Shown here piece by piece: positions 1-64,000 of a stretch of DNA of 64,000 nt. The notes under the pieces were generated by a model. The model was not told the origin of the DNA. It ran no database searches and saw nothing but the letters and a program-made list of their open reading frames with translations. The position numbers and the translations under genes were made by a program. The stretch comes from a virus. Within the stretch, counting starts at the first letter, position 1. Each line of letters opens with the position of its first letter. The stretch is taken from the IMG/VR virus record IMGVR_UViG_3300048919_000265. The stretch is one strand, 5' to 3'.

Positions 1-37
1 TAAGAATATCATCGACTCTGTAGCTACTTTTATCCAT
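1..37 (-). CDS. 5' end of a hypothetical protein running off the window (MDKSSYRVDDIL...)
   Basis: ATG at 35-37 preceded on the minus strand by AGGAGGATTGTGAGG; frame stays open to the window edge. Confidence 0.5.
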   Translation of the reverse strand, partial: MDKSSYRVDDIL

Positions 38-108
38 CCTCACAATCCTCCTTTCTAGTTCTTTCACTCATAATGATCCTCCCAACTAAGAGAAAATTAT
101 CTCGACCT

Positions 109-225
109 CTAGTTCATCCACAGGCGAAAAACTATATACCATATTATAATAACTGATAAAATGGATATTGCGGTAGTGATTAAATACCAAATGCTACTGT
201 CCCTATCAAAATTAAACTTCTTCAT
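109..225 (-). CDS. Small single-TM peptide, 38 aa (MKKFNFDRDSSIWYLITTAISILSVIIIWYIVFRLWMN); not in the ORF track
   Basis: Hand-translated. RBS GGAGGG, ATGA overlap with the stop of 222..476, one hydrophobic helix. Confidence 0.6.
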   Translation of the reverse strand: MKKFNFDRDSSIWYLITTAISILSVIIIWYIVFRLWMN

Positions 226-476
226 TGTCGTCCCTCCAGCACAGAATAGAAGTATTCCCTATTATTCCACTCACTAAGTGCATATTCGAGCGAAGGAAGT
301 TCCCCATAAAGAGTTCGTTGTTCGGCTCTAAACTCCCTTAACCACCCTGGGTGTATGGAAGACCAAGGATCTTCCCCTGACATAAAAACTTGGTTATCGG
401 ATAATTCAGTCACTTCACATTTAAAACCTCTATAAGTCATAATAACTATCCTATGAATACAACTTCGTCGCTGCAT
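222..476 (-). CDS. Hypothetical protein, 84 aa (true start may be MTYRGF)
   Basis: ORF track; co-directional and packed against neighbours. Confidence 0.65.
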   Translation of the reverse strand: MQRRSCIHRIVIMTYRGFKCEVTELSDNQVFMSGEDPWSSIHPGWLREFRAEQRTLYGELPSLEYALSEWNNREYFYSVLEGRQ

Positions 477-879
477 AGTTTCTTAAAACCTTATCTGAAA
501 GAACTAACTTCAACATCAACTTACCATCGCAATCCAGAGACCCCAACATCTGATCTATTGCTTTAAGTTGCTGTTTCCTGTAATTTTGTGTCAGCCCATC
601 CAAAGTCGATACCTGATAACGACCACTAATAAATTCGATCAACTCTTTTGGCGCATTCTTCTGAACATCCTGTATTTCAATCAAATCCAGTGGAACATCT
701 TCCCCCGAAACTAGCCCTCCGCCCTCAGAATAAACCCACGGGCGTCGTTCTTCAAAATCTTCCAGTCTGACCCACCCAGTTTTTACTGACGCGTACCCCT
801 TACTGCTAGACACGAAACCAAGGTCTAAATAATCTTCGTTCAGATACTTAACATAAATAAGAATACTTTGCATTATCAT
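451..879 (-). CDS. Hypothetical protein, 142 aa
   Basis: ORF track; RBS GAGGA upstream. Confidence 0.75.
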   Translation of the reverse strand: MIMQSILIYVKYLNEDYLDLGFVSSSKGYASVKTGWVRLEDFEERRPWVYSEGGGLVSGEDVPLDLIEIQDVQKNAPKELIEFISGRYQVSTLDGLTQNYRKQQLKAIDQMLGSLDCDGKLMLKLVLSDKVLRNYAATKLYS

Positions 880-910
880 TCCTCATTGCTCTATAATCTT
901 TAAGTACGTG

Positions 911-1822
911 CTACTCCTTGCTATACTTATCAATAAAATCCTCTACCAATAACGATCTATCGTAGCCTACCATCGACTTATCCATCAAACCAGCTATTGT
1001 CTTAGCATATTTAGTATAGAGCGTAAAATCATTAACCTCTTTTTCATTCAAATATGAGTTTTCATACCCATAACCTATGCTTGCTACTTCATTAGTACGT
1101 AGAACTTTTGATTTGGAATTCGTAGCATACTCTGGTCCTTGAAAACACACATGAAGTCCCATGTCTTCAGAGTCTTCTAGGGGTACCGGGTTCATTCCGT
1201 AATCTGGTCTCCTATACACATTTCCGTGAACATCTTCGATATAAAGAATCTTATCATAGTCTAACTCTTCAAAGTTTAAAATTTGCTCTCGAACGAAACT
1301 AATGTGGTCTTCTTCCACAGAATTAAGACCAAACAGATTCATATCTGAAACTGTTGGTAATACATCCTTCTCTTTATCATTCGTGCGATGGTTAATAGTC
1401 TCGCTACCTAATTTGTGAATTACTGTACCTTCTTGTGGTATATAAAGTCCTGTAATTTCGGTATCGTACGGTAGTGTTCCAAAATCTAATGATACTTCTA
1501 CTACATCAATCAACAAACCTTCCTCTTTAGACCATTTATAATATCCAATGACCTCACCAGCACTGTTTAGATACTCCCCTTCACATGCTTTTCCTAAAGG
1601 TCCTTGTTTTTGCACTCTCTGTCTAAACACTCTGTGTGCACTAACTTTAACTTCTGTGCAGCCACCGAAAGGATCTTCTTTCAACACTATTACAGTACCA
1701 CTACGCATATCACTTGCGTCTGCCCAACCATAACTTATCATATCGTCTTTATCAAAATTATTACCTTCGAGAAAAGCAACATAAACCAAATTATCATAAT
1801 TCATATACAATCTCCTATTCAT
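911..1822 (-). CDS. Hypothetical acidic protein, 303 aa
   Basis: ORF track; no recognisable motif. Confidence 0.8.
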   Translation of the reverse strand: MNRRLYMNYDNLVYVAFLEGNNFDKDDMISYGWADASDMRSGTVIVLKEDPFGGCTEVKVSAHRVFRQRVQKQGPLGKACEGEYLNSAGEVIGYYKWSKEEGLLIDVVEVSLDFGTLPYDTEITGLYIPQEGTVIHKLGSETINHRTNDKEKDVLPTVSDMNLFGLNSVEEDHISFVREQILNFEELDYDKILYIEDVHGNVYRRPDYGMNPVPLEDSEDMGLHVCFQGPEYATNSKSKVLRTNEVASIGYGYENSYLNEKEVNDFTLYTKYAKTIAGLMDKSMVGYDRSLLVEDFIDKYSKE

Positions 1823-1993
1823 TTATTTTCTACGAACACCAGTCCTGGGAAGTAGTTACTTTTAAATACTATTTTCCCTAACCGTTTAAGGACAGTTTTT
1901 AATTTCCTTTATTTCTGTAAACTTAAATCCTAGTCTAAGTCTATTCATAACAAAGTTTGATGTAACCTTCAAATAATATCTTCAAATGTTTTA

Positions 1994-2089
1994 TCACATT
2001 TCTGTTTCCACTTCTTGGGAAACCCTTATCTTAACTAGGATTGCAATGGCTTGCAACCCTTCTAGGATTACTTCTATAAATAAAGGCAT
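1994..2089 (-). CDS. Small hydrophobic peptide, 31 aa (MPLFIEVILEGLQAIAILVKIRVSQEVETEM); not in the ORF track
   Basis: Hand-translated; RBS GAGGTG 4 nt before ATG. Confidence 0.45.
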   Translation of the reverse strand: MPLFIEVILEGLQAIAILVKIRVSQEVETEM

Positions 2090-2112
2090 TTTCACACCTC
2101 ACTTAAATTTAG

Positions 2113-2391
2113 TTATTTATTCTCGATACTTTTAAAGGAAACGGTTTCATCACGAGTCGGCGAAAATACAAAACGATCTCCATCTATGGTTTCCAAAACT
2201 ATAGTCCCCCAAGTGGTCTCATACAACTTATCTACTACCTGATTTTCCAATTTACTTTTTATTTGTTCCCCCAAATCGACAGAGCCACAAGTAGGGCATT
2301 TATGCTCTTTAGATTCTGTAATATAACGCACAAGAACTGAGTCTATCAACTCCGACGCTCCGCATTTAAAACACTTTACCACTCTCTCCAT
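2113..2391 (-). CDS. Zinc-ribbon protein, 92 aa
   Basis: CFKC ... CPTC cysteine pairs; RBS AGGGGA. Confidence 0.7.
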   Translation of the reverse strand: MERVVKCFKCGASELIDSVLVRYITESKEHKCPTCGSVDLGEQIKSKLENQVVDKLYETTWGTIVLETIDGDRFVFSPTRDETVSFKSIENK

Positions 2392-2414
2392 CTTTCATAT
2401 CCCCTATCATAAAT

Positions 2415-2436
2415 TATGTACGCTGATTGCTCAGCG
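2415..2436 (-). promoter_or_regulatory. Hairpin + TACATA motif, copy A
   Basis: Minus strand CGCTGA-GCAA-TCAGCG then TACATA; 23 nt before the ATG at 2391. Confidence 0.6.
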
Positions 2437-2442
2437 AGTGAT

Positions 2443-2793
2443 TCATTCATACCCGAAACTCGACATACTCTCCAACATATTTTCTAACTTCTGCACCTCA
2501 GATTTTTTGGTTTCCAAGGTTTCTTTTAAAATGCTAACTCTGTCATTCACTAATTTAAAAGCTGCATCGTACTCACTGCGCTCATACTCATACAAAAGTT
2601 CCTTACCCCAAAAAACATTCATTACAACCTTATAGTAAAATCTATCCGCCTCGAAAGAAAAGGCATATTCTTTATCCATCCCACCATACACTATTTCCAC
2701 AATATTTCCCTCATGACGGTCCCCATAAATCTTTTGAACAACAAAACATAGCTCTTTCTCCATTGCCTGTCTCTCCCTTATTTGAGTTTCCAA
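2443..2793 (-). CDS. Hypothetical protein with C-terminal coiled coil, 116 aa
   Basis: ORF track; heptad-like LKETLETKKSEVQKLENMLE. Confidence 0.7.
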   Translation of the reverse strand: METQIRERQAMEKELCFVVQKIYGDRHEGNIVEIVYGGMDKEYAFSFEADRFYYKVVMNVFWGKELLYEYERSEYDAAFKLVNDRVSILKETLETKKSEVQKLENMLESMSSFGYE

Positions 2794-2796
2794 ATA

Positions 2797-3033
2797 TTAA
2801 TTTTTACGGAGCTTAATAACTTTATTCGTTTCCTTACCACAACTTCTTCTGTCCCAATCAAGAAAAAGAAACATTACCCCAGAAAGTACTGCTAAGCATG
2901 CCGGAAAGATCAACACAAAAATAGACAAAAGCCAAAAAGTCGACAACGTATCCGAGAAAAACGAAAACACTAACATACTCAACTGTATCCAAAGAAGCAA
3001 TGACCAAACCAACACCGCACTAGGAATTCTCAA
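2797..3033 (-). CDS. Small two-TM membrane protein, 78 aa
   Basis: Two hydrophobic segments and a basic tail. Confidence 0.7.
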   Translation of the reverse strand: MRIPSAVLVWSLLLWIQLSMLVFSFFSDTLSTFWLLSIFVLIFPACLAVLSGVMFLFLDWDRRSCGKETNKVIKLRKN

Positions 3034-3037
3034 ACTC

Positions 3038-3340
3038 TCATCTCCCTAACTCTTCATTTGTGATTAATATACTAACTCCATCAATACCCACAACCATAAT
3101 CCCTTCTTCTACTTCAACAAAGGTTGTCTGTTTCTTGATCTCTTTCCTTTTAATTCTTACTACAGAACTCTTAATTTCACCTGCCCAACAAAGCAAACCT
3201 AAATAAATTATTAGCGCAACAACCGCGCTAATAATCAATGCAAACACAAAATTCCATTTCGTTAATTCATCAATAAATGCCAGAGAAGTAACAAACATAC
3301 TACTCCATAGGTACAAAATATAACCGCACGTACCTTTCAT
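3038..3340 (-). CDS. Small two-TM membrane protein, 100 aa
   Basis: Hydrophobic N-terminal half; RBS AGGAGG. Confidence 0.7.
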   Translation of the reverse strand: MKGTCGYILYLWSSMFVTSLAFIDELTKWNFVFALIISAVVALIIYLGLLCWAGEIKSSVVRIKRKEIKKQTTFVEVEEGIMVVGIDGVSILITNEELGR

Positions 3341-3351
3341 CCCAATTCCTC

Positions 3352-3855
3352 CTAATCGAGATCTAACGCTTCCATTTCTTCCTGTCCTTCTTCCTCCACG
3401 TCCTCAACAAAACCACACATAGCTAGCATCCCTTTATCTCCCAAAACCCTAATACTATCTGACAAGATTCTTCTTAGCTCCGATCCCTGCACATTCAATC
3501 CTTGTTCAGTCAGACCAATACTATAATTGTCCATCCCTTCCAATGCACGCAACACCCCGACTACAAAACTTGCTGTAAAGTCCCACGCTAAATCGTCAAA
3601 TGCCAACAGTACCCTATCATTCACTATCAAATTCCTATTAACAAATTGATAGAGTTTTACTGCTGCTTCTTTCGCAACTACAGAATCCTTAATCTCTTCG
3701 CCTGTAGTCTTATACACCTTAATTGCGCTTTCATAATGAGTATAATAATTCTTCATATGACCTCTCTGCAATGCGACCACAGATGCGCGCTTATTTTTAA
3801 AGCCATCCGAAAAATTTAAAACAACCGCCATTACCACCACTCCTTTTCGCTGCAA
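3352..3855 (-). CDS. Hypothetical protein (probable start MAVVLN at 3831)
   Basis: ORF track; AAGGAG upstream of the ATG at 3831. Confidence 0.75.
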   Translation of the reverse strand: MQRKGVVVMAVVLNFSDGFKNKRASVVALQRGHMKNYYTHYESAIKVYKTTGEEIKDSVVAKEAAVKLYQFVNRNLIVNDRVLLAFDDLAWDFTASFVVGVLRALEGMDNYSIGLTEQGLNVQGSELRRILSDSIRVLGDKGMLAMCGFVEDVEEEGQEEMEALDLD

Positions 3856-3860
3856 CTACA

Positions 3861-3883
3861 TATGTACTGGGAGAGTCTCCCAG
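3861..3883 (-). promoter_or_regulatory. Hairpin + TACATA motif, copy B
   Basis: Minus strand CTGGGAG-ACT-CTCCCAG then TACATA; 29 nt before the ATG at 3831. Confidence 0.6.
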
Positions 3884-3955
3884 CTTCTTACCCAGCCTAA
3901 TAAGGCAACCTATCTTTTCACCTTAATATAAACTAACTCCACTTTAATCTACGGT

Positions 3956-4561
3956 TTAAGATTTTCCATCTTCTAAATAAAACACATTACACACTGGCTC
4001 TAACTTAAGGGCTATATTATTACTACCAGTCTCTTGTCTCGTGACAAGTCTACACAACCCGTGTACTGAGTGAATAAGATGCACCTTCCTAACTTCCCTA
4101 ATTCCCCTTTGGTAGAAATCAAAGAATTTAGACGTTCTAAACTCTACGTTCTCTACAAAAGCAGCAACCTGCAATTGCTCTGTAGAAAAGCGCTCTGACA
4201 CAATTTTAGCCAATTTACTTAAAGATTCATCCAGATTAGCATTAAATACTTCAAACTCCATATTAACCTCAGAGTCGTCAATATCGATAACCGTTAAATC
4301 CCCTACATGTAATTGAACATAACCATAAATCTTAGGATTAAACCTCAGCATTTTATCATTTAACTCTAAGGTCCCTCTAACATACCCATGTCCTGAATTC
4401 TTTAAGAGCTTCTCATTTTCTGGAGTAGCTTCTACATAATACACTCCACCTTGTTTTATCATAGTGACCACTTCTTTTGACTGGTTAAAACAAAGTAAGC
4501 GTGGTTCCTCTAATACTTCCGAGTCTCCCATATTAACCAACATAAGATACTGTTTAAGCAC
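3956..4561 (-). CDS. Hypothetical protein, 201 aa
   Basis: ORF track; RBS AGGAGG. Confidence 0.8.
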   Translation of the reverse strand: MLKQYLMLVNMGDSEVLEEPRLLCFNQSKEVVTMIKQGGVYYVEATPENEKLLKNSGHGYVRGTLELNDKMLRFNPKIYGYVQLHVGDLTVIDIDDSEVNMEFEVFNANLDESLSKLAKIVSERFSTEQLQVAAFVENVEFRTSKFFDFYQRGIREVRKVHLIHSVHGLCRLVTRQETGSNNIALKLEPVCNVFYLEDGKS

Positions 4562-4597
4562 TTACTATTCCTCCTATAAATATGATACACAACTATG

Positions 4598-4819
4598 CTA
4601 ATTCTCTCTGCGCGAAAGAACAATCAAATTACTTCCAGAATGCTCTTCCTTTCTAGTTGCAATGTCAAACATTCGTTCGATGCTTTCTAATTCGTTTTGT
4701 GCTACAAGATAGGAAGCATAGCTTGATACAGCTTTCTTTTGTTCGGGTGTGAGTTTTTCAAACACTTTGCTGAACTCGTTAATATTCATTTGGAGCACCT
4801 CCGAAGGATCGTATTTCAT
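4598..4819 (-). CDS. Hypothetical helical protein, 73 aa
   Basis: ORF track. Confidence 0.6.
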   Translation of the reverse strand: MKYDPSEVLQMNINEFSKVFEKLTPEQKKAVSSYASYLVAQNELESIERMFDIATRKEEHSGSNLIVLSRREN

Positions 4820-4875
4820 ATTAAGGTAACAAAACTACTTCCTACCATATCACCCCTCTACCTTAATAGACGCTG

Positions 4876-4903
4876 GGGAATAGCCACAGTCTTGGCTATT
4901 CCC
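4876..4903 (-). terminator. 11-bp inverted repeat, terminator-like but without a U tract
   Basis: GGGAATAGCCA-N6-TGGCTATTCCC overlapping the stop of 4896..5207. Confidence 0.4.
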
Positions 4904-5207
4904 TTGTAGTAAAACTTGCAACGAGGTACTTATAAACCCCTTGTTCCTGCGCTTCTTTAATGACTTCCTCGACCCATGAAACCTCTTCCTTAATGATGGA
5001 GGCAATCAATGAAACGTCTTCACCTTTGCGATGCATGTAGCAAATAAAGCCAGCAACAGAATGAGGACCTGCATAAAAATACTCAGTAGCTTGTGCTGTT
5101 GTAATTTCCTTCTCTTTCATACCTCTATCACTACTGGCTTGTGTAACACCTTCCTTTTTCGGTACACTGCCGCCTTTAGCTTTACCAAATCTCTCCATCA
5201 AATTCAT
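4896..5207 (-). CDS. Hypothetical protein, 103 aa
   Basis: ORF track; ATGA overlap with the upstream gene, RBS GGAGG. Confidence 0.75.
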   Translation of the reverse strand: MNLMERFGKAKGGSVPKKEGVTQASSDRGMKEKEITTAQATEYFYAGPHSVAGFICYMHRKGEDVSLIASIIKEEVSWVEEVIKEAQEQGVYKYLVASFTTRE

Positions 5208-6247
5208 GTTGATTCCTCCTGTCCAGTCATCATTCTATTTAAAATATCAGATGCATCTGACATTATTTCTTCGGTATCATCGGTGTCTTTCATACTATCT
5301 GTAATCAGAGAGGTAAGACTCTCGACAACCTCAGAATCGTTACGTTTACCACTAAACAACATGCTTTTAGCACCACCAACTACCTCCAATAAACGATCCT
5401 TAATACTATTATCTCCCAATTCCCCATGTTCAGTGTTATAAAAGCCCACTAGCATGCTCATCGTCAGATAGGGCTCCAGTAACGTAGATTTCAGCAGAAC
5501 AGTAACGATCTTATATGTGATCAAAAACACTAACAAAGTCTTAGCACCAGAAGACCACAACATTACAATTGCACTAATAACAATCACACTATGTAACACC
5601 CACGAAAACAACTTCAACCAAAGCGTGCTAAAGAATGCTGACTTTAATACAGTTTTCCAGCTCTTAAAATAGAGTTGAACTCCTTCTACAATGCCTTCCC
5701 ACGCACTTAAGTCAGGATTACGATACATATGACTTACAACTATCTCATCCACATGGAATAAAACTGTCTTGACTACAGTTTTAAAAAGAGTAACCAGCAT
5801 ACCCTTTTTAAAAATCTCTGGAACAAAGGTTGCTTTGTCTACAACCCATTCAGACGCTTTTGTAAAGGCAGCTCTCATAACCGCATCCGCCAGGGACATA
5901 GCTGACACCGAACCGAATCGTTTCAGCATTTCTTTGAAACCAAAACTAAGACTAGCTGCTTTAACATCACCGCTATTCAAAAGCTCTGTTGCACTTGCCA
6001 CCTGTGCATACTTTATTAGGTGCCCTAAAAACTTTCTGGCCAACTCAATATAAATAATAAAAACAACCAAGCCAATATAACCAAACATAATATCAGCTAT
6101 CAGTAAACCTTCCAACCCCGTCAATTTCCTGAAGAATGATACTCCCCATCTAATCGCATAAAACCCAGGAATTATTGCAGCCAAGTTAACCACTAACCGC
6201 AAGATCAAAAATTGATACGTCAAACACATCAACCTAAAGGCTCCCAT
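5204..6247 (-). CDS. Multi-pass membrane protein of unknown function, 347 aa
   Basis: Several TM segments; internal HVDE...YRNP...AWEG...GVQLY stretch; acidic C-terminal tail. Confidence 0.8.
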   Translation of the reverse strand: MGAFRLMCLTYQFLILRLVVNLAAIIPGFYAIRWGVSFFRKLTGLEGLLIADIMFGYIGLVVFIIYIELARKFLGHLIKYAQVASATELLNSGDVKAASLSFGFKEMLKRFGSVSAMSLADAVMRAAFTKASEWVVDKATFVPEIFKKGMLVTLFKTVVKTVLFHVDEIVVSHMYRNPDLSAWEGIVEGVQLYFKSWKTVLKSAFFSTLWLKLFSWVLHSVIVISAIVMLWSSGAKTLLVFLITYKIVTVLLKSTLLEPYLTMSMLVGFYNTEHGELGDNSIKDRLLEVVGGAKSMLFSGKRNDSEVVESLTSLITDSMKDTDDTEEIMSDASDILNRMMTGQEEST

Positions 6248-6912
6248 TACCTCTCCTCATTCCGATCAATAAAATGATACAAAAATTTCAACCCTTTTAA
6301 TGTCTCCAATAATTCAGATAAGCTAGCGTAATCAGACTCTAAATAATACTTATATTCTGGTCCAAAATGAGCCAGAAATTCGGTCGCAGAGAAACTAAAT
6401 GATTTAGTGAAAAACTCCATATAAACTCTGCCCTTAAAGTTAGTACCTTTACTCACATCAGTACACTTATCATAAACTTTTACGCGATTGATATGCAAAT
6501 AACTAGACTTCACAAGATCCAAGGGAACAGCCAACCTCAGATCCATTTCTATCTTCTGTGCAGATGACAACTTCCCAATATATTCATCCAACTGTGCCCG
6601 ACTAATACTAATCAACTGCTCAAAATGAATTTTAGATGAAGGATCCCAGGTCTCGCCAGATGCTAAATCATTTACATTTGTAACCTCCTGCAGAAAAGGA
6701 TATGCTTTCTTATCAGCAGAAGAAACTGGAGCAACAATCAAAATCGGAGAATTCATTCCAAAATTAGATTGACAAACTACACACGGACGACGTCCACTCT
6801 GAACGCTACCATGCTTATCTCTCGGCAACTTTACGTACCATAAATTTCCTTTACCAGTGTAATTAACATCATAACGCATTGTACTTGGTACTACACCTCT
6901 AATTGTGCTCAT
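6247..6912 (-). CDS. mazF: PemK/MazF-family endoribonuclease toxin with ~90-aa C-terminal extension
   Basis: LWYVKLP...GSVQSGRRPCVVCQSN...SPILIVAPVSS...KIHFEQLISIS...YIGKLS follows the B. subtilis MazF (EndoA) pattern GSEQGGVRPVLVIQN...SPTAIVAAIT. Confidence 0.85.
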   Translation of the reverse strand: MSTIRGVVPSTMRYDVNYTGKGNLWYVKLPRDKHGSVQSGRRPCVVCQSNFGMNSPILIVAPVSSADKKAYPFLQEVTNVNDLASGETWDPSSKIHFEQLISISRAQLDEYIGKLSSAQKIEMDLRLAVPLDLVKSSYLHINRVKVYDKCTDVSKGTNFKGRVYMEFFTKSFSFSATEFLAHFGPEYKYYLESDYASLSELLETLKGLKFLYHFIDRNEER

Positions 6913-6928
6913 ATCTCATCAACTCCTA

Positions 6929-7297
6929 CTATTTAACCTTTACCTTTATTCCTGATCCTTCGAACACGACATCAACCAACATAGATAAAAACTCTCGTGT
7001 AAAACCTTCAATCACCAATAAATAAAAAGGGATATACAAATTCTTAATCCCTTTAGTTTTACAATATTTTACTAATTCTAGAAACATAAACTTAAGGTCA
7101 TTACCTGCTAATTTTCGAAATCTGCGTCTTTTATAAACAACTGTCAACACTCTTTCTCGCATAGAGAAAAAGGGAGTAGTTTTAATCTTAAGTTCGTGCA
7201 GATAAGTCGCGTACTCCCTCCGCATCAACTCTCTGTGTTCTGGACCAAGTCCCTTTTTCCTATGCGTAATAAAATTAACTAAAACCAGGTCCTCCAT
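6929..7297 (-). CDS. Degenerate macrodomain-like protein (TARG1-type fold, Gly loop lost), 122 aa
   Basis: C-terminal LVKYCKTKGIKNLYIP...REFLSMLVDVVFEGSGIKVKV resembles the TARG1/OARD1 end (HCLKNGVTDLSMPRIGCG...IEEVFEATDIKITVY). Confidence 0.5.
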   Translation of the reverse strand: MEDLVLVNFITHRKKGLGPEHRELMRREYATYLHELKIKTTPFFSMRERVLTVVYKRRRFRKLAGNDLKFMFLELVKYCKTKGIKNLYIPFYLLVIEGFTREFLSMLVDVVFEGSGIKVKVK

Positions 7298-7305
7298 AAC
7301 TCCTC

Positions 7306-7512
7306 CTATAAAAAGAACCGATACCTCTTATCAACTGCCACACGTAAATCCAGAATCTCTCCCTGAATTCCCGACAAATGATAAAACACACCATTCCTAT
7401 TTCTTACATTCAAACTATAAATTCTCATTAAATTCTTAGAATACCCTTGAGCTTGCCGTAAATATTTTAAGTATAGTAATTGCTTGGTGTACCGCGATAA
7501 GGTGACTTCCAA
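7306..7512 (-). CDS. Small basic hypothetical protein; start uncertain
   Basis: ORF track; frame stays open upstream to about 7600 with no canonical start. Confidence 0.5.
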   Translation of the reverse strand: MEVTLSRYTKQLLYLKYLRQAQGYSKNLMRIYSLNVRNRNGVFYHLSGIQGEILDLRVAVDKRYRFFL

Positions 7513-7604
7513 CCCTATGCGTCCGACTGCTAGTACTTCCAGCCATCGCTTTACTTCCTCTGCAAAAGTCCCTAACTGAAATAATAAATAGCAATACCTA
7601 TCTC

Positions 7605-8933
7605 CTAATACTTATAATTAAAATGAGGATTAGAAGTAAACATGATATCAGGCAACTTACCTTCGACACCTGTTATATGCTTATAACTGATCCAAGATTT
7701 TTCATTATCAAACCCAAGGGCTTTCATCAAGCCATCAGACTGATCGATAATCTTATTAACTGCCCGGTGTCCTAGTTGTATCTTTGAGAACTCTTTAAAT
7801 GTAACATCGCTCTCAATAGCATTCGCTCTAAGTTCAAGCAGCCACTCTTGAACTTTACTAGCAACTAATTTATAATCCAAGTCTTCTACCTTTTCATTGA
7901 CACAAAGTAATTCCATTCTCAAAGCAGAATAGTAATCAACAACAAGTCCATATCTGTTCTCCATATCCCAAATCACACTACTAACACTAAGAACATGACT
8001 CAAATCAAGAACCACGAATCTGCTGTCCGCTTTAGTAAACCTAACGTACAAACGCCTTAGATCTTCCTCATAAACTTCACGAGATTGATCATTCGTAACC
8101 TTTTGCAAACCATAGCCATTGGGTGCAGCATCAAAATCCTGCAAACTCAAATACGCTAATAAATCTCTGTGCTCTACAGAGCCTTTTTCTCCTTCGTCAT
8201 AGAAATTACGCAATTTGTCTAAATAATGGGCATAAAGTCCTTTATAACTATCTGAACAAAACTGTGTAAATGAAACTTCTTCAAGGCCTTCTTGAGAAAG
8301 ATATAATTTAGACCAAAATAAACTTAATAAAAGCTCCCACTCCCGTACTATACGCACATGACCTATATAAACTATTCCAAAAACATCTTTCAAATCTTCA
8401 GTTAGTTCGTTATTAGTCATCTGACCATATGTTAACTTCTGTAAAAACCTAAAGTCTTCTGCATATGCACGTAACAATTCTTTGTCTTCCCATAACACAT
8501 AATTTACTGGCCTAGGTTGGGGCTTCCCCACCACCAATGACATTCGATCATCAAAAGATTCCATTCCTGCTACATTAAGACTCTTTTGATTATCTACATT
8601 TTTAAGTGATCTCGCCTGAGATAGCTCTGTCAATGCTTGCACATAAATATCTTTAGAGAAAAATGGAAATTCAGAAACCAAGTAATCTCCGATTTCAACA
8701 AGATCAACACGTGTAGTTTGTTTACCCACAATGAAATCAGCTATCACACGCTTTATGAAAATAAGCAACATCCTTCTTAATTCCTTACTTTTATAAATAC
8801 CCTCATTCCCAGGAGTCTTATTATACTTATAAGACTCCTTAACAGGAACTAAATAATACCCTGTACCATATCCAGTAATATGAAAGCCATATGGAGCTTC
8901 CACAGGGAAAACTTTAGTGAACACTGAACTCAT
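7605..8933 (-). CDS. Hypothetical protein, 442 aa
   Basis: Long ORF; RBS AGGAGG; no recognised motif. Confidence 0.85.
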   Translation of the reverse strand: MSSVFTKVFPVEAPYGFHITGYGTGYYLVPVKESYKYNKTPGNEGIYKSKELRRMLLIFIKRVIADFIVGKQTTRVDLVEIGDYLVSEFPFFSKDIYVQALTELSQARSLKNVDNQKSLNVAGMESFDDRMSLVVGKPQPRPVNYVLWEDKELLRAYAEDFRFLQKLTYGQMTNNELTEDLKDVFGIVYIGHVRIVREWELLLSLFWSKLYLSQEGLEEVSFTQFCSDSYKGLYAHYLDKLRNFYDEGEKGSVEHRDLLAYLSLQDFDAAPNGYGLQKVTNDQSREVYEEDLRRLYVRFTKADSRFVVLDLSHVLSVSSVIWDMENRYGLVVDYYSALRMELLCVNEKVEDLDYKLVASKVQEWLLELRANAIESDVTFKEFSKIQLGHRAVNKIIDQSDGLMKALGFDNEKSWISYKHITGVEGKLPDIMFTSNPHFNYKY

Positions 8934-8944
8934 TGACAGACCTC

Positions 8945-9223
8945 CTACAGACCTGACCAGATTTTAAAATCATACCACTTGTCGTAAATCCAATCCTGCA
9001 CACCAGATATTGTCTGATTTCCTTCAACAACCCGGTTAAATTCGTTATCAGCGTTATCTCCGAGAACTGTTGTTGAATCCCACACATTATGCCATAATAA
9101 ATAAATACAAACTATGACAGCAACAACGCCAATAATTCCTCGAATCACTCCAGAAAAATATCTTAATACCAGCATAGCTGCACAAGCTATCGCAATAATA
9201 AGCACTATCCCTGTAATATCCAT
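8945..9223 (-). CDS. Small two-TM membrane protein, 92 aa
   Basis: Two N-terminal TM helices. Confidence 0.75.
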   Translation of the reverse strand: MDITGIVLIIAIACAAMLVLRYFSGVIRGIIGVVAVIVCIYLLWHNVWDSTTVLGDNADNEFNRVVEGNQTISGVQDWIYDKWYDFKIWSGL

Positions 9224-9226
9224 AAC

Positions 9227-10342
9227 TCACCCCGGTATCTCTTCGTAAGGCATACTAGCTTTCAAATACTCCAAATGCTTACCCTTAAGAAGTTTCTTTC
9301 TAAATACATAAGCTATGATCTGATTATTATTTAAGCCCAAATTAAATTGCCAACGTATAGCGAGGCTTACACTCAAACTGTCTATAATTGTAACAGTCAA
9401 AGGCGCCGCACTGGCAGCGATTCGAAAATTATCCAGAGGAGAATTTTTGTCAGTCCACTTCAAAGCAACTATACCATTATTTATGATGTCAGCCACAAAA
9501 GGACCAGCCAATTCCTTTTTATTATTCAATAGTTCAGGGGCTATAAGTCGATAAAACACTAATACGCTACCATAATAACTTTTAGTGCCAGCAATAACTT
9601 TTTTACCATCTTCACTAAAATGTTTTGCTTTATATCCGTGATATAAACCACATGCATCGAAGCTATCATAATCAGTACTCATACACCGTCTATAGAATTC
9701 TGCTAATTCAGGAAATTTGTCAACAATGTCCGCTGCTATTTCGCTTTTATTATTAAACCTACCTGTGCCTTTACTCTTATCAATCATTTCAGACTTCCAG
9801 CTCTGCGGCATTATGAAATGCCGCTTATTTTCAGGTACCTTAGAGAATAGAGAATCTTCTGCAAACCATGAATTAAGAACGCCACGTAATTCACGTAACA
9901 CGTTACCTGCATTACGTCTACCTGCAACCGGAGGAATGTCCTCCGTGACAACCATGGAAAGTGTAGAACCTTTAAGAAGACCTCTAATAAATCCTTTCAC
10001 TTCCCGATAAAATCCATATTTATCTCCACTATTACGCTGAAAGTCACATATAAAATGAAACCTATTATCTACATCCGTAACATAGATACCCACACATTTA
10101 CTGGAAGCGTCTATACCTAACTCGTATTCTCCTCCGGTAGGAAGAGTGACATCCAACGAATCAGACATCTGTCTTCTATAAACGGGGTTAAATCTTCCTT
10201 CCAAATGATCCCTTTTTATTTGCCCCTCAAACAAACGTTTCCTTTCCTGCACTTCTTCCTCATTTCGTTCAGAGTCTCCATCACTCTTATACGTACTCAA
10301 ACACCCCACCCTAGAAATAAAACCAAAAGAAACAAAAGCCAC
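9227..10342 (-). CDS. RuvC-like (RNase H fold) Holliday-junction-resolvase-type nuclease with N- and C-terminal extensions
   Basis: LGIDASSKCVGI (catalytic D), VVTED (E), LRELRG, PQSWK, YDSFDACG (D) in the RuvC order. Confidence 0.75.
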   Translation of the reverse strand: MAFVSFGFISRVGCLSTYKSDGDSERNEEEVQERKRLFEGQIKRDHLEGRFNPVYRRQMSDSLDVTLPTGGEYELGIDASSKCVGIYVTDVDNRFHFICDFQRNSGDKYGFYREVKGFIRGLLKGSTLSMVVTEDIPPVAGRRNAGNVLRELRGVLNSWFAEDSLFSKVPENKRHFIMPQSWKSEMIDKSKGTGRFNNKSEIAADIVDKFPELAEFYRRCMSTDYDSFDACGLYHGYKAKHFSEDGKKVIAGTKSYYGSVLVFYRLIAPELLNNKKELAGPFVADIINNGIVALKWTDKNSPLDNFRIAASAAPLTVTIIDSLSVSLAIRWQFNLGLNNNQIIAYVFRKKLLKGKHLEYLKASMPYEEIPG

Positions 10343-10353
10343 AACCTCACCTC

Positions 10354-11025
10354 CTAAAAACTAACACCTGCCATGATTTCACTTAAATTCATACTTCCGA
10401 AGGTTTCACCTATCTGATCATTACTAGCGCTCTCACCTTTAATCATACGATAAACACTTTTTGGATCATATCCGTCTTGCATAAAGAGTATAGACAACTT
10501 AATATCCTCAACACTAGTTATTTGTTCTTTTTTCATAACACTAGCTAATTCTAGAAAATTAGTTATCTGTAAATCCTTAATAACTTTAAAAGAACGTCTA
10601 GAAAACCCTGTGTCTAAGACACTAATTTGTTCGGTTTTAAATATACTAGAAACACCGCACAACATTTGCATTTTTCTATCAGCTAACACCAAGTTATTTA
10701 GTACCTGATAAAAAGTCAAACCACTCTTTTCAACAACCTGTGAATACAGCACCATAATATTTATAAGTCCACCACCACGATCACATGAAAAACAATGGCA
10801 CCGATTATTTAACTCATCTACACCCATGGAAGGAGTCTTATCTGCGTGAAAAGGGCATTTTATAACCACCTCATTAAGACGTTTATTCTCCGCTTCATTC
10901 CAAGCAAGCTTGGATTTAAGGAATTTCTCAAAAGTGTACTCTTCAGATTCCCTAATGTAAGATAGTACTTTACTTACTGCCTCCTGATTAACTACTCTCA
11001 ACTTCATCGCGATACAACCTCCCAA
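10354..11025 (-). CDS. Stand-alone CHC2 (DnaG-type) zinc-finger protein with no TOPRIM domain; probable start 11007
   Basis: CPFHADKTPSMGV...CHCFSCDRGG motif; 223 aa with no TOPRIM EG/DxD motifs. Confidence 0.85.
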   Translation of the reverse strand: MGGCIAMKLRVVNQEAVSKVLSYIRESEEYTFEKFLKSKLAWNEAENKRLNEVVIKCPFHADKTPSMGVDELNNRCHCFSCDRGGGLINIMVLYSQVVEKSGLTFYQVLNNLVLADRKMQMLCGVSSIFKTEQISVLDTGFSRRSFKVIKDLQITNFLELASVMKKEQITSVEDIKLSILFMQDGYDPKSVYRMIKGESASNDQIGETFGSMNLSEIMAGVSF

Positions 11026-11038
11026 TTAGAACTTTCAA

Positions 11039-11062
11039 TATGTAGGGAGGGACAAGCCCTCC
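11039..11062 (-). promoter_or_regulatory. Hairpin + TACATA motif, copy C
   Basis: Minus strand GGAGGG-CTTGT-CCCTCC-C-TACATA; 31 nt before the ATG at 11007. Confidence 0.55.
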
Positions 11063-11067
11063 TCGCA

Positions 11068-12933
11068 TCATTCCCCAATTCCATACTCTTCGTGTTGTAC
11101 TCTTGTCGGCTCTACAATCTTTACAGCCTTACCAGAATACTTAGCAATAACAATAGACACATCACGCAGTGTAATGTTTCCATCCTTATATTGATTAACC
11201 GCTTGCAGCACCTCTTGTTTGGCCTCAGATTCCAATCGTTGAGCAAAACTTGTCCACTTAATAATACGTCTTTCTTCGGCTGTAAGTTCTTTCTTCTCTG
11301 CCGTCTTACCAAAAAGATTTACAAGTTCGACCTCTTTAATACCGTTAGGGGTTTCGACACTAACCTTCAACAAACCATCCGTGTCAATTGCCATAACAAT
11401 ATAAACTGGTACCTTGCCAGCCTCTTTCTTAGGAAGATTATCAACGACAATACTGCCTAAATACAGACACTCTTCCTTCAATACAGATAATCCCTCATAA
11501 ACCTCAATTTGCACTACTTCCTGATTATCGTACTTCGTGGTATACATCCGACGATCAGTATGCGGCACACGTTGGTTTTTCTTAATCACCGTACTAACAT
11601 GTCCATCACTAATAACACCAATATTCTGCGGAATAACGTCAAACACTTCGATATTAGTATCACCGAACTTTGTCTCTTTTGCCTTTATAGCTGCTCCCAT
11701 AGCGACGCTCTCATCTGGATTCAAAGCACTATTAATCTGAACTCCAGGGAAATCCTTGCGCAAAAACTCCTTAATAACTTCCGACTTGGTGCTACCACCA
11801 ACAAGCACAATAGCGTCAATCCGACTCTTATCTGTACGATTTAACACTTCATCTACTAGTTTCTTAGTTTTTAAATACACCACTTCAGTAGCTGCTCTAA
11901 TATCAGAAGGTTGAATATCAACTTGTTCTTCCAGCACACCTGCACCACTCTTGAGTGGGAACTTCATCTTGACCCCATACGAGTGACCCACACCTTGCAA
12001 TTTTATCTTTTCCATACGCAGAATCAATTTCTCTTTTTCCTGTCTTGGGATTAGGTCAGTATTAACTCCACGAGACCGCAACTTTCCTTCAAGAATCTTG
12101 TAAAGTTCCAAATCGATATCATCACCACCCAACTTGGAATCCCCACTCGTGTCTAACACGCTATACTTCTTAGAGAAAACAGAATCGTCTCCATCTTCAA
12201 CCTCTATACCATACAAATCCGCAAGTTCGTCACCTAATCCACTAGAAATACTAATACGCAACAGAGAAGCATCAAATGTACCACCACCCAAATCATACGC
12301 AAGAATGGTTTGCTCTGCCTCCTCTTGTTCAGAACCCACATCATAAACAAGGGTAGCGGCAGTAGGTTCTCTTAAAATCCCAAGTAAACTAAGTCCAGCA
12401 AGCTCTGCTGCTAGCTTAGTATCTGTGATTTGCTTATTATCGAAATAAGCCGGCACAGTAATAACTACATCTTTAACATCTTTATACTGAACACTAGCTT
12501 GTTTAACAAGCTCCTTCAAAATCTCTGCTGAAACTTCGGCTGGAGTCATTACAAGTTCTTTAGTTCCATACTTCAAAGTAACCGATTCTCCAGAACCCAT
12601 TTTACGTTTCACTGAATAAACAGCACTTTGTTTATATCTATTCACATAAGCTTCTTTACCTACAACAAATTCTCCCTTTTTACCTTTCCACATAATAACC
12701 GAGGGTAAAGTTTTAGCTCCGTTATTAAGCTCAATAACCCTAGGTACATTTCCTGCTTGAACTACACTGATGCAACTATTTGTTGTCCCTAAATCGATAC
12801 CAAACGCCGGTGTTTTGATTCCTTCTTTTCCTAAGAAGTCACTAGTAACTTCTCCAAACGCATTCATTGGTTTTACCATTACACTATCTCCCTTTTCCAT
12901 TAATATGTAGTCACACAAAAATAAATACAACAC
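11068..12933 (-). CDS. Hsp70/DnaK-family chaperone, divergent; probable start MVKPM at 12879
   Basis: GIDLGTTNS, TVPAYF, EPTAA, YDLGGGTFD, LGGDDID, VLVGGST, NPDESVAMGAA, DVIP; substrate-binding beta domain and a short lid. Confidence 0.95.
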   Translation of the reverse strand: MLYLFLCDYILMEKGDSVMVKPMNAFGEVTSDFLGKEGIKTPAFGIDLGTTNSCISVVQAGNVPRVIELNNGAKTLPSVIMWKGKKGEFVVGKEAYVNRYKQSAVYSVKRKMGSGESVTLKYGTKELVMTPAEVSAEILKELVKQASVQYKDVKDVVITVPAYFDNKQITDTKLAAELAGLSLLGILREPTAATLVYDVGSEQEEAEQTILAYDLGGGTFDASLLRISISSGLGDELADLYGIEVEDGDDSVFSKKYSVLDTSGDSKLGGDDIDLELYKILEGKLRSRGVNTDLIPRQEKEKLILRMEKIKLQGVGHSYGVKMKFPLKSGAGVLEEQVDIQPSDIRAATEVVYLKTKKLVDEVLNRTDKSRIDAIVLVGGSTKSEVIKEFLRKDFPGVQINSALNPDESVAMGAAIKAKETKFGDTNIEVFDVIPQNIGVISDGHVSTVIKKNQRVPHTDRRMYTTKYDNQEVVQIEVYEGLSVLKEECLYLGSIVVDNLPKKEAGKVPVYIVMAIDTDGLLKVSVETPNGIKEVELVNLFGKTAEKKELTAEERRIIKWTSFAQRLESEAKQEVLQAVNQYKDGNITLRDVSIVIAKYSGKAVKIVEPTRVQHEEYGIGE

Positions 12934-13008
12934 GCTTAAATCATTGGTCTAAGTCGTATGACTGCCTGACCCAATACCATAAGTATTTCTGTCTTTATTC
13001 GACCGCCC

Positions 13009-13506
13009 TTAATCAAATAACTGTAATGAAGGATGTGCAATTGTGACTTCCAAGTCTGTAACCTCGAAATTCTTGTAAATCAATTCAAGAACACTTAATT
13101 CGTCCAAACCTCCAACACCACATCCTAATAGCGGTAAGGTGACGCTATTAAATCTGTGCTCCAAACATAAGTCAACCACTTTAACTAAACATCTCTCTAC
13201 ACACCCTAAAGAAGAAGATTTCCCTGGCTTTTCCATAGTAACTGCATGAAAGACAGTAGGTTTAAACTCTAACATACCTGGTGTGATGAAAACATCACCT
13301 ATACCAGGCTTCCCTAATTTGGCTTGCTTCATTGCAAGTTTTTCTATCCTACCGTGTGTCCTGCGATTAAGTGCCTGAGCCACACCACCAAACTTTAAAA
13401 ACCTAGAAAGAAATCCTCCCATCCAACCAAGAGAATTTGCCGCATTTACAACTACTTCCGTGTTTGCAGCACAAATATCCCTAATAACTTTGTACCTTCC
13501 TGCCAA
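13009..13506 (-). CDS. Macrodomain (ADP-ribose binding/hydrolase) protein, 165 aa
   Basis: VVNAAN...MGG...GGVAQAL, GDVFIT, VFHAVT, VTLPLLGCGVGGL. Confidence 0.9.
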   Translation of the reverse strand: MAGRYKVIRDICAANTEVVVNAANSLGWMGGFLSRFLKFGGVAQALNRRTHGRIEKLAMKQAKLGKPGIGDVFITPGMLEFKPTVFHAVTMEKPGKSSSLGCVERCLVKVVDLCLEHRFNSVTLPLLGCGVGGLDELSVLELIYKNFEVTDLEVTIAHPSLQLFD

Positions 13507-13554
13507 TTAATCCACCCCATCCCTCTTTTATTATAACTGTCATGCAAACACATG

Positions 13555-13836
13555 TTATATCTCCTTATCCTTGATGCTATCATAAGGAACGACTGAATTT
13601 ATAAACTTAATAATTTCCTGTTTTCCATACAACTCAATCAATGCCATTAACACTAAATTCAATTGAACTACACGCTCCTGCCCTTCACCACTATCCAATT
13701 TTACCATATTAGTGTTAGAGATACCTTGCTTCGAGATCACTAACTTTTGATCAGCATGTGCCTCCAGCACAAAACTCTGACTTCCGACTCTTCCTAACAC
13801 ATCACTAAATTTACGAGAACTTCTTCTAGAAACCAT
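13555..13836 (-). CDS. Hypothetical protein, 93 aa
   Basis: ORF track; RBS AGGGGAG. Confidence 0.7.
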   Translation of the reverse strand: MVSRRSSRKFSDVLGRVGSQSFVLEAHADQKLVISKQGISNTNMVKLDSGEGQERVVQLNLVLMALIELYGKQEIIKFINSVVPYDSIKDKEI

Positions 13837-13943
13837 AATTCTCCCCTTGGTCCCTTAATTTTACCAACCTTTTTAACAGGAGTTCGTAACCATACAAACC
13901 AATCACCTCAATAACCTTCAACTATGTAAGACATGCTGCAACT

Positions 13944-14600
13944 CTATCTAGGTGAGTACTTATAAAAGGTGATTGTAACCCCGTTCAACTCTCGTGCCAT
14001 TATTTTTAGGACTTCTCTCCAATCTGCCCCTCCACGATCACTGCCAAACTTATACGGTAGAGCAACACTACAATTAAACTTAAGCGCCCTATCCCTTATC
14101 TTAGAGAAGCACTCGGAAAGTGCTGAATAATTTGTATATTGCTTTCCGTCATATCCATAAGTATCTTGCCCAAACGCATTAATAACTCCTCTAAAGGGAC
14201 TGGCAGATAACATCACCAACTGCACATTACCTAAAGCTGGCTTCACCTTGCTCAGATATCCTTTATACGCCGCATAAACAATAGGCCACTTATTTTTAAT
14301 TTGACGAGCTACTCCACTTCCCATTACACCTTTACAATTCACTTGATGTACAATAAAATTCTCGGTTGCTTCTAGCAAATCACCAGAAACAAATTTTATA
14401 ATGACTCCCTCTTTGGCACGTTGAATTGTTTCCTTATTAATTTTCTTTAGCCATTCCAAGGAGTCTCCATCGCATGCGTCTAAATATTCGGCAAAAGACG
14501 ATAACATCACCATTATCTCTGCTTCTTCAAACGAAACATTACAAACTCTAATATAATCTGTGATGACTCTCTCCAACAACCCATCTCCTGTACTCACCAC
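13944..14600 (-). CDS. Macrodomain protein (TARG1/DarG-like) with ~65-aa N-terminal extension
   Basis: FVSGDLLEA..IVHQVNCKGVMGSGVARQIK, INAFGQ, TNYSAL, VALPYKFGSDRGGADW. Confidence 0.9.
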   Translation of the reverse strand: MVSTGDGLLERVITDYIRVCNVSFEEAEIMVMLSSFAEYLDACDGDSLEWLKKINKETIQRAKEGVIIKFVSGDLLEATENFIVHQVNCKGVMGSGVARQIKNKWPIVYAAYKGYLSKVKPALGNVQLVMLSASPFRGVINAFGQDTYGYDGKQYTNYSALSECFSKIRDRALKFNCSVALPYKFGSDRGGADWREVLKIMARELNGVTITFYKYSPR

Positions 14601-14614
14601 TTACCCTCCTTCTT

Positions 14615-14695
14615 TTAAGAAACTAATTTCTCTAATACATCTTTAAATCGTTCTCTCTCAAATTTACGTCTTACCAACGGAATTGCAAACATCAT
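14615..14695 (-). CDS. Small peptide, 26 aa (MMFAIPLVRRKFERERFKDVLEKLVS); not in the ORF track
   Basis: Hand-translated; AAGGGG directly upstream; stop abuts the RBS of the macrodomain gene. Confidence 0.35.
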   Translation of the reverse strand: MMFAIPLVRRKFERERFKDVLEKLVS

Positions 14696-14777
14696 CCCCT
14701 TTGGCAAGGTTATCCTCACAAAATTGAAGATACAAAGCAACCCCAGGCTATTATCTCATTCTAGCATGCCATAAACA

Positions 14778-15131
14778 CTACTTAGAAGGATTGTTATCCC
14801 CAAAGAAATTCAAGTCTTTTAGTTTTAGCTTCTTTCTTATCTGAAATTTAAAACTTTCATCTTTCTGGGGAGGCGTAACACTAATTCTACTTTGCTTTCC
14901 AGATTCCATCATATCAAGTGCCGCCTTTATCAGTTCAGTTTTAGCAGAATTCTCAGATTCTTCTACCACAACCCCATCTGCTAACTCAAAAGGATTACAA
15001 AATCCTCCGTGCTCCGAATCCATATCTACAGTTATACTTCCTGGGTGAACCAACTCTTCCCACGTGCCTTCACTTGCCTCATCAATAATAATTCTTTTAT
15101 CCAAATCGTCTTGAAATCCGTGATTACCCAT
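14778..15131 (-). CDS. Hypothetical acidic protein, 117 aa
   Basis: ORF track. Confidence 0.7.
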   Translation of the reverse strand: MGNHGFQDDLDKRIIIDEASEGTWEELVHPGSITVDMDSEHGGFCNPFELADGVVVEESENSAKTELIKAALDMMESGKQSRISVTPPQKDESFKFQIRKKLKLKDLNFFGDNNPSK

Positions 15132-15140
15132 AACGCCACC

Positions 15141-15719
15141 TTACTTTCTTTTATTAGGTAAATACGCAACAACGTCCGCATAGTAATTAACCTCTTCTTG
15201 TTTAAGCAAGTACTTAAATTTCTCTGGTATAATTATATTTTTTGGTACAAATTCTAAAGGATTAAAGTATTGTACATACTTAGCTTTCACATGCGGAGTC
15301 CACTCACCGTACCTTACATTTTCAATAGTTATGGTCTTCTGCTCCTTTCCCATACCTAATCGAGCAGAAATATCATTACCACTAACCTTATATGAAAGAA
15401 TTTTCAATTCCCTGATTGGAGCATTAGCCTTTACCTCATCTAATTTATTTACTTTCCAACTTTCTACTTGTGATTTATAGAATAATTTGTTAAAATCAGA
15501 CTCCATTTGTGCGGAGAGAAACAAAAATCCTGTCACAACAACGAAGAAGAAAATTGTTGGTTTAACTAACAGCAACCAAAGATCCTTAAGTGCCTCTTTA
15601 CTTCTATAAATGCAAGCAACGACTAACTCTACTAATACAACTATTAAGAAAATTAAGGCCCAAACACCGAGATCTATGTTTGATTCCGCATACATTGGGA
15701 ATCCATTTCCTTCAATCAT
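15141..15719 (-). CDS. Membrane protein with two N-terminal TMs, 192 aa
   Basis: Hydrophobic residues ~15-70 followed by a soluble domain. Confidence 0.75.
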   Translation of the reverse strand: MIEGNGFPMYAESNIDLGVWALIFLIVVLVELVVACIYRSKEALKDLWLLLVKPTIFFFVVVTGFLFLSAQMESDFNKLFYKSQVESWKVNKLDEVKANAPIRELKILSYKVSGNDISARLGMGKEQKTITIENVRYGEWTPHVKAKYVQYFNPLEFVPKNIIIPEKFKYLLKQEEVNYYADVVAYLPNKRK

Positions 15720-15734
15720 GCCTATGTTTCCCCT

Positions 15735-16316
15735 CTAAAATATTTCCATTTGATTCAATCTTATTTGTTCTACCCCAGGAACATTAAAATCGCTAATATC
15801 CCAACTTGGGTTTATCCGAGCATAAAACTTGCACCGCTTTAGGTCAATAAAAGGAATAAAACTGATCATTTCTTCATCTTCACTCTCAGAATATCCCAAC
15901 TGAAGTCCCTCTGAAAATTCCTCTAAATACAAAGAGGCATCGTCATCATCAATTGCATTTCTCACATGATTAGAGTAAAACAATAGCTTCTCATAGCTCA
16001 CAGAAACAACCATATCCTGTGGCATTTGAAGCTCAAACAAAACAGTGCTCCCGTTGTTAGGATTGATAGGTAAAAATTCATTCAGATTAGTGCCAACGGT
16101 CTTTAGGTCAGAGGGCTCGCCATTATACCTCGACAAGCCCGCTATAGGTGTGTTATTATACCCGATGTTATCAGCTATGCACTCTCTAATAATATCTTTT
16201 ATTTTATGATGTAAACTCGGCATAGTGTCCAAATCCGATAATCTACATTCAGATATAAGTGCTCTTGCTTTCTCTTCTTCGACTGCTACAATAAGTTTGA
16301 CAACACCAGCCATCAC
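15735..16316 (-). CDS. Hypothetical protein, 193 aa
   Basis: ORF track; RBS AGGAG. Confidence 0.8.
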   Translation of the reverse strand: MMAGVVKLIVAVEEEKARALISECRLSDLDTMPSLHHKIKDIIRECIADNIGYNNTPIAGLSRYNGEPSDLKTVGTNLNEFLPINPNNGSTVLFELQMPQDMVVSVSYEKLLFYSNHVRNAIDDDDASLYLEEFSEGLQLGYSESEDEEMISFIPFIDLKRCKFYARINPSWDISDFNVPGVEQIRLNQMEIF

Positions 16317-16335
16317 TTATCTCTCCTTTCACTAA

Positions 16336-17979
16336 TTACACATACTCAAATCCTCTGCCGTCCTCATCCACTAGCTCGTCATCAAATCCATCATCGTCTT
16401 CGCTATTATACCGACCTTCGATTTCTTTTAACTGCGCTTCAGCAGACATAGTATTACTATCGGCCACACTTTGGTACTTCACATCATATTCATACTGATA
16501 AACTTCAGGAATAACCTTCAATACAATAAGTGAGCTTATAACAGGACCACGACGCTTAAAGACCTGCACACCAACTAAGTTCTGTTTCTCCAGGTTTTCA
16601 TCTTTAATCCAGATGAAGACCTCATCTGCTTCTCTAGACAGTGTCGAACTTGCTGCAGTTGGAGAGGCTGCGGTAACTTTCTTACTCTTCTTCAGAAACT
16701 CCAAAGCTGCTGCAGAAGGGTGGGACAACACATTTATAAAAACAGGATAGTGCTTTTTAAATTCCCGTAACCAGAAAGACATAATACCAATAAGCTCAGT
16801 TTCATTCCCTTGCCCTTTCAAGGCTCGGCTATGGTCAATAAAAGCAGCCCCGAAAGGCCTAACATCATAAATTTCTTTTAATTCCTGATAAATAGTCGTA
16901 TAACCAAAGCTACCAACCAAGGTCACTAACCCAGACTCAAACAATTCTACTTTCGTTAATGCTATGATCTGCTTAATATTATCAGGGCAATCTAAAACTC
17001 CTGCAATGTGCTTCCTGGTTACGAACAATTTATACTTCTTAAAGATATAAGAAGAAATTATCTGGGCATACATTTGATTTTGAGTTGTCTCACCCACCAT
17101 AACAACCACAGGCACTTTATTAATAAGCATATTACTAATACGTTTAATCATTGTATTAGTTTTACCGACGCCTTCCATCCCAACATCAACCACAAACCTA
17201 TGTTTAAGCATTGGGGTTTCGTCATCCAAGGGTGGTATTTCATAAAAACCTAATGGCTCATATTGCGCTGCCAAATCTTTAAACAACTTATCTGAAACTT
17301 CCAAACTATTAACATGCAATACGTTATCGTCAGACTCATTCAACCTCTTATCAACTTCAATGGCTAAGTGTCTTACATATTCTAGCCAATCATGCACTCC
17401 AATATAAACTTTCCTACCAATTCTAACTTTATTCAATATAATATCGCGTTGAGTGTTCATAGCTGTTTCGGCCACATTACTTAAAAATGCCGCCTCATAT
17501 GCTGGCATAACACTACTTGCTTCGTCACTGCCAATTTCTAATTCAAAGCATCGATCATACAATTCCATGCAGCGACTATGTAACCTTTGTGCAGCATCAT
17601 TAAGATTAGTCTCCACTTCCAAATTACTCGGAATTCCCTCACTATCCAAGAACTCCTTCATTCCCACTTCGGGAGTCCGACACAAGTCCCAAATATTAAT
17701 CTTTATAACTTGCTCAAACTCATCTTTACCTACTCGTGGGACAAACCCTTCTAAACTGACTTGCATTTTATTAAATTGTGCTAACAAGCTGAACATCGCA
17801 AAATATTCCATACTCATTTCTTCCAAATGAACATAGGAAAGCGACTTCCGCAACAAGCCACCAAACAAAGTTGGATCAAACTTATCATGCGGAAGCATAC
17901 CACTAATAAAGTGATCAAGCACACTAGTCAAATTCTCATCATTAATCAAATCAATCCTTAGCATTGCGGTTCCTCCCAA
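16336..17979 (-). CDS. DnaB-like (SF4, RecA-fold) replicative helicase, divergent; probable start 17964
   Basis: Walker A GMEGVGKT, VVMVGET, AAFIDH, INVLSH, SREADEVF; acidic C-terminal tail. Confidence 0.7.
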   Translation of the reverse strand: MGGTAMLRIDLINDENLTSVLDHFISGMLPHDKFDPTLFGGLLRKSLSYVHLEEMSMEYFAMFSLLAQFNKMQVSLEGFVPRVGKDEFEQVIKINIWDLCRTPEVGMKEFLDSEGIPSNLEVETNLNDAAQRLHSRCMELYDRCFELEIGSDEASSVMPAYEAAFLSNVAETAMNTQRDIILNKVRIGRKVYIGVHDWLEYVRHLAIEVDKRLNESDDNVLHVNSLEVSDKLFKDLAAQYEPLGFYEIPPLDDETPMLKHRFVVDVGMEGVGKTNTMIKRISNMLINKVPVVVMVGETTQNQMYAQIISSYIFKKYKLFVTRKHIAGVLDCPDNIKQIIALTKVELFESGLVTLVGSFGYTTIYQELKEIYDVRPFGAAFIDHSRALKGQGNETELIGIMSFWLREFKKHYPVFINVLSHPSAAALEFLKKSKKVTAASPTAASSTLSREADEVFIWIKDENLEKQNLVGVQVFKRRGPVISSLIVLKVIPEVYQYEYDVKYQSVADSNTMSAEAQLKEIEGRYNSEDDDGFDDELVDEDGRGFEYV

Positions 17980-17980
17980 A

Positions 17981-18000
17981 TATGTAAGCCCTAGCGGGCT
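17981..18000 (-). promoter_or_regulatory. Hairpin + TACATA motif, copy D
   Basis: Minus strand AGCCC-GCTA-GGGCT then TACATA; 16 nt before the ATG at 17964. Confidence 0.6.
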
Positions 18001-18028
18001 AATAAATCACTATCAACCTTCCCTAAAT

Positions 18029-18301
18029 CTAACGCTTCGGGACGACACTCAACTCCAAATCAAGTAAATCTAAAACTGATAGCAATGATTCTATCCCGTA
18101 ATCCCCGCCACCTAAAATCTCACCCAATTTAGGTGTATCCCAATTCATCTCACGCGCTAAAGCCTCACGACTTAGTCCCTTACGTTGCGAGGCTTTTTGA
18201 ATTTCTCCACTAATACCTATTTTTGATAACGCAAGAGAAATTTGACTAACGGCCCTTACATTAGGACAATCCAGGTCAATAACTCTAACAACAGATCCCA
18301 T
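18029..18301 (-). CDS. XRE/Cro-like helix-turn-helix DNA-binding protein, 90 aa
   Basis: RKGLSREALAREMNWDTPKLGEILGG...IESLLSVLDLLDLELSV. Confidence 0.75.
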   Translation of the reverse strand: MGSVVRVIDLDCPNVRAVSQISLALSKIGISGEIQKASQRKGLSREALAREMNWDTPKLGEILGGGDYGIESLLSVLDLLDLELSVVPKR

Positions 18302-18348
18302 ACTATTACCTCCTTTCTTCGGCTTTATTAATTATATACATAATTGTC

Positions 18349-18693
18349 TTATCTATTCCACCAATCCGCAGTAATGATGTTATCCTGCACTGGTTCACCA
18401 ACAATAAATTTGTACAATACGTATAAAATATTAATAATAAAGCCACAAATTATCACAAAAATACAAAATTTTATTAAAAGGTCAAGTAATACCTCAACTC
18501 TCCCAACTTTCTGCACCTCATCTACTCTAGCTATTATATGTTCATCCTTCTTTGCAGCTATAATATAATAACCGTCAAACTGATCTGCCACCACTACTCC
18601 AAACCCAGATGATTGACCTTCCTTATTAAAAACCCTAACGTAATCACCTGCAATAAGATACGGAACAGCTACCTTTGGTGAATCTTCTACCAT
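18349..18693 (-). CDS. Hypothetical protein with beta-rich (SH3/KOW-like) N-terminus and C-terminal TM, 114 aa
   Basis: IAGDYVRV...GVVV pattern; TM LLIKFCIFVIICGFIINILYVLY. Confidence 0.6.
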   Translation of the reverse strand: MVEDSPKVAVPYLIAGDYVRVFNKEGQSSGFGVVVADQFDGYYIIAAKKDEHIIARVDEVQKVGRVEVLLDLLIKFCIFVIICGFIINILYVLYKFIVGEPVQDNIITADWWNR

Positions 18694-18710
18694 ACCCTAA
18701 CCTCCTCTCT

Positions 18711-19175
18711 TTATTTGTTATCAGAATCACCATACGCTTTCTCCAATCCTAGGTTCATCATCTTACTTCTACGTTTGTTAACTTCGAATTTCAACTTATC
18801 GTGCATTTCCGGGACGATAGTGGAATATAATTGATTACTATAAATTTTACCCTTCTTACGATAACTCATAACTTCCTCCCCATCTTTACTCAAATCTAGA
18901 TCTCTTGGAATAATAGAAAGCATCACATACCCAGGCTGTAATCCTCCAGCTCCTTGTATGTCTGCAAACAAAATATGTGTAACGACAAATTCACTAACTT
19001 TGCCCGAGTAACCATTATCAACTTCCCATTCTCGCAAACGCAACACATCTCCAACTTCATAATTCCTATCATTGATCCTTACTTCAGCAGTTTTTCTCTT
19101 TAGCGGATCTATTTCAGTAACTGCATTATAATGCATTGGCAGAATCTTCAACTCAATAACTTTCATTATTAGCAC
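18711..19175 (-). CDS. DUF3850/ASCH (PUA-like) domain protein with C-terminal extension; probable start 19166
   Basis: ELKILPMHYNAV...KTAEVRINDRNYEVGDVLRLREW...GYVMLSI. Confidence 0.85.
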   Translation of the reverse strand: MLIMKVIELKILPMHYNAVTEIDPLKRKTAEVRINDRNYEVGDVLRLREWEVDNGYSGKVSEFVVTHILFADIQGAGGLQPGYVMLSIIPRDLDLSKDGEEVMSYRKKGKIYSNQLYSTIVPEMHDKLKFEVNKRRSKMMNLGLEKAYGDSDNK

Positions 19176-19252
19176 TCCTCAATATTAATTATATATGTAC
19201 GTCGATGATACCCATAATTTAACCTGTTGTAATGCTGAGAATCCTATTTCCC

Positions 19253-19453
19253 TCACTCAGCATTACGATGCTTATTTTCTCTAAACTCAAGAAATCCAAA
19301 CACAGTAGCAAGCACTATAAACAGAACGAGAGCTATTCCCCAACGCTCTTTAAAAGTCTGCATATCTCTAGCAAGAAAAAGAGAATAAATAATCCAAATG
19401 ATAACCGATCTTCTGACGACCAACCACCAAAACTCATTCCATTCACCCTTCAG
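19253..19453 (-). CDS. Two-TM membrane protein, 66 aa, apparent CTG start; not in the ORF track
   Basis: Hand-translated (L/M)KGEWNEFWWLVVRRSVIIWIIYSLFLARDMQTFKERWGIALVLFIVLATVFGFLEFRENKHRNAE; GGGAGG 8 nt upstream of CTG; fills an otherwise empty gap. Confidence 0.55.
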   Translation of the reverse strand: MKGEWNEFWWLVVRRSVIIWIIYSLFLARDMQTFKERWGIALVLFIVLATVFGFLEFRENKHRNAE

Positions 19454-19790
19454 AACTAAAACCTCCCAATACTCCTAATCTATCCAACGCAAACCACAAC
19501 AACCCTTCACTACCTACTTCTCTACTTGGCATAGTACCTCTAACTGCAGCGTGAATCATGTCCAACTCAATTCTTGGAGGAACATACCCTTTAATTGCCT
19601 TAAACTCTACACGTGGATCTACAAACGCACGAAGTAACAAAGAGTGCTCTAATCTCTCCAACACTCTTTGTTCTAATTCCGTGTACTCTAACAACCCACT
19701 TGATTTCTTTTTAAACATTGTATTCAAAACTGTAGCCATCTCTCCAACACTTTGATTAACCCGATTAGCTGTAACTGCCATATTTAACAC
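19443..19790 (-). CDS. Hypothetical protein, 115 aa
   Basis: ORF track. Confidence 0.7.
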   Translation of the reverse strand: MLNMAVTANRVNQSVGEMATVLNTMFKKKSSGLLEYTELEQRVLERLEHSLLLRAFVDPRVEFKAIKGYVPPRIELDMIHAAVRGTMPSREVGSEGLLWFALDRLGVLGGFSSEG

Positions 19791-19797
19791 GCTCCTA

Positions 19798-21102
19798 TTA
19801 GTTCAAAGAAGACAATACCTCACCAGCTCTTATAAGCTCAGAATAGTCCTTCTTCAACACGGTTTGGATAGTCAAAGAGCGATCATAAATATACTTAAGG
19901 AAGTAATCAATCTCTCCTGACATTCGTGTAAATATAAAGTACAAATCCAGTGTTTTTGGGTTTAAACCTCTGTGTGCTCGACCCATCATTTGTTTTATAT
20001 CAGCACAAAACTCATAGAAAATTATATAATCACATTCTAAGTCCAAGGCAGTGGTGACCGACGTAATAACAATATCTAACTTGTTTGCTGCAAAATCAGA
20101 CATTATCTGGTCCCTATCCTTATGACTTGTAAACCCATTTATACAAGCAACGCTTATACCTGCCTCTTCCAAAATCGGAGTCACCCATTTTCTAACTATG
20201 TGCTGATTTATATACACTAAGCCTTTCTGGGGCTGGCTACTTTTTATAATTTCAATCATCTTACGTACTTGATTGTACGCTCCGGGCCCCTTAGTAATCT
20301 TAGTAACACCATTACCCCTTTGCCCTTTCTGATTCTGGTGTGGTTCAACCATAACAACGTGAGGTCTATAATTACTGATAATACCCAAATCTCTTTCTCT
20401 AGACCTGCTATAAAATAAATCATCGAATTCAGACAAAACATCGAATCCTTGTTCAACTGCTCTTTTCAGATGCTTAACATCTGAAAATCTATTCCAGTCA
20501 AACAGGTGAGCAAGGTCAATAAGTTGGCCTAAATCACTAGTAACCGGAGTCGCAGTAAGAGCTACTCTGAATTCAAAATTGCGTAAAATTCCTCTCAACA
20601 TGAAAGAAGAACTAGCACCACCATAGTTACTTAATTTATGAGCTTCATCCACAAAAACTCCATAATACATATCCTTATTCGAATACAACCAATGCATTAT
20701 GATCTCATTATTCAGAGTTCCATGCGTAAGCATTAACACATCAGCTTCCATTGCGCGCCTACTAAAAAGTTTACTATTGAAATCAGAACGAGATGCGGAA
20801 ACTGTAAGTATTTTTAGACCTCCCCACTCACGTATCTTTTCAGGGGTCTGAATAAGCTGACTTTTCTCAACAAACATGATAAACTTTCTAGAGGGAACTT
20901 CGTTTTTTAACATCTTTATTAAAGCAGCCGTTATCACCGTCTTACCCATGCCCGTATCATACATGCAAATTCCAACTTTATGCCATAGAAGCTTTATAAC
21001 ATCTACGCATTGAAAGTCTTCCAACACAAGCCCATTCAATATACCTTCAATAGCTTTAAAAGATTGCAATTTTGCCAATGCTTGTTTCATATCACGCACC
21101 AT
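19798..21102 (-). CDS. Superfamily 2 (DExH, SNF2/Res-like) helicase, 434 aa
   Basis: YDTGMGKT (I), VFVDEAH (II), LTATP (III), LDLECD (V), QMMGRAHR (VI). Confidence 0.9.
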   Translation of the reverse strand: MVRDMKQALAKLQSFKAIEGILNGLVLEDFQCVDVIKLLWHKVGICMYDTGMGKTVITAALIKMLKNEVPSRKFIMFVEKSQLIQTPEKIREWGGLKILTVSASRSDFNSKLFSRRAMEADVLMLTHGTLNNEIIMHWLYSNKDMYYGVFVDEAHKLSNYGGASSSFMLRGILRNFEFRVALTATPVTSDLGQLIDLAHLFDWNRFSDVKHLKRAVEQGFDVLSEFDDLFYSRSRERDLGIISNYRPHVVMVEPHQNQKGQRGNGVTKITKGPGAYNQVRKMIEIIKSSQPQKGLVYINQHIVRKWVTPILEEAGISVACINGFTSHKDRDQIMSDFAANKLDIVITSVTTALDLECDYIIFYEFCADIKQMMGRAHRGLNPKTLDLYFIFTRMSGEIDYFLKYIYDRSLTIQTVLKKDYSELIRAGEVLSSLN

Positions 21103-21433
21103 TGCCGTGCAATAGATTTATGAATTTGTTTACTCCCTCGAATGCTGCCTTATTAAACAATCCAAGAAACAATAAAGTATAAATTACTTTCTCTTCCTCA
21201 GTTTCACAGGTCTTAACCATCCTAAAAGCTTCCTCATATTTATTAACTGAAATAATTGGGAAATCGAACTTAAGACCTTTTCTCTTCAAACCTATAAGTA
21301 ATGCTCCTACTTTTGGAGAATAATACTTATCAAAAACTTCAACTAGTTCTATTGGTATAAGATCAATAGAAACTTCATCGGCAGACTCTATATTTCTTAC
21401 CAATGTCATTAATGCCTGTAGCAACTCAAGCAA
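21092..21433 (-). CDS. Hypothetical protein, 113 aa
   Basis: ORF track; overlaps both neighbours. Confidence 0.75.
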   Translation of the reverse strand: MLELLQALMTLVRNIESADEVSIDLIPIELVEVFDKYYSPKVGALLIGLKRKGLKFDFPIISVNKYEEAFRMVKTCETEEEKVIYTLLFLGLFNKAAFEGVNKFINLLHGNGA

Positions 21434-21962
21434 CTCCTTTCAACTGCCCCAAAATAAATCTAACCACTACTGATGCTTCCGCATGATTATTATACATAAT
21501 CATTAACAAAATGATTCTCAGAAACCGATACTCTAGATTATCATCAAATCTTAGTTGCAAAAACTTAGTATCAATAGAATTAAGTATAGAGGCTATCACA
21601 TTAGCCTTCGTTCTACTTTCAACTGTTATGTTTTTACTTGACTCAAAAATGGAAAGTACTTCTATAAGCTCTTTAATTTGCGGAAAGTTATTGAATTTTA
21701 ATTCTGTTTTATTAAAGAATTTTAGACGTAAATGAAAATGCGCTATCAATCCTGTATGCGGCCAAACACTTAAGTTACGATCCCCTATCACTCTTGGGTG
21801 TTCCGTAGCCAGGGTCTTGCTTATAAGCGGAAGAAGCTCTCGGATACTAAGATCCGAGAGCTTTCTACCTTCAATTTCCTCATGCAATCCGTAAATACGT
21901 TCTATAGTATCACAGATGATTTTAAACATCTTCACATACTCACTCATATAACCACCAACCAT
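21426..21962 (-). CDS. Hypothetical protein, 178 aa
   Basis: ORF track. Confidence 0.75.
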   Translation of the reverse strand: MVGGYMSEYVKMFKIICDTIERIYGLHEEIEGRKLSDLSIRELLPLISKTLATEHPRVIGDRNLSVWPHTGLIAHFHLRLKFFNKTELKFNNFPQIKELIEVLSIFESSKNITVESRTKANVIASILNSIDTKFLQLRFDDNLEYRFLRIILLMIMYNNHAEASVVVRFILGQLKGVA

Positions 21963-21968
21963 CTTTGA

Positions 21969-22733
21969 CTATTCGCTATCAATGCTTCTTTCAAGAGATT
22001 TTATGATCTCTTCAACATCCGATTCATTAAACACTACAGCTTTAACAACATCTGCTGTAATAAAATCTGACAATCTGTCAAAATCTTTAATATATGCACC
22101 GGCGATATCATAAAATTCAGCTTCTAGCTCAGGAAATTCTTCAAAGATCGTGAAAGTAGGACGGTGATTATTCATAACCTCCGTCAGCACCTCCAAAAAT
22201 CCTGTCAAGCTCTTACCGCTTTCTTCCAAATATCTACCCACGGCAACCGTTATCTCAAGCTCGGACTGCTTTTTACCGTTAGCTATCTGCGCTTGTATTT
22301 TATCTAAGTCAAATTGGAAATAAATAAAACACGCAAGATCTCCGAGCACTATCTCACAAAGCTTTAATAATACCTTCTTGGTTTCCTCATCAACTGGGAT
22401 AAAGGCTGTACTAACCTGAACAATCTGCTCTTCCAACAATCCAAGATAATGAACTGCTGAATCAATTCGACGCTGCACAGAATCATTATAACAACACTTA
22501 AACGTAGAAAACTCCTTCAACGTTTCAAACCCAAGTTCTTGCCGAACAGCTTCAATTTCGTCTAACTGATCCCACTCAACTCCTTCTACACTAACGTCCA
22601 TCTTCAAAGCGATATCTAACTTAACCAACGTGTTTAATAGTTCAAAACTATCTCCCACAACCTCAACCAAATCATCAACTTGCATTTTACGAAACAAAGT
22701 ATTTAGCCTCACATCAGTATACTTCATATTCAA
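21969..22733 (-). CDS. Hypothetical helical protein, 254 aa
   Basis: ORF track; RBS AAGGAGG. Confidence 0.8.
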   Translation of the reverse strand: MNMKYTDVRLNTLFRKMQVDDLVEVVGDSFELLNTLVKLDIALKMDVSVEGVEWDQLDEIEAVRQELGFETLKEFSTFKCCYNDSVQRRIDSAVHYLGLLEEQIVQVSTAFIPVDEETKKVLLKLCEIVLGDLACFIYFQFDLDKIQAQIANGKKQSELEITVAVGRYLEESGKSLTGFLEVLTEVMNNHRPTFTIFEEFPELEAEFYDIAGAYIKDFDRLSDFITADVVKAVVFNESDVEEIIKSLERSIDSE

Positions 22734-22742
22734 AATCCTCCT

Positions 22743-23549
22743 TTATTTATCTGCTTCTGCTATTCGTCTTGCCGTATCTTTACCAATATCAAATATCAAA
22801 TCCTCTGGAGCACGCGTACTAAACACCGTATTATCACTTAACACCCTAGTTAGAAAATCTACACTAATTTCTGGCGCTTCATCTGAAAACAAAGAATCAT
22901 TTGTCTCTTCTTTCTCCCCAGACATCAAAGCACTTAAAGGATGCTCTTCTAAATCAATAAGTATTTCGGGTTCGTTATCTAAATTCGGACCAGTAAAATC
23001 ATACTCCGGAAGTGAGACTGTATCAAGCTGAAAAGGCTCTATCGTCCTAATCTCCTCTAGTTCCTCAACGACATCCATTACAACATCCTCCTCCTCTAAA
23101 TCCGGAATTGGATCTATCTCTGCAGCCTCTTCGGCTTCCACAACTACTTCTTCCACAGCCATCACTTCTTCGTTTTCTTGCTCCACAACAGTTTCATACG
23201 CAGCCCCAACTATTTCATAAGGAAACTCAAACTTCTTAAGAATATAATAAGAAACTCCACCAGTCATAGCTAGCACTAAGAGCTTTGCAAATAACGGCAT
23301 AAAACCAGACACGAATGATAACTTCCCAGTAAAGATATACATAACACAATCCCAAACAATCAGCCCGCTATCCAAAACAACAATAGTGAGCAACAATTTC
23401 TCTAACACTTCTCTTTCTAAAAACATTAATTTTGCACTAATTTCATTAATCAATCGAAAGGGTGCGGATAGAATCCCTATAAATCCTACCCTTATCACAT
23501 CCAATATATCATTAATGTCTCGTTTTGTTTCATTTTCTGTATAGCGCAT
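22743..23549 (-). CDS. Two-TM membrane protein with long acidic low-complexity C-terminal region, 268 aa
   Basis: TMs near residues 48-100; E/D/P-rich tail. Confidence 0.8.
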   Translation of the reverse strand: MRYTENETKRDINDILDVIRVGFIGILSAPFRLINEISAKLMFLEREVLEKLLLTIVVLDSGLIVWDCVMYIFTGKLSFVSGFMPLFAKLLVLAMTGGVSYYILKKFEFPYEIVGAAYETVVEQENEEVMAVEEVVVEAEEAAEIDPIPDLEEEDVVMDVVEELEEIRTIEPFQLDTVSLPEYDFTGPNLDNEPEILIDLEEHPLSALMSGEKEETNDSLFSDEAPEISVDFLTRVLSDNTVFSTRAPEDLIFDIGKDTARRIAEADK

Positions 23550-23701
23550 TACGTTACCACCGCCAAAATGGTGAGGAACACCACGGTGGCAAAATAATCT
23601 CTTTTTATCCCACTTCTATTTTTACCATACAGCATCACATAAGCTGTGACGATTAAAAACATGAATAAACAAAAACTCTTAATAATTAAGCTTATTGTCA
23701 T
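23549..23701 (-). CDS. Small two-TM protein, ~50 aa (MTISLIIK...); the 23851 start in the track overlaps the upstream gene
   Basis: Re-called start at ATG 23699-23701; two hydrophobic helices; TAATG coupling downstream. Confidence 0.55.
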   Translation of the reverse strand: MTISLIIKSFCLFMFLIVTAYVMLYGKNRSGIKRDYFATVVFLTILAVVT

Positions 23702-24131
23702 CCACAAAATCCACAACCTCACTCTCTCTAACTTTCGAGATTTTACCAGAGTCATCCACAGAGAAGAAAAATACAAACTTTCTATAATCAGAAATATTCT
23801 CCGTTTTAAGTTTGTAGATAACATATCTGTCAGTTGCTTCCTCAGGCACAACTATAACTGGTTTATTCTTGAACTTTAGATAAACATTTAAGGCCCTATC
23901 AGTGTTATCAATCGTAAGTCGCTCATACACTTCACTAGTCGTCAGTTCCTTTAACTTCTGCATATTATCGTTAAGTTCTTCAAGACTAGCAAAGTTATAC
24001 ATATACTTCACAGCAGTAAGACCTAATTCCGTGTTTCTACCAACCTTTTGGAATTGTATCATCATCAAAGATAACATAACAATTGTATAAACAATAACTA
24101 CAACTAATACTATCTTAGTAGTCTTACTCAT
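23679..24131 (-). CDS. N-terminally anchored extracytoplasmic protein, possibly NTF2-like (VirB8/TcpC-like) fold
   Basis: MSKTTK + TM helix, helical segment, then alternating beta strands (YVIYKL, FVFFFSV, GKISKVRE). Confidence 0.5.
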   Translation of the reverse strand: MSKTTKIVLVVVIVYTIVMLSLMMIQFQKVGRNTELGLTAVKYMYNFASLEELNDNMQKLKELTTSEVYERLTIDNTDRALNVYLKFKNKPVIVVPEEATDRYVIYKLKTENISDYRKFVFFFSVDDSGKISKVRESEVVDFVDDNKLNY

Positions 24132-24675
24132 GAGGTTCCTCAGAAGCATACATTAATTTCAATCTCTCTTCTTTATTCATGAAGTACAAAGACATAAATT
24201 CATCAAGTCTACTTTCCGACTCCACTGTGACCTCGAACTTGACAGGAGATCCATTTAGATCTTGAATAGTAAAAACTCCACCAGTAGTGCCTTCAACAGC
24301 CCGGCCCAAATTACTATCCGGATTAATCTTACCGTCAAATAATTTATCCCCAACCTCATCAAACATCAATAACCCATGATCCCTAATAACATCCCCATTA
24401 TCCGATATTTCTTTCACCGTAATTAAAGTTCCTGAAGAAATATTAGTAGAATACCCTTGCTTTGGTTTGGATGTTCGCAATAATTGTTCAATACTCATCT
24501 TGAGATTCTGTTTTTGTGTAAGATTGGATTTCTCTGCATCATACTCTGTATTTTCACTCAAATCACCAAAACCTAAAGCTTCTTGCAATCTCTTTTCACT
24601 TTCTAAAATCTGTTCATCTAAAAGCTTTAGATCTCCTTGCAATTTAGAATACGCAACTGAACTTATCTCTCTCAT
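24124..24675 (-). CDS. greA: GreA/GreB-family transcription elongation factor
   Basis: Coiled coil with tip GDLSENTEY (acidic D and E retained); C-domain ISSGT...PDSNLGRAVEG. Confidence 0.85.
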   Translation of the reverse strand: MREISSVAYSKLQGDLKLLDEQILESEKRLQEALGFGDLSENTEYDAEKSNLTQKQNLKMSIEQLLRTSKPKQGYSTNISSGTLITVKEISDNGDVIRDHGLLMFDEVGDKLFDGKINPDSNLGRAVEGTTGGVFTIQDLNGSPVKFEVTVESESRLDEFMSLYFMNKEERLKLMYASEEPHE

Positions 24676-25427
24676 ACGCTATATGGCTCCTTGTAAATTA
24701 TTTGTGCTGGAAACTTTTTAAAATTATCACGCGCACTGGCAGATGCTAGTTTTTTAAACTGATTATCCTTATCCCATCTCGACAAGACACTTAAATTATA
24801 CCGAGATAAAATGAAAGTTGACAAGCCTAATCGACTTCTCTTACCTAATAACTCTTCGATAACAGAAAAAGCCTCATATCTATACGGAGTCTTTGTGACC
24901 GTAACGAATAACACATCAGACGTTATATACTCATCATAATTTATATAAGTGTGCAACTTGTAATCCATTTTTTCCGCAGACAACACAAACATCCTCTTCA
25001 AGTCCTGCGTATCAATAAGAGGAGCGACGCTCAACCCATTTTTTAACGCATGTTTCATGCAACTATACGCGAATGTAACTTTCGAATATGTACTAGGAGC
25101 AATTATAAAAGCGCTCTTAGGGGATAAAACACCACTTGCAAAAATATCGTGTAACCTTTGCAGACTATCAAGATACCTACTCAAAAATAAGTCCTTATCT
25201 TTATCAGCTGAACTTAATCCTTTGTATACCAAAAACCTTTCCACAGACCACTCAACATCCACATATTCATCTGGAATTCTTGTCTCCTTAACTTTATTAA
25301 GGAACGTAATAGCCGTTTCTGGATCATCTTTACTAAGATCTAGACTCTTTGGAACTCTACCACACCCAGGGCATCCTCCATCTACCACAATAGAACCATT
25401 ACCGCAAGTAAAGCAAAATTTATCCAC
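24672..25427 (-). CDS. DnaC/DnaI/IstB-like helicase-loader AAA+ protein with N-terminal Zn finger; ATPase motifs degenerate
   Basis: CFTC...CPGC; RIPDEY; Walker A position APSTYSKV; Walker B position SDVLFVT; ELLGKRSRLGLSTFILS resembles the IstB/DnaC sensor region. Confidence 0.55.
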   Translation of the reverse strand: MDKFCFTCGNGSIVVDGGCPGCGRVPKSLDLSKDDPETAITFLNKVKETRIPDEYVDVEWSVERFLVYKGLSSADKDKDLFLSRYLDSLQRLHDIFASGVLSPKSAFIIAPSTYSKVTFAYSCMKHALKNGLSVAPLIDTQDLKRMFVLSAEKMDYKLHTYINYDEYITSDVLFVTVTKTPYRYEAFSVIEELLGKRSRLGLSTFILSRYNLSVLSRWDKDNQFKKLASASARDNFKKFPAQIIYKEPYSV

Positions 25428-25430
25428 TTA

Positions 25431-25949
25431 TTATCCCACCTTCACAGCACTAATACTATCAATAACTTCCTGTACATTTAACCTAACACCTTTGAAAGAG
25501 TCAGACACTACCGAGTCTATGAAAGAAGAAAAATTATAAACTAATTCCACATCCGTATTTATATTACAGCTATCTGGCACAACCACAACATTAGTCATCT
25601 CCAAAGCCTTCTTATTTGCACGACGCAAATTGTTGTTTAAACTCCTAATATGTTCAAAGTTTTGCGTAACTGGATTAAATATCTTAGTAGTAAAAGTCCC
25701 AGATCTGCCATACCAATCCACGTCAGATAGTCTTCCCTGTAATTCACTATTGAAGCTCTTAGCTTCAATGCAATAAATATTCCAAGGGGTTATAAACAAC
25801 CTATCTATTTCGGTTGTAGTCTTTAAAAATGATGAATGAATTCTTAAATTAGGCAACATAAAACAACCTTTGTTTTTTAAGCTTGAGAGAACCGATGAAA
25901 TTTGAACTTCAAAAGCGGTTCCCTTCTTTATTGGTGATGCCATATCCAT
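25431..25949 (-). CDS. NERD-domain (PD-(D/E)xK-type) nuclease-related protein
   Basis: GTAFE, NLRI...EIDRLFIT...IYCIEAK, NPVTQN..H. Confidence 0.85.
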   Translation of the reverse strand: MDMASPIKKGTAFEVQISSVLSSLKNKGCFMLPNLRIHSSFLKTTTEIDRLFITPWNIYCIEAKSFNSELQGRLSDVDWYGRSGTFTTKIFNPVTQNFEHIRSLNNNLRRANKKALEMTNVVVVPDSCNINTDVELVYNFSSFIDSVVSDSFKGVRLNVQEVIDSISAVKVG

Positions 25950-25958
25950 TCCTCCAAA

Positions 25959-26873
25959 TTAAATAACTTTATAAACAATAACCCCTTGCCTACCAAATTC
26001 GGCAACACTAGGATCTGGCAGAATATTGTTAAAATCACCCATAAATAAGTCTATATGATTTCTTTTTATAGCACTTCCAGTATCAATTGCCGTGTAAACT
26101 CCTGTAAAATTTTTATACTTACCTGGAAATTCTATATACAGTTTACTGCCAAGTGGTATAACACTTGGATCGACTGCAACAGCTCTAGCAGATTCCCGTG
26201 TTTTACCAATTAGGCTTACACCACCAGCTGTATTACCATATCCAACATCGCTAGGGTACTTGCCGCAGCTTTGATAACTTAAGTCATAAGCAGTAGACAA
26301 AAAAGCTCCCATTAGTTCCAACCTATCATCACTTGGTTTATCTCTACTCGCAGTGAAAACACTGCTACTACCCTTCACTCCATAATATTCGGTCTCCACA
26401 ACCTCAGGAGTTTCTTGCACATCCTCCGCCAATGGAACATCTCCCACAGCAGAAGGCCGATAAGGTGTCTCTTCTCTTTGACTCTTACCTAAAACACTAC
26501 TAGTTACCCTTACTTCTGGTTCGGGTAAGCTATCTAATGATTCGAAACTCACCCCTAAATCTTCCAACCGAGAAGTGACCTTTGGTTTTTCAGCAACTGA
26601 GGACTGAACATCTCCTTTAGCCACTTCCACACTATAAACCGCATTACTAAACTTAGGTTTAACACCACTACTATCCGAGAATTCAAGTGGTTTAACCTTA
26701 CCCATTTCTGCATTCTTCTTAATTTCCAACGTTTTGATGTGTGTTAAATCCTTCTTAACACTCACCTGGGAAGTGCCTAAAACCTTTGTCTCTTCCCTAT
26801 TCATACTAATCACAACACCTGCAAGTAGCGCCACACCAACTACGCAACCTACTCCAATATTAACCTTTTTCAA
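25959..26873 (-). CDS. Secreted 3D-domain cell-wall lytic (MltA-like) protein
   Basis: Signal peptide, low-complexity linker, STAY...TAGG...AVAVDPSVIPLGSKLYI...AIDTGSAIKRNHIDLF. Confidence 0.9.
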   Translation of the reverse strand: MKKVNIGVGCVVGVALLAGVVISMNREETKVLGTSQVSVKKDLTHIKTLEIKKNAEMGKVKPLEFSDSSGVKPKFSNAVYSVEVAKGDVQSSVAEKPKVTSRLEDLGVSFESLDSLPEPEVRVTSSVLGKSQREETPYRPSAVGDVPLAEDVQETPEVVETEYYGVKGSSSVFTASRDKPSDDRLELMGAFLSTAYDLSYQSCGKYPSDVGYGNTAGGVSLIGKTRESARAVAVDPSVIPLGSKLYIEFPGKYKNFTGVYTAIDTGSAIKRNHIDLFMGDFNNILPDPSVAEFGRQGVIVYKVI

Positions 26874-26902
26874 TTTTTCAACCTCTCCTTAGTGCAACCT
26901 TT

Positions 26903-27208
26903 CTAAAATAAATTCATCTTCTTCATAACTGTGGTAGCAACAGGCTCTCCAGACGAATCCAATTTTACATCAAAATCTTCGATCGCGTCAGGTGTGGTAA
27001 ATATGTCTACAATAGCTTGACCCCACCCAGCCACTCTTTTACCTTTAGCGGGAAACCCTTTAATTTTAGCTAAATCTTCCAAAGTCTTTGGCTTTACATA
27101 TAAAACTTCATATAATTCAGAATCCTTGAATATCACATAAGGCTCAACACCCTTTTTATAGGCTAGGTGACCCCTTAATTTACGTAAAAGCTCTTCTTGC
27201 TTATTCAT
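26903..27208 (-). CDS. Stand-alone HRDC-domain protein, 101 aa
   Basis: LRKLRGHLA...VEPYVIFKDSELYEV...PKTLEDLAKIKGF matches the RecQ HRDC pattern. Confidence 0.85.
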   Translation of the reverse strand: MNKQEELLRKLRGHLAYKKGVEPYVIFKDSELYEVLYVKPKTLEDLAKIKGFPAKGKRVAGWGQAIVDIFTTPDAIEDFDVKLDSSGEPVATTVMKKMNLF

Positions 27209-27221
27209 TTATGTACAACCC

Positions 27222-27273
27222 CTCTATAATAATATGTAAGACTTTGTACTCTCACTTACATATTATTATAGAG
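27222..27273. repeat. Perfect 19-bp inverted repeat with 14-nt spacer
   Basis: CTCTATAATAATATGTAAG (27222-27240) and CTTACATATTATTATAGAG (27255-27273); each arm contains TATAAT and the TACATA/TATGTA hexamer. Confidence 0.9.
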
Positions 27274-27307
27274 TTTTAACTAGGTTTTTGAAGGTTTTGA
27301 GTTTAGG

Positions 27308-29647
27308 CTATTCCAAAGCTTTAAAGCGCCTTAAAGTAAATATTTTCATATAAGATTTTGATCTAACTCTTATCCCCACTTTTTTATTTGAAGTGGGTGC
27401 TTCCAAAACCCATAAATATCCTGCATTAACGGCTTGCTCTTTTTCTATCTTGGTATTAGCAGTATCTGTAGTCATACTTTCCCCTTTATGTGTAGCTAAG
27501 TAAAAGCAAACGTGTGTAGAATTAACGTAAATATCACCTGTTCTCGGGCTGTCTTCTGAAACAGTCTTTAGTAAACCAGAGTTTAACTGGGAACTAGCCT
27601 GAGCTGGTAAACTTTCTCCGCCTACAGCTTTCTTTACAACACTGTTATAAGCATGGGCCGTAAAACTAGAACAATCATACAAGAATTTACCAAAGTTCAC
27701 TAAATTGTTATCTGGTTGATTAGCCGATGGCACACTTCCGTCCTTAGTGGCATAAATAGCTTTAAAATATTCCATCTTGGTAGCATACTTTCCTGCCGTA
27801 AAGGAACCAGCATATTTCCCAGTTGCATACGCATAATGCCTATTATAATTAGCTTGAGAAACTGGCAATGCTTGCCCTCCTAAATAATACCAGAAGCCAC
27901 TCCTATCATAACCAAACTTCAGCATATTAAAAACTAATGAATTAGATGTATCTGCTCCAATGTCTTTCATTATACCTGCAAAATCAGAAACAGGAGGTTT
28001 AAACTCATCCTTAACCTTATTATAATACGTATCTGGTTTAGTTACATCGACATCAACTCCTGCATACTTTAACATATCAGCATAAGCATACTTACCCATA
28101 GAAGTTGTATCCACTACATGCCCGATTGTGATTAGGTTAGTTACATGCAGTACTCGCGGAGACTTACCGTTTATTTTGTTACGATAAACATCAGAAGTAT
28201 AGTCACTTAACTTCCAAACACCGCCATTTGATTTTTCTGCTATAGAAGAGGAATAACCGTAAACCTTCTTAAATGTAGCAGCATCTGTATATCCAGGATA
28301 AACTTCCAATACGGATTTGACATAAGGACGTAATTTATCTTTTAATTGAGAAGCAGTCACTTTCTCCCCATTAATTGCTTCCCAAGCCTTCAAAGCATAA
28401 CCACTATTTTTATTCACATAAGAACCAGAAGTTAATGTTTCTAATGCTTCAGGAGTTAAATAATACTGATGTTTCAACAACAAAAATGTACCAATTGCTC
28501 TGCCATGTTGATCCCTTATATTAGCACCACTATTTTTGATGGCATAAACTATATCAGATGGAATAGTTGTCACATTTTTAGCATAATCCTCTCTTCGCGC
28601 CTTGGCTTCGGCACTAGTGTCAGTTGTGCTAGGCATTGTTGCCAATTTTCCTTTAGTATTATGATTGACTCCGTACCCTGCACCCTGCGACCAAGAAGCA
28701 AGACCTGCATTATGATACATGCTATATGAAGCCGTTTGTATATCTATACCTAGTGACTCTAGTCCATAGCTCTTTATCATACTCGAGAATTGTTGATCTA
28801 AATAAGACAAATTGTCAGGCAAATAATATGCATCACTTTGCGATCTGTTAGGGTTATCTCCCCATCCTGATATAGTGGCAGGAACGACGGAACCATTATA
28901 ACTAGTATTGTGAAATAAAGTACGATTAACCTGAAAAGCATTTATGTCGCGAGAACTACCTGAGTTGTAAACTCGTCCCCCATCCAATGGGTTAAGACCA
29001 TTAATATTATAAGGTAGTTTATTGCTTTGGTTCGTAGGAGTAACACCACTTCCAGGAGGAGCAGTATTTATAACATTTCTATTTAATTGCCTTAATTTCA
29101 TAGCTGCTGCAGGAATTCCTTTATACTCTTTACCCCACACTATAGTTCTTGCCTTAGAATCAAAAGGCAAGTAAGATTTCACTACTCCCACCCCGTAGGT
29201 TCCCGTTTCATTCTTTTGTAACCCTAACAAGGCATAAATAGGAAAATGATGTGGAAACTTAGTTATCTTACCAGCTTCTGAATCAGCATATAGCTGAAGA
29301 AGCTCCTTTACATAACCCTCTGTTTTAATATTATTTATGAGTAGTAGATTTACACCGTTTCCCTCTTGTCCGGTTTTATAATCTATAGGTTTACCTAATT
29401 CATCCTCAACCGGATAAAGATTCCCTATATCGTCGTCACTAACATCTTTAGAGACTTCCTTAGTAATATTATCTATTGCCTTATGAGTCTTGTTCAACAT
29501 AACAGTATTAATAATGCTATTACTGCTAATAGTCCATAACACAACTGTCACCAGCATAAAACCAAGCAAAATACTTACAAACATTAATTTAAAAATACCA
29601 GACGACTTTTTCCTTTTCCTTCTGAGAAACTTAAGAAGGAACCACAT
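27308..29647 (-). CDS. Membrane-anchored peptidoglycan hydrolase (C-terminal NlpC/P60, probable lysozyme-like N-terminal part); CwlT/VirB1-like
   Basis: N-terminal TM; YDCSSFT (catalytic Cys) ... PRTGDI ... THVCFY (His); adjacent to the VirB4-like ATPase. Confidence 0.8.
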   Translation of the reverse strand: MWFLLKFLRRKRKKSSGIFKLMFVSILLGFMLVTVVLWTISSNSIINTVMLNKTHKAIDNITKEVSKDVSDDDIGNLYPVEDELGKPIDYKTGQEGNGVNLLLINNIKTEGYVKELLQLYADSEAGKITKFPHHFPIYALLGLQKNETGTYGVGVVKSYLPFDSKARTIVWGKEYKGIPAAAMKLRQLNRNVINTAPPGSGVTPTNQSNKLPYNINGLNPLDGGRVYNSGSSRDINAFQVNRTLFHNTSYNGSVVPATISGWGDNPNRSQSDAYYLPDNLSYLDQQFSSMIKSYGLESLGIDIQTASYSMYHNAGLASWSQGAGYGVNHNTKGKLATMPSTTDTSAEAKARREDYAKNVTTIPSDIVYAIKNSGANIRDQHGRAIGTFLLLKHQYYLTPEALETLTSGSYVNKNSGYALKAWEAINGEKVTASQLKDKLRPYVKSVLEVYPGYTDAATFKKVYGYSSSIAEKSNGGVWKLSDYTSDVYRNKINGKSPRVLHVTNLITIGHVVDTTSMGKYAYADMLKYAGVDVDVTKPDTYYNKVKDEFKPPVSDFAGIMKDIGADTSNSLVFNMLKFGYDRSGFWYYLGGQALPVSQANYNRHYAYATGKYAGSFTAGKYATKMEYFKAIYATKDGSVPSANQPDNNLVNFGKFLYDCSSFTAHAYNSVVKKAVGGESLPAQASSQLNSGLLKTVSEDSPRTGDIYVNSTHVCFYLATHKGESMTTDTANTKIEKEQAVNAGYLWVLEAPTSNKKVGIRVRSKSYMKIFTLRRFKALE

Positions 29648-31595
29648 CGCGAGTCCTCAACTGCTTTTCCATATAGTCAGGTAGCATAACCTTGTAAATA
29701 GTACTGTCTATCTCCGCACCTGTGTTATAGCTAACAGCAAAGTTATTCTTATAACGAAGGGTTGTATCATAAGATATTTTCTGTACATCTGGTATTATTT
29801 GATGGTGTCCCATTTTAATCAGATACTCGATATCTATTGACTGAACTTTTCCACAAACCACAGTTGTTATATTACTCTCGATTGCCTTGAAGCCCGGGTT
29901 ATCGAAAGCCGATAAGGTATTAAGTAATAGATTTATCACAACATTATTACTTCTGCTACCTGTGGTGGCGTGTGCTATGACCTTCAATAGGTTCCCAAAT
30001 TGATCAGAACGTTGCAACTCTTCATAATAATCAACCGTGTGCAAGCCTTTATTCTTTCGATAAAATTGCTTTTTCAAACTTAAGAATTGAGACATAAAAA
30101 CCCTAAGAGAGTCCATTGTGTCTAACATAGTATTTGCATTTTTATTAAAGGAATAGATAATAAGAGGAGTATTAATCACCTCTGCTAAGGTGACCTCATT
30201 CCTAAAAGCATCCGCATATCGACCTTCAGAACGGAAATATGTCGACAACCTATCAGCGGCCAGTGTACACAATTTTTTCTTTTCATCCGTGTAAGAAGAA
30301 CTCTTTTTCAAATCAATAATGGGTTCTATAACTTCCGAAAATTTTATTGTTTTACTGTTAATAAAAGTCCTTGGGTTATTAGGATACACATTATGTTTAT
30401 TATACACCTTTATAATGGCTTCCTCCAAAATCCCCTCCAGATCACTTATGTTTCCTTCCTTAGATAATAAATTTATCATCAAACAGAATAACTGAACCGT
30501 GCCAGTAACAGCGTTTCTGAATGTGAAATAACAATTTTCTTTAGTTACTTCCATGTCATCAATGCGCATAGTATTGACGAATCGAGGGTTGACATCATCC
30601 ATAGAAATAACAAGTGTATTCACATAAACACTTAACTTTTCCCATTCTCCACCCTTAATATCTGTAACAGATACATGGTGATGATCTCCCATAAACGATA
30701 AGGCTGCAGCTTGTGCAGCCAGTGTCTTACCCTCACCACTCATTGCCACCCACAATAAAATCTGAGCAGACGGAGAAGCGAAGAAATCCAGGATCAAAGG
30801 GAATCTACTTTTCATGTCCACTCCCATCAGAATCCCTTTTCCTCCAACTAACCCTTGCGTTCTATAAGGTACCATAGATGCCATGTTTTCATCACTCGTA
30901 AGTACTGTTGGAAATCTCCTTACATCCCCTTGAGTATATGTAGCTGGCCCAAAATTTGTTAGGTAGTTAGACATGTTACCGCTCAGCTCGTTAAATATTA
31001 TTTGTCTGCTTCTAAACAATACCCCGATCTTCTTACGATACTGCTTTAAATCTGCGTTATCCTCTGATTGAGCATGCACAAAGATATAACTTTTGGTAAA
31101 CTCGCCGCCATTCAAAGTATGTGAATAAACATAGTTATAAGAATCCTTACGATATTTTAGTCTCGAGCCATCACTCTTACGCATTGTATATTTACGACCA
31201 CCAGACAACTGAAAGGTTTTACCAATTTGTCTATCTTTTTCACTTAGAGAAGAAAATAATTCGTCAAAAGAATCTGCTTTATCGTTTGCTAAACTAAGGG
31301 CTCTAGTAAAAGTATCACTCGTAACATTAATGTTTGTGGGGACATTAATCATATAAACTGTTGTCTTCACAGTAGGACAAGCTACAGACATCTCAACCCT
31401 AATCAACTCTGTTAAATTCTGTGAAAAATCAATCGGTACCGAGACTACTTGCCAAACCTTAGTTACATACTTTTTAGTTAAGATTCGATCAAAACTTGGT
31501 TTAATACCAATGGATGAAATCTTATCTCGTGCGATCAATCCACCAGAGCTCAGCCAATCAAGAATATATCTAGAATACAAATCTGATAACTTCAT
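29631..31595 (-). CDS. virB4: VirB4-like conjugative/T4SS ATPase, 654 aa
   Basis: N-terminal TraC-like region; Walker A AMSGEGKT; VTDIKGGEW; DYYEELQ Walker B; SRSNN; IGHHQI. Confidence 0.75.
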   Translation of the reverse strand: MKLSDLYSRYILDWLSSGGLIARDKISSIGIKPSFDRILTKKYVTKVWQVVSVPIDFSQNLTELIRVEMSVACPTVKTTVYMINVPTNINVTSDTFTRALSLANDKADSFDELFSSLSEKDRQIGKTFQLSGGRKYTMRKSDGSRLKYRKDSYNYVYSHTLNGGEFTKSYIFVHAQSEDNADLKQYRKKIGVLFRSRQIIFNELSGNMSNYLTNFGPATYTQGDVRRFPTVLTSDENMASMVPYRTQGLVGGKGILMGVDMKSRFPLILDFFASPSAQILLWVAMSGEGKTLAAQAAALSFMGDHHHVSVTDIKGGEWEKLSVYVNTLVISMDDVNPRFVNTMRIDDMEVTKENCYFTFRNAVTGTVQLFCLMINLLSKEGNISDLEGILEEAIIKVYNKHNVYPNNPRTFINSKTIKFSEVIEPIIDLKKSSSYTDEKKKLCTLAADRLSTYFRSEGRYADAFRNEVTLAEVINTPLIIYSFNKNANTMLDTMDSLRVFMSQFLSLKKQFYRKNKGLHTVDYYEELQRSDQFGNLLKVIAHATTGSRSNNVVINLLLNTLSAFDNPGFKAIESNITTVVCGKVQSIDIEYLIKMGHHQIIPDVQKISYDTTLRYKNNFAVSYNTGAEIDSTIYKVMLPDYMEKQLRTRDVVPS

Positions 31596-32873
31596 TTAAA
31601 CACCCACTCTCGCATAACCTTTAGCTAACTCATAAATCATCTTTATAACCGGACGTGAACTCAAAAACCTAAATCTCTCAGTTTCAGACAGAGATTCATA
31701 ATTCTCGTAATGATCCCAAGAAAGTGGATTACCCGGCTGATTATTTACAATCGTACTAGCAGGGTCTAAGGCGAACACTCCTAGGTTCTCTGGATTTCTG
31801 CACATGGAAATGTGCAAGAATTGCCCAGACAAAACTACATCGTCGTGATCTTTGCAATCGACAACAATTAATATTCCCAATCCATTCTTATTATCTAATA
31901 GAATATCGAACATTTTTCTGTAATTTCCTGTCTTTATAAGAAAATCATTACTAACAACATCGCTATACAAAAAATTGTTTTTCAGTCTCACATACCTCTC
32001 GTCTCTAATCCCCAAAAGCCGCTTACTGCTACTACTATCATATAGTCGTACTACCTTAACAGAGTTCTTGTACTGCCTCTTAAACATCGCGAACAATATG
32101 TTTATGAATGAATTCAAATGATGTAGTTCTTGGTACTCCTTTAGATATATTATCATAGGTCGTTGCGGATACTTGCTCAACGGCACCTTATCATAAACGT
32201 CTCTAGCAAGTATAGGTTCAAATTGCTTTAAACTTCTATTGAGATGTCTAGCATTTGCTATTATCTCTAAGTAGGCGTTTTCTAGCACCTCGTCATACTC
32301 TGTCAACTGCTGCAACGACAGTTTCAGTTGTTGCGATAGCTCTTCTTGTACTTCTAATTTGTGATATGTGCTCCTTTGAATTGCGTACAAGGAAATGAGA
32401 TTTTCAGATAGTCTTCTTATTTCTTCGGACTGATCTGGATCTTGTAGTAACCTAAAGGCTATCTGTTCTCCTTCAGAGCTAATCTTAGTTTCCTCTAAAT
32501 ATCGGGCTTGCATCAACGGATCTTCGAAAATAATCCCATACATCATGTCATAATCCAACAATGTAGGATCCATTCTATAAGTTTTAGCAATATGCGACAC
32601 CGATGATAACAAAGTGTCATCCAATCCAATATAAACATACTTCAATCCAAGGATATCTTTATATAGTTCCAAGTCTGAATATGCTTGGGACTTCCTCAGA
32701 AAATCTTCCAATATAACCACAGTAGTAGTCTTCTCCAATATTTTAGAAGAAATTTCCCTCAAAGTATTAACGATCTTGACATCGTATGCAGCCAAGTCCG
32801 CCACGTTTGTTTTCATACGACTACGTGTAAATGTATCAACCAGTAAAATAACATTAAATGATGCAGTGTCCAT
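31596..32873 (-). CDS. Hypothetical protein: receiver-like N-terminus, coiled coil, degenerate P-loop-like C-terminus
   Basis: Beta/alpha N-terminus, heptads at ~170-210, IVVDC and HIS at the C-terminus. Confidence 0.45.
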   Translation of the reverse strand: MDTASFNVILLVDTFTRSRMKTNVADLAAYDVKIVNTLREISSKILEKTTTVVILEDFLRKSQAYSDLELYKDILGLKYVYIGLDDTLLSSVSHIAKTYRMDPTLLDYDMMYGIIFEDPLMQARYLEETKISSEGEQIAFRLLQDPDQSEEIRRLSENLISLYAIQRSTYHKLEVQEELSQQLKLSLQQLTEYDEVLENAYLEIIANARHLNRSLKQFEPILARDVYDKVPLSKYPQRPMIIYLKEYQELHHLNSFINILFAMFKRQYKNSVKVVRLYDSSSSKRLLGIRDERYVRLKNNFLYSDVVSNDFLIKTGNYRKMFDILLDNKNGLGILIVVDCKDHDDVVLSGQFLHISMCRNPENLGVFALDPASTIVNNQPGNPLSWDHYENYESLSETERFRFLSSRPVIKMIYELAKGYARVGV

Positions 32874-34192
32874 TACCTCACCTCAAAGAAAGAGTCATAC
32901 AACTTAGAAGTCAAATCAAAATGACTTATATTTACTTTTGCTATCCTATCTATATTACGAATGCTAGCTTTAATATCCTCAACCGACACTAAACTATAAT
33001 GCTGCTGAAAATTTATGTGTTCTGTTAACACTAAGTCTGCTTTAGAAACAACTGAAAATAAATCCGACGCTTCTGTTATATCAACGGCACTACTAGTCGA
33101 GGTCAATAACACCTTGCACTTGTTTCTCTTAATAATTTCATATGCAATACAGAAATCTGTCTGACTCACATCAATTAAGAGTAAATCACAATTAAACCTA
33201 GATATATTAGCTAACACATGCCTTAGTACATGAAATCTAAGTTTATAATCAAACTCACTCAAAATTGATATAGTGGATTCCTGCGTAACTGATTCTCCTA
33301 GCAATACTTTTTGAATATCATGATTCTCAAACGGAACTCTAGCACTTTCTAAAATATAGGACAACCCCTTATTTTTAGTAAGGTCCAATAATAAACTTTT
33401 TATATTTTTAGTTGCAGCAGAGGTTGCGGCCGCAGCAACAAATGTAGTAATTCCGCTTTTGGATAGTCCGCTAACTAAGCCCATTGTCACTTTCTGTGTT
33501 GGTTCAAAAAACGAAACACTGCCTAAGTCTACATCGACCTTATCTGGAAAATATGTCCTAGCATCCTCGACTAATATCTCTCCTGACTCGGCAGCTAGAA
33601 CATTGTCTTGCATTTCTACATAATTTGTTACTTTCCTATAACTAAAAGGTTCGATAATAGCTAATTCAGTATCTTCAGCTTCATACGCATAATTGGAGTC
33701 ATTACCTCGTTCTACACGGTAAACACTTTTAAATGTGTTGCTGACACGAAGCTCTTCTGTTATACCTAATAGAGAATTGTAAAGATCACCGAAACTTAAC
33801 TTATCATTTGATATTTTTAAATTGAAATTTGGAGTGCGTAAAAATGTACTACTAGCAGCCTGAATTGGCACTTCATCCATAACAAATTTTATGAATTCTA
33901 CACCTTCAACTGGCACCTCCGATTTAGAAACGAAAAATATTACCTCAGCTACATTAAAATATGAACTACCCAGTAACAACTCCTGTAAGATTTGCATGTC
34001 TTCACGTACATTCATATTAACACTGTTATACACATAAACAAGTTTATCTATGCGATAAATATTATTCTTTAGTTCTGAAGTTTTTCTATATAACGACTCC
34101 TCCATGTATTTAACATCGAGAGAACCTCGATCGTTTAAGAATTTACCTAACTTCTGTGTGTCCTCACCCGCAACTAACATCAAGCTTATCAT
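32873..34192 (-). CDS. TadZ/CpaE- or MinD/ParA-like ATPase with receiver-like N-terminal domain
   Basis: MGLVSGLSKSGITTFVAAAA (deviant Walker A), LLLDLT, DLLLIDV. Confidence 0.65.
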   Translation of the reverse strand: MISLMLVAGEDTQKLGKFLNDRGSLDVKYMEESLYRKTSELKNNIYRIDKLVYVYNSVNMNVREDMQILQELLLGSSYFNVAEVIFFVSKSEVPVEGVEFIKFVMDEVPIQAASSTFLRTPNFNLKISNDKLSFGDLYNSLLGITEELRVSNTFKSVYRVERGNDSNYAYEAEDTELAIIEPFSYRKVTNYVEMQDNVLAAESGEILVEDARTYFPDKVDVDLGSVSFFEPTQKVTMGLVSGLSKSGITTFVAAAATSAATKNIKSLLLDLTKNKGLSYILESARVPFENHDIQKVLLGESVTQESTISILSEFDYKLRFHVLRHVLANISRFNCDLLLIDVSQTDFCIAYEIIKRNKCKVLLTSTSSAVDITEASDLFSVVSKADLVLTEHINFQQHYSLVSVEDIKASIRNIDRIAKVNISHFDLTSKLYDSFFEVR

Positions 34193-34218
34193 ATTATCTC
34201 TCCTTATATTGTTCTAAG

Positions 34219-34244
34219 TATGTAGGGGAGGAACTAATCCCTCC
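34219..34244 (-). promoter_or_regulatory. Hairpin + TACATA motif, copy F
   Basis: Minus strand GGAGGGA-TTAG-TTCCTCC-CC-TACATA; 26 nt before the ATG at 34192. Confidence 0.55.
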
Positions 34245-35223
34245 TATTAATTTTTACCCCAACTTCAACTGATTTAGCAAAATCATCATCCACAACAGTT
34301 CTAGATCTCCCATTCATTGCCACAACTTTATAAACGTTAACTATATCTTTTGTAGAATTATCCAAGTCTGCTCCGTCTCTTGCTCGAAGTATTGATAAAT
34401 CTATAGCCTCCAATCCGTAAAATTCCCGTAAATACTCAATGAACTCTTCTACATTCATATAATCTGTACTACGAAAACAGGTAGGACCTTCTTTCAATAT
34501 CCGCTTAATGTCTTGAAAGACAGTGCCCAACTCATATCTTTGATAATTAGATTTTGTACGAATTTGCAAATGCATGATATTAACAATAGAAACGTCTTCA
34601 CTATAATCTAATGCCGCTTGCACTATGTCTAACAGTGGTCGAGCTAACTTTTTATCTGGTATTTTCCTTAATTTTTCAATATAACTTGTGGCCTCAGGAG
34701 AAGTGCTAAACTTCTCCGAGGATGTTGTGGTTCTGTACTCTAAATTGTAATTGCCCAAGAGTCTAAATATCTTTTCCATCGCTTTCCTAGTTCGTGCCGA
34801 TTTAATATCATTATTAGAACCAAATCTAAACTTAAGAATCACCATGTTCGACCCATTCGAAAACTCAAACACGGGAATAGATTCCTCTGAAGTAATTTGT
34901 ATTTGGTCACCCGAACTAATATTGCGAAGATAAAAGAACTTAGAAAAGGAATCAGAATTATATCCTTCATACTCTCGTATTTTTTCGTCTTCCTTAAATT
35001 CAAATATCCTTATAACAAACAAACCTATAATGAAAAAGATTATTAACTGCAAGATGATTGGTATAGACCAATGCACACCCACAGAACTGAAGGTCGGAAC
35101 CGTAAAAAATGCTATAAATCCATTTAACATTAAAGATAATAAGATTGTTAATTTAACCTTATCCCGACCTACCACCTTGCTCGCCTCGGAAGACGTTTTA
35201 TGCACATCTTCTGCGAACTTCAC
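34234..35223 (-). CDS. Two-TM protein with large soluble domain, possibly a VirB3/TrsD-like conjugation component
   Basis: Two N-terminal TMs; position upstream of the VirB4-like gene. Family call rests on context only. Confidence 0.45.
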   Translation of the reverse strand: MKFAEDVHKTSSEASKVVGRDKVKLTILLSLMLNGFIAFFTVPTFSSVGVHWSIPIILQLIIFFIIGLFVIRIFEFKEDEKIREYEGYNSDSFSKFFYLRNISSGDQIQITSEESIPVFEFSNGSNMVILKFRFGSNNDIKSARTRKAMEKIFRLLGNYNLEYRTTTSSEKFSTSPEATSYIEKLRKIPDKKLARPLLDIVQAALDYSEDVSIVNIMHLQIRTKSNYQRYELGTVFQDIKRILKEGPTCFRSTDYMNVEEFIEYLREFYGLEAIDLSILRARDGADLDNSTKDIVNVYKVVAMNGRSRTVVDDDFAKSVEVGVKINRRD

Positions 35224-35235
35224 ACTTCCAACCTC

Positions 35236-38200
35236 CTAATTCTTATAACGTTTAATATCTTCCTCTAAGGCCCCGTGCGTGAAATCATTGCCGCTATCCG
35301 ATTTACTTATCTCCGAGCTAGCAGAAACATAGGTCTCAGTTCTAATAGGTTTTCTGTTTCTGCGTAAAGTCCTACGAATATACTCATCATCCACAGCAGC
35401 ATCTTCCATCTCGCTAAGTGATATACTTAGATCATAACGATTAGTTTGATCTTGTGGAACTGCAACTACTTCCTCATTTTTATTAAAAATGTTAGTTGTT
35501 TTAACTTTGAGGTTATCCACCACTTCACCTAAGTGCACCTTATCAAGCAACCACTTTAACTTATCATTAATTTTTGAATTCCCCATCTCCGTCCAGTTAA
35601 ATATAATAGCGGATACAATTTGAGAAAGGATAAACAAAATTAAACCAAAGATTATGCACAAGCCATAAATAACCACATAAATATTGAAATACGTTGATGC
35701 CCCTAAACTCCATACAAAAACAGTAAAACATAGCAACAATATCAAACTAACTTTTATATACCCAGCCAAAGCAGGCCATACCTTTTCACCTGCCACATAC
35801 CTACCTATCAATAGAAGACCTAGACCGATGTATAACACAGGGACAAGAAATTGTGTGCACAATACAATCAAAAATGCAAACAATAATACAAGTAGAAACA
35901 CTAACAGAGTAAAAATATCAGTTTCATTTGCCACATATGTAGCGACATCCATATCCTCTGCTATAAATCTACTGTAATCATCTGTCATTGCAGCCAGCAT
36001 TACATCCTTCATAGTAAATTCTTGATAGTTCAAAGAAAAAGGATATAGCCAGTTCGCATACTCGCTTGCTTTTTGATTCAGAATCGTTGTAGCGTAAATA
36101 GATATTATTTTAATTAAATTCTCGTCAGACATCATCCCAACTTGCGGCTTAAAATCAATAATAAACTTCTTAGTTTGATAATTAACATCTGTTATCAAAT
36201 TGCGATATTTTTCTTTACTCTCCTGTGTGTTGGACAAAAATCCGTTCTGCTCTAGGGTTTGATACCATAGGGTTTCCTTAACTTCTGGAGTTGGTTTGCT
36301 TATTATTTCATTTAACCCCAAGAAATCCCCTGGTGTTTGGAATACAGACTTTAGTTTCGCTAATTCTTCAGGACTAGCGCCATCATTCGCCTTACTGAAA
36401 TCCTCTGGGGTAAGAAACGGTATGCTATTAATATAACTATAGACAACGAAACTGTCCTTCTCTAGTCCATCTTTGTACTTAGTACTATGCTTTGGTATAT
36501 TGTATACCTCTAATAACTTGTTCAGTGTTCCAGTAAAACCATCAACTACTTCATAATAAGGAGTATAATAATCTAAAACTGAGCTATTCATCTTCTGTGC
36601 CGTATAAACATAGCGACTAGTTCCTTGATCAGGATCGTAAGCCCCTGTTATTGGATTATTAGCCATGAGAGTGTCCACATTAACTTTCAATGTATCGCCC
36701 TCTAAGTAAATCCCGTTCTTAGAATCCAACATAGTTACTTTACCAGAAGATAATTCCCTAACTGATAACTTATATCTGTCCGCAACAGTCTGCAAATCTT
36801 TATCAGACAGCTTATACAGATTCAAACTTGTGGTAGAAATACTTAACTTACCATCAGGTCCAATTGTTCCATCTTTACCATACGTGGTAGCATACTTTTC
36901 AGCTTTAGTAGCAAGTACCTGATAAGACAAGTTTTTGCTAATATTGTTAGCTGCTAAGTTATACACTCCTGGTAAATACACAGGAAACACTCTAATAAAG
37001 AGGAATATAGTTGTAGCAGCAAACACTGAGAAAATCAGCATGTACAATAAAGTCATACGCATCCTCATAAACTTCACTAATAATATTAGTGCTAATAACA
37101 CGAATACATACCAAAAATAATCTCTAACAACCGTCATAACCTTACCAAGAATAGGATCTTGATACTGATTCTTTATACCTAAAACCCCATCAACTTTACC
37201 TAAAGACTCTAATATGTCCCTAGAAAATTTAACGAAGTTACGCTTAAATCGATTATACTCGTCATCACTCATTTTGGTATAAGACTCTGTCATATTTCTA
37301 TCATAGGCTGAAGCATAAATACTTCCTCCTAATCCTTCCACCAAAATGTTACGAAATATATAATCTTCTCTAAGTCTACCGTTGAAGTTAGCACTCTCGC
37401 TATTTCCACTATTTATATACGACCAATACATATTATAAGCTATCAAATTACGAAGGCTTCTATTAGTATCTTGTGAAGTCGTATACGGAAACACTGGTAC
37501 TTTATTAGGCAAGACTGCGGAATTTATTACAACTGCCCGCATATCATCCGTGTAAAAATTTAACATCCCTGCACGTCTGTCCCACCATCCTGGAATACCT
37601 GCTTCACTTCTTGCTAACATTGGAGATTTGCCTTGCCCAACATCAACAAAATCCCTATAAATTGCAATTGATTGTTTAGCATGACTAATGGATAGGTTTT
37701 GATCCCCTTGAACATTAATGAATATAGGCTTCGAATCTAATGATTCCCCTTCAGTCATCAACAGAAACTTACCTTCATCTTGCGGACTACCTAATTTTAA
37801 ATCCTTAGATCCTTCTGGTATGTAAATAGAAGGATAACCATTCATAAATGCTACAGTATATGGATTATACCCCATCGTCTCGTCATACAGCATTGGATTA
37901 GCAGCAGCTGGAATAATTATCATATTATCATCTGCAACAATATCTCCAAATGCATTAATGAATACAGACCTACTATCAGCGTGCTCTATATTAGCGGCTG
38001 TTATATTCTGTTTTATAAAATTCTTTAATAATGCAAGTCCTGTTATAGGATATCCATCGGCATACCCAAACTCAAACAAGGAAGAAGTCCAATCAGTAGA
38101 ATTAACTTGTTCATCTGCCATAGTTACTACAGGTTTAACTGCTTCTCCAGCCGTTAAATTGGTCGGAGTAGTTGAAGGCTGAACAGCTTCTGTAGTTTTA

Positions 38201-39612
38201 GCAGTAGCGGAATCCTCTGTAGCATCTTCTCCAGTTTCTGTCGTTTTTGTAGCAGTCTCTGCTGTATTGCTCTCCTGAGTTTGTTGTTGTTGCTGAGCTT
38301 GCTGCTGTTGCCAGTTAACTGAATTCTCCTTGTAAAATCCCCATGAATTTGCATCGTCCCCAACCTGTTTAAAATCTCCTCTATGGGTTACAAATCCAGA
38401 CACATCTTCAGAATCCACTCTATTTATGAATTCCTTAATCGTCAATCTTTTGCCACTTCCCGCATAGGTTGGAAAACTCGCCTTATCAGTAGAGGCATCC
38501 CCAAAAACTGAATCCCACCAACCGGCATCCTCAATGACATATAGCGGCTTACGATAGTCTTTCAATTGGTTATACAAATTCAATATCTTTTTAGATTTAG
38601 TAGCATCTCCCGAAGTCAGATATGCTAAGGCATCCAAGTACTCTTTATCACCAGCGTGGCTAGAGAAAGGCTTGTAGACGGAAGTAGCTGCAATCATGGC
38701 AACATAAGTATCTCGCAATTTAAATTTATTATCCCCATCACCATGTCCTACGGTTGGTTTCCACGCATCAGCTTCGTAATCTGTAACTGAAGCCCCTTCT
38801 TTTGGTTCTACCCATGCTAACTTCTGGATGCTCTTCACAGCACTGTCGTCATAATCGACATTACCAACTTGCACACTTTCTTCTTCCGATAACTGCTTAC
38901 CTTTATCCAATAACTCCGAATATTTTGAGTTACTAATTATACTATTAGCAGCTGTACTAGAAGTTAAGACCGAGGTAGGATCATTATCCATTGTGTTACT
39001 ATCTGTACCTAGCATTGCTTGCATTTCTGCCTGTTCTTGAGTCAATACCTGTAACACACTATAAATGTACCGCAGATTATCTTTGTTATCTGCAATAAAT
39101 TTTTCCGAATCCGCACCTGCCTGGTCATACTCAGCTCTAAATGTTTTTAATACTTCCTCTAAATAGTCAGGCACAGTCGAATTCAAATATTGACTAACAG
39201 CCTTATTAAATCCGCTTGTACCGCCAGTGCCAACAGAAAGCTTCAGCGCTTTATAGTAAAACTTTTCATCGGCTGCAGCTGTTGAATCCTTTGAATATCG
39301 AAGATTAAACTCTGAGTAATTCTGTATTAACTCATCTCGATAAATTTTCTTCTCTGCTTCACTAAATTCTAGGCTAGGAGCTTTAGTCATTAATTCGGTC
39401 CATCTAGTAGATAGCGTTAAGTAGTAGAGATTATACAAGAGACCATATTGCCCCTCATACTTATTCTCAAATGCAGAATTATATCCCTTTATTTTACTTA
39501 CAATCATCCATTTTAGATCTTCCGTATTTGTGGGATCAGCCCTACCAACCGGTAATGGAACACTCATAATAAGAATACATATAGAAAGGAGCACCACCAT
39601 AACCTTTCTCAT
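35236..39612 (-). CDS. Giant multi-pass envelope protein, 1458 aa; candidate VirB6-like component
   Basis: Signal peptide, large extracellular region with poly-Q/Thr-rich linker, TM pair near residue 830, several more TMs near residues 1230-1340. Confidence 0.6.
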   Translation of the reverse strand: MRKVMVVLLSICILIMSVPLPVGRADPTNTEDLKWMIVSKIKGYNSAFENKYEGQYGLLYNLYYLTLSTRWTELMTKAPSLEFSEAEKKIYRDELIQNYSEFNLRYSKDSTAAADEKFYYKALKLSVGTGGTSGFNKAVSQYLNSTVPDYLEEVLKTFRAEYDQAGADSEKFIADNKDNLRYIYSVLQVLTQEQAEMQAMLGTDSNTMDNDPTSVLTSSTAANSIISNSKYSELLDKGKQLSEEESVQVGNVDYDDSAVKSIQKLAWVEPKEGASVTDYEADAWKPTVGHGDGDNKFKLRDTYVAMIAATSVYKPFSSHAGDKEYLDALAYLTSGDATKSKKILNLYNQLKDYRKPLYVIEDAGWWDSVFGDASTDKASFPTYAGSGKRLTIKEFINRVDSEDVSGFVTHRGDFKQVGDDANSWGFYKENSVNWQQQQAQQQQQTQESNTAETATKTTETGEDATEDSATAKTTEAVQPSTTPTNLTAGEAVKPVVTMADEQVNSTDWTSSLFEFGYADGYPITGLALLKNFIKQNITAANIEHADSRSVFINAFGDIVADDNMIIIPAAANPMLYDETMGYNPYTVAFMNGYPSIYIPEGSKDLKLGSPQDEGKFLLMTEGESLDSKPIFINVQGDQNLSISHAKQSIAIYRDFVDVGQGKSPMLARSEAGIPGWWDRRAGMLNFYTDDMRAVVINSAVLPNKVPVFPYTTSQDTNRSLRNLIAYNMYWSYINSGNSESANFNGRLREDYIFRNILVEGLGGSIYASAYDRNMTESYTKMSDDEYNRFKRNFVKFSRDILESLGKVDGVLGIKNQYQDPILGKVMTVVRDYFWYVFVLLALILLVKFMRMRMTLLYMLIFSVFAATTIFLFIRVFPVYLPGVYNLAANNISKNLSYQVLATKAEKYATTYGKDGTIGPDGKLSISTTSLNLYKLSDKDLQTVADRYKLSVRELSSGKVTMLDSKNGIYLEGDTLKVNVDTLMANNPITGAYDPDQGTSRYVYTAQKMNSSVLDYYTPYYEVVDGFTGTLNKLLEVYNIPKHSTKYKDGLEKDSFVVYSYINSIPFLTPEDFSKANDGASPEELAKLKSVFQTPGDFLGLNEIISKPTPEVKETLWYQTLEQNGFLSNTQESKEKYRNLITDVNYQTKKFIIDFKPQVGMMSDENLIKIISIYATTILNQKASEYANWLYPFSLNYQEFTMKDVMLAAMTDDYSRFIAEDMDVATYVANETDIFTLLVFLLVLLFAFLIVLCTQFLVPVLYIGLGLLLIGRYVAGEKVWPALAGYIKVSLILLLCFTVFVWSLGASTYFNIYVVIYGLCIIFGLILFILSQIVSAIIFNWTEMGNSKINDKLKWLLDKVHLGEVVDNLKVKTTNIFNKNEEVVAVPQDQTNRYDLSISLSEMEDAAVDDEYIRRTLRRNRKPIRTETYVSASSEISKSDSGNDFTHGALEEDIKRYKN

Positions 39613-39803
39613 AACATCACCTTACCTCTAATAATCTCTGGTATTTTCAGTATACCTAACCTAATATAATTATGATAGGCATTAAAAGATGCTAATCTAC
39701 TCCTAGCTAAACTTTGGTATGAAGTTGTAATTAATTTCGTAAAATTACTATTTCCTGATGATCTATAACAAAACAAACTTTCTAACCTGCTTAATGCCAT
39801 CAT
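39609..39803 (-). CDS. Small basic hypothetical protein, 64 aa
   Basis: Strong RBS AGGAGG; ATGA-type overlap with the 1458-aa gene. Confidence 0.55.
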   Translation of the reverse strand: MMALSRLESLFCYRSSGNSNFTKLITTSYQSLARSRLASFNAYHNYIRLGILKIPEIIRGKVML

Positions 39804-39849
39804 TACCCTCCTACAATAAAAATTATATTCAGCGCACAGTTTAACGCCG

Positions 39850-39878
39850 TATGTAAGTTAGGCAGAAACCTGCCTAAC
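39850..39878 (-). promoter_or_regulatory. Hairpin + TACATA motif, copy G
   Basis: Minus strand GTTAGGCAG-GTTT-CTGCCTAAC-T-TACATA; 46 nt before the ATG at 39803. Confidence 0.6.
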
Positions 39879-39883
39879 AAGTG

Positions 39884-41071
39884 TTACTTCTCAGACTTAG
39901 GTACCACAAAGAAGTTAGCATCCGAAATCTTATCTTTACGAACAATAAGATGAATGGTCAAGTTATCACTAGTGCTACCATCCGAAGTCTTAGCTAAGTT
40001 TAAACCCTTCAAGAAATCGTTCTTGATATTAGCAGAAACACTAGAACTTTGTCCGATACTAGTACTATTATTAACAATAAGATCATAGCTAAGGGCACTA
40101 ACATCCGCATCATTTGATACAGTAATTTGGTTCTTTGTACTATCAGCTGCACTTTTTCTTGCTAACTCTTGCAATTTACCATTACTGGAACTATAAGACC
40201 CACCAACAACATTAGTCCAAACCCAGTTTTCTACATTTTTACCTACAACAAGTCTGGAGTCCGTATCCAAGATATTCATGCGGCTAAGAACCTTACCATA
40301 AATATCTCTAGAGATTCTTTCTGCCAATTTACCCGTTTCTGTATTATTTGTACCAATAGTAAACTTATAAGAATCACCTGTACTTAACACGCTATTAACA
40401 TAAGACTCAAAATTAATGTCTACTGCCTTATCAGCAGCGGCAGCTAAAGCATCAACTACTACACCATATGCCTTGGCAAGTGTACCACTATAACCAATTG
40501 CAAAAAAGAAAACCAACAAAACCGTAGGAATGGCAGTTTTCATCATGTAAGTTAATACAGAATCATCATCTTGCAAATTATATGCCATTTTATCGGGATT
40601 ATAATCGGAATAAGCTCTAACATTCGGAAGAAGTCCATAGAAAAATCCGATAATGACGTCGAAACCTACACCTCGATTACCATTATATAAATCACGACCC
40701 ATAGCTCCGAATCCGAAAAATTTATTACCCTTTGCACTGTTTTTCATATCCCATACATTATCAAACAGAGCGCGGCTACTTAAATACAATAATGTAATAA
40801 GCCGTTGATAAAAAACCATGCACAAACCAATCAAACAAAATATACTTATAATTGAGTTCATCAACCAACCAACCCAATTGAATTTGTTTATCACTTCCCA
40901 GGACCCCTGGAAAGATTTAGTCCTAAACAAGTCTGTAATACTTTCTCCTTCTGCATGAATCAGTCCGTGGCTACTACCAAGCAACACGAGACTAATAACC
41001 CCTACAACCATTAAGACAAACATCCTGTCTAAAGTTCTTTGATTGGGGAGAGGCATTGTAGCGCTATACAT
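39884..41071 (-). CDS. Membrane protein, 395 aa, in the conjugation-like cluster
   Basis: Signal/TM, further TMs at ~70-95 and ~175-200, Ser/Thr/Asn-rich extracellular C-terminal half. Confidence 0.75.
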   Translation of the reverse strand: MYSATMPLPNQRTLDRMFVLMVVGVISLVLLGSSHGLIHAEGESITDLFRTKSFQGSWEVINKFNWVGWLMNSIISIFCLIGLCMVFYQRLITLLYLSSRALFDNVWDMKNSAKGNKFFGFGAMGRDLYNGNRGVGFDVIIGFFYGLLPNVRAYSDYNPDKMAYNLQDDDSVLTYMMKTAIPTVLLVFFFAIGYSGTLAKAYGVVVDALAAAADKAVDINFESYVNSVLSTGDSYKFTIGTNNTETGKLAERISRDIYGKVLSRMNILDTDSRLVVGKNVENWVWTNVVGGSYSSSNGKLQELARKSAADSTKNQITVSNDADVSALSYDLIVNNSTSIGQSSSVSANIKNDFLKGLNLAKTSDGSTSDNLTIHLIVRKDKISDANFFVVPKSEK

Positions 41072-41086
41072 CGAGTTTCCTCCCTA

Positions 41087-41431
41087 TCAGATAAATATTA
41101 AGTCGATAACCTTAAATATACTTCCGTTAATCATAAAACAAAAAATTGGGAAGCTAAGAAATGTATACGGAATAGCAAACATAAAATATCGTCCTAAAGT
41201 GATTTTATTTTTACTCTCCAATAATCTTATTAGCCCCAATTTATAAGTTACTTTTTGCAAATACAACAATTTAGTCTCATAACCGGTTCCAGATTCGCGA
41301 ACACTAATATCATTTAACCATTTTTTATCCAAAGACATGTAAAATAGTCCAGAATATAAAACTACTACAGTCACCATTAATCCTAACAAACCCACGATAG
41401 CAGTGACGAGAAAAATAATCTCCAAAATCAT
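41087..41431 (-). CDS. Small two-TM protein, 114 aa; candidate VirB2-like pilin
   Basis: Two TMs; shares a Y.M..AIP...F..F...G...K motif with 39884..41071. Confidence 0.55.
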   Translation of the reverse strand: MILEIIFLVTAIVGLLGLMVTVVVLYSGLFYMSLDKKWLNDISVRESGTGYETKLLYLQKVTYKLGLIRLLESKNKITLGRYFMFAIPYTFLSFPIFCFMINGSIFKVIDLIFI

Positions 41432-41437
41432 AACCTC

Positions 41438-42037
41438 CTAATTAAAATATCCTTTAACGATGAATGTTGCCAACACATATGAAATTAACATGAGAGGCAA
41501 TACTAGTTTTCCGTTAACTCGTTCTCCTGGTCTTAGAATTCTTAAAGAGATGTGTGAAATAATTTCTGATAACTTTAGGTTAAGAAATTTTATTCGTTTA
41601 TGCAGTACTATCCTAAGCCAGGCAACTTTTCTTGCAAACATTGTTACAATAGCAAGACCTAACATTGTGTACAATAAATAAGCTACAACATAAATCAAAT
41701 GCTCCTTCCACACTCCCGATACCATACTACCTAAAAATCCTAAACTAATAACACTCGAGAGGAAGGTCTTCCTAAAATAACGCAAAGGCTTTTCTCCCTC
41801 CCATAATCGGTAAGGGTAAGGGAAAGATCTAAAATCAGATCTTTCCCTACAATCAGGAATCATCTTATAACACCACAAATTAAACTTATCCATTGTAGTA
41901 GTGACTCTTCCTTCGTGATATTGCGGATAATATATTCTATCTGGTGTAGAAGTGCCATCATGGCAATAGCGAATACTTATATAAAAATAAGTATAAAATC
42001 TTCTACGCAAGATAAGAAACATGCATAACCCACACAC
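41438..42037 (-). CDS. Multi-pass membrane protein, 199 aa
   Basis: Three TM segments in the C-terminal half. Confidence 0.7.
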   Translation of the reverse strand: MCGLCMFLILRRRFYTYFYISIRYCHDGTSTPDRIYYPQYHEGRVTTTMDKFNLWCYKMIPDCRERSDFRSFPYPYRLWEGEKPLRYFRKTFLSSVISLGFLGSMVSGVWKEHLIYVVAYLLYTMLGLAIVTMFARKVAWLRIVLHKRIKFLNLKLSEIISHISLRILRPGERVNGKLVLPLMLISYVLATFIVKGYFN

Positions 42038-42073
42038 GACCTTAACTCCTAATTCTACGTGATCTAAAATATT

Positions 42074-45000
42074 TTAAGCACCTCCAGATTTGATTACGTC
42101 TAATAAAACATAAATAATAATAAACATAATCAAATTAGATATAACCAGTCTGTAAATTGGTATAGGAGTATCTAAATTGTACATCCGTAAAGAAATGAGT
42201 CTTATAACATCAACTCCCTTCCTGTCGGATCCTCTTATTGGATTCTTTATTAAATCCAAGATGGTATAGCCAATCTTGTAATTAACAATTGCGAAACAAA
42301 TCCAAGAGATTATAATCAAATAGCTTAAAAAATAACACAAGGATAATCTAATGAATGATATTAGATCTCCTCTAAACGCTTGCTCGTACATATTAAGAAA
42401 CTCTTGTTTGAGGTCTGCGCTTTTAGATAACACGTTAAAGTTACTCTTATTTAGCATGAGAAACATATCATCTTTTTCTCCTAATGATAGGCTTTCATCA
42501 AAAAACGGAACGTTATCAATATATCCCTCAGAAAGAGTATTAGTGCTAAGCAATAATTGATAAGTTTTAGTGTCCTTATCAATAACACGTGCAAGTAGAT
42601 TCTTATCTAGCGAAATTCTAAATATCACTGATTTCAAAACTGGAACCTTCTTATTACTGTACGATGTTTTAGAGTAAGCTCCTGTTTTATCACTTGTGGC
42701 TATAAAAGCTCCACTACTTGAACTCTCATTACCAATAAGAGTCTTGTTTAAAACCATGCCGGTGATCGGAACACCTAGTGCTGGATTCTTTATGAACGCT
42801 AACAGTGGTATGTCCTGGTTACTAACTTTAACAACATAACCAGTAAACATTTTACTAACCGCATTCTTAACTGTATCCGCATTAGTCGCATCTCTAACCA
42901 CTTTTTGCCAAGAAGTTAAGTTAGTTTGTGGTTGTGAGACAAAATAATCTCCACTCTTTACAAACTCCATATCTCCTACAATCAACTTACTTCCGTTCTC
43001 AAGAGTATTGGGATCGACTGTACCTACGTTTTTAGAAATCATTGAATCGATCAACCCTTGATTCAATCCTGAAAAATAGACGTTACCAACTTGCAAATAT
43101 GGAGATGTTTTACGAGAAACTAACACCCCTCCATCTGTTACACTCCAGTAATTAGAATCTATAACAAATTTCACATGGGCATTCACAGTTTTACCTTTAA
43201 CTTGCTCTAGGGTATAAGAAGCAGAACGGTTAGACGCATTGAAATCTTTAAACGGAGTGCTTTGGACACCGTACCCTTTTGTCGCACTGTCTAGAAAGTA
43301 TATTGCTTTCTGCATAGCCCCCGATGGTAATTGTCCAGTAACACCATCAGAATCTTTAAATGGTACCATTGCTTTGTCATAGTTCTGTGCACTCAGCGAG
43401 ATTGGGCTAAATATAGTTCTTAAAATATTATATCTACTTTCAATAGCATTACTGGAAACAGAACCCTTATTCCCATTCGCAAATGATACATTGCCTTTAA
43501 TCTCATAAAAAGTTTTACCGCGCTTAGTTGTGCTAATTGCTGTACCACTAATAACATTAGTGTCAATCAATGTTATTTTATTTCCCGATATAGAATCTAC
43601 GTAAAATTTATAACCTCCGGCAGTAACATAACTCTTCTCCCAATAATCTCGCTTATTCTCTGCTGTGCGTGTTTTAATTTTTACAGATCCGTCATACGAC
43701 ACTGGGAAATTTCCATCAGTTGGATCGACCATTCTATAAACCGCATCATTCTTGGTAACAACATAAACAGAATCTCCAGTATTATAAGAACGACTTCCTT
43801 GTGCCACATCTCCGGTTCCTTGCTCTACATCCAGCCTCCGATCACCCATGAGATAGCGCCAAAGAGTACCGTTTTTATACTTACTTCCACCAGATTCAGG
43901 AACCATGCCCATGTTTTCTGATGTTTTACCTTGCGAGTTATTAAACATAGCGTAAACCCACAAAGGATACTCCTTTTGTGGGAAATTATCCGGAACTGGA
44001 TAATAAAAACTAGAGCCGTTACCAGCATCAACATACTTTCCATTCCCTTGAGGTATGGTATTATAAGTTTGCGTGCTACCCATAAAGCGAGTAACCCAAC
44101 TACTAGGTATCTCAGCCCCTACCTGCTTAAATATACTACCTAAAAATCCACTGGAAACCACATTATCTTTGTCATAAAGGACAGTGACATTAGGAACTAG
44201 ATACCCGCTCTTTATATATCTCGTGCCTGAAGTCCCGTAAATTATATTCGCAAACGCATTAGACAGTTCTAAATTGTTATCCCACCAGTCTGCTAATTGC
44301 TTGTCTTCGGGACGTTCAAACAAAAACTTATTGACCTCTTTCAAAGACGGATTAGGATTAGAATACAATGGAGCTGTAAAACTAGTATTCTTATCAGGCA
44401 TCTTATAAACTAAGTGAAGTATAAGTGTAAACTTCATATCCTCACCTTTACCAGATTCGTCTTTCTTGCTAAAGGTTCTAATTAGAAAATTGCTTGCAGA
44501 AGTAAGTTGAGATATATTTACAAATTCAGAAGTTACTGTTGGCGCCGCTGCACCAACATCTCCCCCACCCGCAAACTTACCTTTAAATTTAGCCACATAC
44601 GTACTCGCAATTTTATTACCCGTACTACCTAATACAGGCGCTAGATGCTCATCATAGATATTTTTAGTTAAGTATAAGCTATTCGGATCCAAAGACGAGA
44701 TATACGCATTACTCATTAGCATTTTTATAACATCTAAATTATAATAGATTTCTCCGCCCACACTACTAACCATCACATCCTCAGTTTGAATAACATGTGA
44801 GCCGACCAGTGCTATATTCTTGTCCTGTAAAAGTATAGCCATTGCACCAGTTCTCTTGTTCTTTAATAGCTTATCTTCCATGATAACGATATCACTTTTT
44901 ATGTTTTTGAAAGAACTGGCCGGGACCAAAACAACTTCCTGTCCACTATCCGTATACTTGGTCACCGCTGTTATATACTTAGTGCTGAACAAGCTATCAG

Positions 45001-46852
45001 TAGCAACTTGCAAATTCCCGTCTACCGTACGCAAAGCGGTTGTAGCATTACTAGCATTAACCTTAAATTTAACTTCCCACTGATACTTGCTTTTCGCACC
45101 TGCTGGCACAGTAGCACTTATCAATTCCGGAAACTTACTTTTGTTAAATTCCTTGCTAGTCATTAATACGCCTTTATATTTATACTTACGATAATCATCA
45201 AACACCTTTTTTATCTCATACTGGTTTGGGGAAGTCACAGCAGGAGCAGCGAAATTAGTCTTTTTGGTATAAACCTTAAACCCAAACCACCTGCTCTCCT
45301 CAATACTAGCTTGCGGCTTCGCTGTACTACTTTCTATCAGATCAACCGCTTCTGTTTCAGCTTCTGGTATAGGAGAAACTGAATACGACCCTGACTCATC
45401 CTTAAGCTGTGTTGTTTCCTCCACCTTCTCAGAATTAATGCTTACCTGAAGCTGACTAAATCCTTTTTGGAGCCAAAAATTATCCGAATCAGTTAATTGT
45501 ATCTCGGAAAATTTAGTTCTAGCTTCCTTATTAGCCAATCGGTATAATAATTTGTAAGAAAATTCCACAGTCAAATTTCCATACAAATTTCTGTATTCCG
45601 TAGGATCTTCAAAATTCAAAATACCTTTAGCCGTTAAGAACATTACAGTTTTACGATCCGCATCTGTCAATCCATCCAAATAATTAGCACCATATTTATA
45701 GGTAACTATTTTTGCTTCTGTATCTGTCATATCCTTTTCAGTTAAGCGAAGCATACTTTCTACATACTTCAAAGCAGTCATAGAATCAACTGCTTCGTTC
45801 ACGAAATAATTTGGAGTCGTCTTATCTATAACAACAGTAGATCCCTTGTTCGCGCTACCTCTGCTGCTGCCGTCTGCGATACCTGTTATATTATAACTCT
45901 TACCCAAAACCCGGCTACTACTTAGATAATCAACTAAGTCATTTGGCTGATCTTTTCCTGCCATAGCCATGAATGGTGCTAATCCATTATACCATAAGGG
46001 ATAAATATTAGAGCCTTTACTGGAGGAGACTTGAATCTTTTCATATCCCTCCTTAAAGCGTAAATCTTTAATATTCGACATGTCGATAATTTTCTTATCG
46101 ACTAATTCTTTTAAGTATAACTCATAAACATTAGGACTAACATAACTATAATAATCCCCTTCAGGAAATTCACGCTCAACATCCTCTTGCGCGCCATAAG
46201 GAGTGTAGGCATACTCGTGACCTGTTTCCGAAACTACTTGTCTCTCCCTCGGTCTATACTTCTTTTCCCTATTCCCATCTTCGTCTTGTGTATAATAAAT
46301 CTCTGATGCTTCGCGCCAAGAAGAAATGTTAAACACTAAAGGGCGACTTTCTATAACCCCATACAACGCTTTATAGGCACCCATCAAAAAATCACTTCTT
46401 GTGACACTAACATTAGGTTCATTACGATCATACAAAACTGGTTGCTTGCCTACTGTAACACCCGAAGCTTTTATCGTTACCTCCGGATCTCTGCTTACAA
46501 TATTATGCTCTATAAGCCAATTCAACTCTTTGTCCGATAAGCTCGTTGTTAAGGGTTTAAAATTCTGGGAAGAAAAAACTCCCTGCCCTTCAGCAGACTC
46601 TGATCTAGGAATAGTCAAATTATTACTATTCCGTTCTATATTATCCTGAATCACTTCTTTACTATTGGATGCAGCCACAAGTTTTTTCCCTTGCTCCGAC
46701 AATCTATCAGTTGTTATCTTATAATCTATCTCCCGTTGTTGATTGTTAATACTTCTTACTCCGGTCACAGTTGAAGCAGCTTCTGCAACTCCCGAGAACA
46801 AAAATAGCGAAACTAACATCAGTGCTACACTACGGTGTTTAATCTTCATCAC
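42074..46852 (-). CDS. Giant secreted/membrane-anchored surface protein, 1592 aa, with SLH-like motifs
   Basis: Signal peptide ending AEAA; SLH-like WLIEHNIV...VTRSDFLMGAYKA and FLTAKGIL...LTVEFSYKLLYRL; C-terminal TM pair. Confidence 0.65.
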   Translation of the reverse strand: MMKIKHRSVALMLVSLFLFSGVAEAASTVTGVRSINNQQREIDYKITTDRLSEQGKKLVAASNSKEVIQDNIERNSNNLTIPRSESAEGQGVFSSQNFKPLTTSLSDKELNWLIEHNIVSRDPEVTIKASGVTVGKQPVLYDRNEPNVSVTRSDFLMGAYKALYGVIESRPLVFNISSWREASEIYYTQDEDGNREKKYRPRERQVVSETGHEYAYTPYGAQEDVEREFPEGDYYSYVSPNVYELYLKELVDKKIIDMSNIKDLRFKEGYEKIQVSSSKGSNIYPLWYNGLAPFMAMAGKDQPNDLVDYLSSSRVLGKSYNITGIADGSSRGSANKGSTVVIDKTTPNYFVNEAVDSMTALKYVESMLRLTEKDMTDTEAKIVTYKYGANYLDGLTDADRKTVMFLTAKGILNFEDPTEYRNLYGNLTVEFSYKLLYRLANKEARTKFSEIQLTDSDNFWLQKGFSQLQVSINSEKVEETTQLKDESGSYSVSPIPEAETEAVDLIESSTAKPQASIEESRWFGFKVYTKKTNFAAPAVTSPNQYEIKKVFDDYRKYKYKGVLMTSKEFNKSKFPELISATVPAGAKSKYQWEVKFKVNASNATTALRTVDGNLQVATDSLFSTKYITAVTKYTDSGQEVVLVPASSFKNIKSDIVIMEDKLLKNKRTGAMAILLQDKNIALVGSHVIQTEDVMVSSVGGEIYYNLDVIKMLMSNAYISSLDPNSLYLTKNIYDEHLAPVLGSTGNKIASTYVAKFKGKFAGGGDVGAAAPTVTSEFVNISQLTSASNFLIRTFSKKDESGKGEDMKFTLILHLVYKMPDKNTSFTAPLYSNPNPSLKEVNKFLFERPEDKQLADWWDNNLELSNAFANIIYGTSGTRYIKSGYLVPNVTVLYDKDNVVSSGFLGSIFKQVGAEIPSSWVTRFMGSTQTYNTIPQGNGKYVDAGNGSSFYYPVPDNFPQKEYPLWVYAMFNNSQGKTSENMGMVPESGGSKYKNGTLWRYLMGDRRLDVEQGTGDVAQGSRSYNTGDSVYVVTKNDAVYRMVDPTDGNFPVSYDGSVKIKTRTAENKRDYWEKSYVTAGGYKFYVDSISGNKITLIDTNVISGTAISTTKRGKTFYEIKGNVSFANGNKGSVSSNAIESRYNILRTIFSPISLSAQNYDKAMVPFKDSDGVTGQLPSGAMQKAIYFLDSATKGYGVQSTPFKDFNASNRSASYTLEQVKGKTVNAHVKFVIDSNYWSVTDGGVLVSRKTSPYLQVGNVYFSGLNQGLIDSMISKNVGTVDPNTLENGSKLIVGDMEFVKSGDYFVSQPQTNLTSWQKVVRDATNADTVKNAVSKMFTGYVVKVSNQDIPLLAFIKNPALGVPITGMVLNKTLIGNESSSSGAFIATSDKTGAYSKTSYSNKKVPVLKSVIFRISLDKNLLARVIDKDTKTYQLLLSTNTLSEGYIDNVPFFDESLSLGEKDDMFLMLNKSNFNVLSKSADLKQEFLNMYEQAFRGDLISFIRLSLCYFLSYLIIISWICFAIVNYKIGYTILDLIKNPIRGSDRKGVDVIRLISLRMYNLDTPIPIYRLVISNLIMFIIIYVLLDVIKSGGA

Positions 46853-47303
46853 CGCCCAAAAATTTCTTTTTAATTCTCAATTTTATTGGAATATTTTTAA
46901 AACTTAATAATAAATCTCTATTACACTCAACAATTGTAAGATGATATTCAATAAACTCCTTGTGCTTTATAATTTCTCTAAGGGTTTCTTCGTACTCACG
47001 AGGAATTTGAAAATCCGCTTCCCTCACCGTAGAATCCATTTTCGCGCCATTCACATTCAATATAAATTCCTGATAAATCTTCTCTAATATCAGGCCTTTA
47101 AGCATTTCTTCACGCTCAGTTCTCTCACGATACTCTTTTTCTAAACGTTTATCTCGCTGATACCGATATAACCTAGTTTCACGATACTTATACTGAATGC
47201 CTACCATTATGCGTTGGAGAGGTCGTAGACTAGGTGGGTCTATCTGCCCATCTAAGTCTACGACCTCTCGTAATTTAATTCTCATCCCTAGCCTCCTTAC
47301 CAA
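46839..47303 (-). CDS. Hypothetical basic protein, 154 aa
   Basis: ORF track; overlaps both neighbours. Confidence 0.7.
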   Translation of the reverse strand: MVRRLGMRIKLREVVDLDGQIDPPSLRPLQRIMVGIQYKYRETRLYRYQRDKRLEKEYRERTEREEMLKGLILEKIYQEFILNVNGAKMDSTVREADFQIPREYEETLREIIKHKEFIEYHLTIVECNRDLLLSFKNIPIKLRIKKKFLGGDED

Positions 47304-48507
47304 ACTTAGCCATATCTGATAACTCCTGTTGCGTTAAGGTACTTATCTTACCAAACTGAGACTGTTGCCTAAGAGCTTGCGTACTTTTAAATTTAGCGGA
47401 AGCCTCCGCATTTTGCGTGACAGCATTAACTTTGCTGTCAGTTATGATGCTGCCCACACTCTTCCCATTCAATACCTGGTGCATCTTAATCACAGCCAGT
47501 TTAAAATCAGCTTCGGTGCATTTATTTACATCTAGTGATCCTACAATTCCAGCTAACTTATAGATAACGGAATCCTCTAAAACTTCTTGAATCGAATTTT
47601 TATCCTCCTTAGAAAATTCAGACCCCGATCCACCATACACTAATAAAACAGTGTTCACCATAAAATCTTTAAATTGTATTATAACTGTATCCAAACTGTG
47701 TACAGATAACAAACTTTCAAGCGACTTAGCAGTAGCGTACATACCTTCTCGCATACTCCGATACAAGTCAATAAAAACTTCATTAGATATAAAACCTAAA
47801 TATTTACGTAATTCTTCTTCATTCGGTTTATTTTTAATGCTAAACTCAAGAAGATCAACTAAGTTCCTTGGGATCCCTGCCGCAGACTTTATTAACATCT
47901 CTTCTGTTTCTTTATTAGTTTTGGTAATCCCTAACCGTAACAGTGTCTTATCAAACAAAAACTTAGCTTCTGTCCTATTCAAGCGGGTGAATCTATAGGT
48001 AGCACCCATCGCTCGACTTCTTAATTCTGGCAAAAGTTTATGTTCCTTAGTAGTCGTTACCAGCACTTTAGTGCTATCGTCCAAACGATCAATATGCTCT
48101 AGAAATGGTAATTGCTCGTTTTGCCCTAACGCATGAAATTCTTCCAAAATATACACGTTATAACCATAACTACCTTGCAATGTGAATATTTCTTTTATAA
48201 CATCGTTAATGTCCTTCTTACTATCTAACTTAGCCATATTAATCTTAACCAAGTTCATTGATCTGCCTGTAGAATTGATAGCTCTAACATTAGCTTTACA
48301 ACTATCACACTCTAAGCAAGGCTCATTGTTTTTCAGATTGGTGCACGTTAAATACAAGCCTGTGATATCTGCACAAGAAGACTTACCAGTGCCCATCACT
48401 CCTGAAAAAATAGCGAAACTTTTTAGGGTCTTAAGTTCCAATGAGCGTTGTAACAATGCAATAACTGCCACATTTCCTACAAGTTGTGAGAATTTTGTTA
48501 ATCGCAT
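47275..48507 (-). CDS. dnaX: DNA polymerase III gamma/tau-like clamp-loader subunit
   Basis: FSQLVGN, FSGVMGTGKSS (Walker A), C-x7-PC.EC.SC Zn motif, YILEEFH (Walker B), LRSR sensor. Confidence 0.9.
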   Translation of the reverse strand: MRLTKFSQLVGNVAVIALLQRSLELKTLKSFAIFSGVMGTGKSSCADITGLYLTCTNLKNNEPCLECDSCKANVRAINSTGRSMNLVKINMAKLDSKKDINDVIKEIFTLQGSYGYNVYILEEFHALGQNEQLPFLEHIDRLDDSTKVLVTTTKEHKLLPELRSRAMGATYRFTRLNRTEAKFLFDKTLLRLGITKTNKETEEMLIKSAAGIPRNLVDLLEFSIKNKPNEEELRKYLGFISNEVFIDLYRSMREGMYATAKSLESLLSVHSLDTVIIQFKDFMVNTVLLVYGGSGSEFSKEDKNSIQEVLEDSVIYKLAGIVGSLDVNKCTEADFKLAVIKMHQVLNGKSVGSIITDSKVNAVTQNAEASAKFKSTQALRQQSQFGKISTLTQQELSDMAKFGKEARDEN

Positions 48508-48530
48508 AAATAACTCTCCTTAAATGAAAT

Positions 48531-48559
48531 ATAGCGGTGGGGATAATCCCCACCGCTAT
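48531..48559 (-). terminator. Probable intrinsic terminator after the high-expression gene
   Basis: 12-bp perfect stem ATAGCGGTGGGG/CCCCACCGCTAT, followed on the minus strand by ATTTCATTT; 26 nt after the stop at 48586. Confidence 0.75.
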
Positions 48560-48585
48560 TTGAGTACACAGCCGTATTGCTTCTA

Positions 48586-50031
48586 TTATTGAGCAACGCG
48601 AGCGGCAGCGCGAATATCAGTAATCGAGTTTTCGATTTGTTTGAAATCAACATTAGTATCAGCGAAAGTAATATCGCTTTCATCCAGTTGATGTTGTGCC
48701 AAACCAAGACGCAGGCGAATCAATTGCTCATTGCTTACGAAGTTAGCTGGTTTCTTAGTTGTAGTACGACGAGTAAGTTCACGCAGACGTTCAACAGTCA
48801 AAGCACCATTAGAAGCATCAACAATTGTTTTGAACGCTGGATTATTCAAAGATGCCAATTTGCTCAGCTCAGGATCGTTCAACACGCGTTCGTCAGTAGT
48901 GAGAACTGTTTTGAAACGTGGATTGCCCATAACTCCTGCAGCATTTGGTTTAGCTTCCTTAACAGGAATAGCGATATCGGAAAGAGGCTCTCCTTCTTTT
49001 GCATCGAAGAAAGGACGAACAGTAATTTGCTCGCGCTCATTGATGTTACGTGCAAAGAAAGTAGAAGTAATCTTACCTTCTGCATCAACACTTACCTTGT
49101 TTGCATCTTCAGGAGCCAACAGACTGTATTTACTCTTGTCGTCTCGGTTCTTGCGACCATGAACCAAATTGTGGAAAGCAGAAACATTCAGCTTCTCAAT
49201 TTGCGTTTCGTCCAGCGGTTGGTTGTAGTTAATTGTTTCATAAGTGCGCAGTGGGAAATAGTTAGAATCAATAAACAAACTACGACGTTTGCTAGTTTTC
49301 AACAATGGAACAACCACTTGTTGACCTGTAGGTTGACCATCTTTAGTTTTGTAACGAACAGTAGCTTTTTGTGTTACCACACCAGCAGCTGCTCCACCAT
49401 GAGTAAGTTCGCTTTCTGCAATCTCACTACCAAAATACAAGTCGAGGATTGTAGGATACAGTTCTTTAGACAATACTTGCGTAACCAGAGTACGATTAGA
49501 CTCATCAGCTTGAAGGCGACCTGGTTTCAAGAAGTCTGTCATTTCAACGATACCCCCAGCTGGGATAGTCAAAACCAAACCTTGGATTTTACCAGGCTTA
49601 GCTTGACGAACGTTAATACGAGTCTCAGTTTGTAGATACTTCTTAGCAACTTTTTCGCCTTGTTCATGCGCCTGTTGCACTTCTGCTGGAGCTGTAGCAC
49701 TAACTACAACTTTACCATTTTCCAAACGAGGTTCTGCTGTCGTTATGAACTCAATACGTTTGTCGGTAGCAGTAATGTAACCAATCAAACGACCTTCAGT
49801 GCGATTAAACTTTTGCAGAGAATAAGCGTCTGCAGCTTCCATTTCAGAAATTTGAGAAGAAATTTCAGCACGCAATCCAGATGGTTTACTTTCAGTTGTG
49901 CTAGGCTCTTCGTTAAACGCATTCATTGCAGTGGGTGCTGCATTACCTTCAGTCAAACCTTGCTGCAAATCCTCCAAACCTGTTGAACTCAATTCTGCCA
50001 AACCTTCCAAACCCTTCAAACCGTCTCCCAT
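48586..50031 (-). CDS. Unknown 481-aa protein with strongly high-expression codon usage (starts MGDGLKGLEG)
   Basis: Internal ATG 50029-50031 with AAGGAG 9 nt upstream and an A-rich leader; CGT/TTC/GGT/GCT/ACT-rich; followed by a strong hairpin. Confidence 0.8.
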   Translation of the reverse strand: MGDGLKGLEGLAELSSTGLEDLQQGLTEGNAAPTAMNAFNEEPSTTESKPSGLRAEISSQISEMEAADAYSLQKFNRTEGRLIGYITATDKRIEFITTAEPRLENGKVVVSATAPAEVQQAHEQGEKVAKKYLQTETRINVRQAKPGKIQGLVLTIPAGGIVEMTDFLKPGRLQADESNRTLVTQVLSKELYPTILDLYFGSEIAESELTHGGAAAGVVTQKATVRYKTKDGQPTGQQVVVPLLKTSKRRSLFIDSNYFPLRTYETINYNQPLDETQIEKLNVSAFHNLVHGRKNRDDKSKYSLLAPEDANKVSVDAEGKITSTFFARNINEREQITVRPFFDAKEGEPLSDIAIPVKEAKPNAAGVMGNPRFKTVLTTDERVLNDPELSKLASLNNPAFKTIVDASNGALTVERLRELTRRTTTKKPANFVSNEQLIRLRLGLAQHQLDESDITFADTNVDFKQIENSITDIRAAARVAQ

Positions 50032-50412
50032 TACTTTCAGCTCCTTAGCTATTTCTTTTGTTTTGTTAATTTTTCCTGCAGGATATAACTTTTCAATATA
50101 TTCAACACCCGAGAATTGATCTTTACCATTCCATTCCCGAATATTGAACTTTCTTCTGCGAATCTGTTTGGCAACAAGAACTCCATCACTAGAAACTATG
50201 TGTGCTTTATCAATATCAGTCACACTATCTAAGGGCCGGTCACTTGCTACCCATTTCGCACCATCAATAACAATGGGGACTGCAACCTGTAACTTCTCCT
50301 CAGAACTCAACTCCCTGAATTTTGACAACTCAAGAGTGTACTTCAAGTCCATCTCATGAAGAGTCCGCAGTTCACTGTGCTGCATCATAAACTCCATCGT
50401 AATTTCAGTCAC
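50032..50412 (-). CDS. 127-codon upstream segment (MTEITMEF...), in frame with the 481-aa protein; either an N-terminal extension or a separate gene
   Basis: GTG start with G-rich RBS; ordinary codon usage (AGA, CGG); one extra A in the A5 run at ~50070-50074 would create a TAA stop. Confidence 0.55.
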
Positions 50413-50487
50413 TAGTTAATACCACCACCCCCACGTATATTCATCATGAGATAATCAGCCACTGTCTTAAAATACGGTATTGCGTTC

Positions 50488-50515
50488 CTGGCTGTGATTC
50501 GACAATCACAGCCAG
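50488..50515 (-). terminator. 12-bp perfect hairpin directly after the alpha-subunit gene, no U tract
   Basis: CTGGCTGTGATT-CGAC-AATCACAGCCAG. Confidence 0.5.
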
Positions 50516-50522
50516 AAAATTG

Positions 50523-51218
50523 CTATTCCTCAAGAGAGAGCTCAAAACCTTGATTAACTTCTTCCTCCTCTCTATAGAACTCCGGATCTTTCTGAGAAAT
50601 CCTAGATTGAACCATAGAAACATTTTTAAGCAAAAGACTCAAACTATCCTCAAGCAAACTCATTTCATCTGCTGTATCAGAGTCGACACAAAGGATCAGC
50701 CATTCATCCAACAGAGAAGCTTCTTTAATATCGAAAGTGAAGTTACGTACATTAGTATGGCGCGAATTAAACACCATGTAATCCTCCCTACGTTCTCCAC
50801 TTTCTATTAAGAAATCAGCGTTGCTAGCATGATCCATTTCGCCAGAAGCTTTTCTAAACACAATAGTAAGTGTAACAGCACGATCCTCTAATGATGTCAT
50901 AATAACACTATCTGGACCAGACACTACAAAATTATCAGACATCATTTCGCTACTTCTAAGACTCTTAGTGAAAGTAAACTTCTCCTTAATGAAATTTCCT
51001 TCAAGTCCTTCAGTGGGCACGTACCTTAAAGATGTAACACCTGCCATAATGCTAGGCATATCTTCGGGAATCTCAGCAGTTGTATGCACCGTATTAAACT
51101 TCCTATCTAGTGAAATTGCAATAGGTACCCAAGCCGATAATCTTGACATAGCTATTTGTCGTAATGCATTGCCTACAGCTACACCCACTCCTTTAGGCAA
51201 TCGTACTTCGAGTTTCAT
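50523..51218 (-). CDS. rpoA: RNA polymerase alpha subunit, N-terminal assembly domain only (no CTD), 231 aa
   Basis: LPKGVGVAVGNALRQIAMS aligns with E. coli LERGFGHTLGNALRRILLS; IPEDMPSIM aligns with VQEDILEIL; later FNSRHTNVRNFTFDI...EWLILCVDSD aligns with DSIYTPVSRVSYQV...DKLTLDVWTD. Confidence 0.85.
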   Translation of the reverse strand: MKLEVRLPKGVGVAVGNALRQIAMSRLSAWVPIAISLDRKFNTVHTTAEIPEDMPSIMAGVTSLRYVPTEGLEGNFIKEKFTFTKSLRSSEMMSDNFVVSGPDSVIMTSLEDRAVTLTIVFRKASGEMDHASNADFLIESGERREDYMVFNSRHTNVRNFTFDIKEASLLDEWLILCVDSDTADEMSLLEDSLSLLLKNVSMVQSRISQKDPEFYREEEEVNQGFELSLEE

Positions 51219-51775
51219 TATACCACCTCTACAATGTAAGTTTCTTCGCTGTTGTTACCAAAATACAATAAGATAGAAGCAAGAGCAAGCAAATCATTAG
51301 CTTCTAAACGTTCCAATTCTTCATAATTAAACTGGGCGAAAACCCCAATACTAAACCCATCTGTGCTATCTCCATTCTCAAGCACTCCCTTAAGTTCCGC
51401 TACAATATCCTGCAAAACTAATTGCTTCTTTGGTATCTTAGACTCTCTTCCCAAAGAAGTCTCAATTTTAATACAAGGACTGATATCTAACTCTGTACGC
51501 AAAACGTTACACAACATATTAGCCATGTCTTGATAAAAATACTTTAACACCAACGAACACTCGTACAGAAACTGATCTTTACCTCTCAAGTAATCCAATG
51601 CTTTTTTATACACAAATATATCTCGCCCGTACAGATCAGAAACTATTTGCAGATGCAATTGGCTTTTTACATAATTTTCAAAGGTAAACGTCAGATCTCT
51701 GTTGAAAAAGTGCATGTGTATAGGCTTGACGCCACTAACAATAAACATCATAAACTGACTGTACGGAACTATCAT
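51218..51775 (-). CDS. Hypothetical protein, 185 aa
   Basis: ORF track; TAATG coupling on both sides. Confidence 0.75.
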   Translation of the reverse strand: MIVPYSQFMMFIVSGVKPIHMHFFNRDLTFTFENYVKSQLHLQIVSDLYGRDIFVYKKALDYLRGKDQFLYECSLVLKYFYQDMANMLCNVLRTELDISPCIKIETSLGRESKIPKKQLVLQDIVAELKGVLENGDSTDGFSIGVFAQFNYEELERLEANDLLALASILLYFGNNSEETYIVEVV

Positions 51776-52821
51776 CAGAACTCCCTCAAATTCAGTAATT
51801 CATTTTTTACAACCTTTTCTTGATCAAAAGATAGATTGCGATCTGCAGCAAACTCACCACTCTTTAGTTCCCAAGCCCGACGCCGTAAATCTTCAATCTC
51901 TTCTTCCAAGGCTGGTAATTTCGACTCTCTGATTGTCTTTAGACTGGCATAATCGTTAGTCAATGACAATATCTTAGCAAGTCCAAATTTATCAATCTGA
52001 GAGATTGAAGCTCCCGTAAAATCAATACCCTCAGCCATCCTAGGATAAACAAGATTAAGATTGTTCAAAAGAAAGACAGCATCCTCCTTCACTAGCCTAC
52101 CATTATCTAATAATTGTTTTATAAACAACTTAAGGGCTGTGGGATTACGGGTGACATTAACGTTAAAGGTGGACATTCCTTCATTCAGGAAGTTGCAGAA
52201 CTCCTCATACAGAGTTGCACCTTTTAACTTCGTGTGTTCAGAAGAAAATGCATGTACTCTATCCGAACCATCACCACAGAAAACTTTATGTGCAGATATC
52301 GTATTAAACATAATCTTTTTACCACGAACAACACTATAATTAAAATTATGCCAAGTAACTCTATTAACATTACTATTGAGAGGCTCCATTGTGACTTTAC
52401 TATCAACATTATGTGAGATATCATAGTCTGCGGTATAAATGGAAATTTTGCTATATTGATCTCTGTTCTTCTCCACAGCACTAAAGATAAGATCATCCGC
52501 TTCAAAACCCTTTACCTTGTACGCAGGTATTCCACACTGCAACAACCGTTCATACAAAAATTCAGCTTGACTATTTACTACATGAGCACTAGGTCGATTT
52601 CCTTTATAATCAGCACTGATAGTTTTGCGATCAGTACTACTATCAAACATAACAGCAACATCTGCCATATTAGATAAATTCAGAACTAGGGTCTTGAGTA
52701 AGTACTTTACCCCACCTAATGGATAACCATGAGCATAAACTTTGCTATACTCATCTATATTTGTAACAGAATGCAAATAACCATGTGCATCATGTAATGT
52801 TAAGTGTCCCTTCACTACCAT
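51775..52821 (-). CDS. Stand-alone 5'-3' exonuclease / flap endonuclease (Pol I N-terminal type)
   Basis: HDAHG, VMFD, RKTISADYKGNR, GFEADDLI, YTADYD, GDGSD motifs. Confidence 0.9.
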   Translation of the reverse strand: MVVKGHLTLHDAHGYLHSVTNIDEYSKVYAHGYPLGGVKYLLKTLVLNLSNMADVAVMFDSSTDRKTISADYKGNRPSAHVVNSQAEFLYERLLQCGIPAYKVKGFEADDLIFSAVEKNRDQYSKISIYTADYDISHNVDSKVTMEPLNSNVNRVTWHNFNYSVVRGKKIMFNTISAHKVFCGDGSDRVHAFSSEHTKLKGATLYEEFCNFLNEGMSTFNVNVTRNPTALKLFIKQLLDNGRLVKEDAVFLLNNLNLVYPRMAEGIDFTGASISQIDKFGLAKILSLTNDYASLKTIRESKLPALEEEIEDLRRRAWELKSGEFAADRNLSFDQEKVVKNELLNLREF

Positions 52822-52829
52822 TCAACTCC

Positions 52830-54065
52830 TCAAACCGCCGGTGTTATATCCAAACAGAAAGTCTCTATTAAATCAATGACCCTACTAAAGGTAAGATTAT
52901 TCTTTTCAAAATCAGGATCTATGACAGTTCTAGACTCAGAACTGAAACTTAGTTTCTTCAAACTTTCTACTAGTAGTTTACTATTAACCAATGTAAACAT
53001 ACAAAACCCAACATTATGCAACCGGTTAAACACACCTTCAAGTTCTTCTTTTCCCAAGATAATACCTTCCTCTTCCGGAAAAAGCTGAGCACACAAAAAT
53101 TCATAATCATTATCTAACCTAAACAGTTTGTAATACAATTGAGTTATTTCCTCGGCCACACCTGAATCAATAACCCCTCTACCTAAAAGAGTTTGCATAA
53201 TGTCCACAAATTCTTTGCTCTGGTCATCAAACAAATCACTTAAATATTGCACCTTTTCTGGAATCTCTGATAGATCTAACTTTACTGTACTTAAGCCCAT
53301 ACTAGATATTAAATACTTCTTAAAGTCTATACCACCGATAGCATCAGAAACAGTAAAAATGCTAGAACTTTTGGTTTGTTCTGTGTTGGGATAGTGAAGC
53401 CTTAATATCTCAACACCTTCCAATCCCACATTCCTTAATTGTGCCTTATTTGCCCCTGTTGCAGAGAACATTCTTTCTACCACACTTAATAAAAATCCAG
53501 GACCGAGACTTGCGATTCTGTGTAGCTTTTCACCAAACACACTGATTTCTTTAAAACTGTTTAATTTTATTAAACGTATATATGTCTTCAACACAGATTT
53601 ATAATACTGCTTATAATGCAGCAAAATCTTCAACTCATAATCCCCAAGAGTAACAACTCCAGGACTACCATCAAACTTCCTAAAACTGTTGACAACTGTT
53701 TTAGTACTATTGCTGGTTTCCGCAATATGTTCAATATCTTTTTCGATTCTACTCATTAACTCCTGCTTTTGCTCATCCGTCAATCCTTCGATATCACATT
53801 TATAACTCCGCTTTAATGGCTCAACTGCATTAGATTTGATTAAGTCAATTTGTCTACTCAGCTTTCTTATTTCCGGAGAAGCATACTGTACTTCTATCTG
53901 GGTGTCCAAAAATTCTGCTAAATATTGTAACTCAGATTTAAATTTTTGTAAACCCTTGCCATCTAAAGGATTGTTCATGACAGAAGACAATCGGACGACA
54001 CTGGAGTTATTTAACTCTAAAAGGGCTGCAGTTGCTCCTGTCACCCCGAAAAATTCTCCTAGCAC
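52830..54065 (-). CDS. Hypothetical protein, 411 aa
   Basis: Long ORF coupled to the partition pair; no recognised motif. Confidence 0.8.
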   Translation of the reverse strand: MLGEFFGVTGATAALLELNNSSVVRLSSVMNNPLDGKGLQKFKSELQYLAEFLDTQIEVQYASPEIRKLSRQIDLIKSNAVEPLKRSYKCDIEGLTDEQKQELMSRIEKDIEHIAETSNSTKTVVNSFRKFDGSPGVVTLGDYELKILLHYKQYYKSVLKTYIRLIKLNSFKEISVFGEKLHRIASLGPGFLLSVVERMFSATGANKAQLRNVGLEGVEILRLHYPNTEQTKSSSIFTVSDAIGGIDFKKYLISSMGLSTVKLDLSEIPEKVQYLSDLFDDQSKEFVDIMQTLLGRGVIDSGVAEEITQLYYKLFRLDNDYEFLCAQLFPEEEGIILGKEELEGVFNRLHNVGFCMFTLVNSKLLVESLKKLSFSSESRTVIDPDFEKNNLTFSRVIDLIETFCLDITPAV

Positions 54066-54481
54066 TACTTTTTCCCCCTACTCTTACTCATCTTTTTCAG
54101 TATAGCCAGCTGATCTTTCTTCATATTTTTAGGGTCCACAGACACCTTTTTAACGACTGGAGCAGAAATTAGATCCTCATCCTTATCTATACGGATTGCA
54201 GGAGTAGGGGAATAATTCCCTACTCCTGCGCTGAGCATTGCTTCTATAGTTCGTTGTAAAGAGCCTATAGTGTTATTAAGCATCTCTATAGTTTGTCCAG
54301 AACTCGCAACAGAGTTTCTCAAACTTTCGAATTCCGACGCTGCAATCCCACTAGCTCTCTCATTAAATAGATCCGAGATATACTCTGACAGTAATCCATC
54401 ATCACTATAACGAGCGTATGCATCCTCAGCTTCCTTTGAGACAAGGATAAGTGTGAGATCAACTTTAACTTCGCGGCCCAT
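54065..54481 (-). CDS. Putative ParR-like DNA-binding adaptor, 138 aa
   Basis: Directly downstream of the ParM-like gene; N-terminal beta strand plus two helices (RHH-like), coiled coil, basic tail. Confidence 0.5.
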   Translation of the reverse strand: MGREVKVDLTLILVSKEAEDAYARYSDDGLLSEYISDLFNERASGIAASEFESLRNSVASSGQTIEMLNNTIGSLQRTIEAMLSAGVGNYSPTPAIRIDKDEDLISAPVVKKVSVDPKNMKKDQLAILKKMSKSRGKK

Positions 54482-54495
54482 ACTTATCCCCCTAA

Positions 54496-55899
54496 TCAGT
54501 TGTTAGTGCCAGCCTCTTTAATGATGCTAGCTTGCAAAGACGCATTAGCTTCTGCCACATCTTCCAATTCAACTAATTCAGAAAGCTCAGATGTAGCAGC
54601 TACCTCATCCAATTCTTCCTCGAACTCCGAAAATTCAATAATTCCTTCAATAACCAACCCTGCAGGGATTTGATTACCTGTAATATGAACGAACTCTGTA
54701 TTTGGTGTCAGTTCTTTGAATCGTTCAGCAAGATAATCGGCAATACTAATCCCATTAGGATACGCATCCGGCTCAGATTCTTCAATCGGAACTTCTGTTT
54801 CAATTGGAGAAAGATAAGTTCGACCAAACAAACGACCACTAATACTTACAGTATTCAAATCTCTAATACCGACTTCCGTTTGAGTATCAAACACTTTATC
54901 AATTAGATCATCAACAATACGGTAAGCAAATGTTCTCTTAACCTGCTCGATCAAAGGCATTACACTAATTAGGCTTCCGCCGTCCTTAATTCTACCAGTT
55001 CTCAAAGCATTTTCAAGTACACCAAGTCCTAAGTCCCCACCGCCGTATTTGTCAACATACAAACGGTTAAGTTCTTCTCGAAGTTGCTTGCCTCCGTACT
55101 TCAAGGTTTTTTGAGCCGTAGAAAGACTAATACCGTCATTCAGTATTTCAGCACCTATGCTTCTGCCCCCACCTTCAATATGTAAGGTACTTTCTGGAGT
55201 CTCTTCCTCCCCCATCGCATAGTACGCTTTAATTGCAGCTTCAGGTTCAGTTCTGGTAATAATAGCCTTAAAAGAAAAATCAATGTGAACACCAGAAGGA
55301 ATGTGTAACCATTTATAAGACTGCAAATTATGCCGCAAACCCTTCAAATTAGTTTCATTCAAATCATCCGGTGGTAACGCGACCGACAAATAAACTTCAA
55401 CTTCAGTTGGGATCTCGCCTTCATACTTTTGACAAGTACCAATCCCCATCATATCCAACAAGTTATAATAAAATGTAGCATCTTGGCTTTTTTGTGTTGT
55501 AGACTTAAGTCTATTCTCTTTGAGCTCCACATCAGTAGCTTTAATACCTCTCACAAGACGTACATTCTCAAACAACACTTCCCCGTCGATGCTTGTATTC
55601 ACAATACGGGAATCCAAATTATCATAAATAAAATCACCTTTAGGTGCAATAGCTCTATTATCTGGCACCGTTTTAGAAGCAGAAGGAATTGCATAAACAA
55701 CCGAAAGCTCTTCTAGAAAATTCCCAATTTGATCGAAATCCAGAATAGTCACACGAAATTGTGTAGATCCTCCATCTAAACCCGCGATAACACGAACCTT
55801 CCGTCCTTCTTTATTCTTAAAATTAATTACTCGATGCAGCTTCTCTTCCCCGGGTTCTACTGGAATCTTCCGAGAAGTAGCTTTCTTCAACAAATCCAT
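54496..55899 (-). CDS. parM: ParM/StbA-family actin-like ATPase with acidic C-terminal tail
   Basis: GLDGGST (phosphate 1), LSVALPP, EPEAA, HIEGGGRS (phosphate 2), YGG, ISG. Confidence 0.85.
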   Translation of the reverse strand: MDLLKKATSRKIPVEPGEEKLHRVINFKNKEGRKVRVIAGLDGGSTQFRVTILDFDQIGNFLEELSVVYAIPSASKTVPDNRAIAPKGDFIYDNLDSRIVNTSIDGEVLFENVRLVRGIKATDVELKENRLKSTTQKSQDATFYYNLLDMMGIGTCQKYEGEIPTEVEVYLSVALPPDDLNETNLKGLRHNLQSYKWLHIPSGVHIDFSFKAIITRTEPEAAIKAYYAMGEEETPESTLHIEGGGRSIGAEILNDGISLSTAQKTLKYGGKQLREELNRLYVDKYGGGDLGLGVLENALRTGRIKDGGSLISVMPLIEQVKRTFAYRIVDDLIDKVFDTQTEVGIRDLNTVSISGRLFGRTYLSPIETEVPIEESEPDAYPNGISIADYLAERFKELTPNTEFVHITGNQIPAGLVIEGIIEFSEFEEELDEVAATSELSELVELEDVAEANASLQASIIKEAGTNN

Positions 55900-55914
55900 G
55901 ATTGAAACCTCCTA

Positions 55915-55945
55915 CTATTTTCTATGTTATAATAGCTTTTAGAAG
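55915..55945 (-). promoter_or_regulatory. Putative promoter of the partition operon
   Basis: Minus strand CTAAAAGC-TATTATAACATAG: a -10-like AT box plus an AACATA variant 23 nt before the ATG; RBS AGGAGG. Confidence 0.35.
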
Positions 55946-55973
55946 CCTGCCTAAAGGGTTAAAAGTTTCAGAC

Positions 55974-64000: not shown

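What the first reader, a model, noticed from the sequence alone, without database searches (positions are those of the whole stretch)
2415..39878. Recurring 'GC hairpin + TACATA' intergenic motif: candidate element-specific promoter or non-canonical terminator
Seen: six intergenic sites where a short GC-rich stem-loop with unrelated stem sequence is followed within 0-2 nt by TACATA on the coding strand (2415-2436, 3861-3883, 11039-11062, 17981-18000, 34219-34244, 39850-39878). The hexamer also occurs in the 19-bp IR (27233) and, without a clean hairpin, at 12904, 13923 and 19194. In nine cases it lies 16-46 nt (mostly 23-31 nt) upstream of a start codon, about the spacing of a -10 element plus a short leader. 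Conserved structure with variable stem sequence implies the fold matters. Established: coliphage N4 virion RNAP recognises hairpin promoters, and canonical intrinsic terminators need a U tract, which these lack. Inference: either a promoter read by an element-modified polymerase (the window encodes its own alpha subunit and GreA), a terminator abutting a -10-only promoter, or an RNA processing site.
Basis: partly seen in the sequence, partly recalled or inferred. Interest (0 to 1): 0.82.

Follow-up and report, generated by a model that had tools for sequence, protein, structure and literature searches.

The report
Hairpin-guarded MazF cut sites between genes
Between the genes of this giant Bacillota mobile element, a protective RNA hairpin is repeatedly followed by UACAUA, the exact six-letter cutting site of the RNA-cutting toxin MazF; the element carries its own antitoxin-less MazF, so these junctions most likely mark where its long messages are cut, not where transcription starts.

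Summary
On the coding (minus) strand, TACATA occurs 11 times in 2.6 kb of intergenic DNA and 7 times in 61 kb of coding DNA. It is the most enriched intergenic hexamer, above the ribosome-binding site.

The motif holds across one clade of related 160-230 kb elements: 42 intergenic against 34 coding copies (21.7-fold, P=3.5e-33). In 28 of 42 sites a stem of unrelated sequence ends 0-2 nt before the hexamer.

All 18 one-mismatch variants together show no enrichment. The hexamer often abuts, and twice follows, the Shine-Dalgarno sequence, so it cannot be a -10 box.

U^ACAUA is the published strict cut site of Bacillota MazF/EndoA. The window holds an orphan MazF-family gene (6247-6912), present at the same gene-order position in four motif-bearing elements and missing there in four motif-less relatives, though this reflects a single clade.

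Best reading (about 0.6): selected MazF cut sites at gene junctions, with the hairpin shielding the upstream fragment. A private-polymerase start site (about 0.2) is not excluded.

This scan has noted the same hairpin-UACAUA layout on other DNA (gut phages, an SPbeta-like prophage). I found no published description.

The parts
2415..2436 (-). Hairpin (6-bp stem, GCAA loop, 2421-2436) directly followed by UACAUA (2415-2420). It lies 23 nt upstream of the start of a 92-aa zinc-ribbon gene.
3861..3883 (-). Hairpin (7-bp stem, 3-nt loop) directly followed by UACAUA (3861-3866), 29 nt upstream of the start of a 159-aa gene.
11039..11062 (-). Hairpin (6-bp stem, 5-nt loop), 1 nt, then UACAUA (11039-11044), at the junction between the Hsp70-like gene and the DnaG zinc-ribbon gene. 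The same junction carries hairpin+UACAUA in L003 (19756) and L026 (5450).
17981..18000 (-). Hairpin (5-bp stem, GCUA loop) directly followed by UACAUA (17981-17986), 16 nt upstream of the DnaB-like helicase start. The hexamer is conserved here in 7 elements, with a hairpin of unrelated stem sequence in 6 of them.
34219..34244 (-). Hairpin (7-bp stem with one G-U pair; the stop codon of the upstream gene lies in the loop), 2 nt, then UACAUA (34219-34224). It lies 26 nt upstream of a 439-aa gene in the envelope-protein block.
39850..39878 (-). Hairpin (9-bp stem, 4-nt loop), 1 nt, then UACAUA (39850-39855), 46 nt upstream of a 64-aa gene that precedes the 1458-aa gene.
12904..12909 (-). UACAUA with no strong hairpin, 24 nt upstream of the Hsp70-like start (ATG at 12879). 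L026 has a hexamer 26 nt upstream of its Hsp70 gene.
13923..13928 (-). UACAUA with no hairpin, 15 nt after the stop of the macrodomain gene.
19194..19199 (-). UACAUA 27 nt upstream of the DUF3850 gene start. A hairpin lies 32 nt further upstream, and a TATAAT overlaps the 3' side.
27210..27273 (-). Leader of the HRDC gene. A 19-bp perfect inverted repeat (arms 27255-27273 and 27222-27240) holds one UACAUA (27233-27238) in its 3' arm. A second UACAUA (27210-27215) lies between the Shine-Dalgarno sequence and the ATG, and L002 has a hexamer in that same position.
6247..6912 (-). Orphan MazF/PemK-family endoribonuclease gene (221 aa) with a conserved C-terminal extension of about 90 aa. It is the candidate enzyme for the sites.
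   Evidence: Pfam PF02452, E=6e-17. The family profile hits S. aureus MazF, B. anthracis PemK and B. subtilis EndoA first. The catalytic Arg is kept and an invariant Ser sits at the Thr48 position. The gene is syntenic in L025, L023/24 and L026/27.
5204..6247 (-). 347-aa membrane-like protein whose start overlaps the MazF-like stop. This pairing is found in every element where the MazF-like gene was seen. Its role is unknown; a partner or regulator is possible.

Best explanation
The hexamer is read in RNA, not DNA. UACAUA on the sense strand is a MazF/EndoA-type cut site (cut between U and A) that selection has placed at gene junctions of the element's long same-strand transcripts.

At about two thirds of the sites a GC-rich hairpin ends 0-2 nt before the hexamer. 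After cutting, the upstream message would end in a stem with a 1-3 nt overhang, which should block 3'-to-5' exonucleases. The downstream piece would start a few nucleotides before an unstructured Shine-Dalgarno region.

The cutter is most likely the element's own antitoxin-less MazF-family RNase (6247-6912), the host's canonical MazF, or both. The outcome is either constitutive maturation of polycistronic RNA into separate units, or a MazF-gated switch that uncouples or shuts off the downstream gene (the helicase, primase-like, Hsp70-like, HRDC and envelope-block genes) while sparing the upstream one.

Shown here: the motif, its strand bias, its exactness, its conservation, its coupling to the hairpin, and the presence of the RNase gene. 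Inferred: that cutting happens, which enzyme does it, and what it does to expression.
For: 1. The hexamer is identical to the published strict six-letter MazF/EndoA site U^ACAUA. That site is cut only when A follows UACAU, it is conserved for the B. subtilis, Listeria and S. aureus enzymes, and MazF is present in about 80% of Bacillota species (PMC11780869; bioRxiv 10.64898/2026.08.06.743204).

2. Enrichment is all-or-none. The exact hexamer is enriched 23.6-fold, while the 18 one-mismatch variants together are at 0.97-fold.

3. The motif is strand-specific and sits in leaders: 42 intergenic against 34 coding copies, P=3.5e-33, with the antisense strand at 2.3-fold.

4. Structure lies only on the 5' side. 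67% of upstream 30-mers fold at -6 kcal/mol or better, against 5% of downstream 30-mers and 7% of random ones. Spacing is fixed at 0-2 nt, while the distances to the stop and start codons vary widely. The published work reports decay spreading about 250 nt to both sides of a cut and into neighbouring cistrons, which gives an insulating hairpin a clear use.

5. The hexamer is conserved at the same junctions with unrelated stems: before dnaB in 7 elements, after Hsp70 in 3, and before HRDC in 2.

6. The window encodes a MazF-family RNase whose nearest solved relatives are the UACAU(A)-specific Bacillota enzymes (4mzm 2.7e-15, 4mdx 7e-11), with catalytic Arg and Ser/Thr kept. The gene is syntenic in all 4 motif-bearing elements where that region is visible and absent from the syntenic region in 4 motif-less relatives.

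7. A prediction made in advance held. New sequence fetched through a MazF-like homologue (L026) showed 7 intergenic against 3 coding hexamers in the part that does not overlap L002, and 5 of the 8 intergenic copies in the whole locus follow a hairpin.

8. In distant relatives the same kind of junction carries a hairpin plus U-tract. In this clade the hexamer sits where the U-tract would be.
Against: There are no RNA data, so cutting is unproven.

Coding regions avoid the hexamer only weakly: 7 against 13 expected in the window (P about 0.04), and 24 against 32 in the clade (P=0.08). The antisense control is similar.

Predicted accessibility of the hexamer is no better than for control hexamers.

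The element's MazF is very divergent (best single-sequence PDB hit 1e-4, to M. tuberculosis MazF9), so its specificity is unknown. The host, and whether it has MazF, is also unknown.

Motif and MazF-like gene map to one clade of the DnaB tree (85/86 support). Their co-occurrence is therefore a single evolutionary event, not independent replication.

Position +7 is T in 31 of 38 sites, and each element has its own extension (for example TACATATTAGTGAA in L003). No published MazF requirement explains this, and it would suit a promoter or another element-specific reader.

The element has its own polymerase, and no other candidate promoter motif is enriched.
Confidence: 0.6

Rival explanations
1. 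TACATA(T) is a short start-site-proximal promoter element, like an initiator, read by the element's own sigma-independent beta-beta' polymerase. The hairpin is the 3' end signal of the preceding unit. Together they would form a gene-end/gene-start junction.
For: The element is reported to encode a fused beta-beta' polymerase with altered sigma-binding parts and an alpha-like subunit (earlier notes; not retested). A GreA-like gene is confirmed.

TACATA is the only non-ribosome-site motif enriched between genes. Sigma-70-type promoter matches are not above chance (52 against 59 expected).

The sites always precede genes. The T at +7 and the element-specific extensions of up to about 14 nt resemble phage-type promoters. 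Other clades have their own motif in the same place, for example hairpin + AATTTAGTAATTA in L007.
Against: It would be a coincidence that the motif equals the exact strict MazF site in a Bacillota element that also encodes a MazF.

There is no degeneracy at all, and nothing is conserved upstream.

The fixed 0-2 nt spacing to a hairpin of variable sequence is not needed for a promoter placed next to a terminator.

The hexamer lies between the Shine-Dalgarno sequence and the ATG of the HRDC gene in two elements.

The 32 kb of replisome, pilus and alpha-subunit genes (window 40-64 kb plus L001) have no copy at all.
Confidence: 0.2
2. Hairpin + UACAUAU is a non-canonical transcription terminator or pause signal, for the host or the element polymerase, in which the hexamer replaces the U-tract.
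For: The hexamer occupies the position of the U-tract, 0-2 nt after the stem. In distant relatives the same kind of junction carries a hairpin plus U-tract.
Against: A third of the sites have no hairpin yet are conserved before genes. An exact six-letter requirement is not how a weak RNA-DNA hybrid works. The tail has only 3-4 U in 8 nt, and none of the six window sites passes the terminator scan. Full termination would leave the genes immediately downstream without a promoter.
Confidence: 0.07
3. UACAUA is the binding site of some other sequence-specific RNA- or DNA-binding regulator, for example a translational repressor acting beside the ribosome site, unrelated to MazF.
For: The hexamer lies close to the Shine-Dalgarno sequence, and between the Shine-Dalgarno sequence and the ATG at the HRDC gene. 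The motif is exact, and one copy lies in a 19-bp palindrome that looks like an operator.
Against: No candidate binding protein was identified. This reading does not explain the abutting hairpin or its fixed spacing. It again needs a coincidence with the MazF site.
Confidence: 0.08

Closest known systems
MazF/EndoA (NdoA) cleavage of U^ACAUA in Bacillota (Taggart et al. 2025, PMC11780869; Frenkel et al. 2026, bioRxiv 10.64898/2026.08.06.743204)
   Same: The six-letter motif on the transcript strand is identical and appears to need an exact match. A MazF-family RNase gene is present, and the setting looks like Bacillota (strong GGAGG ribosome sites).
   Different: Published sites are scattered, mostly inside genes, and act as decay triggers for a host regulon. 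Here they are concentrated 22-fold between genes, coupled to an upstream hairpin, and conserved at the same junctions across elements. The local enzyme has no adjacent antitoxin, carries an extra C-terminal domain and is very divergent.
MazF interplay of arbitrium phages phi3T and SPbeta (Guler et al. 2024, preprint 10.1101/2023.04.27.537455; PMC10769878)
   Same: A mobile element whose transcripts are enriched in MazF sites and whose life cycle reads or steers MazF activity.
   Different: In those phages the enrichment was reported as UACAU density inside reading frames, with phage-made MazF inhibitors or activators. No hairpin-coupled junction sites and no phage-borne MazF were described there.
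Intercistronic RNA processing in phages and organelles: RNase III sites between phage T7 genes, RegB cutting GGAG in T4 early messages, and 3' stem-loops as stability elements in chloroplast mRNAs (from general knowledge, not checked here)
   Same: Long polycistronic RNA is cut at defined junctions, and a stem-loop is left at the new 3' end as an exonuclease block.
   Different: The cut signal here would be a single-stranded exact hexamer beside the stem rather than inside it, and the nuclease would be a toxin-family enzyme.
Rho-independent terminator
   Same: A GC-rich stem-loop lies just after a stop codon, with a defined tail starting 0-2 nt after the stem.
   Different: There is no U-tract; the tail is an invariant UACAUA.
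Coliphage N4 virion-polymerase hairpin promoters (from general knowledge)
   Same: A short hairpin lies just upstream of a possible RNA 5' end.
   Different: N4 hairpins have 5-7 bp stems, 3-nt loops and conserved bases, and are read by a giant single-subunit polymerase. Here loops are 3-9 nt, stems share no sequence, a third of the sites lack a hairpin, and the conserved part lies outside the hairpin.

Membership tests
Bacillota MazF/EndoA cut site (U^ACAUA) | Exact hexamer UACAUA on the transcribed strand | tested here: met
   11 intergenic sense copies in the window and 42 in the clade. The antisense strand shows only 2.3-fold enrichment.
Bacillota MazF/EndoA cut site (U^ACAUA) | Strict specificity: single-base variants are not used | tested here: met
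   Exact hexamer 23.6-fold; the 18 one-mismatch variants pooled 0.97-fold. This is an enrichment pattern, not a cleavage assay.
Bacillota MazF/EndoA cut site (U^ACAUA) | Site is single-stranded in the RNA | tested here: inconclusive
   Predicted unpaired probability is 0.46, against 0.48 for control hexamers. The hexamer starts just outside the stem and the downstream 30 nt are unstructured. One copy (27233) lies inside a 19-bp stem.
Bacillota MazF/EndoA cut site (U^ACAUA) | A MazF enzyme with this specificity is available | tested here: inconclusive
   A MazF-family gene is present with catalytic Arg and Ser/Thr, and its nearest solved relatives are the UACAU(A) enzymes. Its specificity is unknown, and the host and the host's MazF are unknown.
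Bacillota MazF/EndoA cut site (U^ACAUA) | Cleavage between U and A, leaving 5'-OH and 2',3'-cyclic phosphate ends | not testable with these tools
   No RNA end data are available for this element.
Type II MazEF toxin-antitoxin module | Adjacent MazE-type antitoxin gene | tested here: not met
   The upstream 122-aa and downstream 347-aa neighbours have no Pfam match, and the downstream one looks like a membrane protein. The same gene order without a MazE recurs in L023, L025 and L026.
Rho-independent terminator | GC-rich stem-loop | tested here: met
   Stems of 5-12 bp, folding at -6 to -17 kcal/mol.
Rho-independent terminator | U-rich tract of about 7-9 nt right after the stem | tested here: not met
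   The tail is UACAUAU(U). None of the four hairpin+TACATA sites in the scanned part of the window (1-20000: 2415, 3861, 11039, 17981) is called by the terminator scan; the tails of the other two (34219, 39850) were only read by eye.
Sigma-70-type promoter (-10 element) | Degenerate TATAAT-like hexamer with a -35 box or TG extension, and a start 6-8 nt downstream that leaves the ribosome site on the RNA | tested here: not met
   No degeneracy. No conserved upstream block. The hexamer is 1-3 nt from the Shine-Dalgarno sequence at the dnaB junctions, and lies after the Shine-Dalgarno sequence at the HRDC gene.
N4-type hairpin promoter | 5-7 bp stem, 3-nt loop, conserved hairpin bases, hairpin obligatory | tested here: not met
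   Loops are 3-9 nt and stems and loops share no sequence. 14 of 42 sites have no hairpin.

The most novel reading that the evidence does not exclude
A toxin has been domesticated. The antitoxin-less MazF with a new C-terminal domain would be the dedicated message-maturation nuclease of a clade of giant Bacillota elements, reading a 'hairpin, then UACAUA' punctuation code that splits 60-kb-plus transcripts into stable gene units. It would play the role that tRNA punctuation plays in mitochondria. The same code seems to recur in gut phages noted elsewhere in this scan.
Probability: 0.35. Interest if true: 0.88.

Novelty: new variant of a known kind. Interest (0 to 1): 0.77.

Why it matters
MazF has only recently been recast in Bacillota as a precise, non-lethal regulator with a six-letter site. 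This element would show the other side of that idea: a mobile genome that writes those sites into its own gene junctions, shields the upstream message with a hairpin, and carries its own MazF.

If that is right, three things follow:
- It gives a concrete, testable case of a toxin RNase turned into an RNA-processing or gene-switching enzyme.
- It explains how 200-kb elements transcribed in one direction set the expression of individual genes.
- It provides a sequence signature (stem, 0-2 nt, UACAUA, ribosome site) that can be searched for in phages and plasmids of Bacillota.

If the hexamer instead turns out to be the start signal of the element's private polymerase, that would be the first promoter known for such an enzyme.

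Tried and rejected
- **Whole-replicon count.** No genome is held for this window, and the 212-kb source contig cannot be searched. I used the window plus 8 kb of its contig and about 190 kb from relatives.
- **Other collections.** Phage and plasmid collections gave no DNA match. Genome contigs and viral contigs held no relative of the helicase. The first metagenome scan needed a narrower alignment.
- **Coding-strand avoidance of the hexamer.** Weak and not significant, so it is not used as support.
- **Predicted accessibility of the hexamer.** No signal.
- **Sense against antisense stem stability, to show an RNA-level fold.** No difference, because most stems are perfect Watson-Crick.
- **Word-based homologue searches for the MazF-like protein.** They found only 4-6 clusters and missed the L025 copy, so their silence is not evidence of absence.
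- **Structure of the MazF-like protein.** The nuclease half modelled poorly (pLDDT below 50). The C-terminal domain was confident, but its best PDB matches were PX-like at Z about 5, which is not informative.
- **Rfam.** No family matched in the window.
- **Sigma-70 promoter scan.** Matches were not above chance.
- **Co-occurrence of motif and MazF-like gene.** It holds 4 of 4 against 0 of 4, but both map to a single clade on the DnaB tree, so I count it as consistency, not proof.
- **Rejected readings.** A chance or compositional artefact; a -10 box; an N4-type hairpin promoter.
Full report
**Setting.** Every gene in the 64-kb window is on the minus strand. About 96% of the window is coding, G+C is 37%, and the ribosome sites are strong GGAGG. 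Most proteins match no Pfam or PHROG family. Those that do include a clamp loader, UvrD, RecJ-like, a secretion ATPase, an SNF2 helicase, a DnaB-like helicase, a DnaG zinc ribbon, an Hsp70-like protein, macrodomains, NERD, a GreA-like factor and a MazF/PemK-family RNase. The source is a 212-kb metagenomic contig. Earlier notes of this scan describe it as a giant Bacillota mobile element with its own fused beta-beta' RNA polymerase and an alpha-like subunit; I did not retest that.

**The observation.** All six hairpin+TACATA sites are at the stated coordinates on the sense strand. TACATA is not over-represented in the window as a whole (44 found, 54 expected). Its placement, however, is extreme: 11 of the 18 sense-strand copies lie in 2.6-2.8 kb of intergenic DNA. 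That is a 35-fold excess, the highest of any hexamer, against 9.4-fold for AGGAGG. No base outside the hexamer is conserved in the window.

**Relatives.** The protein after site 17981 is a DnaB-like helicase with homologues on 50-230 kb contigs. I fetched about 20 kb around eight of them, 14 further loci from metagenomes, and four more loci through the MazF-like gene or a neighbouring gene.
- The motif is present in the window, L002/L026, L003/L025, L004, L009, L022 and L023. It is absent from L005-L008 and L010-L019.
- On a DnaB tree the motif-bearing elements form one clade (85/86 support).
- Over non-redundant sequence of this clade there are 42 intergenic and 34 coding sense copies, 21.7-fold, Fisher P=3.5e-33. 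The antisense strand shows 2.3-fold.
- The hexamer recurs at the same junctions with unrelated stems: before dnaB in seven elements, after the Hsp70-like gene in three, and before the HRDC gene in two.

**Coupling to the hairpin.** 28 of the 42 sites have an upstream 30-nt fold of -6 kcal/mol or better, against 6.9% of random positions (P=6e-23). The stem ends 0 nt (8 sites), 1 nt (18) or 2 nt (2) before the hexamer. Meanwhile the distance to the preceding stop codon and to the next start codon (1-146 nt, median 27) varies freely. The 30 nt downstream are no more structured than random sequence (5% against 7.5%). About half of all strong intergenic hairpins in the clade carry the hexamer, and few have a U-tract. 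In the other clades none of 25 hairpins carries it, and many are ordinary hairpin+U-tract terminators placed directly before the ribosome site.

**What the hexamer is not.**
- It is not a -10 box. At the dnaB junctions it sits 1-3 nt from the Shine-Dalgarno sequence (for example TACATA-T-AGGAGG). At the HRDC gene it lies between the Shine-Dalgarno sequence and the ATG, in the window and in L002, so a start 6-8 nt downstream would lose the ribosome site.
- There is no -35 box or other upstream block, and sigma-70-type matches are not above chance.
- It does not behave like a degenerate protein-DNA signal. The exact hexamer is enriched 23.6-fold, while the 18 one-mismatch variants together stand at 0.97-fold.
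- It is not a canonical terminator, because there is no U-tract.
- It is not an N4-type hairpin promoter. Loops are 3-9 nt, the stems share nothing, and a third of the sites have no hairpin.

**What it matches.** I noted early on that UACAU is the classical Firmicute MazF site. The literature then showed the match is exact.
- End-mapping in B. subtilis found that EndoA cuts U/ACAU only when A follows, which gives a strict hexamer U/ACAUA (PMC11780869).
- A 2026 preprint shows that the same six-letter specificity holds for the B. subtilis, Listeria and S. aureus enzymes, and that MazF is present in about 80% of Bacillota species, including Clostridium.
- The same preprint reports that a cut lowers RNA levels about 250 nt to both sides and in neighbouring cistrons, and that a site placed in a 5' leader lowers expression.
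- Transcripts of the arbitrium phages are enriched in MazF sites, and those phages steer MazF.

A hairpin ending 0-2 nt before the cut would leave the upstream fragment with a stem and a 1-3 nt overhang, a natural block to the spreading decay that the papers describe. This explains the fixed spacing, the one-sided structure and the exactness of the motif in a single model.

**The enzyme.** The window's 221-aa MazF-family protein (Pfam E=6e-17) has no MazE-like neighbour. It carries a conserved C-terminal domain of about 90 residues. A profile of the family hits S. aureus MazF (2.7e-15), B. anthracis PemK and B. subtilis EndoA (7e-11) ahead of all other solved MazFs. The catalytic Arg is kept, and an invariant Ser aligns with EndoA Thr48.

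The gene, always followed by an overlapping 347-362-aa membrane-like gene, sits at the same place in the gene order (after the DnaG zinc-ribbon gene and three or four small genes) in the window, L025, L023/24 and L026/27. L027 comes from the same sample as L002 and probably continues that element. In L008, L010/11, L013/19 and L017, which lack the motif, the same region has no such gene.

New sequence reached through a MazF-like homologue (L026) again showed the motif, with 7 intergenic and 3 coding copies in the part that does not overlap L002. Because everything maps to one clade, this is consistency rather than independent replication. The enzyme is very divergent, so its specificity is open, and host MazF could act instead or as well.

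**Weak points.**
- There are no RNA data.
- Avoidance of the hexamer in coding regions is weak.
- Predicted accessibility shows nothing.
- The T at +7 (31 of 38 sites) and the element-specific extensions (TACATATG in L004; TACATATTAGTGAA in L003) are not explained by published MazF rules. They would fit a promoter, or a reader encoded by the element.
- The element has its own polymerase, and no other candidate promoter motif is enriched.
- Other clades show the same layout with other motifs: hairpin + AATTTAGTAATTA in L007, and a two-block motif in L005/6. The slot after the hairpin may therefore be a general signal position whose reader differs by clade.

**Verdict.** The best-supported mechanism (about 0.6) is selected MazF-type cutting at hairpin-guarded gene junctions. 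This would serve either constitutive maturation of long transcripts or a MazF-gated switch over replication and envelope genes. A start signal for the private polymerase inside the hexamer remains a live rival (about 0.2).

Other notes of this scan report the same hairpin-UACAUA layout, sometimes with orphan MazF genes, in gut phages and an SPbeta-like prophage. I reached the MazF reading before seeing them and did not test them. I found no paper describing such junction sites.

Noticed in passing
window 27210-27273: The HRDC-gene leader holds a 19-bp perfect inverted repeat that would bury one UACAUA in a long stem. A second UACAUA lies between the Shine-Dalgarno sequence and the ATG, and L002 (1607) has a hexamer in that same place. 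This could be a structure-gated switch or an operator.
   Followed up: partly
window 25087; L002:3830; L004:4746: A TACATA inside the 251-263-aa gene upstream of the GreA-like gene is kept at the same codon position (Thr-Tyr) in three elements that share only 40-50% protein identity. This suggests a selected internal site.
   Followed up: no
L007 (e.g. 6889, 7200, 13694, 14593): In this AT-rich relative, intergenic hairpins are followed directly by a different conserved motif, about AATTTAGTAATTA, then the ribosome site. The layout is the same, but the signal differs.
   Followed up: partly
L005 and L006 intergenic gaps (e.g. L006:6787-6868, 11609-11678, 14898-15225, 18947-19022): A two-block motif recurs: TTTTCTACA, 17 nt, then (T/A)CCAT(T/A). 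It is followed by TATAAATA close to the ribosome site and looks like a clade-specific promoter.
   Followed up: no
window, all coding sequence (sense strand): TATATA is strongly avoided in coding sequence compared with synonymous-codon shuffles: 21 found, 44 expected, z=-4.1.
   Followed up: no
window 5204-6912; L023:10001-11685; L025:13065-14832; L026:10001-11714: The MazF-like gene is always followed by an abutting or overlapping gene for a 347-362-aa membrane-like protein with no family match (it overlaps the MazF-like stop in the window and L023; gaps of 7 and 28 nt in L026 and L025). This is a conserved pair whose second member could be the regulator or antitoxin.
   Followed up: partly
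L025:13022: In the L003 element a UACAUA lies 37 nt upstream of the MazF-like gene's own start, which could allow self-regulation. The window's copy has none.
   Followed up: no
window 40000-64000 and L001:1-8100: The 32 kb that hold the replisome, pilus-like and alpha-subunit genes have no intergenic TACATA. Their two strong hairpins, in the gaps 48508-48585 (T-rich tail) and 50389-50522, lack the hexamer.
   Followed up: no
L010-L015, L019: Helicase relatives lie on contigs of 137-670 kb, far larger than the roughly 200-kb elements. These could be bigger elements or copies integrated in chromosomes.
   Followed up: no
L002:17778, 19538; window 2421-2436: Several stems are capped by RNA-type stable tetraloops (C-UUCG-G twice, GCAA once), a hint that the fold matters in RNA.
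   Followed up: no

Follow-up and report, generated by a model that had tools for sequence, protein, structure and literature searches.

The gene at positions 48586 to 50412 on the minus strand of the window (the whole stretch of 64,000 nucleotides from IMG/VR virus record IMGVR_UViG_3300048919_000265) very probably encodes two proteins in one reading frame through nested translation starts, a minor long form of 608 residues and a major short form of 481 residues. To judge from codon usage, its product is also highly likely to be the most abundant one of its neighborhood. In the searches made here, neither the sequence of the protein nor its predicted fold matches anything known. From the composition and setting of the protein, we tentatively infer a stoichiometric nucleic-acid-coating or hub protein of a replication-transcription machinery. 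The nested gene, the abundant short form and this role, taken as one statement, form a plausible combination, albeit one somewhat more apt to fail in part than to hold in full.

Two probable in-frame starts in one gene

An earlier note on this DNA described an unknown 481-residue protein as the whole gene. A product of this length is indeed expected from the ATG at 50031, but the frame remains open upstream to a GTG at 50412 (Table 1). The closest homolog, P0002 (614 aa, 55% identity), aligns from residue 1, with its ATG opposite GTG 50412, and the string GGGGGTGGTG, found upstream of this GTG, precedes the ATG of the L001 ortholog too. Nearly all of the best 150 family representatives are 540-650 aa long, and the layout of two in-frame starts is common to about 200 sequence clusters.

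Table 1. Features of the gene and its flanks, with coordinates in the window.
Feature	Coordinates	Strand	Remarks
Complete ORF of 608 codons for the long isoform; interval includes the stop codon	48586..50412	(-)	start GTG 50412; from the ORF list
SD-like GGGGGTGGTGG	50422..50432	(-)	9 nt upstream of the long-form start; read from sequence
N-domain, residues 1-115, small and beta-rich	50068..50412	(-)	ordinary codons; long isoform only
Internal Shine-Dalgarno AAGGAG, within codons K124-E125	50041..50046	(-)	9 nt before ATG 50031
Internal start codon ATG (Met128)	50029..50031	(-)	opens the 481-aa short isoform
Acidic disordered linker, residues 116-180	49873..50067	(-)	N-terminal arm of the short isoform
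Short linear motif M163-N-A-F166 in the disordered arm	49915..49926	(-)	family motif P-M-[ND]-A-F-[DNSG]
Basic alpha/beta core, residues 181-545	48778..49872	(-)	without detectable fold relative
C-terminal tail, residues 546-608	48589..48777	(-)	Lys-rich flexible hinge, then helices
Intrinsic terminator	48521..48559	(-)	13-bp GC-rich stem, 3-nt loop, T-rich tail; hairpin proper 48559-48531
Stable hairpin without T tail	50488..50518	(-)	between the RNAP-alpha-like gene and the target
352-aa antisense shadow ORF, not a gene	48577..49635	(+)	in codon register with the sense frame

The strong ribosome-binding site and A-rich leader that the earlier note had placed ahead of the internal ATG were borne out: the Shine-Dalgarno (SD) sequence AAGGAG lies at the spacing given in Table 1, and the leader consists of 53% A and is weakly folded. 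In the family alignment, 133 of 139 members have a methionine in the M128 column, within a linker that is otherwise not conserved, and in 47% of members alanine comes directly after it; the three residues ahead of the spacer are rich in K, E, R and G. A GGAGG-type string precedes the homologous ATG by 7-11 nt in most of the ten loci compared, and in 5 of the 10 no site elsewhere in the gene pairs more strongly with the anti-SD than this internal GGAGG. The string occurs in all three reading frames (AAG GAG GAA in frame 0, CAA GGA GGA in frame +1, AGG AGG in frame +2), and the peptide over it accordingly reads KEE, QGG or RR, which indicates that the DNA, rather than the peptide, is conserved at this site. 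The internal start region also ranks with the least folded parts of the gene when 60-nt windows are compared (mean 7th percentile in eight loci). Thus, as in nested dual-start genes, an in-frame internal start is equipped with its own ribosome-binding site, and this start is conserved at the DNA level among homologs.

Both forms appear to matter because the N-domain, which only the long form carries, shows a dN/dS of 0.15 and is predicted with pLDDT above 90. Identity is 70% in this domain, whereas the linker is 31% identical to that of the closest ortholog. Searches of limited sensitivity found neither a standalone N-domain nor longer fused forms. Two family members that seemed to encode the short form alone were rejected, given that contig ends truncate them and the frame stays open upstream in both.

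Codon usage and translation load

The codon switch that the earlier note had reported at the internal ATG is sharp. Between ATG 50031 and the stop at 48586, 3.1% of the Arg, Ile, Leu and Gly codons belong to the rare set (AGA, AGG, ATA, TTA, CTA, GGG, CGG and CGA), compared to a median of about 40% and a minimum of 20.9% among the 50 other genes of the window, so that this frame is the extreme codon outlier of the window. Within the short-form frame, 27 of 28 Arg codons are CGT or CGC, none of the 45 Leu codons is TTA and 1 of the 26 Ile codons is ATA, with an Nc of 38. The first 127 codons contain 13 rare codons, and the remaining 481 about 5. Across eight related elements, the distal part exceeds all 94 of the 94 neighboring genes in its share of C-ending pyrimidine codons, and ATA makes up 9% of its Ile codons as opposed to 30% in the N-terminal part (Fisher p 1e-4) and 36% in the neighbors (p 1e-18). 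These codon statistics extend beyond the window, and the high expression that the earlier note had deduced is well supported at the sequence level. Because the optimized codons start exactly at the internal ATG, the first 127 codons probably see far fewer ribosomes than the distal part; with ribosome flux so much higher there, the short form would be the bulk product. The gene would thus be a natural example of codon optimization tracking ribosome flux inside a single ORF, and the conserved nested-start design predicts that one frame yields two proteins in a fixed proportion. Codon bias reports translation load, not function, and a structural protein would suit the bias equally.

It is very improbable that the gene makes a single 608-residue protein only, with the internal methionine and the purine-rich stretch being incidental and the codon switch reflecting either an old gene fusion or a 5' ramp. 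In none of the members examined does a stop codon separate the two parts, and gene callers predict one product. However, the conservation of GGAGG in three reading frames over a varying peptide, the near-invariant methionine inside a variable linker and the unstructured start region all argue against this simpler reading. An old fusion is further disfavored because amelioration should have erased the switch, yet the switch is still present in members with as little as about 20-30% identity. The codon ramps described so far are far shorter than 127 codons, which argues against a ramp.

The claim of the earlier note that the terminator is the best in the window holds for hairpins with a T-rich tail as ranked on the coding strand, among which it is the most stable of the whole window (-24.8 kcal/mol compared to -18.8 for the runner-up), and about 7 of 9 related loci have a comparable hairpin 3' of the gene. 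Upstream of the gene, the 110-nt intergenic region has a folding energy of -33.4 kcal/mol (RNAfold), and the hairpin that it contains may insulate the transcription unit. The 352-aa antisense ORF mirrors the sense bias, as had been suggested, and is a by-product of this bias because the sense frame is almost devoid of TTA, CTA and TCA codons (0, 1 and 1, respectively).

Family, predicted structure and genomic setting

The protein belongs to a family of 197 representative clusters, every one of them unnamed. The earlier note had recognized no motif, and Pfam, PHROGs and NCBIfam are likewise silent for the target and up to 70 family members; at a Pfam threshold of E 0.001 or better, neither the target nor 69 relatives match any profile, including the SSB profile PF00436. 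Single-sequence and profile searches of PDB sequences returned chance-level rows only, and searches of the ESM Atlas, by features and via its own poor model (pLDDT 0.31), yielded nothing usable. A tblastn search with the target and the neighboring 1,592-aa protein gave no match among INPHARED phages and PLSDB plasmids. Pattern scans found no relative in 2.9 million IMG/VR contigs or in JGI metagenomes, and one relative among GTDB genomes, in a Clostridia bacterium MAG. A literature search found no specific description of these elements.

AlphaFold2 produced a confident model that comprises the N-domain, an acidic disordered arm (pLDDT below 50 at residues 116-175), a basic core of 360 residues with long confident loops, a Lys-rich hinge (pLDDT below 50 at residues 551-558) and terminal helices (predicted at 561-572 and 590-607). 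The N-terminus of the short form is acidic, as the earlier note had stated, with a pI of 4.2, and is predicted to be disordered; family medians are pI 4.4 with a net charge of -5 for the linker, pI 8.9 for the core and pI 9.3 for the tail. Within the linker, the F166 column holds phenylalanine in 105 of 139 members, and [ML]xxF occurs in 69 of 139 linkers, compared to 19 +/- 4 in shuffled linkers. The core carries an invariant glutamate, E333, in a conserved FG..I.E...T.G..A block, and several prolines and asparagines are invariant as well. No signal peptide or membrane segment was detected in the sequence.

The comparison with HK97, chimallin and SSB/OB folds that the earlier note had proposed gave no match to any of them, with a confident model as the query. 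More generally, no fold relative was found in PDB and BFVD with Foldseek or with VIA-align, and the zero matches in the latter may reflect an extended shape. HK97, double-jelly-roll, chimallin and encapsulin folds are present in PDB and BFVD but did not match; clamp folds (DnaN, PCNA, gp45) are absent from the structural matches, and the two BFVD rows that bear an SSB annotation are too weak to be reliable (E 0.02-0.06, TM about 0.1). With these tools, failure to match does not rule a fold out. The earlier note had also held that a clear hit to an ordinary enzyme would contradict its reading, and no such hit was found in the family or fold searches.

The gene order, namely FEN, a 187-aa protein, an RNAP-alpha-like protein, the target, a clamp loader, a protein of about 150 aa and a giant of about 1,500 aa, recurs together with the codon switch in eight elements of about 140-230 kb that come from gut metagenomes plus one Clostridia genome assembly. 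The P0050-type element occurs in numerous human gut assemblies. In all nine contexts, the target has the RNAP-alpha-like gene on one side and the clamp-loader gene (PF13177), directly downstream, on the other, and FEN is nearby. Of the two neighbors named in the earlier note, dnaX is confirmed as a clamp-loader AAA+ protein, whereas rpoA has no Pfam match and only weak phmmer matches to RNAP alpha N-terminal domains in PDB (best E 1.3e-4); for the 395-aa and 154-aa neighbors, PDB sequence searches returned nothing. The window further encodes a primase zinc ribbon, a DnaB-like helicase, RecJ and UvrD. Two of its proteins end in similar peptides, FEN in NLREF and a 193-aa protein in QMEIF. The roughly 50 window ORFs scanned include no Pfam SSB and no match to portal, terminase, tail or capsid families. 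The target is thus set in a replication and transcription block, not in a morphogenesis block.

Taken together, these observations single out a gene that appears to be, by codon use within about 10 kb, the most heavily translated one in each of eight elements, and that has no name, family or fold relative despite a confident model. Its relatives were not found in the phage, plasmid and viral collections searched (INPHARED, PLSDB and the IMG/VR pattern scan), and the family is restricted to one class of giant mobile elements, roughly 140-230 kb in size and widespread in gut Clostridia, that carry their own replication and transcription genes. With 197 clusters and one gene order in the contexts examined, the target is a specific marker for these elements. 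Its function would probably reveal their lifestyle, be it that of a plasmid whose replication machine is protected or of an unrecognized virus.

Possible functions and known counterparts

We tentatively favor a DNA-coating or replisome-hub role. Under this model, initiation at GTG 50412 would yield the minor form with the beta-rich N-domain, acidic arm, basic core and Lys-rich tail, and entry at the internal Shine-Dalgarno and ATG 50031 would yield the major form that lacks the N-domain. The protein would be a functional analog of abundant viral single-strand-binding proteins (T4 gp32, T7 gp2.5, adenovirus DBP), with DNA held by the basic core and the Lys-rich tail; the acidic arm with its PMxAF motif might touch partners or fold back on the core, and the N-domain of the rare long form might tether a sub-population to another component. 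In favor of this role, we count the charge pattern of core, arm and tail, the Phe motif conserved in an otherwise unconserved disordered arm, the place beside FEN and the clamp loader that all nine contexts share, the presence of replication genes without a Pfam SSB among the window ORFs scanned, and the lack of a signal peptide or membrane segment. Against it count the failure to detect a nucleic-acid-binding fold or motif in the target, the possibility that a canonical SSB is encoded in the remaining roughly 170 kb of the element, and the fact that the acidic arm of known SSBs is C-terminal, not N-terminal. A more specific proposal, which we consider quite unlikely, is that the short isoform is the building block of a hub or compartment encoded by the element, which would act as the private replication-transcription factory of a plasmid-like element. 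The basic core with its novel fold would then bind [ML]-x-x-F peptides, the PMxAF arm of the protein itself would link subunits or keep them closed, C-terminal peptides of the same kind would recruit the flap endonuclease and other element proteins, and the rare long isoform would serve as an anchor.

A self-assembling capsid, shell, compartment or filament subunit appears unlikely. The short form would build a lattice, its arm and C-terminal helices would reach neighbor subunits, and the scarce long form would either anchor this lattice or mark special positions in it. In favor of this reading, the target is the most codon-optimized gene compared to its neighbors in each element examined; the confident loops of the predicted core and the flexible terminal arms fit as well, as does the identity of the second-most biased gene nearby, an actin-like ParM relative. 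Moreover, pairs of a minor long and a major short isoform are typical of assembly systems, such as HSV UL26/UL26.5 and lambda C/Nu3. However, the capsid and shell folds sought in PDB and BFVD are unmatched, the target resides among replication and transcription genes with no virion family in the window ORFs scanned, the IMG/VR scan revealed no relative, and the core is basic.

A function together with the adjacent clamp loader is improbable in our assessment. The target would then be a hub or processivity-type factor, the core of which is a receptor for C-terminal [ML]-x-x-F peptides, with PMxAF as a self-ligand. The constant order of target, AAA+ clamp loader and ~150-aa protein, which recalls T4 genes 45-44-62, speaks for this possibility, and so do the tails of FEN and the 193-aa protein in this window, given that bacterial clamp-binding motifs such as QL[SD]LF resemble these [ML]xxF tails. 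Nevertheless, the DnaN, PCNA and gp45 folds, usually easy to detect, are unmatched, and a motif-bearing protein is more simply a client than a receptor. Of similarly low probability is an enzyme or a chaperone-like factor, abundant and with a novel fold, that, for example, modifies or protects the DNA or RNA of the element. The invariant E333 and the invariant prolines and asparagines would be compatible with this role, but family scans detected no catalytic family, nucleotide-binding motif or cofactor motif, such extreme codon bias is unusual for a catalytic protein, and conservation falls mostly on Pro, Gly and hydrophobic residues, which fits structural conservation.

Comparison with known systems reveals partial likenesses. 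Chimallin (ChmA), which forms the nuclear shell of chimalliviruses, shares with the target abundance (here deduced from codon usage), an unusual fold, flexible terminal arms and residence in a large element with a cytoskeletal filament gene. However, the target has no sequence match to chimallin (PHROG, Pfam) and no structural match, although chimallin structures are in PDB; the filament gene is actin-like rather than tubulin-like, no virion genes were found, and the core of the target is basic. Unlike T4 gp45, the target has no match to a processivity fold and, at 608 or 481 residues, is much larger; like the first gene of the T4 45-44-62 operon, it is followed directly by an AAA+ clamp-loader gene and a small gene of about 150 aa, in an element in which FEN and the 193-aa protein end in clamp-binding-like peptides.

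The favored DNA-coating or hub role would have its closest counterparts in abundant viral and bacterial SSBs (T4 gp32, T7 gp2.5, E. coli SSB, adenovirus DBP). The target differs from these in lacking a Pfam SSB, OB-fold or DBP match, in carrying its acidic arm N-terminal to the core and in its two isoforms predicted from nested starts. It resembles them in heavy translation, as indicated by codon bias, in the replication-gene setting and in combining a basic body with an acidic disordered arm that bears a conserved hydrophobic or aromatic contact motif. The layout of adenovirus DBP is similar: its N-terminal part is disordered, its core of some 350 residues has a fold of its own, and it has an arm at the C-terminus.

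With respect to the arrangement of the gene, the counterparts are HSV-1 UL26/UL26.5, lambda C/Nu3, T7 gene 4A/4B and ColIb-P9 sog. In contrast to these, the 115-residue N-domain of the target has no recognizable protease, primase or other catalytic signature, and the short form is a predicted folded alpha/beta protein, not a helical scaffold, with no capsid genes nearby. As in these genes, an internal ribosome-binding site and ATG open the same frame, the short product lacks the N-terminal domain and is probably made in excess, and the arrangement is conserved across the family.

Codon usage across the target gene

The earlier note had described a gene of 481 codons starting at ATG 50031, and the features that it listed for this gene are present, but the frame itself begins earlier, at a GTG (see the table), so that the internal ATG is codon 128 (M128) of a 608-aa long form. 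The observation reported for this gene is real and stronger than originally stated. In the distal part, that is, the 481 codons from M128 onwards, 3.1% of the Arg, Ile, Leu and Gly codons belong to the rare set (AGA/AGG/ATA/TTA/CTA/GGG/CGG/CGA), compared with 20.9% in the next-best gene, an Hsp70 homologue, and a median of about 40% in the 50 other window genes. Arg is encoded by CGT or CGC in 27 of 28 cases, TTA is absent from the Leu codons, and Nc is 38. A codon-by-codon map places the switch at the internal ATG, where the note had located it; the 127 codons upstream (the N-part) are ordinary, with 33% rare codons and CGY in one of seven Arg codons.

The signals ascribed to the 481-aa form were recovered as well, namely a ribosome-binding site with an A-rich leader (AAGGAG 9 nt 5' of the ATG, in A-rich surroundings) and the best terminator. 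The latter lies 3' of the stop codon and consists of a GC-rich 13-bp hairpin that precedes a T-rich tail; its −24.8 kcal/mol (runner-up, −18.8) makes it more stable than any other site of this kind on the window's coding strand. The antisense ORF of 352 aa is indeed a shadow of the bias: it shares the codon register with the sense frame and stays open because that frame is almost devoid of TTA, CTA and TCA codons.

The most codon-optimised window genes after the target encode a ParM-like protein (a PHROG partition protein) and the Hsp70 homologue. The ParM-like orthologues also stand out in two related loci (CGY share of Arg 0.87 in L001, the locus of the closest orthologue, and 0.65 in L002), which suggests that these elements produce abundant actin-like filaments.

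Selection on codon choice scales with the number of ribosomes that cross a codon. We compared eight related elements using two measures chosen as independent of the target gene, C-ending codons (Phe, Tyr, Asn, His and Asp) and the ATA share of Ile. For C-ending codons, the distal part exceeds all 94 of 94 neighbouring genes and the N-part is intermediate; ATA accounts for 9% of Ile codons in the distal part, compared with 36% in the neighbours (p 1e-18) and an ordinary 30% in the N-part (p 1e-4). Because the distal part is more codon-optimised than the N-part, the simplest reading of these sequence data is that most ribosomes would join at the internal start and that the short form would be the major product. 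In about seven of nine loci there is a strong hairpin terminator 3' of the gene, and a stable hairpin precedes the target in the window; the two fit an insulated high-output unit within a long co-directional array, and the gene product is probably highly abundant. In intergenic regions upstream of the gene, a hairpin is followed, 10-25 nt 5' of the Shine-Dalgarno (SD) sequence, by an AT-rich TATA[CA]A...AAATGTAA motif, and this combination may be an element-specific promoter.

Coordinates of the target gene, its predicted parts and associated features (window positions unless a locus of a relative is named)
Feature	Position	Strand	Description
Target frame	GTG 50412 to stop 48586	minus	single uninterrupted frame, 608 codons
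N-domain	residues 1-115		beta-rich, pLDDT >90 (AlphaFold2)
Disordered stretch	residues 116-180		AlphaFold2 model
Core			large alpha/beta (AlphaFold2 model)
Tail	hinge, residues 551-558		flexible hinge, then terminal helices (AlphaFold2 model)
Upstream hairpin and AT-rich motif	50413-50522		lie within this intergenic region before the target
Upstream hairpin and AT-rich motif	L004:9921-10000; L012:820-903; L013:7909-8000		lie within these intergenic regions before orthologues
A5 run	50070-50075		GGA AAA ATT AAC
Alpha-like neighbour	50523-51218		231 aa
FEN	51775-52821
193-aa protein	15735-16316
DnaG zinc-ribbon protein	10354-11025
Hsp70	11068-12933
ParM-like protein	54496-55899
PemK/MazF-type toxin domain, two macro-domain proteins, NERD nuclease domain	6247-6912; 13009-13506; 13944-14600; 25431-25949	same strand
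Non-coding gap	L013:9834-10728		895 nt, several strong hairpins

The conserved internal start and the N-domain

At the 50% identity level, an exhaustive profile search yielded 197 representative clusters with E ≤1e-3, 185 of them with E ≤1e-10, and nearly all of the best 150 have a length of 540-650 residues. The M128 column is Met in 133 of 139 aligned members, while the rest of the linker shows hardly any conservation. At position −5, 90% of the members have K/E/R/G, and at −4, 89% have E/G/R, preferences that are due to an underlying GGAGG-type SD, found 7-11 nt 5' of the internal ATG in most of ten loci examined at the DNA level; L001, unlike these, has only a weak GAAAGG. The residue following M128 is Ala in 47% of the members. 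Depending on the member, the SD is coded as AAG GAG GAA (K-E-E), CAA GGA GGA (Q-G-G) or AGG AGG (R-R); thus, the nucleotides are kept while frame and peptide vary. This SD ranks first among the anti-SD pairing sites of the gene in five of the ten loci and belongs to the top few per cent elsewhere, and the 60 nt around the internal start are weakly structured (on average, the 7th percentile within the gene) and 40-60% A. Two members that appeared to be natural short-form-only genes were rejected, being cut by contig ends with the upstream frames open. From the conserved Met, the SD in varying frames, the unstructured start and the open frames of the two cut members, we conclude that the family members are apparently nested genes, in which two in-frame starts would yield two isoforms, an already known kind of organisation.

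The long form itself appears to be made. In the closest relative (P0002, 614 aa, carried by a 161-kb Logan contig), the alignment begins at residue 1, with 55% identity overall and 70% in the N-domain, the best-conserved part. Between these two genes, the dN/dS of the N-domain (0.15) is similar to that of the core (0.13), which indicates that the N-domain is translated and under selection. The GTG of the target aligns with the ATG of the relative, and an identical GGGGGTGGTG string lies 5' of both. In an A5 run within the N-part, a single additional A would introduce a stop codon and divide the gene in two; the same run is found in the closest orthologue. Given that the N-part and the distal part are fused in frame family-wide, a homopolymer artefact is unlikely.

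Gene neighbourhood and known relatives

The window is one co-directional gene array in which Pfam, PHROGs and PDB searches identified UvrD, RecJ, a PilB/VirB11-type ATPase, ParM-like, FEN, clamp loader, NlpC/P60 and 3D-domain hydrolases, SNF2, a DnaB-like helicase, a DnaG zinc ribbon, Hsp70, a GreA-like protein, macro domains, NERD and PemK. The PemK/MazF, macro-domain and NERD genes probably serve the element as defence or addiction modules. None of the ~50 window ORFs scanned matched a virion protein or Pfam SSB or DnaN. The 231-aa neighbour of the target has no Pfam match and no C-terminal domain; against the PDB, phmmer consistently gave weak matches to the N-terminal domains of RNAP alpha subunits (best E 1.3e-4, residues 7-166).

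Nine contexts, taken from members that share as little as about 20% identity and from contigs that reach 228 kb, some of them in human gut assemblies, show one and the same order: FEN, a 187-aa protein, the alpha-like protein (~200-230 aa), the target, the clamp loader, a ~150-aa protein and a giant protein of 1,400-1,750 aa. Longer loci additionally carry RecJ, a 251-aa gene and the PilB-type ATPase upstream. Order is near gene-for-gene across elements with 20-55% protein identity (L001, L002, L004/L005, L006, L011, L012 and L013), and one type, typified by the family protein P0050, is present in numerous human gut assemblies (79 index blocks). The gap between target and clamp loader is 28-168 nt, except in L013, where it is far longer (see the table).

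As the earlier note had found, the protein has no recognised motif: neither the target nor any of up to 70 relatives has a match in Pfam, PHROGs or NCBIfam. PDB searches with sequence and profile returned chance-level matches only, and BFVD gave weak ones, among them two to phage proteins that carry an SSB annotation (E 0.02-0.06, TM about 0.1), which are too weak to rely on. No relatives were found in IMG/VR, JGI metagenome contigs, INPHARED or PLSDB; in GTDB, one genome, a Clostridia bacterium MAG, has one. We found no description of the target-carrying elements in the collections and literature searched. The predicted fold is provisionally labelled new, because models of >400 residues can hide domain matches; with this caveat on the fold search, neither the family as a whole nor either of its domains has detectable relatives.

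The predicted protein and its candidate roles

The full-length AlphaFold2 model, built on a 139-sequence alignment, has a mean pLDDT of 87, and residues 180-608 modelled alone reach pLDDT 92 and pTM 0.89. Family medians place the linker on the acidic side (pI 4.4, net charge −5) and the core on the basic side (pI 8.9, charge +6); the tail is basic as well, and rich in Lys. The disordered arm retains one Phe in 105 of 139 members (motif P-M-[ND]-A-F-[DNSG]), and [ML]xxF occurs in 69 linkers compared with 19 ± 4 in shuffled ones. The target protein has no signal peptide or membrane segment.

The note had interpreted the protein as a candidate structural protein (capsid, shell or filament). Such a role agrees with the inferred abundance, with the arms and with a pair of isoforms resembling herpesvirus UL26/UL26.5, but the gene neighbourhood and the absence of virion proteins among the ~50 window ORFs scanned do not fit it, and the fold lends no support; we regard it as rather improbable. 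The arm offers another lead. The C-terminal tails of FEN (NLREF) and of the 193-aa protein (QMEIF) resemble bacterial clamp-binding motifs, the DnaG zinc-ribbon protein ends in MAGVSF, and the M-N-A-F of the arm is the same kind of motif as these hydrophobic [ML]-x-x-F tails, which would make the target a possible client of the same hub. That it is the hub itself is less probable than its being a client and, in our judgement, quite unlikely, although it occupies the position where T4 has gene 45, which precedes 44 and 62.

The role that we tentatively favour, while holding it at somewhat less than even, is that of a stoichiometric nucleic-acid-coating protein, because the pattern of features resembles that of T4 gp32, T7 gp2.5 and adenovirus DBP. 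In the target, this pattern comprises a presumably cytoplasmic location, extremely heavy inferred translation, a flexible tail rich in Lys, a basic core joined to an acidic disordered arm bearing a conserved hydrophobic motif, and a fixed site among replication and transcription genes; no canonical SSB is in view among the window ORFs scanned. In gp32, gp2.5 and adenovirus DBP, a DNA-binding body is joined to an acidic arm, which contacts partners or folds back.

Follow-up and report, generated by a model that had tools for sequence, protein, structure and literature searches.

Background

The alpha subunit of bacterial RNA polymerase (RpoA) comprises an N-terminal assembly domain (NTD, residues ~1-235; e.g. 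PDB 4noi, 8dkc, 1bdf), which dimerises and docks on beta and beta', and a C-terminal domain (CTD, ~85 aa), which is joined to it by a flexible linker and contacts UP elements and activators. In Escherichia coli, where rpoA lies in the rpsD-rpoA-rplQ operon, Arg45 is required for binding beta, and an Ala substitution at this residue blocks alpha2-beta formation (PMC3294249). A departure from this scheme is found in Francisella tularensis, which possesses a second, non-identical alpha (alpha2) bearing Gln at the Arg45 position, and this subunit is proposed to take the beta' side of an alpha1/alpha2 heterodimer (PMC3294249; RNAP structure 6wmp). Francisella alpha2 is chromosomal, keeps a CTD, and pairs with alpha1 on the cell's only beta and beta'. 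Fused beta-beta' chains occur in Helicobacter and Wolbachia, where they form the cell's essential enzyme and use a normal full-length alpha, while archaeal Rpo3 (D) and eukaryotic Rpb3/AC40 are alpha homologs that naturally lack the bacterial CTD, and which heterodimerise with a small Rpo11/Rpb11 partner. Among mobile replicons, jumbo phages (phiKZ, AR9 nvRNAP and vRNAP) encode their own two-barrel, cellular-type polymerases with no recognisable sigma-70, but their beta and beta' are split into 4-5 polypeptides, and no alpha homolog is described among their subunits (PMC7824862).

Here we examine a short alpha-like gene in a 64,000-nucleotide stretch of DNA (hereafter the window, IMG/VR record IMGVR_UViG_3300048919_000265), which comes from a 212.5 kb contig. 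A sequence-only reading of the window had described the gene product as a 231-aa alpha NTD with an acidic tail and no CTD, located outside any ribosomal operon and reading GNALRQ where E. coli has GNALRR. It offered three interpretations: that the protein takes the beta'-side position in a host/element heterodimer and strips one CTD, that it pairs with an element-encoded beta to form a private polymerase, possibly reading hairpin+TACATA sites, or that it poisons host polymerase assembly.

Results

A divergent alpha N-terminal domain without a CTD

The features of the window to which we refer below are as follows, all on the minus strand.
50523-51218 (-), alpha-like gene (231 aa), a homolog of the RNA polymerase alpha NTD
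51218-51775 (-), conserved upstream gene (185 aa), whose stop overlaps the alpha-like start
51775-52821 (-), 5'-3' exonuclease (FEN-like) gene, whose stop overlaps the start of the 185-aa gene and which keeps the same position in relatives
50488-50515 (-), perfect 12-bp stem with a 4-nt loop, beginning 7 nt after the alpha-like stop codon
48586-50412 (-), conserved downstream gene (608 aa, no assigned function)
24124-24675 (-), gene for a GreA/GreB N-terminal-domain protein (183 aa)

The observation made from sequence alone is confirmed. The ATG of the alpha-like gene overlaps the TAA of the upstream gene (TAATG) and is preceded by a Shine-Dalgarno-like GAGGTGG run. A single-sequence phmmer search against PDB returned 38 hits, all of them RpoA (best E 1.3e-4), and a profile built from 69 family members matched solved RpoA at E 5e-20 over alpha residues ~28-230. 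All 55 profile hits at E<=0.01 were bacterial alpha chains, with none from archaeal Rpo3 or eukaryotic Rpb3, which points to a family of the bacterial type, although this is a similarity search and not a tree. An AF2 model built on the 69-sequence alignment is very confident (pLDDT 95.6, pTM 0.86) and shows the two-domain fold with helices H1 and H3, and its top 50 Foldseek matches are all RpoA chains (E ~1e-13, TM 0.65-0.75, 14-20% identity). In contrast, curated models do not recognise the protein at their thresholds: Pfam RNA_pol_L scores 15.9 bits against a gathering score of 24, RNA_pol_A_bac gives no hit, and PHROGs gives nothing.

Alignment with E. coli RpoA (from NC_000913.3) places R20 at R44 and Q21 at R45. 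The protein ends at about the equivalent of E. coli residues 235-240, without linker or CTD, and its last 22 residues hold 9 Asp/Glu and have lower pLDDT (74-78). It also lacks the first ~25 residues of bacterial alpha, which the sequence-only reading had not remarked upon. The residues shared with bacterial alpha include R44, E76-D77 and G151. The genomic context is not ribosomal, as the flanking genes encode a 5'-3' exonuclease, a DnaX-like clamp loader, a ParM-like protein, a T2SSE ATPase, and RecJ-like and UvrD-like proteins.

The FEN, 185-aa and alpha-like genes overlap at their stop and start codons. The hairpin at 50488-50515 follows the alpha-like stop, and the folded 61-nt stretch gives -27.2 kcal/mol (z -5.7), with no U-run directly behind it; it may act as an attenuator, a processing site or a stabiliser. 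The 608-aa gene, which is present after the alpha-like gene in all relatives, comes next, followed by the only strong intrinsic-terminator-like site of the region (48531-48559). A profile of the 608-aa protein found nothing in PDB, and a scan for sigma-70-type promoters across 48300-54300 found 18 sites against 17.0 expected.

A large family in which Gln at position 45 is the norm

An exhaustive search of 1.84 billion representatives found 118 proteins at E<=1e-3, of which 113 are 180-235 aa long (mostly 195-225 aa), while four full-length RpoA-sized proteins appear only near the threshold. Across the 113 sequences R20 (E. coli R44) is invariant (113/113), and N133 (112), S152 (108), H154 (106), P32 (106) and G126 (E. 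coli G151; 105) are nearly so, whereas E52-D53 (E. coli E76-D77) are kept in 85 and 91 sequences respectively. This pattern indicates purifying selection on a working protein. The Arg45 position is Gln in 70 of 113 members, His in 10 and Lys in 7, with Arg in a few, and Gln-45 is therefore a lineage trait under selection rather than damage. The family has its own motifs where bacterial alpha has others, with RPIAF at E. coli 55-59 and SRH at 175-177, while the acidic tail is confined to the closest relatives. Two family members are already labelled 'RNA polymerase alpha subunit' by the IMG pipeline, so the homology has been noticed by automated annotation.

Several collections yielded no relatives. 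A tblastn search with the alpha-like protein gave no match in 50,697 phage records or in plasmid records, pattern scans of IMG/VR and of JGI metagenome contigs found no relative, and a first GTDB scan with the closest five sequences found none.

Conserved gene order on large elements

Family members with long assemblies sit on contigs of 141,300, 154,507, 163,206, 174,591, 179,111, 196,682, 209,064 and 230,887 bp. Gene order around the alpha-like gene is the same in a 53%-identical relative and in a 28%-identical one: UvrD, RecJ, an unknown, T2SSE ATPase, several unknowns, FEN, a ~185-209 aa unknown, alpha-like, a ~600 aa unknown, clamp loader, a ~150 aa unknown, and then a ~1500-1600 aa protein. 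The Logan copy of the 212.5 kb contig, SRR35925594_85661, is a different permutation from the record of the element, which extends up to 128 kb beyond the end of the window where only 30 kb remain on that side of the Logan contig, suggesting a circular molecule. The single DNA run found to hold the window, which is the likely source sample, is labelled a root metagenome, and no RNA run is listed for it.

A homolog of the 185-aa gene sits immediately upstream of the alpha-like gene in every relative examined, down to 23-29% alpha identity, and even two ~1.5-2 kb contigs of other members show a ~187-189 aa gene overlapping the alpha-like start. Its predicted fold is confident (pLDDT 84, pTM 0.85) yet has no convincing match in PDB (Foldseek E>1; VIA-align Z<=3.4). 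A profile search of PDB returned only chance-level flagellin rows, hhalign against the alpha family gave no similarity, and a comparison with the ESM Atlas gave nothing usable. Complex prediction for the alpha-like and 185-aa proteins gave no answer (score 0.00), which is not evidence either way. The tight coupling makes this protein a candidate partner of the alpha-like protein, by inference only.

Relatives encode a fused beta-beta'

The presence of element-encoded polymerase subunits had been set as a test of the private-polymerase reading. No beta or beta' was recognised in the window: the 1592-aa and 1458-aa ORFs, considered as possible hidden beta and beta', have signal-peptide-like starts, no DxDGD motif and no Pfam hit. 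An E. coli RpoB query restricted to proteins longer than 2350 aa recovered Helicobacter, Wolbachia and others among the best 120 of 455 hits, and no protein of this element was among those 120.

We therefore walked upstream in 10 kb steps along the 141 kb metagenomic contig of a distant relative, and found a 2851-aa gene carrying Rpb2_45, Rpb2_6 (E 1.5e-57), Rpb2_7, Rpb1_2 (2.2e-23), Rpb1_3, Rpb1_4 and Rpb1_5 (2e-19) in that order. It has YNADFDGD at residue 1663 and aligns to E. coli beta 423-1337 and beta' 179-1356. This exact protein, the alpha-like protein and the upstream partner all have 154,507 bp as their longest recorded contig.

A second, independent case was provided by a GTDB scan, in the assembly of Lachnospiraceae bacterium 47-T17 (JBCLQW01), where an alpha-like gene lies at 60361-60945 of a 103 kb contig with the same neighbours. 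A search of the whole assembly gave two Rpb2_6 matches, namely the host rpoB (445 bits) and a 2751-aa open frame at 3455-11707 of a 45 kb contig (161 bits) with NADFDGD intact and 41% identity to the other beta-beta'. The same assembly gave two alpha matches, the 204-aa alpha-like protein (187.5 bits) and the host rpoA with a 324-aa frame (52 bits), which reads GNSLRR. The host thus keeps its own normal rpoA and rpoB. The two element contigs are 37% GC, against 48-54% at the host rpoA and rpoB loci. Only one alpha-like gene was found per element stretch scanned, and no second, Arg45-bearing alpha of the Francisella kind was found on the element stretches.

The element subunits are far from cellular ones. 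Host and E. coli beta share 51% identity, and host and E. coli alpha 43%, whereas the element's beta part is only 24-30% identical to either cellular beta, and the alpha-like protein gives no BLAST hit to the host alpha in this one genome where both are seen. This fits a co-evolving private set. In both relatives the beta' part lacks the N-terminal CxC...CxxC zinc ribbon, and the C-terminus is M-x-x-F-like.

Other transcription genes and a search for phage-type genes

The 183-aa protein at 24124-24675 matches GreA_GreB_N (E 2.7e-8, above cut-off), and a GreA_N match lies at about the same distance (~27 kb) downstream of the alpha-like gene in the Lachnospiraceae relative. None of 32 Sigma70_r2 hits and none of 71 Sigma70_r4 hits in the 47-T17 assembly falls on the two element contigs, and none of the window proteins scanned has a sigma domain. 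None of the eight proteins around the alpha-like gene, nor ten further window proteins scanned, matched a PHROG annotated as structural, and Terminase_6N had no match anywhere in the 47-T17 assembly, although the latter is weak evidence only.

Discussion

The alpha-like protein is homologous to the bacterial alpha NTD and is inferred to work like it, yet it departs from canonical RpoA in lacking the linker, the CTD and the first ~25 residues, in carrying Gln at the Arg45 position and other motifs at E. coli 55-59 and 175-177, in its operon position, in scoring below the Pfam threshold, and in being encoded by a mobile element. It shares Gln-45 and the status of a second alpha in the cell with Francisella alpha2, but is CTD-less, element-borne and, in the relatives, accompanied by its own beta-beta'. 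That beta-beta' resembles those of Helicobacter and Wolbachia in joining beta then beta' in one chain, but is 24-30% identical to cellular beta and lacks the beta' zinc ribbon. In comparison with the jumbo-phage enzymes, the catalytic subunits of the relatives are fused and an alpha homolog is present.

Our preferred explanation, which we hold with reasonable though not full confidence, is that the gene encodes the alpha-type assembly subunit of an RNA polymerase that the element makes for itself. In this view the element belongs to a lineage of 140-231 kb, low-GC, co-directionally transcribed mobile elements that carry their own replication genes, a fused bacterial-type beta-beta', a GreA-like cleavage factor and this short alpha. 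The interpretations offered from sequence alone are thus partly supported, since it is the private polymerase that the evidence favours, while the heterodimer and the assembly poison are not excluded but nothing found here points to them, and the suggested link to hairpin+TACATA sites remains conjecture. The protein keeps the two NTD domains and the two dimerisation helices, and probably dimerises and docks on the beta and beta' parts of the single-chain beta-beta'. Because beta and beta' are already joined, the classical alpha2-to-alpha2-beta assembly step would not be needed, which would explain why the Arg45 position is relaxed to Gln, His or Lys while the neighbouring Arg44 stays invariant. 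With no CTD there would be no UP-element or class I activator contact, so promoter choice must rest on something else. Our analyses establish the fold (as a confident prediction backed by homology), the family, the conserved synteny, and the co-occurrence with beta-beta' and a GreA-like gene in relatives, whereas dimerisation, physical association with the element's beta-beta', the presence of beta-beta' on this particular element and any role for the 185-aa neighbour are inferred. Several observations counsel caution: the alpha-like gene is not next to beta-beta' (about 63-77 kb apart) and sits in a replication-gene block, translationally coupled to a flap endonuclease, and as no sigma-like gene was recognised among the proteins scanned, the polymerase may still depend on host factors.

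An alternative hypothesis is that the alpha-like protein heterodimerises with host alpha and takes the beta'-side position in host RNAP, or in a mixed enzyme built on the element's beta-beta', thereby removing one CTD and shifting promoter use. This is unlikely on present evidence but remains a live rival, given that the element encodes only one alpha-type protein as far as scanned, that the missing CTD is the part that contacts UP elements and activators, and that the Gln-45 alpha of Francisella works only as half of a heterodimer with an Arg-bearing alpha (PMC3294249), which leaves room for a partner from the host. However, the protein has no BLAST-level similarity to the host alpha in the one genome where both are seen, carries its own conserved interface motifs, and co-occurs in relatives with a private beta-beta', while the minority of members with Arg or Lys at position 45 shows that Gln is not a fixed mark of a subunit confined to the beta' side. 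An alpha this far from the host's, with different residues at the positions that contact beta and beta' in E. coli (45, 48, 86, 173 and 180; PMC3294249), is unlikely to fit the host enzyme, and is more likely to fit the equally diverged beta-beta' that travels with it.

Two further possibilities appear less likely still, though neither is excluded. The protein is a truncated paralog of an assembly subunit, changed at a residue where Ala blocks alpha2-beta formation in E. coli, and could conceivably titrate host alpha, beta or beta' into dead-end complexes and shut down host transcription. We consider this very improbable, as the element's contigs in the 47-T17 assembly sit alongside a full host gene set, which looks like stable carriage, the conserved family and full NTD architecture look like a working subunit, and the divergence from host alpha argues against tight binding to host partners. 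Equally, the coupling to the exonuclease gene and the 185-aa unknown, and the position between replication genes in all relatives, could suggest that an alpha-NTD-fold dimer has been recruited as a scaffold to the element's replication or partition machinery. This too seems improbable, since the fold is not known to have a role outside RNA polymerases, the residues kept in common with bacterial alpha (R44, E76-D77, G151) lie in the assembly domain, and a cognate beta-beta' exists in relatives.

A more far-reaching and decidedly tentative possibility is that these elements, which occur in root, gut-type and other metagenomes and in the 47-T17 assembly, run a self-contained, sigma-70-independent transcription system consisting of an (alpha-like)2-beta-beta' core plus a GreA-like factor, with the always-adjacent 185-aa protein, of novel predicted fold, acting as a new subunit or specificity factor that reads element-specific promoters. 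This would be a non-phage, plasmid-like replicon with a complete cellular-type RNA polymerase of its own lineage.

Literature searches found no description of a mobile element encoding alpha together with a cellular-type or fused beta-beta', the family is undescribed in the literature searched, and no plasmid is known to us to carry a cellular-type core enzyme. A widespread family of giant elements that encode alpha plus a fused beta-beta', diverged far beyond the spread among bacteria, would be a new branch of the cellular RNA polymerase tree. It would also be a natural experiment on what alpha is for, in which the CTD, the first strand and Arg45 would all be dispensable once beta and beta' are joined.

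Genes flanking the alpha-like gene

Two genes accompany the alpha-like gene:
51218-51775 (-), 185-aa protein, immediately upstream
48586-50412 (-), 608-aa protein, directly downstream

The 185-aa protein always sits immediately upstream of the alpha-like gene, and while its predicted structure is confident (pLDDT 84, pTM 0.85), we were unable to detect any structural or sequence match to it. It is a candidate new RNAP-associated factor. The 608-aa protein is conserved directly downstream of the alpha-like gene in all relatives (22-56% identity), yet we did not find a match for it in Pfam, in PHROG or in a profile search of PDB. Its gene is followed by the only strong terminator-like hairpin of the region (48531-48559).

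Fused polymerases and genomic setting of the relatives

In both of the fused beta-beta' polymerases of the relatives (located at L014:292-8847 and L021:3455-11707, L014 and L021 being stretches of DNA from these relatives), the beta' part lacks the N-terminal CxC...CxxC zinc ribbon. Furthermore, both proteins end in M/L-x-x-F-like tails (PAMNFF, SQLNAF). A potential explanation for this feature is that the tail may be a docking peptide, for example for the element's clamp-like protein. An HNH endonuclease gene (L014:8998-9855) lies directly after the beta-beta' gene of the relative represented by L014, and the relative also carries two family-A DNA polymerases, of 1500 aa and 590 aa (L012:4430-8932 and L008:3079-4851, further stretches of its DNA).

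In Lachnospiraceae bacterium 47-T17, the two element contigs (L016 and L021) are 37% GC, against 48-54% at the host rpoA and rpoB loci (L017 and L020), and the element appears to be split over at least a 103 kb and a 45 kb contig in this draft assembly.

Organisation and gene content of the element

The Logan contig holding the window (212,357 bp) is a different permutation from the 212,527 bp record of the same element, suggesting a circular replicon. All sizeable genes in the window (1-64000) are on the minus strand, and GC skew is negative in every 2-kb window (-0.08 to -0.44). In addition to the genes described so far, the window encodes the following:
6247-6912, 221-aa protein with a PemK/MazF-like toxin domain inside it
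10354-11025, CHC2 zinc-finger, primase-type protein
11068-12933 (-), Hsp70/DnaK-like protein (621 aa, Pfam HSP70 E 1e-73)
13009-13506 and 13944-14600 (-), two Macro-domain proteins
18711-19175, DUF3850 protein
25431-25949, NERD nuclease
27308-29647 (-), 779-aa protein
35236-39612 and 42074-46852 (-), two proteins of 1458 and 1592 aa
58167-59789, T2SSE ATPase

The two Macro-domain proteins lie side by side, with the toxin-domain, DUF3850 and NERD nuclease proteins nearby, whereas the element-encoded Hsp70/DnaK-like protein sits next to the CHC2 primase-type protein. The 779-aa protein has only weak, sub-threshold VirB8-like (16.3 bits) and NlpC/P60 (21.4 bits) matches, and the proteins of 1458 and 1592 aa possess signal-peptide-like N-termini but no family match. 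Together with the T2SSE ATPase, these proteins point to a surface or transfer apparatus rather than a virion.
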